A stretch of DNA of 59,435 bases, counting the filler, from Stramenopiles sp. TOSAG23-6 (lineage: Eukaryota), in assembly GCA_900128565.1 (NCBI GenBank). It is 3 parts of 3 records of this genome, joined end to end, with 100 filler letters (N's around TTAATTAATTAA, not from the genome) between each part and the next. Parts side by side here need not be neighbours in the genome. Positions count along the whole stretch, not along the records: positions 1 to 19,788 come from LT636046.1; positions 19,889 to 39,652 come from LT636047.1; positions 39,753 to 59,435 come from LT636048.1. The stretch is one strand, 5' to 3'. The notes beneath the pieces are model-generated. The model searched no databases. It was given only the letters and a program-made list of their open reading frames with translations, and was not told the origin of the DNA. The first letter of the stretch is position 1, and every line of letters begins with the position of its first letter. This document shows positions 1 to 59,435 of the stretch, one piece after another. The position numbers and the translations under genes are program-made.

Positions 1-42
<42 letters not shown>

Positions 43-52
43 CACTACACAG

Positions 53-247
53 GCTATGGAACATTATAATAAAACTGGTCATCCTATTGTACTCAATTGT
101 AATCAAAAATGGTGTCATTGTTATTCTTGCGATGATTGGGTGATGAATGACAACTCACGTGCTGAGTTGTTTATTATTCGAAATACTTTAAATGCTGTTC
201 AAAATCAGAAATTTTTGGCGTCTCGAACCCGATCTGGAAAAGTTCAC
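53..247 (+). CDS. Internal exon encoding a zf-UBP (BUZ) zinc finger, probably from a ubiquitin-specific protease
   Basis: AMEHYNKTGHPIVLNCNQKWCHCYSCDDWV matches the zf-UBP pattern H-x4-H...CYxCDxxV. It is preceded by acceptor CACTACACAG (ends 52) and followed by donor GTATAT at 248. Confidence 0.7.
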
Positions 248-263
248 GTATATTTGATTTCCT

Positions 264-311
<48 letters not shown>

Positions 312-386
312 AAATTTTAATTTTTTTTTTCGTAGGAAATTTTGTACCTAACGATTTTTTTTTTGAAATATTTTTCCAAAAAACAT
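248..386 (+). other. GT-AT intron-like segment, possibly chimeric across the poly-T
   Basis: GTATAT at 248, poly-T 267-305, CGTAGGAAATTTTGTACCTAACG at 331-353, TTGAAATATTTTTCCA, ends AAAAACAT at 386. Confidence 0.5.
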
Positions 387-1925
387 GTTGGTTGTATTGT
401 GGGTTCGTTAACTGATGATATTGATCGCGGTGAATTATATGAGGAGCTTCGAAGAACAGCGACAGAGCGTATGTTTTCATCATTATATTTCAAAATCATT
501 TGTTTTTTCGTACGATATTTCATAGTTAATACTTTTTTTTTTTGAGTGTTCGTGTACGTGTTTAATATAATGTCAAATGTATTTATGTTCATGGAAATTT
601 CATACCTAACATCTTTTGTAGTACAAATTATATTTTTTCAAAATACATGTGGACTCATTGAACATAATGAAGAAAGTGATGATGAAGGTGAAAAACCTGG
701 TGACTTTTGGGTTCCTGCCCCGATAGATGCCGATACTCATCATAATGATCATAATGGTACTTCAGATGAAACAGTCGGCGATGATGACGTCATATCGATC
801 TTAGTTAATATATACGGTTCCCGTGAAATATTCGTAAATGAATATCGATTAATGCTTGCTGATCGCTTGTTAGGTAAAGTTAATTTTGAAACCGATGCAG
901 AGACTTTAACTCTCGAATTACTTAAAATGCGATTTGGTGAAGATAGTCTTTTAAATTGTGAAATTATGTTGAAAGATATTGCTGATTCTAAAAGAGTGAA
1001 TAAAGGTTTGCATAAAATTGATAAAAATGCTGATAGGTGTAATAATGGCCAGAATAATAATTCATCATCTCAACAGCAAAATGTTGATAATGGAAATAAT
1101 GATGAAATGATAACTAGTGTTGATTGTGAATCACAGAAAACACAAAATTCTAATAATTGTGTCGATATTCAAAATATATCTGCTACCATCATTTCTAAAC
1201 ATTTTTGGCCACCTTTACAAAGTAGTGATCATTCTTCAAACCTTATTTGGCATCCAGTATGCAGTGCAGCACTTACATCTTTCGCCACGGATTATTCTGT
1301 ACATAAAAAACCACGTAAACTTACATGGTATAAAAACTTAGGTTTGGTTGATTTAGATTTGGAATTTAATGCTGGACATAAACGTTCATTTCGTGTTACA
1401 GCAGTACAGGCCACTGTTATTGCTCATTTTGGTGAAAAATCATCAAGAACCCTATCTGAATTAGCAGAACTTACTGGTCTTACAGCACATACTGATGGTC
1501 AACAAAATGGACGAAATTTATTGAAGCGGGCTTTATCGTATTGGGTAAATCAATTTGTACTAGAAATTCAAGATCAGCATGGGGATGGTATTAATAAAAA
1601 GGTATATTCCATTGTAGAGTCGATTGTGACAGAAAGTCAAAGAACATCTGTTCCAAGTGATATTGACGTTGATGGTGGTATAAGTGCAACGGAATTAGCA
1701 GCTCAGCAACAACAGCGTGAAGAAAATGAATCGTTTTTGAAATATATCATGGGTATGCTTAATTCTCTTGATGCATTACCTATGTTTAGAATACATAATA
1801 TGCTCAAAATTTTTGTGACAACCGGATACACGAAATCAGAAGAGCAATTGCAATGTTTACTTGATTCACTTGTGGATGATGGAAAGTTGGAGTGTGTTGC
1901 TGGTATGTATAGTATCCCTAAATGA
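387..1925 (+). CDS. APC2: Anaphase-promoting complex subunit 2, C-terminal part (exons 387-468, 649-1925)
   Basis: VGCIVGSLTD; WVPAPIDA; DVISILVNIYGSREIFVNEYRLMLADRLL; LELLKMRFGE..L.NCEIMLKDIADSKR (cullin homology); C-terminal WHB YIMGMLNSLDALPMFRIHNMLKIF. Confidence 0.9.
469..648 (+). other. Intron, predicted GT-AT (180 nt)
   Basis: c|GTATGTTTTCA...ATGGAAATTTCATACCTAAC...TTTTTTCAAAATACAT|gt is frame-preserving and removes the stop at 543-545. An in-frame AG at 620-621 is a possible canonical alternative. Confidence 0.6.
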
Positions 1926-2040
1926 TAGCTCTATATATTATACTTCTATGAAATGGATATCCTATTTCTTCACCCGTTTTAAAATGAAAATAAAAAATAG
2001 AAACTTTCGTACCAAAACAAAATTATTTCAATTTTTATTA

Positions 2041-3933
2041 TTAAAGTTTCACATTATATACATTATCAGTTATAGGTACGTACATTGGATCATACATTTT
2101 CCTCGCTAAAATTTCTCTACAATTTAAAACATCATCTGAAGACATTTTAGTAACTAAACCTTCCTTTGCAGCAGCTGTAACAGTAGCTGTGCCTACGTTT
2201 AAAGACACTTCTCGAATTCGATCTAAATCAGGAAAAACCATACCTTTATTAAGTTCATCTTCTGATACGGATTCTGCACAGGCTACCGCGCAAGAATATA
2301 CCATTTTATCCGAACATCTCTTAGCACCACTCAGAGTAGCTCCAAGACCTAAACCTGGAAAGATAAACATATTATTACATTGTGACGGTGTCATAATAGT
2401 ACCATTTTTCATTTTCACAGGATCAAAAGGAGAACCAGATGCAAATATACAAGATCCTTTTGTCCAATTGTAGGCATCAGCGGCAGAACATTCTGCTTTT
2501 GATGTTGGATTTGAAAGTGGGAATATTATCGGCCTTTCGGTATTATGATGCATTGTTTTGATGATAGATTTATCAAATAGACCCCCTTGTGCACTTAATC
2601 CAAGTAATATAGATGGCTTGTGTTCTTTCATAGCGTCGCTGAGCGACATTCCTGCTAAATTGTCAGATCTAGCAAAACGGCTTTGTGCCAAACTTAGATG
2701 TTTGCTATCTTTTGAAAGGACACCATTCACATCACATACTACAAATTGTTCTACTGCTTCGTGTTCTTTGAGACCTTGCTGTTTCATTGCATTCATCAAA
2801 GCTTCGGCTACACCAATACCAGCACTACCTGCACCAGCAATGAGAATTCGTTGATCTTTCAAAGAAGTTACAGAACGACCAGTACATCTTAATGCTGACA
2901 TTATACCAGCAATCGCCACTGCACCTGTTCCTTGAATATCATCATTAAACACAAGTCTTTCACTCCTGTAGCGATCGAGTATTATTTGAGCTTTATCACT
3001 ACTAAAATCTTCAAACTGAAGAAAGGCATTCGGGTATCGATTAAAAACAGCACTGACAAACTCATCAAGAAGTTCATAATACTCATCACCCGTAACACGC
3101 GTGTGCTTCAATCCTAAATAAAAAGGGTCTTGAAGAAGTTCCTCGTTGTTTGTACCAAAATCAAGTTGTACTGGCAAAACTCTGTGAGGAGCAATACCAC
3201 CAGCAGCACAATATAGTGCTAATTTTCCTACAGGAATTGCCATACCGTTAGCACCTAAGTCACCGAGACCTAAAATTCTACTTCCATCAGTTACAACCAC
3301 AACTTGTACGTCTTTTGAAGGCCAGTTGTGCATCATTGACGCCATGTTCATCCTGTCAAGAGTACAGAAATACATGCCTCGAGGACGTCGGAATTGAATG
3401 CCGAAATTTTGGCAAGCCTCACCGACTGTTGGAGTGTAAACAATTGGAGCTAATTCCTTAATATTATCTACCAACACACGATGATAAAGAGTCTCATTTC
3501 GATCGTGGATTTCATTCAAAAATATATGCTTTCGAAGTGGAGTCTCCTCGTCTTTTAGAACCTCCGAAATACGTTTAACTTGAGCCTTCATCGTAAAACG
3601 CCGAGGAGGAAGCAAACCACGAAGACCAAGACGATCACGTTCTCCATGGCGGAACGCGGTTCCTTTGTTATATAAAGGATCGGTGAGTATTTCACGACCT
3701 TCCTTTTTAGCAATTAACGTTTTGCGCAACTCGTATCGGACGTGAGGGCCAGGGCCAGACACTTCCTTTGTATACTGGATATCCTCATTATCTCCTTTAG
3801 CTTCATTTTTTTTTAAGTGGAGGTCTAAGTCAAAAAAATCACCTTGATGCGGCGGAGGGATAATGCTTACGCAACGAATACCATTTACACGACATAGCAA
3901 TGGTATTTTATGAATGGTACCAAAGCGATACAT
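2041..3933 (-). CDS. NAD(P)-dependent malic enzyme, probably mitochondrial; intronless
   Basis: NKGTAF..ERDRLGLRGLLPP, PIVYTPTVGEACQ, VVTDGSRILGLGDLG, FNDDIQGTG, GAGSAGIG, FPLSNPT, FASGSPF. Confidence 0.95.
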   Translation of the reverse strand: MYRFGTIHKIPLLCRVNGIRCVSIIPPPHQGDFFDLDLHLKKNEAKGDNEDIQYTKEVSGPGPHVRYELRKTLIAKKEGREILTDPLYNKGTAFRHGERDRLGLRGLLPPRRFTMKAQVKRISEVLKDEETPLRKHIFLNEIHDRNETLYHRVLVDNIKELAPIVYTPTVGEACQNFGIQFRRPRGMYFCTLDRMNMASMMHNWPSKDVQVVVVTDGSRILGLGDLGANGMAIPVGKLALYCAAGGIAPHRVLPVQLDFGTNNEELLQDPFYLGLKHTRVTGDEYYELLDEFVSAVFNRYPNAFLQFEDFSSDKAQIILDRYRSERLVFNDDIQGTGAVAIAGIMSALRCTGRSVTSLKDQRILIAGAGSAGIGVAEALMNAMKQQGLKEHEAVEQFVVCDVNGVLSKDSKHLSLAQSRFARSDNLAGMSLSDAMKEHKPSILLGLSAQGGLFDKSIIKTMHHNTERPIIFPLSNPTSKAECSAADAYNWTKGSCIFASGSPFDPVKMKNGTIMTPSQCNNMFIFPGLGLGATLSGAKRCSDKMVYSCAVACAESVSEDELNKGMVFPDLDRIREVSLNVGTATVTAAAKEGLVTKMSSDDVLNCREILARKMYDPMYVPITDNVYNVKL

Positions 3934-4091
3934 TTTACAACTTTCTAATACAGGTAGTTACGCAAAAGAACACCGAGAAGGCGCGTGTTTCTGTTGTTCC
4001 GGGGCAAAAAATATCAGATTCGAAAATGAAAATCGGATGGAATTCGTGTAAAATCAAAGTAAAAAACAAATATAGCAAGTAATTCAATTTT

Positions 4092-7000
4092 TTAATCATC
4101 AAGCATACAAAGCAATGCAACACCTCTTCTTACCCAGTGACTTTGCGGTACTTCAGACGGAATATCTAATGGTACAACAAAATTTGTACTGTGACCTGTA
4201 GTACTTAGTGTCCCTGCACGCACGGATGTTTTATATACAGGACACCTATATGCTTGGATTGTGATTCTCTCATATTCAGTAAAGGTTGTGGGAATCAGTT
4301 GTATTGCAGGCATTTCAAAAAATAACTCGGCCTTTTTACTTTCGGTCATGTTCATTGTTGTTATGTCAAAACGAGCTCCCTGCATATATAATCCATGGAT
4401 ATAAACACCTATATTTTTCATCTCTGGTGTAATATCCTTATATGATATATTGCTGACATCTGTACGAAATGTTAAAGTATCAACTGCTATTTTTGTTTTT
4501 CTCGAATGTGTTTGCAACACTGCAGTCATAAATCCCTGAGGAAAGTAAAAACCTGATAACCAGAACGATGCAGGTGGTCCATTTTCCAGCCACAACTTTG
4601 TGAACTTTAAACGTTCAAAAAAGTCTTTAATCCATGATTCTAATGGTTTTAACGATGGATATGCAGCTTCTTCCCATGATACTGGAACTTTTTGAAATAA
4701 AAAACATTGAAACATTTTCTCCAATTCTCCACTCATTACTACTAATCCTTTGATTGCTTTTTTTAAAAGAATCAACGATTTGTTAACAACAAGAATTAAA
4801 TCATTAAACCTTGATACCTCTTGCAATAAAAACACACCCATTGAGTTCATCGATCCATCTTCTATGACTGCTACAGTATCAGCATTTGCGTTTCGAATAT
4901 CGAAAGGCTCAGGTAAACGATTCAATACATCATCTGCAATACCAATCACTGTAGCTTGAACTGAGTCATTTGAACCACCTCCACCTGATCCACCACCTTC
5001 CATGATTACTAATGTTTTAGTAATGCCACGGGTCTCCTTATGTTGAAATGTAATCGCTGCATTTTGATGTAACCCATAAGCTTCTGGCAATTCCATTTGT
5101 GGTAAATTTTCTATATAATTCCGCGTGTCTTGTAAAGTACCTATAGGTGGAGAGAAATAATGCCCACTATCACTAAACTTGTAACTATCATTCATAACAT
5201 CTGGACAATAATAGCGACTCAATATATTTACATTGGCACGTTTATCCCAATCATCTGTAATACGTCCACCAATTGTCACAACGCCTACACAAACATTCAA
5301 TGTTTCATAAGGTATCTTTTCTTGTTCTTCAAGATATCTTTTTAACTGCATTACAGCTGTCTTGAAGTCTGAATTCATCCAGCCATAAGGAATATTCCAA
5401 CCAATTGCACCGAATTTTCTTCGTTCTAAACAGATTGCATTGTAAAATGCTGTCGCAAATAATAACTTTTTCCAGGATTTGATTTTTGTGCATCCTTCGA
5501 ATTCATCTTCCGTCATATCTAAAAACACTCTTCTCAAATTCATGCGAAGTCCCTTCGGGGGTTCATTTGTAATTTTAACGCCGTTCTGTAAAACAGGAAC
5601 CGGGAAATCTGGTGTTGGACTGGATGTTAACCATAATCGATAATCTTCATGGCAATCTTCTGATGCAGCATACCCTTCTAGTAATTCAGCTAAACGAGGT
5701 AACCATGACACGGATAAATGACAATTTTGTAGGCATACCCAATTACCTGCATCTCTGCCACTCTCCATTAAACTTTCAGCAATTGGACCTTGACCTTGTC
5801 CCAATGAAACGATCTTTAAATTATCGGGGCCATCTTTACCTTTCGATTTTGCTAAATTCAATAAAACATCCATTACATCAGCACCTCTGCTTAAAATAAA
5901 TATTAATGGCATTTTACAATCACTTGAATCATAAGCAATGTCTAAATTGAATGGGGGACTAGTACGAAATTCTTTACCTAAAGTCACTCCAACAAATTCC
6001 ATCATTGCAAAAACAAGTTTTTCAGGTCTCAAAGTTCGTAAAATAATAATTTTTTGAAATCGTGAAAACTTCTCATTCCAAGGAGAGCACAAGTCAATCT
6101 CATGAGGATTTTCAATTTCCGTCACATATTTGTTCCAAAATTCAGCAGTTTCATTTTCACCAATTAATGACCTCGCAAAGGAGTCATCATCATCAATTTG
6201 ACCATCACCATTTGCATCAAAGGCAGGAATTGTAGCACCCAATCGGACCATTTCTGTCCACATTTTATGGGTCAACCACTTAGGCCCCTTCTCTGGAAAT
6301 GGGTTTGCTTCTTCTGCAGGTTGATTTGCTGGAGCACCAACCAATAAAGCTTTCCATTCTTCATCCGAAATTTCGCCAAGCTGTTGAGCAATTCGGACAG
6401 CCATAACAAATGCGTATGTTAACTTATCCTTTTCAAATAGTCCTTGGCACACACCTACATACATCGACCAGGTAATGTCCTTTATGAGTATACTTAAACG
6501 TTCTTCCAATATTTCACTCGGCTCACTTTCTCTGATTCGTTTGTTATACAATGCTTTGAAGTATTGTAGAGAATATTGGTACATAGGGTCCACTGTAGCC
6601 AAAGAAGCAATTACAAAGTACAACACACTACCACGAGTGGCTACATTTCTGTATGTCTCACGAGTCAAACTAATCTCCTCCTGTGTCTTTTCAGCGCTAG
6701 CTAAAGTCTTATTAATTTTATCTGAAGTAATCTTACTTGATCTCAATGAGTCTATTAAAATTTGATCGTCCAAAATATTTCCTTTGGATTCACTCAAAAG
6801 CTTTAAAATTTTATCCTCAATGTTTTGTAAATCAGCTTTACAGGCTGATATCGCAAGCACCAATTCATCCTTTTTCTCTTCCAAATCAGGGCGCTCATTA
6901 CGTACAACATCAACTAACAATTGGTCTTCCAAACCTATTGGTGTTACTGTAAAGTTAATAATTGTGACTTTTATGCAAATCTCTGGCATGTAATGGGGAT

Positions 7001-10000
7001 TGGCTAATTTTGTTGTAATAAAAAATCGAAATTCCGGAGAATATGGAATGTCACTGTCACCTAATCTCAATAATATTTGTCCACCCTTTTTAAAAGTTTG
7101 TTTTAATAGTACGGGCTCTAAACCTGGATCCAGCTCTTCTTCTACATTTTCCAATAACACCGGACTGCCGTATCTGATACCATTTTCTAGTGTCCGAAGG
7201 AAATTTGCTTCTGACAATTTAATAACCTTTAGATCATTTTTAAACATTCTTTTCACCCATATATTAGCTTGTGCTTGTGGGTCTATCATTAAAGGCCATC
7301 GGCGACCTTGCGTAACAAATAAGCCATTCATTATTGAGAAATTATCAGCTGGTAAACCCATAATACCCCATTGTCTTACTTCCACTGGATCAGCGAGAAT
7401 ACGAATCAAGTCAAAATTTGGGTCTACGGGTATGCCAATATCTTTTGCCGCATTTACCCATTCACTAACCATTTGTTTACGAAATGCCAGAGTAAATGGG
7501 CCGATATAAGCGATACAACCAGCAGATATCATCATATTACCAATAAGATTCTTCAAATCTTTTTCAAGTATTTTCAATTTCTCCCCCCATCGGCCTTTCT
7601 CCCCCCCAAGCCCTCCAGTTAACTCGACAGCGCGTCCAAGTCTCGCCTTTGTGAGCTCACTATCCTTTTGTAATTGTGCTTTCTTTGCTAAACTACTCTC
7701 AAACATACTTTGAAGTTCTTTCAACTTGTCCATAACATCTTTTAGAGATGCTTGCTTTGCCCTCAACTCATTCATGACTACTTCTAATTCTTCCTCTGCT
7801 TTTTTTAGTGCTTCGCGCTTTGGGCCTATTTGTTTCGCAACTCTATCATATGTATGCATAGCAAGCACCCACATACATAAACATGCTGCTGCTTTCGATG
7901 TATTCGAAACATCCTTTGCAGTAAAATCTTCCCTATTAATATATTTATTCAGCTTTTTAATCGTTTTTTTTTTGATGTTATCTTTGTCATAATTTTTTAA
8001 CTGTTGTAAGAAGTCCATTTGGCCTAGTAACTTTTTACCTTCACTCCACTCAGGTTTCTTTCCCATCAAAACACACACAGCTTCCAATGTTACGCCAACA
8101 AGCATCGGTGGATTAGCAAACGATTTCACTTCTTGTAAAGACTTTTTATCTAAAGCATCTAAGGATTTAATAGCTTCATAATATGCTGGCAATGCTTCAT
8201 CTAAATCTGCCTGAACACCATCTTTCAATGTTTTTACTTTTGCAGCTTCTTTTGCTGCTGCAGCTTCCTCAATTTCACATTTAGCTTTCTTTTCAGCAGC
8301 AACAACTTGATCTTTCTTCAGCTGTACTAACAGTTCATTTGTATCTTTTTCAGCTTTGGCTAATTTTGGTTGTAAAATTTTCAACTCCTTTTGTAATTCA
8401 CTAACAATTCCTTCTGCATATTCAATTTTATTGAGGCCTAATTGATATCTAGAAACAGCATTTGTTACTTTCTCACTAGCCTCACCTAGTTTTGTAGTAT
8501 ACAGAGAAATCAATTCTAAATATGATGTGGGAGTTGTATAATTATACCTTCCCTCCTCAGCCAAATACTTTCCTGTATTTGTTTCTACACTACGATGAAT
8601 TTTTACAGCCATACGACACAATGATTCTACAACATTATTTATATTTAACTCATTGCCCTTTTTCTGCAAGAAAAAATTTGCTACACTGAACAGTGCATCA
8701 GCTGGCCAGGCACTGAACCAATCAATAGTACAACAGTTGACAAGCGAAGGAAACATACGACATCGCGTGCGAAAGGATGAACCAATCGGCGACGCACAAA
8801 AGACTATATGCAAATTTTCACGAACACAGTTTACAAAATGTGCCATTTTTGCATCGGTAGTAGTCGCTTCAATATCTTGATCTTTGCACATTTTTTCTAC
8901 CTTTGTAAGTATCATTTCAATTTCATCCAATTCGAATATATTAGGTACTTCACCACTATTTAGTATATTATTTACATCTTCAAGACAACTTTCCATTACA
9001 ACCTGTGTATCTGAATACAAAAATACTACTTGTTTATTATCTGCACCGGCTGTCATGAGCAACGTTTTTATATCTTCTCGCCATTCAGTAAAGCCGTATC
9101 CGCGAGTGATTTCTATACTTATACATTTATATTGTGCTACAAATGTTGCTAATCTCGTAAGTGATTTACGCCCACTTCCACCAACACCTACCAGTAACGC
9201 ATTTCCTCTAGGCTGACGAAGTATTCTGCTAATTCTAGCTAAATGCAAGATTGCATCTTCAAAAAATACTAATGACATGGTTGTTGGAAATGTAATATTG
9301 TACTCCTCAAGATATTCTGTGAATAAATTACCTAACTTATCATTATTATTTTCTACTTCAACATAAGGTACAACACGCCGTTCATCATCTTGGCCAGTGC
9401 CTGCCGTTTCAAAATCTCCAAAAATTAATTTTGAAAATGCAGATATCTCCCATTCTGTGTCTGCGTACTTTAATAACATTTCACCTATTTTTTTATTGAA
9501 CCAACCACGATCATTTTCATCAACTAAACGATCACGAAAGACGCGAGATTCCTCATGACACCATAGCCTTAATAAACCTGACTCTGTTGAAAATACTTCT
9601 TTAGATGACATTAGAATTCCCTGAAATACTTTACTCAAATCACGTAAATTAAATGTATAGTGGGATTTCTGTGGGGTCGGCAATAGTGCTTCTTTTATAG
9701 ACGAATAAACCTCAACTGATGCTAAACTAATTTTTGAAGAAAATTCAACCAAAGAAGGTGAAACAATACCTAAGAAACCTTCTAATATTGCATTGACAAT
9801 GGTTACCATAGATGCTTCACTCAAATCAGTCATCCAAATTAGATTAAAGCGACGCGTCAAACGCGCAGTTACATCAGCTCGACCACCACCAGGTGGTGCA
9901 CAAGCAGATGCAAATGTACAGCCTTCAACATTCTTAAAAAATAGTTTCTTAATATCGCAAAAGCTACCATCCATAACCTGGCGTAAAAGTTCGTTTGGAG

Positions 10001-13000
10001 GTTGCGCACCATACTCTTCCAATTGGGGCATGTTCAAATCGTCAATGAAAAACAACATGCTTTTACCAAACGGAGGACCAAGGAGTGTTTTCCTTTTTTT
10101 TTCTAATTTTGATTCAAATAATGAAACTAAATTTTTAGGTGTAGTTTGCGCAGAGTAATTTGCTGTGGCTGACGTGAACTTCCCAGTGGCAACTAAATCA
10201 TTGAACAATGATTGAATCACCATTGATTTACCAACCCCTGTTAATCCCATGATTAAAGCATGATTTTCGTTACACACTAGCGTATTTAGCAACCATCTAT
10301 ACCGTGTAGTATCTGTAGTAGGTACTACGATATCAAAGTATGGCGTGGCAATATCAAATACATACTCTTTTGTTTGTTCCTTCCACGATAACCATTGCAT
10401 TGCATGTGAGCCATTTGCACTGACTAAATTTGGGGAAAAGTCATATCCATTGTCTACACAACTCGATGATCCACTTGAAAATAATTTGTCGATTAATTCT
10501 GTTTTAGCAAATTCATTAAATTTTGGCCTGGTTTTATCATCAGTATTACCACCAATACTCCAATATATAGCAAATACGAAAATATGGAGAAGGGCATTTT
10601 CAACTTCTGCTGAACCTGGGACCATTTCGCTCAATTTTTGTTGGTTATCTTTCAATACAGATGTTGTAATATTCAGCAAAGATTGTATCATGTTCATTCT
10701 TGAACCAAATATTCCCATTTTACAAAATTCATACATAAAATCTAACATTTTATCTGCATATTTGTTCATCAAATCACACAAGAAATCAATGTGTGTCTCA
10801 AATGGTTCATTTGGATCAACTTCAGATTCTAAAGACAAACCTGTTTTTTGCTCATGATCATTTTCATTCATTTCATTACTCTTCATAGATTTTTTTGGTC
10901 TATTTCCAAGCGGGCCTTTCATTTTCCATCGAGATATTAATGACATATGACCAATATGCTGTTGTTCCATAAACACCATACCACATCGACTCACTGTGGC
11001 TGGCGAAGCAACTTTTAAATCTTCCACTTCAAACATCATATGTAATGATGGTGCAAGTTTAATTCGCTCTGAATTCGCCAAACATAGTGTTTTATTATCA
11101 TCTAATACTGTGTTCATATTTTCTATCCAAAGCGTGTCTACAGGTCCATCAAATACAGCCCATTTTCTATGCCCGTCACTGACATCACGACAAGCTTGGC
11201 GTACCATTTTTGGTACTAGACCATCAGACCACTCTCCAGTCAATTCATTGAATTGACCATACAACTCGCCTGCAGTAATACTCTTTGGATTTAAAGTATA
11301 CAAATCAACTTGTTTATACATATCATCTACAATGCCAGCATCAAAGAGTTCACCAAGTCCTTTGGCAAGCATATGTATTGCAGCCGTTTTGCCGGAACCA
11401 GTTTGACCAACAACCATCATTCCATGCCTTACAGTTTGCGTTTCGTGTATCTGAATTACTTTTGCAATGAAAGATGGTAGAGGTACAAAATTTGCCAATT
11501 TACTCTGGCTTTCAATAGCACGTTGAAGACTACCATAGTCAACATATGGTACATCAATGCCTGGAAATAAATCCTTAATTATTCCATTAAATAAGGGTAC
11601 ATCGCGTTCAAGAAATTTTGGTAAGTTAGAATCTCTCATTGCCCGAATAAGTAATAAATTTTCATCAGTATCTGGTTCTTTTCTCTTGAGTTTACCTGCT
11701 GCTACAAGTACAGACTTTACAGCACGCATACCAAAATCATAATGATCTTGTTTACTAAGTTGTTCACTACTTAACTTGTAGAGCTGTGCCATTTTATTAC
11801 TTAATCTGAACGCATCGCCAAAACCTTGCGCAAAGAGCATAATTTCTGCTATCATGCGATAATCTGGAACCATACATGCTACAGGTCTAAATAATGCATT
11901 TAGATTATCAGGCAATTCCGTCCGACCGGCATAACCTGGATTCATAGTAATGAATACACCAAAATTACTAGCCCTTTTAACCATTTTACCTTCGAATTCA
12001 AACACAGGTTTTTCTGCTAAGATTGCATGCTGTATAGTAATTATTTGTTGAGCAATGACACTTAAAACTTCGATATTAATACGATTAAATTCATCAAAAC
12101 ATGACCACGCCCCTGACTGAACAAGTCCGGAGAAGAAACGCCCCATTATACGGAAATCCAATTGATCGGAGCAATTAAACACAACACATTGTATGGCTAA
12201 TGCTTTTGCTAAATCCTTTACTGTTTCTGTTTTACCAGTTCCTGCAGGACCAGCCGGAGCCCCACCAAAGCTCAAATGAACAGCTCCGGTGAGAGTCATA
12301 TAAATAATATCAGTCAAAGGTGTAATCACCAATCTCATACCATTACCTAAATATTCATAAGCATAAACAAACCTTGTATTCGTCTGTCTTATAACACAAT
12401 TATCAATTTCAGAGTCCCAATACATCCGCAGCTGTTTTGTCCACTCAAAATCAGTTACACTACATATATCCTTCTTGACCATATTTTTAAGGACTTCACG
12501 CGCATGTACATCCATGACTGTTAATGCACCCATCATTATACGTTGATTTTTGTTCAAATTGCCTCGCACCATGGTCACCATAAAATTAATTTGTCGAACA
12601 GTATATTCTAAAAACTTTGAAACAGCTTTCTGATCCACACCAGCCTCAACATCTTTAATAGCTTTGAAACAATTTCTTGCCCAGAATATTTGGTCAACGA
12701 CAAGAACAATCTGTGCTGGATACGCCTTTAGCCATGTATCACGCTCAATTGCTTCTTCATATGATGGATACTTTGCTATTGCATCTTTAGCAATATCATA
12801 TAAAGTTTTTCTCATCATTTTTTCAATATCTAGCAACCAAAATTCTACTGCACCTTCAGCCATTACAACATCTGAAAATGTCACTACTTCTCCAGCGCCA
12901 TCCGATACCATGGCATGCATCTCTGTTCCATTTTGAAAATCTAATCGAGCCATAGCATCGAAACACTTACACAAATGAGGCTGAACTGCTTTTGGATCTC

Positions 13001-16000
13001 TTGTTTGCGATAATATTTCTAATAATTCATCATTAGATAAGAAGTAAAATCGTGGAAATGCCGAACGTTTTGTCTCTAAATATGCTTCCAAAGACTTTTG
13101 GATATCTTCCAGAGAGGCATTACAACGTCGTAATAATTGCAATGTCCGCGGTCCCTCTGCTATACCATCAATTACCTTGGGATACTTTTCTGTACGTCTC
13201 ATTAATCCTTGAAATTCTTTGTCAGTTTGAAAGAATTTTTTACTCTCTGCGGGAAGTTGCTTTTGTATATCTTCAGCTGAAAATATAGTTTCCAGATACA
13301 TCCATTGTTTCTGACACATTACCCATTCATCTAATGTATCACTTAATAAATTCAACTTCTTATACCATGTTTCAATCTGCATTTTGACTGCCGCAATATA
13401 CCTTGATCCAAGCATAGTTTGTAACGTAACTTGATTGTCTTCAAGGAGCTGAAATACTTCCTCTAACGAGCCCAAGATAAAGACATTGTTTTGATCGCGA
13501 TAGTTAATCAGAGTGAATAATGTTTCTGCCCAGGTCTGTACGATAACTTGAAGTGCATCTTCTAATTGTGCTTCTCCACTAGCTCGACCACTTTCTCTCT
13601 CAATTACTTCCAGTTGTTCTGGTGCAAATATACCACATTTTTGTAAATCAGTCAAAGTAAATGATTCCATCATACCTTGGTATTCGATAGCTTTAAATAT
13701 CTCTTGCCAATGTCGGTCTAACATTCGTGGGTTGCCTAAAAGCAAAATAACAGGCATAAGTTGTTGAAAATCTTCCAATTGTTTCTTCAGTTTTGAACTA
13801 ACTAAATTTCCTAGCTGTTTTTCGAATGAATAAGATTCTTTGAATATTCGTGTTACCTTTTGGTCTAGTTCATCTACGTTTACATCAGTTGTGAAAGTGT
13901 CATTCATTGCATGGACAAATAAGCCATGCCATTTCTCCCTCAAATCCCAAAGATTACGTCGTTGTTTGTAGTTGTTTACTATAGTATCAATACTACTAAA
14001 ATCAAATTCAGTAACATCTTCCTGATCTTCATCTTCAGTATCACCCCCATCATCATTATTTGGCACTAAATCTCCATTTGTTTGACTTGTCATTAATCGT
14101 GAGTAATGTTTTAAATTAGAAGATTCATCTTGAATAGAAGTTATTGCTCGACTTATTATATCTAATTCTTTTGAAACGACTTCAAACTCACCATTGGGAT
14201 CTTCAACACATCCTCCAAGTAATCTTTTATTTAATATTTCAGACTTTTGGACAATACGAGAAATCTGTCCCTCTAATGCAAGTTTCATTGGAGACATTTG
14301 ATCATTTGTGAACTTTTCTGAATCAGATGTAACATCAGTGTATTGTCCTTCTACTTTACGAAGTTCATCCAATACAACGCTTGCATCCGCATCGATTTTG
14401 ACTTGATGATGAGCTAAGATTTGATATGTTTTTTCCAGGCTTGCAGTGGTTTTCATCAATAAATTTGCTTCTACATGACTTGAGGCACATTTCTCGATAT
14501 AGTTTGCAAAATCTTTTAATGTCTGTGGCTCCATTTGTAAAGTACCAACACATGAACTAAATCTTTTTAGAGTTTCACTACACTGATCTCTGGCAATTTC
14601 TTGTAACACATCAGTGAGTTTTAACATAACATCTTCTAACGCAGGAGCAAGATTCTTTTTTAGTTCGCGACTTTCGATATATAAAATCCCACAAACGTGT
14701 TGAGGTTTCATTTTTTCAAGTTCCAAATTCCAGGTGGACACCATACTAAGAAATTCCGTTATACTTTGTAAAGCCAATGGATTTTGCTTAGCAGCATCTG
14801 CATCGGGAAAAATGATGCCTACCGATTTTGCGAGAAAGACGGGTTTTATAACATCAAACGTAGATGTATAATTTTGAGCATTTTTGAAATCATACTCTAC
14901 CTTTTTCACGATTTCTTCGACTGCTTTACGAAATCTGGGATTTTGTCGAAGTAAACTTTGTAGATCAACGGCTGATCCTGTCATACATTCTTGTGCATGC
15001 GACTTAAAAGGATTAGAAAAGACGACACGTGGAACGGAATTTACCATGGATACCATTTCAGTAATTGTTTTTTTAACCATTGTACTTAATTCTTCTTTAG
15101 TGGGTGTAAATATTGGAAATGCACCAAAGTTGTCAGTAACACCAGAGTAAGGCTTAACTTCATTAGGTTCATCACCATTTTCATCATCATTTTCATCATT
15201 ATTTTCATCACCATTTTCATCATTATTTTCATCATTATTTTCATCATTATTTTCATCATTATTTTCGTTTGCATCAGTTCCACCTTCATTATTTTCTTTA
15301 CTACTTTGCATCTGTGCCTGTATCGATAAATATTCTTCTTCAGTGTACATTTGAAAATTTGAGCTTATTTCAAAAATACCGGATCTGCGATTTTTATCAT
15401 TTAAATGTTTTAAAAACCGCTCTACAGTCACAATACTCTGCACTAGCAACTTTTGTATACAAATGTAATCGATTAAACGTATATAGCGACCAAGAATACT
15501 TAGTTCATGTCTAGCTCGTTTTTGTGCAGTAACACGCGCTTCAGCGTTTTCACGGATTTGTGTCATAGACATAAGTTTTATAGCTCGATCATCTAAATTC
15601 GTCAATTGTTCATTCTTTTCAAAAGATTTATGCGTTTTTTGTGCTTTAACACAGACACCTCGTAGTATTGCATATGCAATCTCTGTGATACTTTCAAACT
15701 GTTTTACAGAACTAGCACGAACGTCTTCTTGTAGCTCGGCAAAACTGTTGGAGTGTAAAGCTTTAACTTTTGCTTCACCAATTAAATTCAAGTCTTCAAT
15801 GCCCACCAAAGCTTTATTAATGTCAAGTAGAGGAACACAGAAAGTTTCGTTGGCTAAAAAGAGTTTATCTTCCAGCTTCTTACGTTTAGCGCAGTATATA
15901 TTATATCGAACATTTTCACACCATCGGCGGAAAGTTTTAGCAGCAAAATAAAGTCGGAAAAATTTAATGGATGAAATCACATTAAAAATTGTTGAGTGGC

Positions 16001-16622
16001 GCATAAACTCAGCTAATGGAACAAATTCTGATGGCTCACCATGTTGTACATGTACAACACCTTCTTCCGACATTGTATAATGATCTAACGTATTTATATT
16101 CTTCGCTTCTACTACAGTTAAGTCATACGGTCGAAATTTATGTCCAACGTCAGTTCGATTTAAATGAAGAAACTTTGTTGGATGAGTGTTAGAACAGTTT
16201 TGAGCAAAAAATGCAATACTGTCAATTCCGCTCATACCCGGAACGATCACTCTTTGGTTTAAAAACTTTGCGTCTTCATCCTTTTTAGCTTCATCTTCAT
16301 TCTCTGGTAATATGGATAGTGTTGTGTGGGGAGTTTTTCCTGTAACACGCGGTGACCTGTCAGCATCATTATTACTCTCAAACTTTACGGCCAGAGGGTC
16401 TGCTTTCACAGCTGCAGCCGAAGCATAACCAGAGGTAAGTATCTTTGAATTATTCTTTCTAACAGGTAGAGAAAAATTACCGTTAGTCGTAGATGAATTA
16501 TCGAATGAAAAAAGTGAACTTTTAGACGATGAAAAACCATTTACTCTTGTTTTTTTCCTGCCATTTAGTTTACTTTTATTTCTCACATGTTTATCTTTTG
16601 AATACTGTCTATTTGAAGACAT
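4092..16622 (-). CDS. Axonemal inner-arm dynein heavy chain (DNAH6-like); intronless
   Basis: FPRFYFLSNDELLEILS; P-loops GPAGTGKTET, GQTGSGKT, GLTGVGKS, GVGGSGRKS; stalk coiled coil with microtubule-binding domain; C-terminal HWVRRGVALLC. First ATG is at 16622 (the ORF track starts at a TTG). Confidence 0.95.
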   Translation of the reverse strand: MSSNRQYSKDKHVRNKSKLNGRKKTRVNGFSSSKSSLFSFDNSSTTNGNFSLPVRKNNSKILTSGYASAAAVKADPLAVKFESNNDADRSPRVTGKTPHTTLSILPENEDEAKKDEDAKFLNQRVIVPGMSGIDSIAFFAQNCSNTHPTKFLHLNRTDVGHKFRPYDLTVVEAKNINTLDHYTMSEEGVVHVQHGEPSEFVPLAEFMRHSTIFNVISSIKFFRLYFAAKTFRRWCENVRYNIYCAKRKKLEDKLFLANETFCVPLLDINKALVGIEDLNLIGEAKVKALHSNSFAELQEDVRASSVKQFESITEIAYAILRGVCVKAQKTHKSFEKNEQLTNLDDRAIKLMSMTQIRENAEARVTAQKRARHELSILGRYIRLIDYICIQKLLVQSIVTVERFLKHLNDKNRRSGIFEISSNFQMYTEEEYLSIQAQMQSSKENNEGGTDANENNDENNDENNDENNDENGDENNDENDDENGDEPNEVKPYSGVTDNFGAFPIFTPTKEELSTMVKKTITEMVSMVNSVPRVVFSNPFKSHAQECMTGSAVDLQSLLRQNPRFRKAVEEIVKKVEYDFKNAQNYTSTFDVIKPVFLAKSVGIIFPDADAAKQNPLALQSITEFLSMVSTWNLELEKMKPQHVCGILYIESRELKKNLAPALEDVMLKLTDVLQEIARDQCSETLKRFSSCVGTLQMEPQTLKDFANYIEKCASSHVEANLLMKTTASLEKTYQILAHHQVKIDADASVVLDELRKVEGQYTDVTSDSEKFTNDQMSPMKLALEGQISRIVQKSEILNKRLLGGCVEDPNGEFEVVSKELDIISRAITSIQDESSNLKHYSRLMTSQTNGDLVPNNDDGGDTEDEDQEDVTEFDFSSIDTIVNNYKQRRNLWDLREKWHGLFVHAMNDTFTTDVNVDELDQKVTRIFKESYSFEKQLGNLVSSKLKKQLEDFQQLMPVILLLGNPRMLDRHWQEIFKAIEYQGMMESFTLTDLQKCGIFAPEQLEVIERESGRASGEAQLEDALQVIVQTWAETLFTLINYRDQNNVFILGSLEEVFQLLEDNQVTLQTMLGSRYIAAVKMQIETWYKKLNLLSDTLDEWVMCQKQWMYLETIFSAEDIQKQLPAESKKFFQTDKEFQGLMRRTEKYPKVIDGIAEGPRTLQLLRRCNASLEDIQKSLEAYLETKRSAFPRFYFLSNDELLEILSQTRDPKAVQPHLCKCFDAMARLDFQNGTEMHAMVSDGAGEVVTFSDVVMAEGAVEFWLLDIEKMMRKTLYDIAKDAIAKYPSYEEAIERDTWLKAYPAQIVLVVDQIFWARNCFKAIKDVEAGVDQKAVSKFLEYTVRQINFMVTMVRGNLNKNQRIMMGALTVMDVHAREVLKNMVKKDICSVTDFEWTKQLRMYWDSEIDNCVIRQTNTRFVYAYEYLGNGMRLVITPLTDIIYMTLTGAVHLSFGGAPAGPAGTGKTETVKDLAKALAIQCVVFNCSDQLDFRIMGRFFSGLVQSGAWSCFDEFNRINIEVLSVIAQQIITIQHAILAEKPVFEFEGKMVKRASNFGVFITMNPGYAGRTELPDNLNALFRPVACMVPDYRMIAEIMLFAQGFGDAFRLSNKMAQLYKLSSEQLSKQDHYDFGMRAVKSVLVAAGKLKRKEPDTDENLLLIRAMRDSNLPKFLERDVPLFNGIIKDLFPGIDVPYVDYGSLQRAIESQSKLANFVPLPSFIAKVIQIHETQTVRHGMMVVGQTGSGKTAAIHMLAKGLGELFDAGIVDDMYKQVDLYTLNPKSITAGELYGQFNELTGEWSDGLVPKMVRQACRDVSDGHRKWAVFDGPVDTLWIENMNTVLDDNKTLCLANSERIKLAPSLHMMFEVEDLKVASPATVSRCGMVFMEQQHIGHMSLISRWKMKGPLGNRPKKSMKSNEMNENDHEQKTGLSLESEVDPNEPFETHIDFLCDLMNKYADKMLDFMYEFCKMGIFGSRMNMIQSLLNITTSVLKDNQQKLSEMVPGSAEVENALLHIFVFAIYWSIGGNTDDKTRPKFNEFAKTELIDKLFSSGSSSCVDNGYDFSPNLVSANGSHAMQWLSWKEQTKEYVFDIATPYFDIVVPTTDTTRYRWLLNTLVCNENHALIMGLTGVGKSMVIQSLFNDLVATGKFTSATANYSAQTTPKNLVSLFESKLEKKRKTLLGPPFGKSMLFFIDDLNMPQLEEYGAQPPNELLRQVMDGSFCDIKKLFFKNVEGCTFASACAPPGGGRADVTARLTRRFNLIWMTDLSEASMVTIVNAILEGFLGIVSPSLVEFSSKISLASVEVYSSIKEALLPTPQKSHYTFNLRDLSKVFQGILMSSKEVFSTESGLLRLWCHEESRVFRDRLVDENDRGWFNKKIGEMLLKYADTEWEISAFSKLIFGDFETAGTGQDDERRVVPYVEVENNNDKLGNLFTEYLEEYNITFPTTMSLVFFEDAILHLARISRILRQPRGNALLVGVGGSGRKSLTRLATFVAQYKCISIEITRGYGFTEWREDIKTLLMTAGADNKQVVFLYSDTQVVMESCLEDVNNILNSGEVPNIFELDEIEMILTKVEKMCKDQDIEATTTDAKMAHFVNCVRENLHIVFCASPIGSSFRTRCRMFPSLVNCCTIDWFSAWPADALFSVANFFLQKKGNELNINNVVESLCRMAVKIHRSVETNTGKYLAEEGRYNYTTPTSYLELISLYTTKLGEASEKVTNAVSRYQLGLNKIEYAEGIVSELQKELKILQPKLAKAEKDTNELLVQLKKDQVVAAEKKAKCEIEEAAAAKEAAKVKTLKDGVQADLDEALPAYYEAIKSLDALDKKSLQEVKSFANPPMLVGVTLEAVCVLMGKKPEWSEGKKLLGQMDFLQQLKNYDKDNIKKKTIKKLNKYINREDFTAKDVSNTSKAAACLCMWVLAMHTYDRVAKQIGPKREALKKAEEELEVVMNELRAKQASLKDVMDKLKELQSMFESSLAKKAQLQKDSELTKARLGRAVELTGGLGGEKGRWGEKLKILEKDLKNLIGNMMISAGCIAYIGPFTLAFRKQMVSEWVNAAKDIGIPVDPNFDLIRILADPVEVRQWGIMGLPADNFSIMNGLFVTQGRRWPLMIDPQAQANIWVKRMFKNDLKVIKLSEANFLRTLENGIRYGSPVLLENVEEELDPGLEPVLLKQTFKKGGQILLRLGDSDIPYSPEFRFFITTKLANPHYMPEICIKVTIINFTVTPIGLEDQLLVDVVRNERPDLEEKKDELVLAISACKADLQNIEDKILKLLSESKGNILDDQILIDSLRSSKITSDKINKTLASAEKTQEEISLTRETYRNVATRGSVLYFVIASLATVDPMYQYSLQYFKALYNKRIRESEPSEILEERLSILIKDITWSMYVGVCQGLFEKDKLTYAFVMAVRIAQQLGEISDEEWKALLVGAPANQPAEEANPFPEKGPKWLTHKMWTEMVRLGATIPAFDANGDGQIDDDDSFARSLIGENETAEFWNKYVTEIENPHEIDLCSPWNEKFSRFQKIIILRTLRPEKLVFAMMEFVGVTLGKEFRTSPPFNLDIAYDSSDCKMPLIFILSRGADVMDVLLNLAKSKGKDGPDNLKIVSLGQGQGPIAESLMESGRDAGNWVCLQNCHLSVSWLPRLAELLEGYAASEDCHEDYRLWLTSSPTPDFPVPVLQNGVKITNEPPKGLRMNLRRVFLDMTEDEFEGCTKIKSWKKLLFATAFYNAICLERRKFGAIGWNIPYGWMNSDFKTAVMQLKRYLEEQEKIPYETLNVCVGVVTIGGRITDDWDKRANVNILSRYYCPDVMNDSYKFSDSGHYFSPPIGTLQDTRNYIENLPQMELPEAYGLHQNAAITFQHKETRGITKTLVIMEGGGSGGGGSNDSVQATVIGIADDVLNRLPEPFDIRNANADTVAVIEDGSMNSMGVFLLQEVSRFNDLILVVNKSLILLKKAIKGLVVMSGELEKMFQCFLFQKVPVSWEEAAYPSLKPLESWIKDFFERLKFTKLWLENGPPASFWLSGFYFPQGFMTAVLQTHSRKTKIAVDTLTFRTDVSNISYKDITPEMKNIGVYIHGLYMQGARFDITTMNMTESKKAELFFEMPAIQLIPTTFTEYERITIQAYRCPVYKTSVRAGTLSTTGHSTNFVVPLDIPSEVPQSHWVRRGVALLCMLDD
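15172..15270 (-). repeat. 12-bp coding tandem repeat (NNDE/NGDE) inserted in the dynein tail
   Basis: (TTTTCATCATTA)n-like units encoding ENNDENNDENNDENNDENGDE. Confidence 0.85.
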
Positions 16623-16986
16623 TGTATACAAACAAATAACCTTGTTTTTGTATTATATTTTCAATGAGGGAATCGTTGTCTTTGTATTAGATCAGAAAAT
16701 CTCAGTTTGTCGTCAATGAAATGAACAACTTGTATAAGTATATATAAAAGGAGATCTTTACTCGAATTGTAGATATAGTAGTATATATGTAACCGTAGTC
16801 ACAAACACGAAATCCGTACAATTTTTCATAAACAAAATGACAACGGCATTGTAACTGCTTATATATAGCTTGTTTTCTGGAAACTTCTAAACTCAATTAA
16901 ATTAGGTTGAATTGACAAGTTCAATTACATAAATACAATTGAATCGAATAGTACGAAAGCTCAAAAGTCTGATCTTTAAGATCAAA

Positions 16987-18705
16987 ATGCACATCTATCG
17001 CGTAATTATTTCGACCTTGATACTCGGTTTCATGACACCTGTCAAAACGTCAACAAGTGGTTGCGACAGTAATCATATAGACCTAGTAAGTGGTAACAAT
17101 AGTTGCTGTACAACAAGTAATTTGTGTGATATTGGAGAAGGAGATTGTGATACAGATTCAGAGTGTAAACCAGGCTTATTATGTGGAGTAGGTAATTGTA
17201 GTTGGGACGAACGCGACCCTAATGATGGTTGTTGTATGTCAACTACAGTAACAACTATCATGGAAACGAGTCGGAATGATGACCTGGACGCTTGTGGTAT
17301 TTCCACCACCACAACTTCAAAAGCAGGCAAACAAGAATCATGCTATCAAAATGTTTATCTCTGCGACGCAGGTGATCATGGACAAGACGAGGCTTTCTGT
17401 GAAGTTGGCGATGACATGGATCAAATCAGAGCTTGTTTCGTGAATAGATGCGTTCCGCCAACCGATAAGTATTGCTCTGCATGGAATAGTATTTATGCTG
17501 AGTTAACAGATGGAACTAGCGTACCATCATGGAGTGGCGAAGGAACTGGAAGTATAGACATGACGATCAAATGCACTTTTCTTGGTCGAAAAGAATTAAA
17601 GTTAAGTCCAGATATTTCAAAACTTGTACAAACAAGGCTTCCAGAGGCTGCCTCAGGTACATTTCTTACTGATATAAATGCAGGTTTAACTACAGATGTT
17701 GATAACCTACACACTTCTCTTTTAATGATTGAACATGGATGGCATCCTCAAGTTGCCAATCTTGCTGTAGGATTGGATGTATACAACGATGTAACTTTCA
17801 CAACAACAAATACAGTTGCGGATGAATTTAAAAATGCTTTACATTCAGCTTGGTCTTATGTAGGTTTTCATACTGAATTTCAAATTTAATTTTTTTTCGT
17901 ACGAAATATTGTACCTAACGATTGTTTTTTGAAATATTTTTTCATAATGCATCCACTCGCTGATATCTCAATTACCTCAGTTACTAACTTTGATGTGACC
18001 TCCGGTGTCGGGGTAATGGCAAATTTTACAATAAATTTGCCCCCACCGATATCATGCACGGATATGACATTTGCAACAATGAAGCCTGGAGTTGTTGTTG
18101 AAAAAGATGTAGAAAAAATTGGCGATGGTTCTTATCATAGGACGAAAGCTTTTGATAACGATAGAAGTACATGTTTGTTTTATTTTTTTTCAAATTCGTT
18201 TTGTTTTCGTACGAAATTTTGTACCTAACGATTTATTTTTGAAATATTTTTCCAAAACACATTTTGGCGATGGTACTTTACTACACCAGATAGTAATAAT
18301 AGTTGGTTAAAATATGATTTTGAACGCCGAGAAATTATAACAAAGTATTCTGTAATAGCTGATGGTATTGGTTACCCCACTGCATGGACTTTATCAGGCT
18401 CGAATAATAATAGTACTTTTGTTGACTTAAATACTCAAAGCTCACAATATTTTTATGGTATAGATAGAAAATTGACTTATTCTTTTAGTAATACAGAAGC
18501 TTACAGGTGGTATAAACTACTAATAACTGGTATGAATGCCGATTCAATGACTGATAAGTGGCTTGCTATTCGAGAGGTAAAGCTATTTAGATGCGAACAG
18601 ACAGGTTTGTTATCAAATATACCTTGCACTGGTAGTGGACCAGCACATAAACGGCCACATTGTATGTCGGATGCAACAGGCGTACATTCCGAACCATTTC
18701 GTTGA
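16987..18705 (+). CDS. Secreted Cys-rich protein with a C-terminal F5/8 type C (discoidin/CBM32-like) domain; exons 16987-17859, 17953-18172, 18263-18705
   Basis: Hydrophobic N-terminus; CCT..NLCDIGEGDCDTDSECKPGLLCG..NC motif. After splicing it reads AFDNDRSTFW...WLKYDF...YPTAWTLSGSN...AYRWYKLLIT...LAIREVKLF. Confidence 0.75.
17860..17952 (+). other. GT-AT intron (93 nt)
   Basis: tat|GTAGGTTTTCA...CGTACGAAATATTGTACCTAACG...TTGAAATATTTTTTCATAATGCAT|cca; phase 0; removes an in-frame TAA. Confidence 0.7.
18173..18262 (+). other. GT-AT intron (90 nt)
   Basis: t|GTTTGTTTT...CGTACGAAATTTTGTACCTAACG...TTGAAATATTTTTCCAAAACACAT|tt; yields STFW, keeping the F5/8C Trp. Confidence 0.75.
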
Positions 18706-18771
18706 TTAGTAAATAAAAGGTTAATTCATTTTTTTCATTATTATCTTTGTCTTTATTTTTTTAGTTTTGTT

Positions 18772-19785
18772 TCATACACCATTATGTAAAATTTGAAGAT
18801 TACTACGTAGACTAAAAATTAATTTATTAGCACTAACCCTATCGCGCATACGAAACATGCTATATATAGAATCTTTCATCGCATTTTGTCGTTTTATTCC
18901 ATTATCATTCTCATGAATAGTAGTATCAAGACGTCTATAGTGAATGTACAAAAGTGCTGGAACCTTTTTACTATATGTTAACTTCTTCAATTGTGTTAGA
19001 TGGTGATTCGATTGAACAGAGCAATGTAAAGTATCATTATTATTATTATTATTATCAGTATCTGGGGTTGCAACCGATGAAAGCACTAAAATTCTATTAG
19101 GTGTTAATACAATGATCTTTTCGTTGTTTATACTTTGATGTTGGCATAACATTGTAGCATCCTTTGATCTCGTTTCACTATTCATATCATTCATTTGTTT
19201 TGAATATATTTCAATACAAGTAAATATTTTGGAATTTGGAATAGAAGATACCCATCTTGTCACACCATCTTTGTCTATCTTTTTATATAGAATCATTTCT
19301 GAACCATTACATAAACCAGATAACTTCAACTTTGCCAAAGCTTGACGAGATCGTTCATCTTTTGTCATTACGCTAGATACATATTTCTGGGCTTTGTTTG
19401 ATGCTATTTTAGCCTTTTGACTGACAAGAATAGCTTGTGATGCACTTGAAGCCAAAGCATATTGAAGAGGACTCATTGGCTGACTTGTACCAATATTTGC
19501 AACGTGTTTACCATATGCCGTTGCCGTTGCCTTGAGTCCAACGGCAGCTTTGCGTGCCCAATGATTAAAACTACTTCCCCAACCAGTCTTATTTTTATTA
19601 CTACTATTAGCAGTAGGTGATATTCTTTTACTGTTAGTTTTACATTTCCCTTCATTACTTTTATTCTTATTATCTTCATTACTATATTCAAAACCACACA
19701 TTTCCGCAAGTTTCGGATTCTTTTGTAAAAGAGAAATACAAGCTTTCACACCACCAGACATAACAGAAACATATTTAAATTTCAA
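18772..19785 (-). CDS. TBC1D23-like protein, C-terminal fragment (end of rhodanese-like domain plus C-terminal PH-like domain); 5'-truncated at the contig end
   Basis: KYVSVMSGG resembles the TBC1D23 YVS..SGG motif; HHLTQLKKLTYSKKVPALLYIHY resembles its C-terminal KITSKKK.PELITF motif. Confidence 0.5.
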   Translation of the reverse strand: MKFKYVSVMSGGVKACISLLQKNPKLAEMCGFEYSNEDNKNKSNEGKCKTNSKRISPTANSSNKNKTGWGSSFNHWARKAAVGLKATATAYGKHVANIGTSQPMSPLQYALASSASQAILVSQKAKIASNKAQKYVSSVMTKDERSRQALAKLKLSGLCNGSEMILYKKIDKDGVTRWVSSIPNSKIFTCIEIYSKQMNDMNSETRSKDATMLCQHQSINNEKIIVLTPNRILVLSSVATPDTDNNNNNNDTLHCSVQSNHHLTQLKKLTYSKKVPALLYIHYRRLDTTIHENDNGIKRQNAMKDSIYSMFRMRDRVSANKLIFSLRSNLQILHNGV

Positions 19786-19788
19786 AAC

Positions 19789-19888
19789 NNNNNNNNNNNN
19801 NNNNNNNNNNNNNNNNNNNNNNNNNNNNNNNNTTAATTAATTAANNNNNNNNNNNNNNNNNNNNNNNNNNNNNNNNNNNNNNNNNNNN
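19789..19888. other. Artificial contig spacer (N44-TTAATTAATTAA-N44)
   Basis: 100-nt N block containing a six-frame stop linker. Confidence 0.98.
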
Positions 19889-19923
19889 GAGTGCTGACAA
19901 AATTTATTGTATTAATATCAAGG

Positions 19924-20838
19924 ATGACTACAATTGTTACATTAAAAAATGGTATTCTAATGGATAAAGATAAATTGATGCACCATGAAACTATGTTTGT
20001 GGTGAACGACTCGAGACTGCAGGTGAGGATGCTACTGTGCTGCTCTCGTGGAAAAACAAATAATCAGGACACCTTTAAAAAACAAAAGGTTACCCAAATT
20101 TTGAGAGATGCTGAAGCCAGGAGAAATATGTATTGGAATGGAGGTGGTGATGTATGGCGTAATATCAAATCGTTTTTGTCAGAAGTTGTGACTTATTTTG
20201 AAAAGGAAGCCTTCAGAGGCATGTCACTAAAATCAATTATAATCCCAAATAGTGTGACTAGTATTGGTGATAAGGCTTTTTGTGACTGTAAATCATTAAA
20301 TTCTATAACAATTCCAAATAGTGTGACTAGTATTGGTAATCATGCTTTCTGTAAATGTGAATCATTAAATTCTATAACAATTTCAAATAGTGTGACTAGT
20401 ATTGGTAAACATGCCTTCAGTTTTTGTTCTTCACTAAAATCAATAACAATTCCAAATAGTGTGACTAGTATTGGTGTTTATGCTTTCTGTAGATGTGAAT
20501 CACTAAATTCTATAACAATTTCAAATAGTGTGACTAGTATTGGTAATAGTGCTTTCAGTGGATGTGAATCATTAAATTCTATAACAATTCCAAATAGTGT
20601 GACTAGTATTGGTGATTATGCTTTCTGTAACTGTTTATCACTAAATTCTATAACAATTCCAAATTGTGTAACTAGTATTGGTATTAAGGCTTTCTATGGA
20701 TGTGAATCATTAAATTCTATAACAATTCCAAATAGTGTAACTAGTATTCATGAGCGTGCTTTCTATGGATGTAATGCATTAATTGTTACAACACCAGCTG
20801 GATTAATTACAGAGGAATTGACAACAGAAGACAACTAA
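19924..20838 (+). CDS. BspA-type leucine-rich repeat (LRR_5) protein
   Basis: About 8 repeats of SLxSITIPNSVTSIGxxAFxxC (23 aa, 69-bp DNA units at ~20226-20780). Confidence 0.9.
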   Translation: MTTIVTLKNGILMDKDKLMHHETMFVVNDSRLQVRMLLCCSRGKTNNQDTFKKQKVTQILRDAEARRNMYWNGGGDVWRNIKSFLSEVVTYFEKEAFRGMSLKSIIIPNSVTSIGDKAFCDCKSLNSITIPNSVTSIGNHAFCKCESLNSITISNSVTSIGKHAFSFCSSLKSITIPNSVTSIGVYAFCRCESLNSITISNSVTSIGNSAFSGCESLNSITIPNSVTSIGDYAFCNCLSLNSITIPNCVTSIGIKAFYGCESLNSITIPNSVTSIHERAFYGCNALIVTTPAGLITEELTTEDN

Positions 20839-21162
20839 AATCAAAAGTTAAAGTCAATAGCAAACTACATTATTACATTTGTATTGTTTTATTCTTGGTT
20901 TCCACTCATCTAGTACATGTTATATGCAATAAAATTAAAATTATTTCATCAATTATACCCATTATTAGCATACATCAATAGCGTAACCCTAGTCATTGAT
21001 CAAAATGTTTGAAATAATTTGTAAATATTTTTATTCAAAAACACAAAAACGATTGAAATAATTTATAAATATTTTAGTCAAACACACACTTATATACAAA
21101 ATTGAATTTATTATAATAGAAAATCCTTCTCTCTCTATTTCTTTCACCCAGTATTACAACAA

Positions 21163-22317
21163 TTATACTGGAATATTAAACTTATATTCAAATGTTTTCC
21201 TCAATTCTTTAACAAATGTTAGAGTAGACAGTAAATTTTGAGGGACATACTTTAATGCGTTCTTGCGTTCGTGATCATATTTCAATGCTTTAAAAACAGA
21301 CAACATGAATTCAGAATTATTATAAAAAGCCTCTGATGCATGTTTAAGTGCATAAGGTTTTGATTTAACAGCCGCCAATACAACTTGAAGATCACCATGT
21401 AGCTCTTCTGATGCATGTTGAAGTGCATAGCCATTAGCTTTAACAGCCGCCAATACAACTTCGCGATCACCACGTAAATCATCTGATGCATATTTCAAGA
21501 TTGTAGAATTCCATTCCCCATTTGAAAGAGCCGCCAATACAAAATTACGTTGAGAACGAAATGATTCAGGTAAAAATTTGATTATTCCTCCACATTTTTG
21601 TAGTGCAGAAATCACAAAATTAGGGTCAGACTTCAAAGGTGGTGATGCATGTTTGAAAGCAAATTCATATGCACTATCTGCATTCAAAACAGCCAAAATA
21701 AATCTTCGATTTGCACGAAATTCTTTAGGTACAATGTTTTTAAAGAAATTTTCTTTGAATCCCAAGTTAAATTCACGCCAACCCGAGGTGCCCGTTTGAT
21801 ACGTATAACTTAAATAATCAAGAACTTTTTCTGGAAAATAAAAGCATTTTTCTGGTATATCTTCGGATACGTATGACGCGATATATCGCGCAACACCTAC
21901 TGGTAATCTCTTTGATTCGTCCTGGGAATAGTGCAAACCTTTTAAAGCACTCAATCGTTGTCTTATAAAGTATTCCTTTACACAAGGAATGATTTGTTCC
22001 GCTCTCCTTTGCGCAGTATTCGAAGAAAGGCTATGGTAGACGAAACTCCGAGAACTCCGAAAACTCGAAAACTTTAGTTCATACTCATTACCATTGTAGG
22101 GCGAAAGTTTATCCGTCGGATCAGTTGGGTAAAGCATAGCTTTCAATACGTTGTTCTTGGTGTTCTTTGCAATAGAATCATCCTTCAAAACAGCTTGGAT
22201 TCCTTCTTCGCTTTGAGCAATTTTCTCCAAAATTGCGATATAATTGACTGTCGCAGAAATTCGAGAGTAATTGCATAGAGCTACAACTACAACAATATAA
22301 AGCTTATTTATGCACAT
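21163..22317 (-). CDS. DUF4116 repeat protein with a hydrophobic N-terminus
   Basis: ASDDLRGDREVVLAAVKANGYALQHASEELHGDLQVVLAAVKSKPYALKHAS. Confidence 0.85.
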   Translation of the reverse strand: MCINKLYIVVVVALCNYSRISATVNYIAILEKIAQSEEGIQAVLKDDSIAKNTKNNVLKAMLYPTDPTDKLSPYNGNEYELKFSSFRSSRSFVYHSLSSNTAQRRAEQIIPCVKEYFIRQRLSALKGLHYSQDESKRLPVGVARYIASYVSEDIPEKCFYFPEKVLDYLSYTYQTGTSGWREFNLGFKENFFKNIVPKEFRANRRFILAVLNADSAYEFAFKHASPPLKSDPNFVISALQKCGGIIKFLPESFRSQRNFVLAALSNGEWNSTILKYASDDLRGDREVVLAAVKANGYALQHASEELHGDLQVVLAAVKSKPYALKHASEAFYNNSEFMLSVFKALKYDHERKNALKYVPQNLLSTLTFVKELRKTFEYKFNIPV

Positions 22318-22671
22318 GACTCACAAGGACTTGTTCGATAAAGTTACAGCTGAAGTGATGTATGTAATTACAGGTGGCGATTAGTGAAAAGCAGGCGTCG
22401 TATAACCTAATAGTAGGAAAACAAGTTCACACGGGCTTCACACACCTTCATGGTCGTATATTAAATATTTGTCGTTATTGGTAGTATATTTGACCTTATT
22501 GGTAATATATTTGACATCTTTGGAGAAACTCGTGTGACGGTCACAACAGACACGATACCCGGTTCCTCTATCTTTTTACGTAACGCATAAAAGGACATTG
22601 ACATTTGTTCTTCTTTCCATACCAAAATTTATTCAATACTAACTAGAGCTACACCCAGCAATATTTGCATA

Positions 22672-23880
22672 ATGGGTGCTATCATCAATAAACTCGCTGC
22701 TGATAAGGACGAGGTGGCAAAAGTAATTCGCAAGCATATCCGTGCACTAAAGGAACATGAGGAAGATCCTAGTTCAATAGACAAAATGTCAGAAATGATT
22801 CACGTACCTCTAGTGTATAGAACAACTCGAGCTAAAATAGTAAACGAAATGAATAAAGAAGGAGTATTTGATATACTTCTTAAAATGATTGATGAATGCT
22901 TTCCAGAGATGGACCGGCCTCATATGGTGGTAGCCACTTTAATTTTTTTAAGAGTTGCAGGGCAAGATAAAGACGGTGCTTTACTTATAACAAAGAAAAA
23001 GGGTTTAAAAGTCATTACTAGAGTCAAAGCTGTGTTTGCTGATGACGAGTATATTCCTGAGGAATGTGACCTGACAATGAAAAAAATAAAAAAATCAAAC
23101 GAGGGTAACGTTCGGGAGCATGCTAAGCAACTACAACTTGCTGCAAAGAGGGGCTCAGTTGCAAAAGTGGTGAGGATGTTTGAAGATAGTTTGGAAGTAG
23201 AAGACGTGTGCATGGTATCGATTGATTCAATATACGATTTGGCCAGTGACGAAAATCACTTGGAAACCTTACGATTTCATACAGAAGGACTAGAAATGAA
23301 AATAATACAAGCACTTTTAAATTTTCCAGATAACAAGCAAATGTATTGCCGTGGTATACTAATATTAACTTCTTTATTAACTGGTGAAGGCAAACGTTTT
23401 ATAACACTCCGTGCAAAAGTAGGAAAATCTGGAGGAGTTAAAGTAGCTTGCAAAGCACTTCAAACCTTTCCTAAATCACTTGACGTTATCCGGCAGAGTA
23501 TATGGTTTCTTGATGAAGTTCTTCAACACGATGGTAATGTTTTTGCATTTATTCATGAAAATGGCCCTCAACGATATCAAGAGGTTCTTGCGTTGCGTCA
23601 AAAACTAGATGACCCTGGAGAAATATTTCTACCCAAAAAATTGAAATTATTAATGGAAAAACGTATATCAACGTTTCAAGAGGATTACAAAAGAGTTGCA
23701 AAAGCAAAGGCTGCAGATGCAAAACGATTGGCGCAGGAGAAAATTCGTTTGAGATTAGCTCAAGAAGAAGCAAATAGACTTCGTGCCAAGAAAGTAGCAA
23801 AACCATCAAAGGCAGAGATTCAAGCACGAAGTAAGAAAATGAAGGATTTGATGAAATTAGGTAAAAATGTTTCATCATAA
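22672..23880 (+). CDS. Armadillo-like helical repeat protein with a basic coiled-coil tail
   Basis: 402-aa ORF with ARM-like segments such as VGKSGGVKVACKALQTFPKSLDVIRQSIWFL. Confidence 0.6.
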   Translation: MGAIINKLAADKDEVAKVIRKHIRALKEHEEDPSSIDKMSEMIHVPLVYRTTRAKIVNEMNKEGVFDILLKMIDECFPEMDRPHMVVATLIFLRVAGQDKDGALLITKKKGLKVITRVKAVFADDEYIPEECDLTMKKIKKSNEGNVREHAKQLQLAAKRGSVAKVVRMFEDSLEVEDVCMVSIDSIYDLASDENHLETLRFHTEGLEMKIIQALLNFPDNKQMYCRGILILTSLLTGEGKRFITLRAKVGKSGGVKVACKALQTFPKSLDVIRQSIWFLDEVLQHDGNVFAFIHENGPQRYQEVLALRQKLDDPGEIFLPKKLKLLMEKRISTFQEDYKRVAKAKAADAKRLAQEKIRLRLAQEEANRLRAKKVAKPSKAEIQARSKKMKDLMKLGKNVSS

Positions 23881-24004
23881 ATAAATAAGCTTGTATGTAT
23901 AAGAGTAAGAAAAGTATATTTTATCGTTTATTAATTTATCATTTATCAACTGATTCTATATAATTTAATCATGAATCTATTATAAATTATTTTCTTTATG
24001 ACTA

Positions 24005-24646
24005 TTATATCTTTGGTAATTTTGATGACAATGCTTCATCTAGAAAAGTTTTTACAGATGATTTACTATTAAAAGATGAACGGGCAGTGTCTGTAAATTG
24101 CTTTTGTTTTTGTGCAACTTGATGACGAAGATTTAATAAGCTTTCATCAATCTTTGCATTTTTAATGGTACAAGAATCCGCATATCCAGAAAGCCCAACA
24201 AGTGCGGCACAAGCAAATACGCGTAATGAACTATCAGTGTGGTTTCGCATGATTGTTAATATCCCCGAGACTCCACCTGAAGCTACTATTTTTCTAGCTG
24301 CAATAACACCACCAAAGGCAGTGAAATCACAAAAAAATCGACACGCACTTTCTTGAACTTTTGGTGATCGGGAATGTACATACATTGCTTGTATTACGCA
24401 CTCTACACATCCTGAGTCTAATAAAGCTTTTATACCAGATGAAGCGACAGCTTTTCTATTTAGGTTTGCTCTTTCATTGCAAGCACCAATATATGCAACT
24501 AATAAGTTGCAAAGTTTCGTTTGTACAGTTGGATCTAAAGCACCTTTCTGCATCCTGGCCGTTATTTTCAACGGTGAAGGAATAGATTTAAAGATATTAT
24601 TAATAGTGCGAGTTGCACTCTTTTCCCGTGATGATACTGGAAACAT
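24005..24646 (-). CDS. ARM-repeat protein
   Basis: GCVECVIQAMYVHSRSPKVQESACRFF and IVASGGVSGILTIMRNH...ACAALVGL. Confidence 0.6.
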   Translation of the reverse strand: MFPVSSREKSATRTINNIFKSIPSPLKITARMQKGALDPTVQTKLCNLLVAYIGACNERANLNRKAVASSGIKALLDSGCVECVIQAMYVHSRSPKVQESACRFFCDFTAFGGVIAARKIVASGGVSGILTIMRNHTDSSLRVFACAALVGLSGYADSCTIKNAKIDESLLNLRHQVAQKQKQFTDTARSSFNSKSSVKTFLDEALSSKLPKI

Positions 24647-25109
24647 TCTTTGCTCTATAGTGTAGCCTAGTAGTGACAGAGGTCTTCTAAATAGTCTATA
24701 GCAGCAATATTATAATTACGTGTATGAGTAGATACTATAGATGAATATAGAAGTCGAAAGTATAGTAGTACGTAGTACAAATTACTAACAGTTTCATTTC
24801 ATTTTTTCAAGATTTTTTTTGATAAAAAAAACTGCCGAATTTCGAATTTAAATTCATTTTTTTCTTCCTCAATATGTTTTATCTGTGTCAATTTTCACGT
24901 GATACTTCGATTAGAATACAACCTCTTACAATGCACGACGATGCAAATAATCATTTAGTTTATATATATAGTAATGAAATAGATGAAGAAGACGTTGAAT
25001 TTAAAAAAAAAATNAAAAAAAAAAAAAAAAAAAAATTTTTTTTTTTACGAAAAGTATCAAAAGTATACAATGTTCTACAGCGAAAAAAGTAAAAAGGAAA
25101 CACGAAATC

Positions 25110-25181
25110 TGAGGACGGAGGGATTTGAACCCCCAACCTTTTGATCTGGAATCAAACGCGCTGCCGTTGCGCCACGTCCCC
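25110..25181 (-). tRNA. tRNA-Trp (CCA)
   Basis: GGGGACGTGGCGCAACGGCAGCGCGTTTGATTCCAGATCAAAAGGTTGGGGGTTCAAATCCCTCCGTCCTCA: 7-bp acceptor stem, 5-bp anticodon stem around TTCCAGA, T-loop TTCAAAT; T-rich tract downstream. Confidence 0.95.
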
Positions 25182-25387
25182 GTTGTGGTTTCAAGTCTTC
25201 TTCAATACATTTAAATAGTTTTTTTTTTTTTTGATTTTTTTTTTTTTTTTGCGTTACCGGGTATCGCTCAAATGATCCTAGAACACGTGTTTCTGTTAGT
25301 ACCTACAGTACGTAGAAACATACAAGAGACTTCTTTTCCAAAAGTACTACAAAATACACTGAATAAATAAAGAAAACTACATTGTAC

Positions 25388-27040
25388 ATGAATTTTGGTC
25401 GTTTGATTGTACGCCCATGCTTCCTTTTATTACTGATTATTCTAACTTCTTTGATTGAAGTAAGTAACTCAGTCAATCATACCTTGCACATTGAACAAAA
25501 GTTTCCCGATGAGCTTCTTAATGGAGGTGTCATGGCAATACCAGGTAATATAAACAACAATGGTGCTCTACTCATTTTAGATGATAAATACAGCATCAAA
25601 GATTTAAAAGTTAGTAATTTATACGTGAGAAGAATCGAAATTGAGACACACGAAGAGAAAGAGTTAAGACAAATACAAAATCACAAGGAAACTAATGAGG
25701 AAATAATAAATGAGAACCAACAAACCACAAGAAGTGTCTCGCAGAGTGTTCAATATTCGCGTATAGAGGTTGATGGACTAGGTGCTGATATTATGTTTAC
25801 GGTGGTGAGTCGGGGTAAGTTTTTTAACAGTGAGACACGCTACAAATTGAGACTTTTACCGGACCATGGTAACTCGTCTTATCCGATGACGACTTTAAAG
25901 TTACATTTAAGAACAACTTCGTTACCTGGAAAAAATCCATTCATCCGACAGGCATACATTGGTCCTGCTGGAATAGAATTCCAACAAACGACAAATCTTA
26001 AACATGATATACTAGATACTTCGAAGCTCATCATTGGCAAATTTGACCTTTCTAGTACGGAAGCAAAATCGTCGTCTACTATAGCTAATTTATTTAATAT
26101 GGCAATTTCAAAAGTGGGTAGTTCAGTTGTGTCTGGTGACCAAACGAAATTACTAATGACTGAAGCGGGGGAGGAAATAGTGAATGGCGTAATTAACAGA
26201 GCATTGGCTGTATTTCTTTGCCAGTTTACTAATCGTTCTTTAGAAGTTTCGACAATTTCTGAGACTTCAAATTCTTTTAGTCTCTGGAATTTGATTAATC
26301 CATTTCCTACTAACTCACTTCGTAGGTCTAATGATCGATCCTCCTCCTCTCAAATGCAAGTTAATCTAGAAAACCCAATGGATTATGTTTTTCAGAACTT
26401 GGATTTTTTGGCACTCTCTGATACAATATGGAACGTCGCTTCACGTGCTTATTTTCAAACATATGTAGAAACTGATGAAAATAAATACAACACTGAAATT
26501 GATCAAAAATACAACACTGAAATTGATAAAAGTGATAAAAGTGATAAAAGTGATAAAAGTGATAAAATTAAAATTGAGGAAACGAATCAGATACAAAAGA
26601 GACTTCACGAAATAGAACAAAATCAAATTGAGTTAGAAAGGGAAAAACTTGAATTAAAGAGAAAACTTCGAATGAAAAAAAGTCAATCTGATCCAGCCAA
26701 GGTTCGACCAGAATTTGATCCAACCAAGGTTCGACCAGATTTAAATGTATATATTGGCGGAATGATGGGTTTTTTCAAATTTAGTTCATCTGAAATTAAA
26801 AGTAGCCATTCTTCTTTTAGAGGTCGTCAAATTCCAGTCATTCCGTCATTACTTTTTCCAATTGGAGAAATTTCAAAATATCCAATTGTTTTAAACAATT
26901 CCTTCATTTCAAACATTTCAAAAAATCCATTAGATTCAAAGTTTCTACCTGGAATAAGTTCATTTATGCAGCCTCCAAAGAAAGATTCACCAAGTGTGGT
27001 TACATTTCTAAAGTATCTTTTGGATCCAAATGGTAAATAA
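25388..27040 (+). CDS. Uncharacterised secreted or membrane protein with a coiled coil and short internal repeats
   Basis: Signal-peptide-like FLLLLIILTSLIEVSNS; KYNTEID x2, (DKS)n, DP.KVRP x2. Confidence 0.6.
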   Translation: MNFGRLIVRPCFLLLLIILTSLIEVSNSVNHTLHIEQKFPDELLNGGVMAIPGNINNNGALLILDDKYSIKDLKVSNLYVRRIEIETHEEKELRQIQNHKETNEEIINENQQTTRSVSQSVQYSRIEVDGLGADIMFTVVSRGKFFNSETRYKLRLLPDHGNSSYPMTTLKLHLRTTSLPGKNPFIRQAYIGPAGIEFQQTTNLKHDILDTSKLIIGKFDLSSTEAKSSSTIANLFNMAISKVGSSVVSGDQTKLLMTEAGEEIVNGVINRALAVFLCQFTNRSLEVSTISETSNSFSLWNLINPFPTNSLRRSNDRSSSSQMQVNLENPMDYVFQNLDFLALSDTIWNVASRAYFQTYVETDENKYNTEIDQKYNTEIDKSDKSDKSDKSDKIKIEETNQIQKRLHEIEQNQIELEREKLELKRKLRMKKSQSDPAKVRPEFDPTKVRPDLNVYIGGMMGFFKFSSSEIKSSHSSFRGRQIPVIPSLLFPIGEISKYPIVLNNSFISNISKNPLDSKFLPGISSFMQPPKKDSPSVVTFLKYLLDPNGK

Positions 27041-27327
27041 AAGTCTGAAATCATTTATTTTTGTGAATCGTATTGGTTTATTTTGTTTTTTATTATATGT
27101 TTTTTCGTGTTTTGATTTGAATAAATAGCAAGTGTGCCACGCGATACGGTAACAGTTACATTTTTAGGGTATACATGTATCATATTCTATAATACGAATG
27201 TTCCTGTAATTAAGAATATATAAAATCCTCTAGCTAGAGATTCAAATGATCCAACATCATATTTAGAACTTGCTTATACTTAGAGGTTATGAGTCGTTTA
27301 CGCTTCTGCTGTAATTAGAAATAAATC

Positions 27328-30300
27328 ATGGACGCGTTACTTTTAGCTGAGAAAGAAGCGCAGAAGCTAAAAGATGCAGCAATTGACTTGACAATGACGA
27401 ACGATATGCTAAAGGTATTCAGACAAGAAGTAGAACGACGTGTAGATAAACAACACTTAAAGGACAAAATGTTGGCATTTCGTCGCATAAAGCGTTTTGA
27501 GCAAGAGTCTGCGGTAAAAGTTTTTACTGGATATCAACAGTTATGGGTTGTCACTCGAAGCCACCAACTCTGGGTAAATGGACGTGGTGATGTTGGTCAA
27601 CTTGGTTTCGGAAAGATTGATGAAGTCAGCAACCCAAAACGACTTGCATTTGTAATTTGGTCTAAAGATAAATCACCAGCAGAAATTGGCGTTTCAATGG
27701 TTGCTGTCGGCATGAAGCATACAATTGTTTTAACTAACCTTGGGGACGTATTTACTTTTGGCGATAATCACAAAGGACAATTAGGTTTCCCTGGTAGCGT
27801 AGGTACAGTACAGTATGTTCCAATGCCACTGCGAATCCCCAATATACCTAGTAAAATCAAGGGTTTCCCAAGTGAAAAACCAACTGTGTTACAAATTGCG
27901 GCAGGCTTGGCGCATTCAATGATACTCACTTCAAGTGGTTGTGTATTTTCTTTTGGTAGTGGAAGTCGAGGACAGCTTGGACATAAAGGATTAAACGATG
28001 AAAATTCACCACGTATAATATCTACCTTACATGATACACATGACGCACACATCGCAGAAATATGCTGCGGTAACTTCTTTTCTGTTGCTCGATCTCGTGA
28101 AGGTGATGTTTGGACTTGGGGTCAATCTGTATGTACAGGCCGAGGAAATCCTTTAGGGCTAGGAAATCCAGAGGAAAAAGTTGACTATAAAAATCCTGAG
28201 ATCCAATTAACTTCATCGAGGCCAAACATTTTGCGTTTCTTTGATACTAAAGAGGTTACTGCTATCTGTGCAGGAGAACGACATTCTTTATTTTGCCTTT
28301 CAAATGGCGAGGTCTATGCTACAGGTGACAATGAATCGGGTCAATTAGGACTTGGTCATACATCACCAGTTCATACTCCATGTATGGTAGTAGGATTACC
28401 TCGGTGCGGTATTCGAAAAGTTGCAGCCGGTTCTAGGCATTCCGCCATTTTAGATAATGATTTGAGACTTTGGTGTTTTGGGGCTACAGATCATAACAGA
28501 TTAGGGTTCAATGCACCGTCTGCAGGATTCTTACAAACTACACCTAAAGTTGTTCAAAATATATTAGCAAAGCTAAAAGATATGGATTTAGGCACGAATT
28601 TAATAGATAATCTTACAATAATTCCAACAGGTATTGAACAACGCTTGAATAGACACATTAAGAGTATAAATAAACTATGGAAGCAACCAAAATATGAAAT
28701 ATCTCCAGTAGGAGCAGTTCCATTGGTACGAAATCTTTTTATTCAAATTCGTGAAAAACTAAAACAATTGCAAATGAAAAATTTAAAGGTTCAATTTCGC
28801 CGAGATTTTCAGGAAGCAGATTATGATGGTAGTGGCGAGATTGATGCACTCGAAGTTCAACAGGCAGTTCGGTCAGCTGGAATGTTCATTTCAGTCATGC
28901 AAGCTGAAAAAATAATTGGAGATATAGATATTAATGGTGATAATGTTATCGATGAGAGTGAATATATTTCTTATATGATAGAGAAAACACTAGGCGGGCG
29001 TAAAATTGGTAATCCATTGATTCGTTTTTTTCATAGAATATTTAATAGAGTAAAGAAAGAAAACCCCATAAAATATCTTCCAATGAAAATGTTTGAAAAA
29101 GTATGGAATGAAGAATGTATGAAATACAATGCTTCTCTTCATGATGATACCTATAGTAAATGGTTTGATTCGATTCCCACTACTAGCAAGATCGTGACAG
29201 ATACCGAGACTGGAGTTAAACGAAAGCGGAAAAAAGACAAATTTGCATTTTTAGATGTTTCGTTTCAAATATCAACTGGTACTTTAGACTTTTACGGAAC
29301 TGAAATAACTCTAGATTTGATTAAATGTCTCCGAAATACGCTGACAACTGTTCCAATTGTCAAGGAACTTGTGTTTAGTAGGAATGAATTATCATTCCCT
29401 ATAGTTACTGAACTTGTAGAATTACTAAAATTTATCAAAAAGACTCAAAAAAATAAGGCTGGGCTTTGCTCGAAATGTGGCACATATCTTGAAGTGGAGG
29501 AGGTTGTTCTTGATACGACTCCCTGCTATAAATGTGGTACAAAAGTTGCAACTCCAATATATGTACTGAATAAGCTGACTTTTCCACGAGGTCTTGAGCG
29601 AGAACTAATATTTATCAAAGCAAAGGCGGATATTCTAAATTCATTCAGACATGCAATTGATGATAAATTCAATGGTTGTCCTGATGTAGAACCAATTACA
29701 CTTGGTGCTTTTCGAGATATGTTTAAAGAACATATCATGGAGTATAGAGAAGGAAGATTTTTTGGTGATTGGGAAGATAGACGGAAGAGCATTGTCTTGA
29801 TGCTATACAATAGAAGGGCAAAAAAGGATTGGATGCCGTTTTTTGATAAAGAAGGTATAAAATATCATTCAATTATTGTTACAACTGCGTGTACTAAGTT
29901 TCTGAAGCAAAATACAGAGGATATTGTGGCTGATATCTCACAATGGTTTCATGGTGATAAAAGTACATTTCGAAGTGATTCAGAAATAATGGCTATGCGT
30001 CAGAAGCTTTTGTGTAAATCCCGTAAGACTCTTCGAGGTACCTTCCTTCCCTGGCAACTTGCAGAGGATATGAGTATTTTAGCATTTCGACAAATGGCTG
30101 CAAATATTGATACTATCACTAAGCACTATATATCGATAAATTCATTGACTGTGATTGACTCGGTTTGTTGTGGAAGATTACATACTGCAGTAATCACAAA
30201 ATCAGGTGAAGTCTGGACTTGTGGACAACATCAAGGGGGTCAATTAGGATGCGGTTCCAAGTATCAGCAAATAGAAGCAGAGTATGTCAAAGCAAGTGAT

Positions 30301-31338
30301 GCTGTTGAGAGATTAAAGCAAGATACATTATTGAGACTCCGAAAGTATGCACAAGGACAATGGGTAGATGGTGAGTATATTGCACCCGATACAAGTGAAG
30401 CTGCGAGACTTCAATTCTTCACAGATCGAATTGCAGCAGTTATTGAAGAAGAGGAAGCGGTAAATAGTTTAAATGATTCGACAAGCCCACGCGCACAGAA
30501 AGCTGCAAAGCGACGTATTAAACAGTTGAGACAAGCTGAGCGAAAAAGAGAAGCAGCGGCACAAAAGGCAATGAGTGATGCACTTGTTCATGCACGAGAT
30601 GCAAAAGAAAAAGATTTAAATAAAATAACAAAGGAGGAAGAAGAGGAGGAAGAAGAAATGGACAGTACAGATATAGCACTTGCTGCTCGTCGAGGAGCAA
30701 AAGTAAAGGTTCAAAAGAAAAAAAAGAGACGAAAGAGTAAATCAAAGTCTGTAAAATTAAGTCGTAAACGAAGAGAAATAAATGAAGCACTTGTATATGG
30801 AAACCAACCAACAATGAATTCCAAAATGGATAATGGTGATAATAACGGTGGTGATGATAGGAATGATAATAATGGTGGTGGTGATAGAAATAATAATAAT
30901 GGTGGTGATGATAGAAATAATAATAATAATAATGTTGATGATGATGGAAATAATAATAATGGTAATGACAATGCGGATAGATTAAATAATGATATAAAAT
31001 CATTGCATCTTGAAATTGTACCAGAAGAACCTGAAAAAGTAATAACAGATAGCGCGCCTTTTTTAAAACAGCAAGAACAAGAAAAACAACAAGATGAGTC
31101 ATTGGATATTATTGCGTCACATCCATATCTTGTTGCTGGATCGGCGGTGATTGTTGACTATGATGGTACTCTTTATGAAGCCCAAATAATCGAAGTTAAT
31201 ACAGGAGTAAAAGCAAACAATGGTTTTGTTGATGTTGCGTATATAGAAAATGGGCAACATACTTCAACCGAACGAATTCCATTAGAACATGCACCAGCGA
31301 GAATAATGTCTACACAGATTCAACAAGACGTACCGTAG
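27328..31338 (+). CDS. RCC1-repeat protein with an EF-hand pair, CxxC pairs, Asn/Gly/Asp low complexity and a C-terminal Tudor/SH3-like segment
   Basis: Repeats such as VAVGMKHTIVLT..GDVFTFGDN.KGQLG; EF-hands DYDGSGEIDALE and DINGDNVIDESE; CSKC...CYKC. Confidence 0.85.
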   Translation: MDALLLAEKEAQKLKDAAIDLTMTNDMLKVFRQEVERRVDKQHLKDKMLAFRRIKRFEQESAVKVFTGYQQLWVVTRSHQLWVNGRGDVGQLGFGKIDEVSNPKRLAFVIWSKDKSPAEIGVSMVAVGMKHTIVLTNLGDVFTFGDNHKGQLGFPGSVGTVQYVPMPLRIPNIPSKIKGFPSEKPTVLQIAAGLAHSMILTSSGCVFSFGSGSRGQLGHKGLNDENSPRIISTLHDTHDAHIAEICCGNFFSVARSREGDVWTWGQSVCTGRGNPLGLGNPEEKVDYKNPEIQLTSSRPNILRFFDTKEVTAICAGERHSLFCLSNGEVYATGDNESGQLGLGHTSPVHTPCMVVGLPRCGIRKVAAGSRHSAILDNDLRLWCFGATDHNRLGFNAPSAGFLQTTPKVVQNILAKLKDMDLGTNLIDNLTIIPTGIEQRLNRHIKSINKLWKQPKYEISPVGAVPLVRNLFIQIREKLKQLQMKNLKVQFRRDFQEADYDGSGEIDALEVQQAVRSAGMFISVMQAEKIIGDIDINGDNVIDESEYISYMIEKTLGGRKIGNPLIRFFHRIFNRVKKENPIKYLPMKMFEKVWNEECMKYNASLHDDTYSKWFDSIPTTSKIVTDTETGVKRKRKKDKFAFLDVSFQISTGTLDFYGTEITLDLIKCLRNTLTTVPIVKELVFSRNELSFPIVTELVELLKFIKKTQKNKAGLCSKCGTYLEVEEVVLDTTPCYKCGTKVATPIYVLNKLTFPRGLERELIFIKAKADILNSFRHAIDDKFNGCPDVEPITLGAFRDMFKEHIMEYREGRFFGDWEDRRKSIVLMLYNRRAKKDWMPFFDKEGIKYHSIIVTTACTKFLKQNTEDIVADISQWFHGDKSTFRSDSEIMAMRQKLLCKSRKTLRGTFLPWQLAEDMSILAFRQMAANIDTITKHYISINSLTVIDSVCCGRLHTAVITKSGEVWTCGQHQGGQLGCGSKYQQIEAEYVKASDAVERLKQDTLLRLRKYAQGQWVDGEYIAPDTSEAARLQFFTDRIAAVIEEEEAVNSLNDSTSPRAQKAAKRRIKQLRQAERKREAAAQKAMSDALVHARDAKEKDLNKITKEEEEEEEEMDSTDIALAARRGAKVKVQKKKKRRKSKSKSVKLSRKRREINEALVYGNQPTMNSKMDNGDNNGGDDRNDNNGGGDRNNNNGGDDRNNNNNNVDDDGNNNNGNDNADRLNNDIKSLHLEIVPEEPEKVITDSAPFLKQQEQEKQQDESLDIIASHPYLVAGSAVIVDYDGTLYEAQIIEVNTGVKANNGFVDVAYIENGQHTSTERIPLEHAPARIMSTQIQQDVP

Positions 31339-31656
31339 AATTTAAATTAAATAAAGCATTTTTTTGACGTAAATGAATTCATCATATAGTAATATATATG
31401 TTGTAGGCTATGCTGTATTATATGTGATATCTACAACGTAGTACATACAGTAGCTAGTAGCTACCTACACGAGATAGTAGGGTATCGATCGCGATCAATC
31501 AGTACCGGCGATTTTTGTCAATTTTTGACTGCCGCTGACTCGAATGCACGAAGACGAGCAGAGGTACTTCTCCAGTGGTACCCACGTATGTACCAGAATC
31601 TACAGTAGGCAATTACATTTTACTGTTGTACAACAGACTTTACACTAGCTGACAAT

Positions 31657-32349
31657 ATGCCTACTGATGAAAGCTTGTTGAATTGCTCATCAATGCCTTG
31701 TACATTATTTGCCAGTCTATCCCGCCTTCAAATTTGGGAAAAACTTTCGGACCCGAATGAAGAGTTGACAATTCTTTTACTAGGCGCAGGTTTCAAAGAA
31801 GGTGCAAACGCGGACTCAACTGCTAAGATATTTGAACCATTTTTTGAGTTAGTCATGGAGAAAACATCTCATCGGCGTATTAGTTTAGTTTTAGTTGGTA
31901 CAGAGTGTAGTGGTTTGATGAAACCAGCAGTATCTGAAGTATGGTATAAACAATTACGTCTTCATATTATCCATCAGTACGGTTTGTACCACAACATTCA
32001 ACCTAGTTTAACTGCATTTTTAGCCACTGCAAATAAAGGTACCCATGTTGATCTTGCATGCTGTTTCAATGCTGGCGTATGGGGATATGAATCATGGGAA
32101 AAAACTTTCCAAATGTTGCGTTGTAAATATAGATGTCCTATACTTGTCACTTCATATAACAAATTAGAGTCGGAGTCTGATTATGACGCTATTGAAGCAA
32201 TGAACGCTTCAAATGATATTGGAAATATAGAAAGATTTTGTTGGCATTGGGAAAATGAGCTAAACCCATCTCGTTCTCTGTCACAAATTGATAGTTTACA
32301 CAAAGGAGAAAAGCTCGCAGATAACGCATACTGGCAGTGTATATTTTAG
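31657..32349 (+). CDS. MSS51/ZMYND15 C-terminal-like domain protein
   Basis: DLACCFNAGVWGYESW...PILVTSYN..E...D and ELNPSRS motifs. Confidence 0.65.
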   Translation: MPTDESLLNCSSMPCTLFASLSRLQIWEKLSDPNEELTILLLGAGFKEGANADSTAKIFEPFFELVMEKTSHRRISLVLVGTECSGLMKPAVSEVWYKQLRLHIIHQYGLYHNIQPSLTAFLATANKGTHVDLACCFNAGVWGYESWEKTFQMLRCKYRCPILVTSYNKLESESDYDAIEAMNASNDIGNIERFCWHWENELNPSRSLSQIDSLHKGEKLADNAYWQCIF

Positions 32350-32399
32350 TCAAAAATTATTACAAATTGTAGATATAGATTACCAAAAATAAAATTAAA

Positions 32400-35300
32400 A
32401 TTTTCCATGAAAAGCAGTAGTATTTGGTGTGGGCACTTTCACAATATGAATGATTCAAGTGAACATTACAATAAGAGTAATGAATTATTTTAACACATAT
32501 TGAAAAGATTAGCTGTCATAGAGTGTTTTCAGGATAATCAAAATAAAAGAAATAATCAAGATGTACATGACAACAATTTATTAAAAAAATATATACCAAT
32601 TAATGTAATACAAAATTTTTCCCTTTTTTTTTTTGTCTGTATCTTTCAGCATACAGTTTACGACACATTCATTTGTTGAATCACTGTTGATCAAGTTCTT
32701 CCTGTATTGTCTAAAAATATTTAAAAAAACATCAAGTTTGTCCAAAACTGCTTTTAGAGTGTATCCAACATTGTTTATTGAAGTAATCCAGGGAGTCTCA
32801 ACACATTGATTACATTTATACACAATAGATGGTTGATTTGTTTTGTCACCAGTGGAACCATATTCTCCATCTAAAATCATTGATTTGACCTGTATTCCTA
32901 TCTTTGACATGAATGAGTCGGAGAAAGGACAGTTAACCTGTTGAAATATGTTTTTTGGGAGATACTTTTCACCAGAAGATGATATTCGAATTGATGATGA
33001 AGTAGTATTCTTCATAATTTTTGTATAATTATAATTAGTAAAATTCAAAACTAACACAATGTGGAAAGCTTTTTCATTTTCATTAAGTCGGAGAGATTTT
33101 ACATCTAACACATTACTTTGAACAACATTGTTTAACAGTTCATTATCTCCTTTGTAAACCATGTTTTTTGCAGAGCTACTTGTATAAGCATCACCAAGAG
33201 GTAATTCTTTATTCTTTTCTAACCAATCTGCAGTTTCATTATTAAATTCTGTTCTATTTTCTGCCATAGATTTATTAAACCCATTTTCTTTCAAATATTC
33301 CAGAGTTGAGGCTTTTTTTCCTGATAAATCAATATCTTTACCCTTATATACTTTAAAGGTATCATTTGTTAGATCAATGGTACCAAATTTAGTGGTAGTT
33401 TTTCTAGTAGGTGTGAGTGGTTTATAGGTGGATCAGAGTGCTTGTCTCAAATTTGTGGAGTAAATGCTTGAACTGTGGTTGTTGTTGGGTTAGGGTTGTT
33501 TCCAAATGGTTTTTTTGTTGTTTTAATTTTGTAACATTTATTTCTAGTTGGTGAATCTTATGATTAAGATTATCATTTTGTAATTTGCTTCAATGTTCAG
33601 TTGTTTCTTTTTTGCAACTATTTCCTGATATGATAGTCTTGGCTTAATACTAGCCAATTTCTTTAAGTTTTCAATTTCGGCTTCACTCCAATTAACATGT
33701 CTCTTCTTAGACATAATGGGAAAAAATGAAGAAAATACAAATATTGTACTACAATATTGAATATCTTTACTCCAACCAAATGAACTTTAACTTCACCATC
33801 TTCATCTTGTCCAATTACACCTGATGCATGTGTTATATAGATTGGAAGGGTTTTTGTAGTCTCATCACCTTTCATTAAGTGTTCAATATCATCTATTGTT
33901 CTTGGTGTCCAGACTGTTTGTGATTCAGTTTGTCTTTCGATTAGTTATGTAAGCAATTAATAATACTTACTTCTTTCTCTTTTGGTATTCTTTTTTTCTT
34001 GCAAAATTTTTTTTTTCCATTACAATTTTTATGATTTTCATCTAAATTCCCATAGAACATTAAATGTTGAGGCCCAATACTTTCTTTTGCAGCAACATAC
34101 CCAACTATCTTATTATCAGAATCATGGAATTTAATTTTGTTTGTTTTTTGGTTTTCTTGAACCCTAACATTCACAATCATTTTATTTTGTGAGGAGTTAC
34201 TTTTATGTCTCTTAGAAACTGGTGAATATCGACCTTCATGCTTAAAACAATTATCTTCAATCGATGAAATCAAAGAATGTTGGTCTGAACCATTGGCAAA
34301 CGACGAAATCGAATGTAACGAATTTGACAAATTCGAAAGACCTCTTTGGCGTGGATGATTACCATGCGACGAATTTTTATGTCTCTTAGAAACTGGTGAA
34401 TATCAACCTTCATGCTTAAAACAATTATCTTCAATCGACGAAATCAAAGAATGTTGGTCTGAACCATTGGCAAACGACGAAATCGAATGTAACAAATTTG
34501 ACGAATTCGAAAGACCTCTTTGGCGTGGACGATTACCATGCGACGAATTTTTATGTCTCTTAGAAACTGGCGAATGTTGACCTTCATGCTCAAAACAATT
34601 GTCTTCACTCGACCACTTTGATCAGCGCAATACTCCTTATTCTTAGTTGTGCTCAATGCAGTTATACCACTTGGAGTTGTGAGACCTTCCAGGTGTCTAT
34701 CTGGGTCATCTGGCCCATAGTAATAGGGGCTCTGTCCAATGAGTTTGAATATCTTTTGGTTACTTTGCTACTTGACCTTCGTGATGATTTATCTCTTCAA
34801 TGTAACGCACTCTTTTTGTTTTTTTATAGGGAAAAGTTGAACTTGATGGGTCTGAGATTCTGTCTTCATGGGTGGCCACAAAGTTTAATTTTTTGCTGAG
34901 GTTGGTCAGCTTGAACTCCAGTTTCATTTTTGTTGCCAATTAGATTTCAATGATGAATTAGATTTCAATGATGAATTAGATTTCAATGTTGAATTCACAG
35001 ATTCAAGTGCACTTCCAATTTTATATGTGACACCATTATTACCTAACCTTTTCATGATCTCATACTGTTCAGGGAATTCTTGTTCAAGTGCATTTTGGTA
35101 TTGAGAGATGATATGTTTTGGTTCACCAACTTCTGAGACTAAATCTTTGCAATCTTTTGAATCTTGTTTTGATAATGCGCTTGCAAGACATCAATGAATA
35201 GTTAGTGGGTTCAGTGGATCACTTCTTTGGATGTGTGTTGCCATCCATGGATCTGGTACAATCTGTGCTACTAAACATCTTATGTGGATGGAAAAATGTG

Positions 35301-35650
35301 GTCTCATAACAAGGAATATTCACCAGCATTTTCATTGCATCTGATAATAGAATCCTCTGATGATGTTTGTAGTTTTTGCAACAGCAGTCCCACCCATTAC
35401 AAAATTGTACAAAATTGAGAGGAGTGGTCAGTCTTTATTTATGCACATTTCAACAACACCAAACTACTATATACAGGAGTATCCATAGTGGTTACTAACT
35501 ACCATTGTGGTATACATGATGCCATTGTGGCATCAGTGTATATATCAAGAATGATGAAGTTGTGTTGTGTACTTTGTTCTATTGATTAACACCAGGAGTT
35601 TTTGCAATAGAGTGTAGAGCTCTACAGAGAGAAAATTAATTGTGTTTTAC
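32400..35650 (-). pseudogene. Decayed, CpG-depleted coding region broken into ORF fragments; element of unknown type
   Basis: Co-oriented minus-strand fragments (32581-33294, 33663-33875, 33941-34330) interrupted by stops and frameshifts; very few CpG outside the tandem repeat. Confidence 0.5.
34201..34607. repeat. 174-bp tandem repeat, about 2.3 copies
   Basis: TTTTATGTCTCTTAGAAACTGG starts at 34201, 34375 and 34549. Confidence 0.95.
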
Positions 35651-35851
35651 AAAAAATTTCCTTGTTTGCTTGAATTTGCTACTATTTTTCATTTTTTTTG
35701 GAATCAAGAGCAGGTTTGTTACTTAAATGAGTCAGCGTCAACAAACGACTCGTTCATATCAACAACAAGTACACTATAGTCAAAACTAGAACTACAATAA
35801 ACTAGCATTGTGTCAATATCTCTAGCATATACGATTTAAGTAAGGGTGACA

Positions 35852-37126
35852 ATGCCAGTTCAACGCACTGAAGCAGAGCTTGAGGCTCGTCGTCAACGAC
35901 GTAAGCGAGAAAAGGCGAGAAAGAAGGCCATTAAGCGTCTTCGTTCAGGTCATCGTGTTGGGAATACAAAGTTGTTCCAGAAAAAGTCTGCTGATAAAGA
36001 CGCCAATACTCCTTCCTATGAGTCCAATAATAGAAGCAATACGCCTGCTATACAAAGTCAAGTAGATGTTATTGAACCGAAACAAAAGAAACAACGTATT
36101 GTTGAAGGTGCGACTACAGGTGCGTCCAATCGACCTAGTTGGATGGGAGTTCCGACTACTGGTACTTCAAAGCCAGACTTTCAGTCCCACATTAATGACG
36201 TCGTCGATGCCCAAAGTGATACAAAATCTAGTAGTAGTGAAACAAGTGACAATTCCACCACGGTACATGTTGCTGGAATTCCATATACAGCAACACAGGA
36301 TAATATTTCTGATCATTTTGAAGCACATGATTGTGTTATAGATTCCATACGCATGTGTATGCACTCCAAGGATAGTTCACAAGGTCGTACTTTTAAAGGA
36401 GTTGCATTTGTTAAACTATCTACAGAAGAAGATTATCAACGAGCTTTATCAATCCATGGACGACCAATGTTAGGACGTGTTTTGTCTGTTCGCCCTACTG
36501 TGAGTCCCATGACTTTATCAGCTATTGTTGCGGCACGTAGTGAAAAAGTAGCAAAGAAGAAGAGTGAAACGGCCGATGAAGCTCGTTTACGCAAAGGTAA
36601 ACATGTATTTCAGAAAAAGACTTGTAATGATTTCCAAAAGCCTGCTGGTTTTCTTAGGGATTCGCACTGTAAACCATCTTCTGGTACCATTTCTGGTACA
36701 ACATCTGGTACCATTTCTGGTACAACATCTGGTACCATTTCTGGTACAACGTCTGGTGCCAATAAGAGTAGCAAAAGACAAAAAAATACTACAAAAACAG
36801 TACAGGTTGAAAAGGTAAAAAATATGACGAGTAAGAGCAAATGTTATAATTGTGGAGAGAAAGGTCATCGATGTTTTGAATGTCCGAAACCTCGGTTTGA
36901 TAAAAATGGTGAAGTCATTAAGGCAATGACTTCAAAAAATACAACAAAAAATAGTAACGAAAAGTGTACCAAAAAAGACGTAAAGCCTGTAGTAGTAAAG
37001 AAGAAGGTTGTTGTAGGTCGTGTTGGAGCTCGTAGTAAGACTCAGAAACGTAATGAAAGAAGAGCAAGAGCTGCTCTGAAAAGAAAACAAAATGCTCAAA
37101 CTACTCAAAATGCTTCTACGTCTTGA
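35852..37126 (+). CDS. RRM plus CCHC zinc-knuckle RNA-binding protein
   Basis: RNP2 VHVAGIP, RNP1 KGVAFVKL, knuckle CYNCGEKGHRCFEC; SGTISGTT 24-bp repeats at ~36679-36760. Confidence 0.85.
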   Translation: MPVQRTEAELEARRQRRKREKARKKAIKRLRSGHRVGNTKLFQKKSADKDANTPSYESNNRSNTPAIQSQVDVIEPKQKKQRIVEGATTGASNRPSWMGVPTTGTSKPDFQSHINDVVDAQSDTKSSSSETSDNSTTVHVAGIPYTATQDNISDHFEAHDCVIDSIRMCMHSKDSSQGRTFKGVAFVKLSTEEDYQRALSIHGRPMLGRVLSVRPTVSPMTLSAIVAARSEKVAKKKSETADEARLRKGKHVFQKKTCNDFQKPAGFLRDSHCKPSSGTISGTTSGTISGTTSGTISGTTSGANKSSKRQKNTTKTVQVEKVKNMTSKSKCYNCGEKGHRCFECPKPRFDKNGEVIKAMTSKNTTKNSNEKCTKKDVKPVVVKKKVVVGRVGARSKTQKRNERRARAALKRKQNAQTTQNASTS

Positions 37127-37258
37127 ATTTTTTTTATAGTTGTACACAAAATGTTACCATCAATATAACAATATAAATGATAAAAAAGTAAAATACTGAT
37201 ATCCACAGTTTATTTTGTATTTTGTATTTTGTATCACGGTAATACTAAAAAATCTAAG

Positions 37259-38554
37259 CTAATCGCCCTTATTATCTTTCTCGCCATCATAATATTCATT
37301 TACATCTTGTCGTTTTTCAGCCATTTCTTCTGCACTTGGACGTTTATCCGGATTACGATTATCACGTTTCAACCCTGCACTTTCACCAATTAGACATTCT
37401 GGTGGTGTCTCTTGTCGTTGTACACCAGGAGCAGAACGTAAAACTCGAAGATTATCAAGTAAAATGGAACGATATTTTTCGAGATATTCTCGTGTATTCT
37501 TATTTTCAATTGCTGATGGTTTTAAATGCAATCCATAACCAGGAGCATAGTACTCAAAATAATCATTGTATGGTATTGCATCATTTACATCTTCACCAAG
37601 TAGAACTGATGTTTCGAATGCCCAACAACGGGCAACATTCCTAATAGTATAACCTCCACCGCCAAGGACCATCAGAGGCACATTGAAGCTCTTTACATAT
37701 TTTACACACTCTGCATGACCTTTCAAAGTAAGATTGAAGCAACCTAATCTATCGCCTGTAAGGGAATCAGCACCACATTGTAGCACTATCGCGCCAGGCT
37801 TAAATACTTCCATAACTCTAGCAATAATTGGTTTAAAAATCGTTTCATAACTTTCGTCTGTTATTCCTTCCATTAGTGGGAAATTTATAGAATAATATTT
37901 CCCACTTTTTGCACCTACATCTTTCGCATCTCCAGTTCCAGGGAAAAAATCACCAAATTTATGAAAGGAGACCGTCATAACGCGATCAGTAATATAGAAC
38001 GCTTCCTCGACTCCATCACCGTGGTGGATATCTATATCTATATATAAAACTCGTGCGTGATATTTAAGCAATTCAAGAATTGCAAGCACAATATCATTTA
38101 CGTAACAAAAACCAGACGCTTCACTTTTTTTAGCATGATGTAATCCTCCAGACCAATTTATACATATATCTGCTAATCCGTGATTTAGTTTCACGGCGGC
38201 GTCGAGCGAGGCACCAGTATACATTTGACAAAATTCATACAACCCGTCAAACAATGGACAATCAGTAAACTCACCGATATTGAATCGCTGCAGCTGCGTT
38301 GAATATTTTTTCTCAATATCTGGAGTCACACGACGCAGAAATTCAATGTACTCTGGTGTGTGAAATGCTTCCATATCTGCAGCAGTAGCTATACGAGGTC
38401 GGTAGCACTCCATTTTACGATACAAACCATAATTAAGCACCAAGTGATGCGTCAACTTAAGACGGTGGGGTTTCATTGGATGACCCGGCCCATAATAAAA
38501 GTGGCCAACATCCCCCTGGTAAAAATAAGCTACACGCTTCTTACTACCAGTCAT
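37259..38554 (-). CDS. Class I histone deacetylase (RPD3/HDAC1-3 family); intronless
   Basis: [59 protein letters not shown]. Confidence 0.96.
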
Positions 38555-38878
38555 GTCAGCAACAATGCCTCAAAGCAATGAGGAATTTCAGAGGGAATAT
38601 TTCAGGGAGGAAAGAGTCGTCGTCATCCGCGCGAGTCGAATTTTCAATTCATCAAATTTTTTTTCAATTTTTTTTCAATTTTTGATTCAACATTGATTTT
38701 TCAGATTTCGTGTTTAGTTGGCCGGTCAATCAAATCTATGATTGAATTCTTTGAAGTTCGAAGTTCGAACCATTCAATTCATTTGTTTGACATAAAATTT
38801 TGACAAAAGACTACGTTCTTACAGTATTTTATTCTTTTGATTATCACTTCTGCAAACACATAAAAGCAAGAAAAGGTA

Positions 38879-39593
38879 ATGTTAACTTCAATCATACAAG
38901 TTTTTGTTTCGTCATGTCTTCTAATATCTTTAGCTGCTAGCGATGTTCAAAGTTCAAGTGGATCTCAGGTCGTTGGAGGAAATCAAATAATGGAACATCG
39001 ACTCTGCGATCCAAAAAAGAAGGATGTTTTTAATTTTTTAAATTTTAAAATATCTAATGTTGTCCCTGGTGAAGATATTCATGTAACTGCTCAAGGCAAA
39101 TCTGATGAATCGAATCCTGTCATTTATGGTCCGAAAAAACAATGGCCAGGAGGTAAACGCAAGTTTGGAAGTCGTATTCAATTTAGTGCTCTTTTCATGG
39201 GCGTACCCGTGACTGAAGATTTGTTCCACTTGTGCCATGAAGACTTTCGGGACTCTTCAAATGATAAGTGGTGGGTAAGACAAAGCTGTCCTGTACATCC
39301 AGGTGATCCCATGGATATTTCAATTAGATATCCTATTCCCATGATTGCACAATATTTGACTGGATTTACTGTCTCTGCAAGGGTTAAATTATTTGATGAT
39401 GATAAAACAGAGTTAGCGTGTTATGAATTAGACATCAAAATTGGTCAAGCAAAGACGTCGAGTAAAATTGGAATGTTTACAGGTATTGCACAAATGTTAA
39501 AGAATGCTGGAGCTGGAGCCATGCAAATGGCTGATATTATGTCAAAAGTTGCATCCACTAAAAAAAAACAAAAAACAATTGAAGTTCCAAAAT
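38879..39593 (+). CDS. Secreted ML-domain (MD-2/NPC2-like lipid-binding) protein; 3'-partial, ending at a probable donor AT|GTATTT
   Basis: Signal peptide; SCPVHPGD...YPIP...ARVKLFDDDKTELACYE matches the ML-domain pattern. Confidence 0.7.
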
Positions 39594-39620
39594 GTATTTT
39601 TTTTACCCTACATGATGATT

Positions 39621-39652
<32 letters not shown>

Positions 39653-39752
39653 NNNNNNNNNNNNNNNNNNNNNNNNNNNNNNNNNNNNNNNNNNNNTTAA
39701 TTAATTAANNNNNNNNNNNNNNNNNNNNNNNNNNNNNNNNNNNNNNNNNNNN
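39653..39752. other. Artificial contig spacer
   Basis: 100-nt N block with TTAATTAATTAA. Confidence 0.98.
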
Positions 39753-39830
39753 TCGATTTTTTTTTTCGTACGAAATTTTGTACCTAACAAATTTAAGTAT
39801 TTTTTTTTGAAATATTTTTACAAAACACAT

Positions 39831-39935
39831 GACTTAGCTGTAGAGCAAGACTACCACGAAGCGGCACATCTCATACAAAATCAATCAAATAGAAATGAAA
39901 AACATTCTTCAAGGCAATATAGAAGTCGCTTATAG
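39831..39935 (+). CDS. Terminal exon of a probable ankyrin-repeat protein (mirror 59253-59357, -)
   Basis: Follows an intron 3' end CGTACGAAATTTTGTACCTAAC...CAAAACACAT|; reads DLAVEQDYHEAAHLIQ...*. Confidence 0.45.
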   Translation, partial: DLAVEQDYHEAAHLIQNQSNRNEKHSSRQYRSRL

Positions 39936-40033
39936 TTAGTATATACATAAAATATTCTACCAAAAGTTATATAAATTTGTTTTATTTTTTTTTTAGATAT
40001 TTCGTATTTTTTTTAGTTAGGGTTAGGGTTAGT

Positions 40034-43000
40034 TTATCCCAACCAGGGTGATAAAGTTCTACAAAATGATTCACTGCCATTTTCTTTGAATGTTTCTGTT
40101 AAAACTTCATATCTAATTTGCAACAATCGAAACACAGCGGCAGAGCGTTGTAACTGTTCAACACTTGCATTAGGCCCTTGCTTATCCGGATGGCAAATAC
40201 GTAGAGCAAATTGATAGCCACATATATTGTGAAAAAAAAAAATTTTACCAAAAAAAAAAAATCGTTAGGTACGAAATTTCGTACGAAAAAAAAAAATTTA
40301 AAAAAAAATTAGAAATTCATATAAAATGTACGCCGAATGTCACGAAGTGTGACGAGTTCCCCAACCTCTGGACCTTTAAAGTGAATTTGTTTTCCTTGAT
40401 TTTGTAAAGCATAAAATATGAACAAATAAATAAAAAATAATTTTACAAAATTTTGTATGAAAAAAAAATTAAAATTCATGAGAGAGATTTTGTATGAAAA
40501 AAAATAAATTCAAATTCATTAGGTACAAAATTTTGTATGAAAAAAATAAATTAAAATCTATGAGAGAGTGACATACAGAAAAACCAAATATAGGAATATG
40601 GATATTTTCGATAAGGGATAGAAAATCAAGCCCAGAAGACCAAAGTCGAATTTTATCATCTATTGTTTGTGTATTATCATTTGAAGAAGAATTGTACATA
40701 TATTGTGAAATTTTTTTTTTGTAAAATTTGTTAGGTACAAAATTTCGTACGAAAAAAAAATTCGATTTTTCTGTAAAAAAAAAAATAAAACGTACAACGT
40801 TGCACTAGAACATTGACGAGTTTGAGAAGTATCATTATTTGTTTCCTGTTTGTTTTGCTTTGGTATCTTTGTTTTAAAATCAACTGTCTCATCATCAACA
40901 ACATCATCATCATTAATCTTTGTTGTACAATTAACTGTATCATCATCATCAACAATATCGCTCGGATTCTTCTTATTAAGTTTTGTATTACTCACTGCAG
41001 CTTGTAGCAATAGCTGTTCGAATTCGGATTTTCGCCTTTCAAAAATTTCTCTTCCATATTCAGAAATAATACTATTTTTTAACATTCGTGCTTGTGATTC
41101 TAATGATATTCCTTTATTTGATGACGTTTGAATAATAACTTTCACACGTGTTATGACATCACCACCATTTGAATGATTTGATTTTCCTAGATTTTCGTGT
41201 TTTTGATTTCTTTTGTGTATTTTTTTCTGAATTTTTTCATTTTGATTATTTTGATTATTTTGATTCTTATCTAATCTTACCTCACTATTTTGTATATTTT
41301 GTGTATTTTCTTTGATAGAATCATTTATAATTGAATCATCATCCAAGAAAACAGTATCCTCTTGCCCATGTTCATCATCATTATTACATTTAAGTTTTTG
41401 TTGATTTGAGTTAGGGTTAGGGTTTGAGTTAGGGTTTGTCGAACATTCTTTTGTATACATTAAATCTTTCTCTGCAGCTTCACGCAAGCGAATGACACCT
41501 CTCGCACTTCGACGTTTTGCCATACCTCTATATCCAGCTGAAATTTTTTTATGTCTTCTTCTTGGTTGTTTTTGATCTAAAACAAAAGAAATGTTTTTCA
41601 TTTTTGAAGCTTTGTTTTTAGTTTTTTTAACATTTTTTTGTTTTTTTAGTTTTTTTAATTGTTTTAGTTTTGCTTTATTTACAGACTCTAAACTATTCAG
41701 TGACGTATTTGAAGATATATCTGAAGATACAGTTGAAGATGTACTTAAAGACTCTTTACAAGTCTTGACAGTTTCATTCATTGCAGAGAGCCATGGATTA
41801 TGAAAAAATATTTCAAAAAAAAAAAACTAAAATTTGTTAGGTACAAAATTTCGTACGAAATAAAAATAAATTTAAAATTGAAATGAAAAGGTACACTCTG
41901 CAACGCGTAACGGCTCTCTACTAGGATTCATCTCATCGATATAAATATCGCTATTTATATCTGTACTATCATTAGGTACACGAAAATGATAAACTTTGGG
42001 AGGAAGTCTCAAATCATAAAAGGAAATTTCTGGTCGATGAATTTTTGGAAAATATTAAAAAAAAAATTGATTTTTTTTGTTAGGTACAAAATTTCGTATG
42101 AAAAAAAAACAAAATGAAATTGATTATGAAAATGTACATTTCCATTCTCAATTGTACTATATGCATAACTAATATTTTTACAGTGTTTGAGATCCATCCA
42201 ACCACGTAAAATTTGCATTTTTTCATTCGTGAAATATAACAGAGTACTCGACTCTAATAAAACAGCATATCGACGCTTCCATTCGGATGTATTGTGAATT
42301 TGTTTTTTTTCAAAATTTGAAATTTTTTTCTTAGGTACAAAATTTCGTATGAAAAAAAAATTGAAATTCAATTTTGAAAACGTACATCGTAAACCGAATA
42401 ATCTTTGTCTGAAGCTTCCTGACTCTCCCATCAGAGTTTCTCGAATACTTTTCAGAGATTCTTCCAACGGTGTTTTCTGCTTTCTAGGTGAAGGATTTGT
42501 AGTCGACCCAATTTGCTTGCATGTACTACTTGATAAATTACCTTTACCACCAGCAGATGATGAAGAAGATGATGAAGAAGGTGAAGAAACACGATTGAGA
42601 TTAGTATCCTGAGATATTTTTCCAGGGAAAATTCCATCATTTTCTCCAAGCCCAGCTACACTTCCGATTTTACAACTGAACTTTTCGATCCATCCTTCTT
42701 TGATAACGGACTTAAAAGGGATTATTCGAGCAAGGGCAGCAGAAAATTTTGGTTCCTGTTCAGGAGATACAAACTTCATTTGCCATACTTGCTCCCGGGT
42801 AACAAGCACTAGCATTCGGTTGTCATTAGCATTTTTCTCTATTGCAATCCTGGAAAAACAACAAAATTCGCTTAGTTTTATAATGTCTTTGATTGGTCCA
42901 TCTGGAGAAACTCTGTATACTAGAACGGATGTAACATTATCAACAGAACCAAAAGGAATCTTGGAATATATCTCAAAATAACGTCGAGTCCAGTTTCTTT

Positions 43001-43094
43001 GCACTTTAGACTTTAACAACCAACCACTCCACAGACAAACTTGGTCAACAAGATATTCGTCTACTTTACTTAGATGAGAATTGGACGCTCCCAT
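40034..43094 (-). CDS. Mirror copy of the PH-PH-auxilin-like J-domain gene (introns 42287-42385, 42037-42137, 41793-41894, 40698-40795, 40411-40576, 40222-40331)
   Basis: Reverse complement of 56094-59154. Confidence 0.75.
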
Positions 43095-43366
43095 AATTCG
43101 GAGTATTTCTATAGCATTACAAGCATTCTTTGAGAAGTAAACACACTCTTTTAGAGTATTTTTAGCGTCTCTTTTAGAGTGTGGGCCAATCAATCAACTC
43201 AAAAAGTTCAAAACAAAAAAACCATTTGATTTAGCCTTTGCGTTTGGTTTGTGTCTCTCTTTTCGAGTTGGCCACACTTCGTCCTCTCTTATTTTACTAT
43301 TACAAATAAGATAAACATAATATTCGTTAATTTATGGTTCTGAATTGCTGCATACTAGTCTGAATA

Positions 43367-44180
43367 ATGAATATCTGGCTATTTAGCATTCTTGCATTAT
43401 CTATAGTCTACTGTATTAGTGGTGCTGATGTAATTCAAAGAGAAAGTGGTATATATTTTATTCATAAAACTAGAATTGATACTCTTTTACAAATTGCCGA
43501 GGACGGATACAAACTACGTTCTCCAGATAATAGAAAGGTGAAAGAACATTATTGCTTTGGAGGTGGAGTTTATTTTTCACCAATGTTTTTCCAAGAAACT
43601 ACGCTTCATTCAGTGATAATTGATGAAGTACTCATCATTATTTCAGGTGNCATAANAGAAAAANCATACNGATAGTTTTTTCATCAACCCACAGAAACAA
43701 TTCGGAAAAATTGGGCGAAATTCACTTGTTGCAAATATATCTACCATAACAACAAATGATAAAACTAGTGAAGTAATGGCAATGATAATGGATGGTGGAA
43801 ATAAGTGCTGTTGGGTCCATTCTGTAGGCTATCTCGAGGAGTGGAAAATGAACAAAGCTGGTGTATATGTATCCACTGATTCAGTTAACTCTTGTACCGT
43901 TGGTGATTGTGACACCAAAGCAATGGTAAATAGATTTCCAAATCGTAACCCTTTCATTACAAATTGGGATGGCGAAGCTGTCTTTCAACATGAAATCAAT
44001 TTAACTGTTCCACAAAATGTTGAAATTCTTTTTGTCTCAGAAAAAGTGAAAGAAAAAATTGTGTCTAATTTGATGCGAAAACCTGTACCTCAAAATATTA
44101 TATTTGGTACAATGGAACGAGTATTGATTCCTGGATATATGGGTGTTTATTCAGAAGAAAGTATGGATTCGAAGTTGTGA
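43367..44180 (+). CDS. Uncharacterised secreted protein; frame broken by an N-containing low-quality patch at ~43650-43670
   Basis: Signal peptide MNIWLFSILALSIVYCISG; two consecutive ORFs (43367-43675 and 43776-44180). Confidence 0.5.
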
Positions 44181-44599
44181 CTTTCTCTGGTTATTGCTTG
44201 TTTTTGTTACGATTTTTAAAACGTTTTTTGTTACGATTTTTAAAATGAGCCTGAGAGATCTACCCTAACCTAACCCTAAACCTCCAATTCTGTGAAGCTA
44301 TAATCAATGGGGTAACTTCGCTCCTTGTTCGACTCGTCAGAGCCTTATTGGCATCAATTCCATCTGTATCGCTGTAATCAGTAGTTGAACTACTTCTTAA
44401 TGACATGGTGTGAAGCAAAATACAATGCATAATTTTACTAAAATACCCCCAACCCTAGCTAGAAAAAAAAAATTGTCGTTAATTTTTCTGCACTGGCTGC
44501 GGCAGATGCACAGCTTTGCTCTCTGCGTGCTGGGTAAATTTAAAAAACTTTTAAAGACGTAAGAGGTTTTCTTATCAAAGGGATTGTATATTTTTTAAA

Positions 44600-45265
44600 A
44601 TGAGTTCAAATGATTGGGATACACGAATGATGGGACAGAAACTTGGAGCACGGCTGAGACGAGTGGCTACAAAGTTCAGCTCAGAAGTTGAAAACCAGCC
44701 AATCCTCAGACAAGTTGAGCAAAGTTCTGGAGTCTCAAAAGGCAGATTCGTCCTTGCTGTGTCTGTATGTTTATGTGTTTTAATTTTCCTAATGACTGGT
44801 GCTGATACATTCCTTCATCTTGTCTACGTTGCTGTTGTTTTGCCTTTCCCCTTATTGGAATCATTCAGATCTATTAGTGCAATTGAGGAGAAATCTACAC
44901 AGACAGAGTGGCTTGTGTATTGGTTCATCTTTGCCTTCACAGAGTTACTTGGGGACGTAATTTGCCTTGTTTCTACTGCTATAGTAGGTCCAACCGCGAG
45001 TATGTTGTTTGGAAGTACATATCAAATGATTCGATTCTTAGTTTTGTTTATTTATTTGGTTGCCGACGATGATTTAAGAGAGGGTTTGTTTCTTCGTGGC
45101 CTTAGAATATTACACAAGAGTTTATTCAATTCTTCCGTAGCTTACACTCGCGTTAGCGCTGATAGTGTGAGTGCAATGGAGGGAGGATTGCCAACTACAT
45201 CAAATCCTCCAGCTGTAGAAGAAGAATCCAAAGATCAAACATTTGAGTCATCCATTTACAAGTAA
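44600..45265 (+). CDS. TB2/DP1/HVA22 (REEP/Yop1) family membrane protein
   Basis: Hydrophobic hairpins; P..ESFRSI...QTEWLVYWFIFA. Confidence 0.75.
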   Translation: MSSNDWDTRMMGQKLGARLRRVATKFSSEVENQPILRQVEQSSGVSKGRFVLAVSVCLCVLIFLMTGADTFLHLVYVAVVLPFPLLESFRSISAIEEKSTQTEWLVYWFIFAFTELLGDVICLVSTAIVGPTASMLFGSTYQMIRFLVLFIYLVADDDLREGLFLRGLRILHKSLFNSSVAYTRVSADSVSAMEGGLPTTSNPPAVEEESKDQTFESSIYK

Positions 45266-45773
45266 AAGACTACAGTGTTTCCTGCAACAATTTGTTAGGT
45301 TTTTATCATATAAACACGTTTCAAGAGTTGAAATAGTGAATTATTATATATATATATATATATAAACGTTTCATTGATTTCATTCTTGATTTTTTATCTA
45401 TTCATAGAACGTCATTTCAATATTTAAAAATGTAAAAAAAGAATTTCAAACGTTTTAAAAATGTAAAATATTTAAAAAAATGTAAAAAGAAAATATTCAA
45501 AAACGTATAATTGGGAAGTAGATCAAACTTTATAGAAAAAGAACTACAATCTCTCTAGTCAAAATCTAACTTTTAAAATATGTTCAAAATATGTAAAATA
45601 TAATAATAATAATAGCTTCACTTCCGTAATAAAAGAATGTAGAAAATATTAATAAAAGCTTTTTTTTCCATCTTATAGCTCAATATAGTTGATTTACGTA
45701 GTGTTAATCCCGACACCCCAATTCATTATAGATATATATATATATGAAGTGCAGGGTTAGGGTTAACGAAACT

Positions 45774-47092
45774 TCAACCGGTGCTTTCAACTCCACTCTC
45801 ATCTCCACTGCCTTCCTCCTCGTCATCAACGCCCCAGCGAAGGGCATGCGTTACCTGTGATATAACACCAGGAGCATGTATTGTGAAAAAAAAATGTAGT
45901 CAAAATTCGTTAGGTACGGAATTTCGTACGAAAAAAAAAAGATAAATTTGAAATTCAATTTTGAAAACGTACATCTTCCATTGAAAAAGCAATTGGCTCC
46001 TGTAAAAAATCTGGTAAAAGATTGACATTCTTACGGGCCACGAACTCTACTGAATCATTTATTTGGGGGAATATATGACAAATTAAAAAAAAAGTGAGGT
46101 GGAGGATTTTTATAGTAAAAAAAAAATCNAAAAAAAAAAAAAAANTTTTTTTGTTTAGGTACAAAATTTCGTACCAAAAAAATATTCAAATGAAAACGTA
46201 CATCATCCTCAGGAAGAACAATTGCAAACTCACTTGCTCTCGATTGACTGTGACAAATTGAAGTGCAAAGAAACTTTTTATGATTAGACTCATCTGCTTT
46301 AACATATAGGCCAGTTAACATTCTCATAACCTTAATTTCGTAGCTTTTTGCAGCGAGCTTTTTTTCAGTCTCCAATAAAATCTCATCTTTTGAATTTTTA
46401 GATTCAGTAGGGTTAGGGTTTGAAATTTCTTGTTCCTTATCGAAAAAAGCTAAATAGGACTCATTTGCGGATTGTAATTTCTTTATCGTTTCTTTTGCTT
46501 TATGTAACTGTTTTTCGGATTCAGTCTCACGGAGTGTTCGCAACTCATCATAATTGGCTTGCAATTCTTCCAATTTTTGACGGAGTTTCGATTCAGAGTT
46601 TGATGGCGGTAAAAGTGTCTCATTTAAAATAGAAACAATATTTTGTAAAGAATGTAGCGTTGCTGATGCCGTAGTAGTATCTTGAATTTCAAGTGATGTA
46701 CTGTCACCATCAGACGTAGCGTCCTTTGCTTCTTTTTGGATTTTTTGTTTTTTCTTATTGGCCTTGGTCTTTGTACTTTTTTTGGATTTCTTTGACACTT
46801 TTCTTTCTGAAATTTTATCAACAACCTTTTCTTCTTCAGCAACAGACTTTTCTTCATGGGAATTTAATCCCATTAGAGATATATTTACTGGACCTGTACT
46901 GAGTCGTCTCTGCTTTTTGTTTGCCATACTATCACAGTCGTCATCGTCTCGACTAACACTACGTTCTCTGGTCTTTTTCGATTTTTTTTTGGACACTTTC
47001 TTTGTCTTTTTTTCAGAAATCTTTTTTGTCCTCTTGTTTCCAGCATCTATGTTTTCTTGTGCATTACATGCACGTTTCCTTCTCGCTGGCAT
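45774..47092 (-). CDS. Mirror copy of the Csm1/Pcs1-like gene (introns 46057-46201, 45876-45972)
   Basis: Reverse complement of 52096-53414. Confidence 0.6.
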
Positions 47093-47977
47093 TACTCCGT
47101 GCAAACAGAATTTAATTGGTTAATTGGCGCGAAGATTGTTTTGTTTTTGTTTCTCTCACGAGTTCACAAAAAAAAAATNATGANTTGNANTTTTCTGAAT
47201 TTTCGCNNNNNNNNNNNTCTCTCAACGANTTCANAAAAAAAAAATAATGATTTGAATTTTCTGAATTTTCGCCAATGCATACACCAGCTAAAACAAATAA
47301 ATCGAAAAAAAGATTTCGTGTTTAAAACAAATAGACTTTGATGGCCCATCAAAAAACATCAAGAATCAAAGGTCTTTGTTTCGATTCTCGTTCGCTGCAT
47401 TTCTTTTTTCATTCTTTTTTTCATTCCAAACTGTCCATTGCTCCCAAACCCCAACCCTCTTGCCGTCTCGCTTCGCTACTTAGGCCCTACCCCTTCGGGT
47501 GATCCATACCATTTTGTTACGAGTTTGCCTTTTTTTTTTTTCGAGTGTGACTGTTGGGATTCGAACCTGGGACGTCTATCGTCTGAGCAAAAGACTGCTG
47601 TGCTGTTTGGAAGATTGTAGAAACGCTACGTATATATACATAGAATAATCAATCAAAATGTTTGGCGCCAAAAGAAACCCTAACCCTAAACATCAAAAAA
47701 AAAAAAATTAATTGTTTTAGCTGGTGACTAATTGTTTTAGCTGGTGTATATTTTGGAATTTTCGCGTCAAAAAAAACAAAAAAAGGGCGCGGACAGGTTT
47801 GCGCTTTTTGGAAAATCTTTAATTTTTTTTTGACTTCGACTTCTCTCTCTCTCTCTCTCGACAAAACATATCAATTCAAAGATTTGCATTACAAGCTTTG
47901 AGATTTCGATTGGGATTGATTCATTGCTATATTATATTAGTATTGTATTAGTCATACTGATCCCCAAATAGAAGTTT

Positions 47978-49510
47978 ATGGACACTAAAGTAGATTCTAT
48001 TGTTGAAAATTTGGCGGAGCACCTTTCACTAGATGAAATCTCAGCGCCTAATTCACTGGCAGGCGACTCTACTCCCCCTCTTCATCCAAAGTCTTCCAAA
48101 TCTCTCCTGAGAGATGTACCATTGCCGCCAAATCCTACACTTCGTAGTACTTCATCTTTTGCGTCATCAACATGTCTGTCTAGTGATCTTTCTAGGGCAT
48201 CTGATTCAAGCGTCTTGAGTGTAACTCTGAGGAGCGACAGGTCAATTGCAACCCAACTGGGTGAAGATGAAGATCATTTTGACTCAACTCTTGGATTTCC
48301 TCTACACACTTTCAAAAAAGAAGTCCGAGTCGTTCTTAATCGCACCCTTCTCGAACGCTCAAAATATTTTAGGGAAAGATTGCTCTCGGATTGGGCCGAT
48401 CAGGATGACGTTGTCATGAAATTACCGACGAGCCGCGAAGTTGATGCTATGGCTGTTGCACTCAACCACTTGGCAGCCAACGACTCAGGAGCTCAAGTAC
48501 TAGAAGAGTTGACTACCCAAAATCAATTCCAATTTTATATAGCTGCCAATATGCTTGAACTCGTAGAAATGCAAGAAATATGTGAAAAGTTTATTGAAAA
48601 GAATCTTTGTGAAGGCAGTTTTGTCACAGCTATGCAACATGCTCAAACGTTTAAAGATGAAAGGCTTGTAAAAGCAACCTGGCGTTGGTTAAAGCGTCAT
48701 GGTATTAAGGAAGTGATCAAAAGTTCTGAAATTAGTGAAGATAAAACAATTAGTTCTTTATCTGTTAATGTAAATACTGGTGACTTACATTATGTACGTT
48801 TTCATCATTTTTTTTTATTTTTCAAAAAAACATTTCATACGAAATTTTGTGCCTAACAAAAAAACAATTTTTTTTCAAAAAAAATAATGTACTTAACGAT
48901 TTTTTTTTTTTTAATCTTCGCAACACAGGGTACTCAAACGGTCACTTTAAAATTATTCAGAAAATTAGTGGAAATAGAAAATTCTGCTCGAGCTGGATAT
49001 TTTGAGCATGGAAAATTTACAGCTGAAGCGGATGCAATTCCTTTAAATACCGAAGAAAATGTACGTGTACAGTATGAATTTCATTTTTTTTTTCGTACGA
49101 AATTCCGTAGCTAACGAAACATTTTTAAAAATTTGAAATATTTTTTCAATTTTTTTTTTCGTACCAAATTCCGTAGCTAACGAAACATTTTTAAAAATTT
49201 GAAATATTTTTTCACAATATATGATGAACGTGACGGTTTCATAGGTACCACAAAATTTTGGGTAGAACGAAAAAGAGACCAAAAACTTGAAAATGATGAA
49301 AATGATGAAAATGATAAAAATGATACATTTACACAATTTAATTTGTTTGTAGAAGGAACACGAGATCTTGTCATGGCTGCACGAATTCATAAAAAAGATA
49401 CTACATTTATATTATCGAATAGTGAAACTGATTTCGAAATTCATGGTCCTCATTATATTGGTCAAGTGTCTCCGAATATGCTTGGAACAGTTTTCAAAGT
49501 ATATAATCAT
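47978..49510 (+). CDS. BTB/POZ plus Tubby-like domain protein; 3'-truncated (exons 47978-48793, 48929-49060, 49223-49510)
   Basis: BTB NRTLLERSKYFRERLLSDW...AANMLELVEMQEICEKFI; Tubby LVMAAR...FILS...YIGQVSPNMLGTVFKVY. The next intron starts at 49511, inside which the palindrome folds. Confidence 0.75.
48794..48928 (+). other. GT-AG intron of the same family (135 nt; mirror 50326-50460)
   Basis: tat|GTACGTTTTCA...CATACGAAATTTTGTGCCTAAC...GTACTTAAC...GCAACACAG|ggt; phase 0. Confidence 0.75.
49061..49222 (+). other. GT-AT intron (162 nt) with a 66-bp internal tandem duplication (mirror 50032-50193)
   Basis: aat|GTACGTG...2x[CGTACSAAATTCCGTAGCTAACG...TTGAAATATTTTTTCA]...CAATATAT|gat. Confidence 0.75.
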
Positions 49511-49555
49511 GTAGTTTTTCAATTTTTAATTCAGTTTTTTTTTTGGAGAAAATTT

Positions 49556-49589
<34 letters not shown>

Positions 49590-49664
49590 CCAAGTTAAAA
49601 TTTTTCATACTTTTAAAAAAACTAAAAATTTTTAAATGTAAAACCTTTTTTTTTTTTAACTTGG

Positions 49665-49698
<34 letters not shown>

Positions 49699-49743
49699 AA
49701 ATTTTCTCCAAAAAAAAAACTGAATTAAAAATTGAAAAACTAC

Positions 49744-51276
49744 ATGATTATATACTTTGAAAACTGTTCCAAGCATATTCGGAGACACTTGACCAATATA
49801 ATGAGGACCATGAATTTCGAAATCAGTTTCACTATTCGATAATATAAATGTAGTATCTTTTTTATGAATTCGTGCAGCCATGACAAGATCTCGTGTTCCT
49901 TCTACAAACAAATTAAATTGTGTAAATGTATCATTTTTATCATTTTCATCATTTTCATCATTTTCAAGTTTTTGGTCTCTTTTTCGTTCTACCCAAAATT
50001 TTGTGGTACCTATGAAACCGTCACGTTCATCATATATTGTGAAAAAATATTTCAAATTTTTAAAAATGTTTCGTTAGCTACGGAATTTGGTACGAAAAAA
50101 AAAATTGAAAAAATATTTCAAATTTTTAAAAATGTTTCGTTAGCTACGGAATTTCGTACGAAAAAAAAAATGAAATTCATACTGTACACGTACATTTTCT
50201 TCGGTATTTAAAGGAATTGCATCCGCTTCAGCTGTAAATTTTCCATGCTCAAAATATCCAGCTCGAGCAGAATTTTCTATTTCCACTAATTTTCTGAATA
50301 ATTTTAAAGTGACCGTTTGAGTACCCTGTGTTGCGAAGATTAAAAAAAAAAAAATCGTTAAGTACATTATTTTTTTTGAAAAAAAATTGTTTTTTTGTTA
50401 GGCACAAAATTTCGTATGAAATGTTTTTTTGAAAAATAAAAAAAAATGATGAAAACGTACATAATGTAAGTCACCAGTATTTACATTAACAGATAAAGAA
50501 CTAATTGTTTTATCTTCACTAATTTCAGAACTTTTGATCACTTCCTTAATACCATGACGCTTTAACCAACGCCAGGTTGCTTTTACAAGCCTTTCATCTT
50601 TAAACGTTTGAGCATGTTGCATAGCTGTGACAAAACTGCCTTCACAAAGATTCTTTTCAATAAACTTTTCACATATTTCTTGCATTTCTACGAGTTCAAG
50701 CATATTGGCAGCTATATAAAATTGGAATTGATTTTGGGTAGTCAACTCTTCTAGTACTTGAGCTCCTGAGTCGTTGGCTGCCAAGTGGTTGAGTGCAACA
50801 GCCATAGCATCAACTTCGCGGCTCGTCGGTAATTTCATGACAACGTCATCCTGATCGGCCCAATCCGAGAGCAATCTTTCCCTAAAATATTTTGAGCGTT
50901 CGAGAAGGGTGCGATTAAGAACGACTCGGACTTCTTTTTTGAAAGTGTGTAGAGGAAATCCAAGAGTTGAGTCAAAATGATCTTCATCTTCACCCAGTTG
51001 GGTTGCAATTGACCTGTCGCTCCTCAGAGTTACACTCAAGACGCTTGAATCAGATGCCCTAGAAAGATCACTAGACAGACATGTTGATGACGCAAAAGAT
51101 GAAGTACTACGAAGTGTAGGATTTGGCGGCAATGGTACATCTCTCAGGAGAGATTTGGAAGACTTTGGATGAAGAGGGGGAGTAGAGTCGCCTGCCAGTG
51201 AATTAGGCGCTGAGATTTCATCTAGTGAAAGGTGCTCCGCCAAATTTTCAACAATAGAATCTACTTTAGTGTCCAT
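49744..51276 (-). CDS. Mirror copy of the BTB-Tubby gene
   Basis: Reverse complement of 47978-49510. Confidence 0.7.
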
Positions 51277-52095
51277 AAACTTCTATTTGGGGATCAGTAT
51301 GACTAATACAATACTAATATAATATAGCAATGAATCAATCCCAATCGAAATCTCAAAGCTTGTAATGCAAATCTTTGAATTGATATGTTTTGTCGAGAGA
51401 GAGAGAGAGAGAAGTCGAAGTCAAAAAAAAATTAAAGATTTTCCAAAAAGCGCAAACCTGTCCGCGCCCTTTTTTTGTTTTTTTTGACGCGAAAATTCCA
51501 AAATATACACCAGCTAAAACAATTAGTCACCAGCTAAAACAATTAATTTTTTTTTTTTTGATGTTTAGGGTTAGGGTTTCTTTTGGCGCCAAACATTTTG
51601 ATTGATTATTCTATGTATATATACGTAGCGTTTCTACAATCTTCCAAACAGCACAGCAGTCTTTTGCTCAGACGATAGACGTCCCAGGTTCGAATCCCAA
51701 CAGTCACACTCGAAAAAAAAAAAAGGCAAACTCGTAACAAAATGGTATGGATCACCCGAAGGGGTAGGGCCTAAGTAGCGAAGCGAGACGGCAAGAGGGT
51801 TGGGGTTTGGGAGCAATGGACAGTTTGGAATGAAAAAAAGAATGAAAAAAGAAATGCAGCGAACGAGAATCGAAACAAAGACCTTTGATTCTTGATGTTT
51901 TTTGATGGGCCATCAAAGTCTATTTGTTTTAAACACGAAATCTTTTTTTCGATTTATTTGTTTTAGCTGGTGTATGCATTGGCGAAAATTCAGAAAATTC
52001 AAATCATTATTTTTTTTTTNTGAANTCGTTGAGAGAAACAAAAACAAAACAATCTTCGCGCCAATTAACCAATTAAATTCTGTTTGCACGGAGTA

Positions 52096-53414
52096 ATGCC
52101 AGCGAGAAGGAAACGTGCATGTAATGCACAAGAAAACATAGATGCTGGAAACAAGAGGACAAAAAAGATTTCTGAAAAAAAGACAAAGAAAGTGTCCAAA
52201 AAAAAATCGAAAAAGACCAGAGAACGTAGTGTTAGTCGAGACGATGACGACTGTGATAGTATGGCAAACAAAAAGCAGAGACGACTCAGTACAGGTCCAG
52301 TAAATATATCTCTAATGGGATTAAATTCCCATGAAGAAAAGTCTGTTGCTGAAGAAGAAAAGGTTGTTGATAAAATTTCAGAAAGAAAAGTGTCAAAGAA
52401 ATCCAAAAAAAGTACAAAGACCAAGGCCAATAAGAAAAAACAAAAAATCCAAAAAGAAGCAAAGGACGCTACGTCTGATGGTGACAGTACATCACTTGAA
52501 ATTCAAGATACTACTACGGCATCAGCAACGCTACATTCTTTACAAAATATTGTTTCTATTTTAAATGAGACACTTTTACCGCCATCAAACTCTGAATCGA
52601 AACTCCGTCAAAAATTGGAAGAATTGCAAGCCAATTATGATGAGTTGCGAACACTCCGTGAGACTGAATCCGAAAAACAGTTACATAAAGCAAAAGAAAC
52701 GATAAAGAAATTACAATCCGCAAATGAGTCCTATTTAGCTTTTTTCGATAAGGAACAAGAAATTTCAAACCCTAACCCTACTGAATCTAAAAATTCAAAA
52801 GATGAGATTTTATTGGAGACTGAAAAAAAGCTCGCTGCAAAAAGCTACGAAATTAAGGTTATGAGAATGTTAACTGGCCTATATGTTAAAGCAGATGAGT
52901 CTAATCATAAAAAGTTTCTTTGCACTTCAATTTGTCACAGTCAATCGAGAGCAAGTGAGTTTGCAATTGTTCTTCCTGAGGATGATGTACGTTTTCATTT
53001 GAATATTTTTTTGGTACGAAATTTTGTACCTAAACAAAAAAANTTTTTTTTTTTTTTTNGATTTTTTTTTTACTATAAAAATCCTCCACCTCACTTTTTT
53101 TTTAATTTGTCATATATTCCCCCAAATAAATGATTCAGTAGAGTTCGTGGCCCGTAAGAATGTCAATCTTTTACCAGATTTTTTACAGGAGCCAATTGCT
53201 TTTTCAATGGAAGATGTACGTTTTCAAAATTGAATTTCAAATTTATCTTTTTTTTTTCGTACGAAATTCCGTACCTAACGAATTTTGACTACATTTTTTT
53301 TTCACAATACATGCTCCTGGTGTTATATCACAGGTAACGCATGCCCTTCGCTGGGGCGTTGATGACGAGGAGGAAGGCAGTGGAGATGAGAGTGGAGTTG
53401 AAAGCACCGGTTGA
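52096..53414 (+). CDS. Csm1/Pcs1 (monopolin)-like protein: basic N-terminus, coiled coil, RWD-like C-terminus; exons 52096-52986, 53132-53215, 53313-53414
   Basis: YDELRTLRETESEKQL coiled coil; MLTGL.V; FLCT; spliced C-terminus LLPDFLQEPIAFSMEDAP. Confidence 0.6.
52987..53131 (+). other. GT-AT intron (145 nt)
   Basis: gat|GTACGTTTTCA...GGTACGAAATTTTGTACCTAAAC...CCAAATAAAT|gat. An alternative in-frame CAT acceptor at 53113 is also AT-ending. Confidence 0.65.
53216..53312 (+). other. GT-AT intron (97 nt)
   Basis: gat|GTACGTTTTCA...CGTACGAAATTCCGTACCTAACG...TTCACAATACAT|gct. An in-frame CAG at 53333 is a possible alternative. Confidence 0.7.
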
Positions 53415-53922
53415 AGTTTCGTTAACCCTAACCCTGCACTTCATATATATATATATCTATAATGAATTGGGGTGTCGGGATTAACACTACGTAAATCAAC
53501 TATATTGAGCTATAAGATGGAAAAAAAAGCTTTTATTAATATTTTCTACATTCTTTTATTACGGAAGTGAAGCTATTATTATTATTATATTTTACATATT
53601 TTGAACATATTTTAAAAGTTAGATTTTGACTAGAGAGATTGTAGTTCTTTTTCTATAAAGTTTGATCTACTTCCCAATTATACGTTTTTGAATATTTTCT
53701 TTTTACATTTTTTTAAATATTTTACATTTTTAAAACGTTTGAAATTCTTTTTTTACATTTTTAAATATTGAAATGACGTTCTATGAATAGATAAAAAATC
53801 AAGAATGAAATCAATGAAACGTTTATATATATATATATATATAATAATTCACTATTTCAACTCTTGAAACGTGTTTATATGATAAAAACCTAACAAATTG
53901 TTGCAGGAAACACTGTAGTCTT

Positions 53923-54588
53923 TTACTTGTAAATGGATGACTCAAATGTTTGATCTTTGGATTCTTCTTCTACAGCTGGAGGATTTGATGTAGTTGGCAA
54001 TCCTCCCTCCATTGCACTCACACTATCAGCGCTAACGCGAGTGTAAGCTACGGAAGAATTGAATAAACTCTTGTGTAATATTCTAAGGCCACGAAGAAAC
54101 AAACCCTCTCTTAAATCATCGTCGGCAACCAAATAAATAAACAAAACTAAGAATCGAATCATTTGATATGTACTTCCAAACAACATACTCGCGGTTGGAC
54201 CTACTATAGCAGTAGAAACAAGGCAAATTACGTCCCCAAGTAACTCTGTGAAGGCAAAGATGAACCAATACACAAGCCACTCTGTCTGTGTAGATTTCTC
54301 CTCAATTGCACTAATAGATCTGAATGATTCCAATAAGGGGAAAGGCAAAACAACAGCAACGTAGACAAGATGAAGGAATGTATCAGCACCAGTCATTAGG
54401 AAAATTAAAACACATAAACATACAGACACAGCAAGGACGAATCTGCCTTTTGAGACTCCAGAACTTTGCTCAACTTGTCTGAGGATTGGCTGGTTTTCAA
54501 CTTCTGAGCTGAACTTTGTAGCCACTCGTCTCAGCCGTGCTCCAAGTTTCTGTCCCATCATTCGTGTATCCCAATCATTTGAACTCAT
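53923..54588 (-). CDS. Mirror copy of the HVA22/REEP gene
   Basis: Identical to 44600-45265. Confidence 0.7.
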   Translation of the reverse strand: MSSNDWDTRMMGQKLGARLRRVATKFSSEVENQPILRQVEQSSGVSKGRFVLAVSVCLCVLIFLMTGADTFLHLVYVAVVLPFPLLESFRSISAIEEKSTQTEWLVYWFIFAFTELLGDVICLVSTAIVGPTASMLFGSTYQMIRFLVLFIYLVADDDLREGLFLRGLRILHKSLFNSSVAYTRVSADSVSAMEGGLPTTSNPPAVEEESKDQTFESSIYK

Positions 54589-55007
54589 TTTAAAAAATAT
54601 ACAATCCCTTTGATAAGAAAACCTCTTACGTCTTTAAAAGTTTTTTAAATTTACCCAGCACGCAGAGAGCAAAGCTGTGCATCTGCCGCAGCCAGTGCAG
54701 AAAAATTAACGACAATTTTTTTTTTCTAGCTAGGGTTGGGGGTATTTTAGTAAAATTATGCATTGTATTTTGCTTCACACCATGTCATTAAGAAGTAGTT
54801 CAACTACTGATTACAGCGATACAGATGGAATTGATGCCAATAAGGCTCTGACGAGTCGAACAAGGAGCGAAGTTACCCCATTGATTATAGCTTCACAGAA
54901 TTGGAGGTTTAGGGTTAGGTTAGGGTAGATCTCTCAGGCTCATTTTAAAAATCGTAACAAAAAACGTTTTAAAAATCGTAACAAAAACAAGCAATAACCA
55001 GAGAAAG

Positions 55008-55821
55008 TCACAACTTCGAATCCATACTTTCTTCTGAATAAACACCCATATATCCAGGAATCAATACTCGTTCCATTGTACCAAATATAATATTTTGAGG
55101 TACAGGTTTTCGCATCAAATTAGACACAATTTTTTCTTTCACTTTTTCTGAGACAAAAAGAATTTCAACATTTTGTGGAACAGTTAAATTGATTTCATGT
55201 TGAAAGACAGCTTCGCCATCCCAATTTGTAATGAAAGGGTTACGATTTGGAAATCTATTTACCATTGCTTTGGTGTCACAATCACCAACGGTACAAGAGT
55301 TAACTGAATCAGTGGATACATATACACCAGCTTTGTTCATTTTCCACTCCTCGAGATAGCCTACAGAATGGACCCAACAGCACTTATTTCCACCATCCAT
55401 TATCATTGCCATTACTTCACTAGTTTTATCATTTGTTGTTATGGTAGATATATTTGCAACAAGTGAATTTCGCCCAATTTTTCCGAATTGTTTCTGTGGG
55501 TTGATGAAAAAACTATCNGTATGNTTTTTCTNTTATGNCACCTGAAATAATGATGAGTACTTCATCAATTATCACTGAATGAAGCGTAGTTTCTTGGAAA
55601 AACATTGGTGAAAAATAAACTCCACCTCCAAAGCAATAATGTTCTTTCACCTTTCTATTATCTGGAGAACGTAGTTTGTATCCGTCCTCGGCAATTTGTA
55701 AAAGAGTATCAATTCTAGTTTTATGAATAAAATATATACCACTTTCTCTTTGAATTACATCAGCACCACTAATACAGTAGACTATAGATAATGCAAGAAT
55801 GCTAAATAGCCAGATATTCAT
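55008..55821 (-). CDS. Mirror copy of the secreted protein at 43367-44180
   Basis: Identical, including the Ns. Confidence 0.45.
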
Positions 55822-56093
55822 TATTCAGACTAGTATGCAGCAATTCAGAACCATAAATTAACGAATATTATGTTTATCTTATTTGTAATAGTAAAATAAG
55901 AGAGGACGAAGTGTGGCCAACTCGAAAAGAGAGACACAAACCAAACGCAAAGGCTAAATCAAATGGTTTTTTTGTTTTGAACTTTTTGAGTTGATTGATT
56001 GGCCCACACTCTAAAAGAGACGCTAAAAATACTCTAAAAGAGTGTGTTTACTTCTCAAAGAATGCTTGTAATGCTATAGAAATACTCCGAATT

Positions 56094-59000
56094 ATGGGAG
56101 CGTCCAATTCTCATCTAAGTAAAGTAGACGAATATCTTGTTGACCAAGTTTGTCTGTGGAGTGGTTGGTTGTTAAAGTCTAAAGTGCAAAGAAACTGGAC
56201 TCGACGTTATTTTGAGATATATTCCAAGATTCCTTTTGGTTCTGTTGATAATGTTACATCCGTTCTAGTATACAGAGTTTCTCCAGATGGACCAATCAAA
56301 GACATTATAAAACTAAGCGAATTTTGTTGTTTTTCCAGGATTGCAATAGAGAAAAATGCTAATGACAACCGAATGCTAGTGCTTGTTACCCGGGAGCAAG
56401 TATGGCAAATGAAGTTTGTATCTCCTGAACAGGAACCAAAATTTTCTGCTGCCCTTGCTCGAATAATCCCTTTTAAGTCCGTTATCAAAGAAGGATGGAT
56501 CGAAAAGTTCAGTTGTAAAATCGGAAGTGTAGCTGGGCTTGGAGAAAATGATGGAATTTTCCCTGGAAAAATATCTCAGGATACTAATCTCAATCGTGTT
56601 TCTTCACCTTCTTCATCATCTTCTTCATCATCTGCTGGTGGTAAAGGTAATTTATCAAGTAGTACATGCAAGCAAATTGGGTCGACTACAAATCCTTCAC
56701 CTAGAAAGCAGAAAACACCGTTGGAAGAATCTCTGAAAAGTATTCGAGAAACTCTGATGGGAGAGTCAGGAAGCTTCAGACAAAGATTATTCGGTTTACG
56801 ATGTACGTTTTCAAAATTGAATTTCAATTTTTTTTTCATACGAAATTTTGTACCTAAGAAAAAAATTTCAAATTTTGAAAAAAAACAAATTCACAATACA
56901 TCCGAATGGAAGCGTCGATATGCTGTTTTATTAGAGTCGAGTACTCTGTTATATTTCACGAATGAAAAAATGCAAATTTTACGTGGTTGGATGGATCTCA
57001 AACACTGTAAAAATATTAGTTATGCATATAGTACAATTGAGAATGGAAATGTACATTTTCATAATCAATTTCATTTTGTTTTTTTTTCATACGAAATTTT
57101 GTACCTAACAAAAAAAATCAATTTTTTTTTTAATATTTTCCAAAAATTCATCGACCAGAAATTTCCTTTTATGATTTGAGACTTCCTCCCAAAGTTTATC
57201 ATTTTCGTGTACCTAATGATAGTACAGATATAAATAGCGATATTTATATCGATGAGATGAATCCTAGTAGAGAGCCGTTACGCGTTGCAGAGTGTACCTT
57301 TTCATTTCAATTTTAAATTTATTTTTATTTCGTACGAAATTTTGTACCTAACAAATTTTAGTTTTTTTTTTTTGAAATATTTTTTCATAATCCATGGCTC
57401 TCTGCAATGAATGAAACTGTCAAGACTTGTAAAGAGTCTTTAAGTACATCTTCAACTGTATCTTCAGATATATCTTCAAATACGTCACTGAATAGTTTAG
57501 AGTCTGTAAATAAAGCAAAACTAAAACAATTAAAAAAACTAAAAAAACAAAAAAATGTTAAAAAAACTAAAAACAAAGCTTCAAAAATGAAAAACATTTC
57601 TTTTGTTTTAGATCAAAAACAACCAAGAAGAAGACATAAAAAAATTTCAGCTGGATATAGAGGTATGGCAAAACGTCGAAGTGCGAGAGGTGTCATTCGC
57701 TTGCGTGAAGCTGCAGAGAAAGATTTAATGTATACAAAAGAATGTTCGACAAACCCTAACTCAAACCCTAACCCTAACTCAAATCAACAAAAACTTAAAT
57801 GTAATAATGATGATGAACATGGGCAAGAGGATACTGTTTTCTTGGATGATGATTCAATTATAAATGATTCTATCAAAGAAAATACACAAAATATACAAAA
57901 TAGTGAGGTAAGATTAGATAAGAATCAAAATAATCAAAATAATCAAAATGAAAAAATTCAGAAAAAAATACACAAAAGAAATCAAAAACACGAAAATCTA
58001 GGAAAATCAAATCATTCAAATGGTGGTGATGTCATAACACGTGTGAAAGTTATTATTCAAACGTCATCAAATAAAGGAATATCATTAGAATCACAAGCAC
58101 GAATGTTAAAAAATAGTATTATTTCTGAATATGGAAGAGAAATTTTTGAAAGGCGAAAATCCGAATTCGAACAGCTATTGCTACAAGCTGCAGTGAGTAA
58201 TACAAAACTTAATAAGAAGAATCCGAGCGATATTGTTGATGATGATGATACAGTTAATTGTACAACAAAGATTAATGATGATGATGTTGTTGATGATGAG
58301 ACAGTTGATTTTAAAACAAAGATACCAAAGCAAAACAAACAGGAAACAAATAATGATACTTCTCAAACTCGTCAATGTTCTAGTGCAACGTTGTACGTTT
58401 TATTTTTTTTTTTACAGAAAAATCGAATTTTTTTTTCGTACGAAATTTTGTACCTAACAAATTTTACAAAAAAAAAATTTCACAATATATGTACAATTCT
58501 TCTTCAAATGATAATACACAAACAATAGATGATAAAATTCGACTTTGGTCTTCTGGGCTTGATTTTCTATCCCTTATCGAAAATATCCATATTCCTATAT
58601 TTGGTTTTTCTGTATGTCACTCTCTCATAGATTTTAATTTATTTTTTTCATACAAAATTTTGTACCTAATGAATTTGAATTTATTTTTTTTCATACAAAA
58701 TCTCTCTCATGAATTTTAATTTTTTTTTCATACAAAATTTTGTAAAATTATTTTTTATTTATTTGTTCATATTTTATGCTTTACAAAATCAAGGAAAACA
58801 AATTCACTTTAAAGGTCCAGAGGTTGGGGAACTCGTCACACTTCGTGACATTCGGCGTACATTTTATATGAATTTCTAATTTTTTTTTAAATTTTTTTTT
58901 TTCGTACGAAATTTCGTACCTAACGATTTTTTTTTTTTGGTAAAATTTTTTTTTTTCACAATATATGTGGCTATCAATTTGCTCTACGTATTTGCCATCC

Positions 59001-59154
59001 GGATAAGCAAGGGCCTAATGCAAGTGTTGAACAGTTACAACGCTCTGCCGCTGTGTTTCGATTGTTGCAAATTAGATATGAAGTTTTAACAGAAACATTC
59101 AAAGAAAATGGCAGTGAATCATTTTGTAGAACTTTATCACCCTGGTTGGGATAA
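56094..59154 (+). CDS. Protein with tandem PH domains and a C-terminal auxilin-like J domain; exons 56094-56802, 56902-57050, 57152-57293, 57396-58392, 58491-58611, 58778-58856, 58967-59154
   Basis: MGASNS start; PH1 SGWLLK..RNWTRRYF; PH2 KEGWIEK..EWKRRYAVL..LLYF..GWMDL..AEWLSAM; auxilin-like KIRLWSSG..ELVTLRDIRRGYQFALRICHPDK. A continuous frame appears after GT-AT splicing. Confidence 0.8.
56803..56901 (+). other. GT-AT intron (99 nt, stop-free, 3n)
   Basis: t|GTACGTTTTCA...CATACGAAATTTTGTACCTAAG...TTCACAATACAT|cc. Confidence 0.7.
57051..57151 (+). other. GT-AT intron (101 nt)
   Basis: aat|GTACATTTTCA...CATACGAAATTTTGTACCTAAC...CAAAAATTCAT|cga. Confidence 0.75.
57294..57395 (+). other. GT-AT intron (102 nt)
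   Basis: t|GTACCTTTTCA...CGTACGAAATTTTGTACCTAAC...TTGAAATATTTTTTCATAATCCAT|gg builds the TGG of the PH-helix Trp. Using the AG at 57361 would give a stop. Confidence 0.8.
58393..58490 (+). other. GT-AT intron (98 nt)
   Basis: tt|GTACGTTTTA...CGTACGAAATTTTGTACCTAAC...TTCACAATATAT|g. Confidence 0.75.
58612..58777 (+). other. GT-AT intron (166 nt) with partly triplicated motif
   Basis: tct|GTATGT...CATACAAAATTTTGTACCTAAT...TTCATATTTTAT|gct. Confidence 0.65.
58857..58966 (+). other. GT-AT intron (110 nt)
   Basis: c|GTACATTTTA...CGTACGAAATTTCGTACCTAACG...TTCACAATATAT|gt. No AG occurs until 59006-59007, after the HPD codons. Confidence 0.85.
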
Positions 59155-59435
59155 ACTAACCCTAACCCTAACTAAAAAAAATACGAAATATCTAAAAAAA
59201 AAATAAAACAAATTTATATAACTTTTGGTAGAATATTTTATGTATATACTAACTATAAGCGACTTCTATATTGCCTTGAAGAATGTTTTTCATTTCTATT
59301 TGATTGATTTTGTATGAGATGTGCCGCTTCGTGGTAGTCTTGCTCTACAGCTAAGTCATGTGTTTTGTAAAAATATTTCAAAAAAAAATACTTAAATTTG
59401 TTAGGTACAAAATTTCGTACGAAAAAAAAAATCGA

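Follow-up and report, generated by a model that had tools for sequence, protein, structure and literature searches.

Several genes of Stramenopiles sp. TOSAG23-6 are interrupted by AT-rich segments that begin with GT and end with AT, which raises the question of whether these segments are introns and, if so, how their 3' ends would be recognised. Well over 99% of known spliceosomal introns terminate in G, and spliceosome structures and yeast genetics indicate that this terminal G is read by a non-Watson-Crick pair with the first G. We analysed a 59,435-nucleotide stretch of this genome (the window), which consists of three parts joined by N filler. The initial annotation listed 12 independent AT-rich insertions with GT..AT ends. 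We confirmed the coordinates and terminal dinucleotides of all 12, and of a further segment at 248-386, but these are separate loci occupied by copies of one repeat family; hence, their common GT..AT ends result from shared descent and not from 12 independent events. The uniform borders reflect one introner-like element. The features are as follows.

248-386, plus strand: atypical family intron, GT..AT, phase 0, with a 60-nt poly-T run in place of its 5' half; core match at 331-352 with 1 mismatch.
469-648, plus strand: GT..AT intron of the APC2 gene, a diverged family copy of greater length; AG at 621 as an in-frame alternative.
17860-17952, plus strand: family intron in a secreted discoidin-like gene, GT..AT, phase 0.
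18173-18262, plus strand: family intron, GT..AT, phase 1; predicted splice product ...DNDRSTFWRW...
39753-39830, plus strand: 3' part of a family intron, cut by an N gap and ending ACACAT, after which an apparent open frame runs for 34 codons; mirror of 59358-59435 on the minus strand.
39753-49600, no strand assigned: left arm of a perfect inverted duplication, 100% complementary to the right arm at 49654-59435.
48794-48928, plus strand: family intron absent from the initial annotation, with donor GTACGTTTTCA and core as in the family; ends ACACAG; canonical GT-AG, phase 0.
49061-49222, plus strand: family intron in a Tub-domain gene, GT..AT, phase 0, with two cores in tandem.
52987-53131, plus strand: family intron, GT..AT in frame, containing two N and atypical in its long 3' part; 3' boundary uncertain, AG alternative at 53143.
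53216-53312, plus strand: family intron, GT..AT, phase 0; AG at 53333 as an in-frame alternative.
56803-56901, plus strand: family intron with RNA support, a 99-nt skip in a polyA contig; AT..AC, TG..CA and GT..AT registers equivalent.
57051-57151, plus strand: family intron within the second PH domain, GT..AT, phase 0; same donor without in-frame canonical acceptor.
57294-57395, plus strand: family intron, GT..AT, phase 1; a TGG codon would be formed by the splice in ...RVAEWLSAMNE...
58393-58490, plus strand: family intron, GT..AT, phase 2.
58612-58777, plus strand: GT..AT family intron of greater length, phase 0, carrying a partial second core; in-frame AG alternative at 58822.
58857-58966, plus strand: family intron, GT..AT, phase 1; predicted splice product DIRRGYQFALRICHPDK; next AG at 59006.

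A scan of both strands of the window with a 22-nt core, CGTACGAAATTTTGTACCTAAC, gave 25 matches at up to 3 mismatches and none in 100 shuffles. We distinguished 15 copies, spread over six genes (APC2, discoidin-like, Tub, an unnamed gene, PH-J and a truncated gene), and all 15 are in sense orientation relative to the ORF-bearing strand. Alignment of the copies yields a T-rich consensus of ~95 nt with both ends conserved. Fourteen complete introns, 13 GT-AT and one GT-AG, are seen within 49 kb of unique sequence. The perfect ~10-kb palindrome is probably an assembly artefact. Each intron listed from 49061 on is mirrored on the minus strand, and the 3' end at 39830, previously regarded as an orphan, proved to be the mirror image of the last 78 bases of the window, beside an N gap. 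The palindrome centre lies in T-rich sequence just past an intron-like GTAGTTTTTCAA at 49513, and the Tub gene is therefore truncated. In the DNA run X4, bins containing the core reached depths of 31,098-55,542 against ~2-5 in unique bins, a ratio of ~10^3-10^4 in depths that are summed over all contigs and organisms. Exact matches to a 25-nt core numbered 0 in each of GTDB genome contigs, IMG/VR and JGI metagenome contigs.

Excision from GT to AT had been reported to restore the reading frame, and we found that all 13 segments (the 12 listed and 248-386) are frame-compatible, with stop-free flanks. Once the six introns from 56803 to 58966 are removed, a single continuous ORF of 827 aa results; it encodes two PH-like regions and, at the C-terminus, a segment containing HPD. 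Removal of 48794-48928 together with 49061-49222 leaves the Tub-gene frame open. The genes of the window are read with the standard genetic code. With the family donor unchanged, six of the 13 lack any AG acceptor in frame within 60 nt. There is indeed no AG from 58857 until 59006, as first claimed, and 17860-17952 has no in-frame canonical acceptor with the family donor, its one alternative using a shifted donor (17864/17980). Same-donor in-frame AG acceptors exist for the introns at 469, 52987, 53216, 58612 and 18173; the original caveat about such alternatives thus holds for 469 (621), 53216 (53333) and 18173, and extends to 52987 and 58612. With in-frame AG alternatives at an unchanged donor, 52987-53131, 58612-58777 and 469-648 are the weaker cases, and the exon upstream of 248-386 may be a chimeric join.

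Cullin/ANAPC2 Pfam matches were found in the exon downstream of 469-648. Pfam searches of single exons gave sub-threshold matches only, and three exons had none. The matches, all below the gathering score, align residues 2-39 of the PH exon with profile positions 18-57, residues 2-42 of the DnaJ exon with positions 21-55, and residues 2-89 of the F5/8 type C exon, downstream of 18173-18262, with positions 25-114 (E 0.0057). These coordinates do not conflict with the predicted junctions; the matches lie on downstream exons only and thus do not cover contiguity across the junctions. The exon downstream of 58857-58966 has weak DnaJ and auxilin-like J-domain matches, those in the PDB being at E 0.14-0.16 only and including the auxilin-like Arabidopsis J domain 3ag7. 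A PDB search with the 26-aa upstream exon gave no match, a protein search at near lengths found no spliced or intron-less relative of the J-domain exon, and exon 1 of PH-J had no relative at longer lengths, with 0 matches among 1.84 billion representatives.

We compared metagenome and metatranscriptome contigs with 55539-59435 only, a segment that contains the six introns from 56803 to 58966. Most of the joints listed connect one repeat copy to another, and we set these aside as repeat artefacts. In record 25 of the polyA metatranscriptome X9, a 208-nt contig of depth 2.7 with 1 mismatch per piece, position 56800 is joined to 56900. The predicted 99 nt of 56803-56901 are thus skipped exactly in one polyA contig, with a register ambiguity of 2 nt. 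One of the 14 introns therefore has a spliced polyA-RNA contig; among the matches listed, none covers another junction. Record 7 of X4, an independent 2024 seawater DNA metagenome, spans 58722-58872 and shows no difference from the window at 58776-58777, and record 8 (58930-59386) has no listed difference at the 3' AT of 58966. AT is unchanged at these two acceptors, 58777 and 58966, and hence is not a misread AG.

We considered whether the insertions might never, or only rarely, be removed, so that they mark disrupted genes or an assembly artefact. The scaffold does contain N gaps and the 10-kb perfect palindrome, and RNA runs X8 and X9 hold very many element-containing contigs, with bins up to 10,038 and 16,707, in which contig depth cannot rank gene parts; these contigs could be unspliced RNA or DNA carry-over. 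In favour of removal, core bins in the polyA RNA run X7 are at 0.4-3.9 beside an exon contig at 4.1, with the same limit on what contig depth can rank. We find non-removal hardly credible, given that 13 of 13 segments are frame-compatible, that all copies are sense-oriented, that one RNA contig is spliced, and that independent metagenome contigs reproduce the exon-intron borders.

An intact frame constrains how many nucleotides are removed but leaves the register free. Seven of the 13 GT..AT introns have AT immediately before GT, so cuts at AT..AC or TG..CA would yield identical mRNA there. It is consequently conceivable, though in our judgement improbable, that the same introns are removed with mixed borders, the copies with AT upstream being cut AT-AC or TG-CA and the rest heterogeneously. 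A register of -2 gives the same mRNA for these seven, the alignment program put the RNA junction at 56800/56900, and an A1-C(-1) terminal pair is known to be isosteric. However, the other six introns would then start with AC, GC, GT, TT, CT or GC, whereas in register 0 positions +1 to +6 follow the textbook GTAYGT in all 14 introns, and the GT-AG copy pins the 3' junction to the point behind the aligned final base. At 58857, moreover, register -2 gives IRCGY and not IRRGY; auxilin-like J domains have two basic residues at this place, although the PDB alignment starts past it. Judged from the alignment, register 0 is the sole register that appears to be allowed for every intron.

In register 0, the conserved signals look U2-type rather than U12-type. 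The 5' end is GTAYGT, with G+1, T+2 and T+6 in 14/14 introns, A+3 in 13/14 and G+5 in 10/14. CTAAN occurs in 14/14 introns, with a T-rich tract after it, and CTAAC lies 33-44 nt from the 3' end in 10/14. Hence, the introns have a GTRNGT-like donor, a CTRAY motif as candidate branch site and a pyrimidine tract, and they lack a 3' AG: the penultimate base is A in 15/15 copies and the last base is T in 14/15 and G in 1/15. The exonic flanks are variable (AT upstream in 8/14, G downstream in 11/15). In the alignment, the 3' end of the GT-AG copy at 48794-48928, ...CAACACAG, lies opposite ...AAAACACAT of other copies, and its terminal G stands at the position of their terminal T; AG is thus accepted too, at the homologous position, and this AG is the first past CTAAC. 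In typical copies, AT occurs at 4-7 other places between CTAAC and the 3' end, and by itself it therefore cannot define the site; a signal longer than AT may be used to set it.

U12-type introns have the donor RTATCCTT and branch sites of consensus TCCTTAAC ~10-26 nt from the 3' end. Quite unlikely, in our view, is a class of minor-spliceosome introns whose machinery tolerates GT-AT and which has massively expanded in at least one protist, since the donor here is GTAYGTTTT and CTAAC lies beyond the U12 branch-site range, even if ACCTAAC loosely resembles the U12 branch site. GT-AT is nonetheless listed, in the part of Sheth et al. consulted, among the functional non-canonical U12-type borders (PMC1557818), and U12-type branch sites in Physarum lie 9-12 nt from the 3' end (Larue et al. 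preprint).

RNAalifold detected one conserved helix, a 6-bp core hairpin without compensatory change, and neither RNAalifold nor folding of single sequences found a conserved structure pairing the intron ends. Folding-energy z-scores were -0.15 to -0.84 in 6 of 8 copies and -2.4 and -2.6 in the other two. Direct repeats at the borders are AT..AT in 7 of 13 GT..AT introns and GT..GT in 4 of 13, and the GT-AG copy likewise has AT upstream. The inverted ends of the element amount to just 3-5 nt, (AT)GTA..TAC(AT), and we found no clear TIR or fixed-length TSD among the copies in the window. These observations bear on removal outside the spliceosome, by excision through end pairing as in Euglena or Amoebophrya or by DNA elimination resembling that of ciliate IESs, which are bounded by TA and lost from somatic DNA. 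In every intron a direct repeat of 2-5 nt spans the borders, the terminal UACAU of the consensus is complementary to AU|GUA of the 5' border, and the available sections on Amoebophrya introners describe 3-5-nt direct repeats and non-canonical borders (PMC7789003). We regard such removal as very unlikely, because the borders are uniform rather than variable, only the 6-bp hairpin is conserved and folding energies are ordinary in most copies, standard donor and branch signals are conserved, and the genes use the standard code. Furthermore, DNA of single-cell type and from metagenomes contains the segments, as do all listed DNA contigs that reach them. The variable borders and end-pairing structure that characterise nonconventional introns of euglenids and Amoebophrya are absent here.

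We therefore favour, as likely, the explanation that the segments are copies of a short (~90-110 nt), T-rich, non-autonomous introner-type repeat, sense-oriented in the genes of an otherwise intron-poor marine stramenopile, and removed as spliceosomal, U2-type-looking GT-AT introns. Each copy would supply its own donor GTAYGT, a CTAAC branch-site-like motif with a small hairpin (GUACGAAAUUUUGUAC) before it, a tract rich in U and, as its conserved 3' end, TTCAMAATAYAT. Exons would be ligated after the final AT, and a copy with G in the last position would behave as an ordinary GT-AG intron with an unchanged splice point. Removal would be by the major spliceosome, with register 0 in all copies and transposon-like insertion at AT|G. 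A bolder version, for and against which we see about equal weight, is that a stramenopile introner burst, of the order of thousands of copies, is spliced at YAU instead of YAG by the major spliceosome, with the terminal G routinely replaced by U and the 3' site set not by scanning for the first AG but either by a longer signal carried in the element or by base pairing between UACAU and AU|GUA at the 5' border. In this version, the AT may be a copy of an AT target-site duplication, in which case splicing restores the pre-insertion coding sequence exactly.

The initial annotation knew of no described genome dominated by GT-AT introns; in the literature we searched, GT-AT likewise appears as a rare class only, and we found no description of an introner-like element forming GT-AT introns in a stramenopile. 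Non-canonical introns go unmentioned in the accessible portions of four papers on marine stramenopile single-cell genomes (PMC5778133, PMC5269757, PMC8237690, PMC9903769). As far as the consulted text of Gozashti et al. goes (2022, PMC9860276; 2025, PMC12130899), introners of Micromonas, Aureococcus, dinoflagellates and other lineages resemble those described here in forming many near-identical short introns in unrelated genes, in being AT-rich relative to exons, with their own splice signals and an uneven distribution among genes, and in having short direct repeats at their borders that could be target-site duplications. Those families, however, have GY-AG borders, whereas 14 of 15 copies here end in AT. 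In the same excerpts, the 2025 survey accepted AG and AC as 3' sites and checked or discarded families with unfamiliar sites (PMC12130899). Amoebophrya introners, in the available sections of Farhat et al. (2021, PMC7789003), are also repeated elements of a marine protist with non-canonical borders and short (3-5-nt) direct repeats over the exon-intron boundaries. They differ in that their borders are highly variable, with no single dinucleotide rule, and that 8-20-nt terminal inverted repeats form hairpins; here the borders are uniformly GT..AT, end pairing is not conserved, and the signals at donor and branch site follow the standard pattern.

GT-AT introns of animals and Physarum share the terminal dinucleotides and indicate that the spliceosome can ligate after AU (excerpts of Sheth et al. 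2006, PMC1557818, and the Larue et al. preprint). For human plus mouse, the same part of Sheth et al. gives seven U12-type cases and one conserved U2-type case, in DGCR2 (PMC1557818), and in Physarum GT-AT makes up 17% of the 0.8% of introns that are non-canonical (Larue et al. preprint). As these excerpts describe them, the animal and Physarum examples are mostly U12-type and form no repeat family, whereas here GT-AT accounts for 13 of 14 complete introns. Most introns of Fritillaria borealis and hemistasiid diplonemids also lack GT-AG, but, in the available text, their borders are diverse (e.g. CT-CG and TG-GC, each <12%), with no dominant pair and with loss of the 5' GT that is kept here (PMC12621601).

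If it holds across the genome, a rule of GT at the start and AT at the end would be very unusual for splicing, and an intron family ending in U, with one G member at the same place, offers a natural allelic series for site choice in the second step. It would also mean that a non-canonical border does not keep an introner from spreading, and that annotation-based introner surveys and gene finders are blind to such families. Gene catalogues of uncultured marine stramenopiles made with GT-AG-only predictors could err wherever such elements sit.

As to the other contents of the window, no transposase-like domain was found among the 25 ORFs scanned and the window holds no autonomous partner; Rfam found no snRNA in it, the only match being a tRNA at 25110-25181. 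The window also contains an intronless HDAC gene, for which the public gene model has five invented GT-AG introns.

The segments that the initial annotation read as GT-AT introns all run from GT to AT at the coordinates assigned to them. Cutting at GT..AT keeps the frame in 13 of 13 cases, 248-386 included, with stop-free flanks. Removal of the six introns spanning 56803-58966 from the PH-J gene leaves a single 827-aa ORF that starts MGASNS, contains two PH-like regions and ends ...RICHPDK.... The claim that no AG occurs from 58857 until 59006 is also correct. The observation of GT..AT segments is confirmed, with corrections, and its interpretation is partly supported; a genome dominated by such introns and an altered spliceosome are hypothetical.

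One correction concerns the 12 insertions regarded as independent, which proved to be copies of one element. A 22-nt core, CGTACGAAATTTTGTACCTAAC, has 25 matches on both strands with at most 3 mismatches, and 0 in 100 shuffles. Alignment of 15 copies gives a consensus of ~95 nt: (T)GTACGTTTTCA ... T-rich ... TTTCGTACGAAATTTTGTACCTAAC ... T-rich, GAAATA ... TTTTTTCAMAATACAT(G). Hence, the uniform intron ends are inherited from one element. All 15 distinct copies lie in sense orientation relative to the coding strand. In introns 49061-49222 and 58612-58777 the element is partly duplicated in tandem, and in several metagenome contigs the 3' end of a copy directly abuts a second copy's GTACG start; tandem or head-to-tail arrangements thus occur elsewhere in the genome.

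We found 100% complementarity between 39753-47158 and 52030-59435, and between 47218-49600 and 49654-52036. The window's last 10 kb therefore mirrors the 10 kb before it, as an inverted duplication with 9.8-kb arms (39753-49600 and 49654-59435) whose outer ends fall exactly at the N gap and the window end. Its centre is T-rich sequence within an intron of the Tub gene (the gene with introns 48794-48928 and 49061-49222), just past an intron-like GTAGTTTTTCAA at 49513, which is why this gene is cut off. The best DNA run matches were to very small runs. Rather than biology, the palindrome probably reflects a chimera formed in amplification or assembly; it leaves the count of distinct introns unchanged. 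It accounts for the "orphan" 3' end at 39830, which is the mirror of the last 78 bases of the window, adjoining an N gap. At the other end, the window starts with 40 A, and its first exon (1-247) passes from a zinc-finger-like segment (HPIVLNCNQKWCHCYSCDDWV) to APC2-like sequence, a junction that may be a second chimeric join. Intron 248-386 contains a 60-nt poly-T run, and 44-nt N gaps lie on both sides of 19789-19888.

We compared window positions 55539-59435 with sequencing runs. Record 25 of the polyA metatranscriptome X9 (208 nt, depth 2.7) matches 56653-56800 with its positions 61-208 and 56900-56959 with its positions 1-60, a clean skip of 99 nt, as predicted for intron 56803-56901. The exon has AT at its end, so cuts at 56801-56899, 56802-56900 and 56803-56901 yield identical RNA. 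No further true junction contig was present among the pieces listed for this region. In X4, a 2024 seawater DNA metagenome, record 3 carries exon running into the 5' end of intron 56803-56901, and records 7 and 8 span two 3' ends, 58777 and 58966, with no listed difference from the window at either, which rules out that these AT acceptors are misread AG. The core-bin depths of X8 and X9 argue against efficient intron removal, or else reflect DNA carry-over.

Contig depth in four sequencing runs (a rough guide only)
X4 (DNA): core bins 31,098-55,542; unique bins ~2-5
X7 (polyA RNA): core bins 0.4-3.9; exon contig at 4.1
X8 (RNA): core bins up to 10,038
X9 (polyA RNA): core bins up to 16,707

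Frame and RNA determine the length removed, leaving the exact cut position ambiguous. We therefore tabulated, for each intron, the shifts from the GT..AT cut (register 0) that give the same mRNA.

Shifts (nt) allowed, by intron start
-2 to 0: 17860, 56803, 57051 (AT upstream)
-2 to +1: 49061, 52987, 53216
-4 to 0: 18173
0 to +2: 248, 469, 58857
-1 to +1: 57294, 58612
-1 to +4: 58393

Register 0 is the sole register allowed for every tabulated intron. In this register, the start GTAYGT has G and T in 14/14 copies, A at +3 in 13/14 and T at +6 in 14/14, and the 3' end has A at -2 in 15/15 and T at -1 in 14/15; any other register would place the "splice-site" bases in the variable exonic flanks. 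One family member absent from the initial annotation, 48794-48928, shares the donor (cattat/GTACGTTTTCA, slashes marking borders) and core of the family, and ends ...CGCAACACAG/GGT. The Tub-gene frame is open after a GT..AG cut of this copy plus removal of 49061-49222. Its terminal bases are aligned with ...CCAAAACACAT/, the end of both 18173-18262 and the orphan copy, so that its final G occupies the position of T in the others. Its AG is the first 3' of its CTAAC. This copy anchors the family 3' junction after the aligned last base, and indicates that the organism splices AG too. Given the common register, the conservation of signals and this GT-AG member, GT-AT is the most economical reading, resting on one RNA junction among the pieces listed.

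The family donor resembles the yeast-type GTATGT, and in 10/14 copies CTAAC, followed by a T-rich tract, is located 33-44 nt from the 3' end. Judged by their sequence, these are U2-type signals. A U12 type fits poorly: the donor differs from RTATCCTT, and too great a distance separates the branch-like motif from the 3' end. U12-type branch sites lie closer to the 3' end than CTAAC does here; those of Physarum are 9-12 nt from it (preprint extract). No conserved end-pairing structure was found in the family: RNAalifold gave only a hairpin of 6 bp in the core, unaccompanied by compensatory change, and folding energy is ordinary in 6/8 single copies. In this the family differs from nonconventional introns of euglenids and Amoebophrya, as described in extracts of PMC12621601 and PMC7789003. 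Between CTAAC and the 3' end, typical copies contain 4-7 AT dinucleotides; hence, recognition must involve a longer signal. Outside the core, conservation is highest at the 3' end, CA.AAT..AT. The last five consensus bases, UACAU, are complementary to AU/GUA at the 5' border, and such pairing could conceivably contribute to 3' site choice.

Upstream of the introns, exon base -1 is T in 11/14 and C in 3/14, and base -2 is A in 9/14; downstream, the exon begins with G in 11/15, versus 17% G in the window. An AT..AT direct repeat flanks seven of 13 GT..AT introns, and the GT-AG copy likewise has AT upstream. This would be consistent with a target-site duplication of 2 bp, its second copy forming the last two intron bases, in which case splicing would give back the original coding sequence. 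Six introns, however, lack AT..AT, four of them having GT..GT repeats, so that such an origin is one possibility. Known introners similarly recruit splice sites from target-site duplications (extract of PMC9860276).

GT-AT introns are rare: PMC1557818 gives seven U12-type in human plus mouse and one conserved U2-type, and according to a Physarum preprint 0.8% of introns are non-canonical there, 17% of these being GT-AT. For introner families the reported borders are GY-AG, and a 2025 survey held non-AG/AC 3' sites suspect (extract of PMC12130899). Hemistasiid diplonemids and Fritillaria (PMC12621601) and Amoebophrya (PMC7789003) are rich in non-canonical introns, but these have diverse borders and follow no single rule, unlike this family. 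Full-text searches, covering the main text of open papers, yielded nothing on "GT-AT introns", GT-AT introners or introners in MAST-4; for introns and splicing in MAST-3, titles and abstracts indicated only unrelated papers. Coding frames (strong), one RNA junction, two acceptors unchanged in independent DNA and one GT-AG sibling together make an introner-like family, with copies spliced as GT-AT introns, the most likely reading.

The window is eukaryotic scaffold with N gaps and ~31-39% GC, and most genes are single long ORFs (dynein heavy chain, 4186 aa; malic enzyme; HDAC; RCC1 protein; MSS51; BspA-type LRR protein; DUF4116 protein; others). The BspA-type LRR and DUF4116 repeat proteins are encoded by adjoining genes, 19837-20838 and 21163-22320.

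Uninterrupted genes
4092-16652, minus strand: dynein heavy chain, complete, 4186-aa stop-to-stop ORF without interruption
37259-38569, minus strand: HDAC, intronless, continuous conserved ORF

The dynein ORF indicates that the genome is intron-poor outside genes hit by the repeat. Family copies are absent from these 12.5 kb and from several other genes; six genes hold them all. The best named relatives of the HDAC ORF are stramenopiles. A EukProt CDS with "MAST" in its label is 99% identical to it over aligned columns, minus five internal blocks that equal GT..AG deletions of 66, 36, 57, 36 and 84 nt inside the conserved ORF. These deletions are introns invented in a public gene model; hence, existing annotation of the organism seems unreliable for intron structure. 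This suggests that GT-AG-only gene prediction was applied to this genome, which would conceal real introns.

Two-unit telomere-like motifs (AACCCTAACCCTAA) recur at 59158-59172, 53424-53435, 47676-47689, 44263-44273, 57764-57778 and 52768-52779. One lies immediately 3' of the PH-J gene stop codon, one soon past the end of the gene at 52069, one ~290 nt 5' of the Tub gene start, and two inside coding sequence (NPNP). We take these motifs to be similar to plant "telobox" elements.
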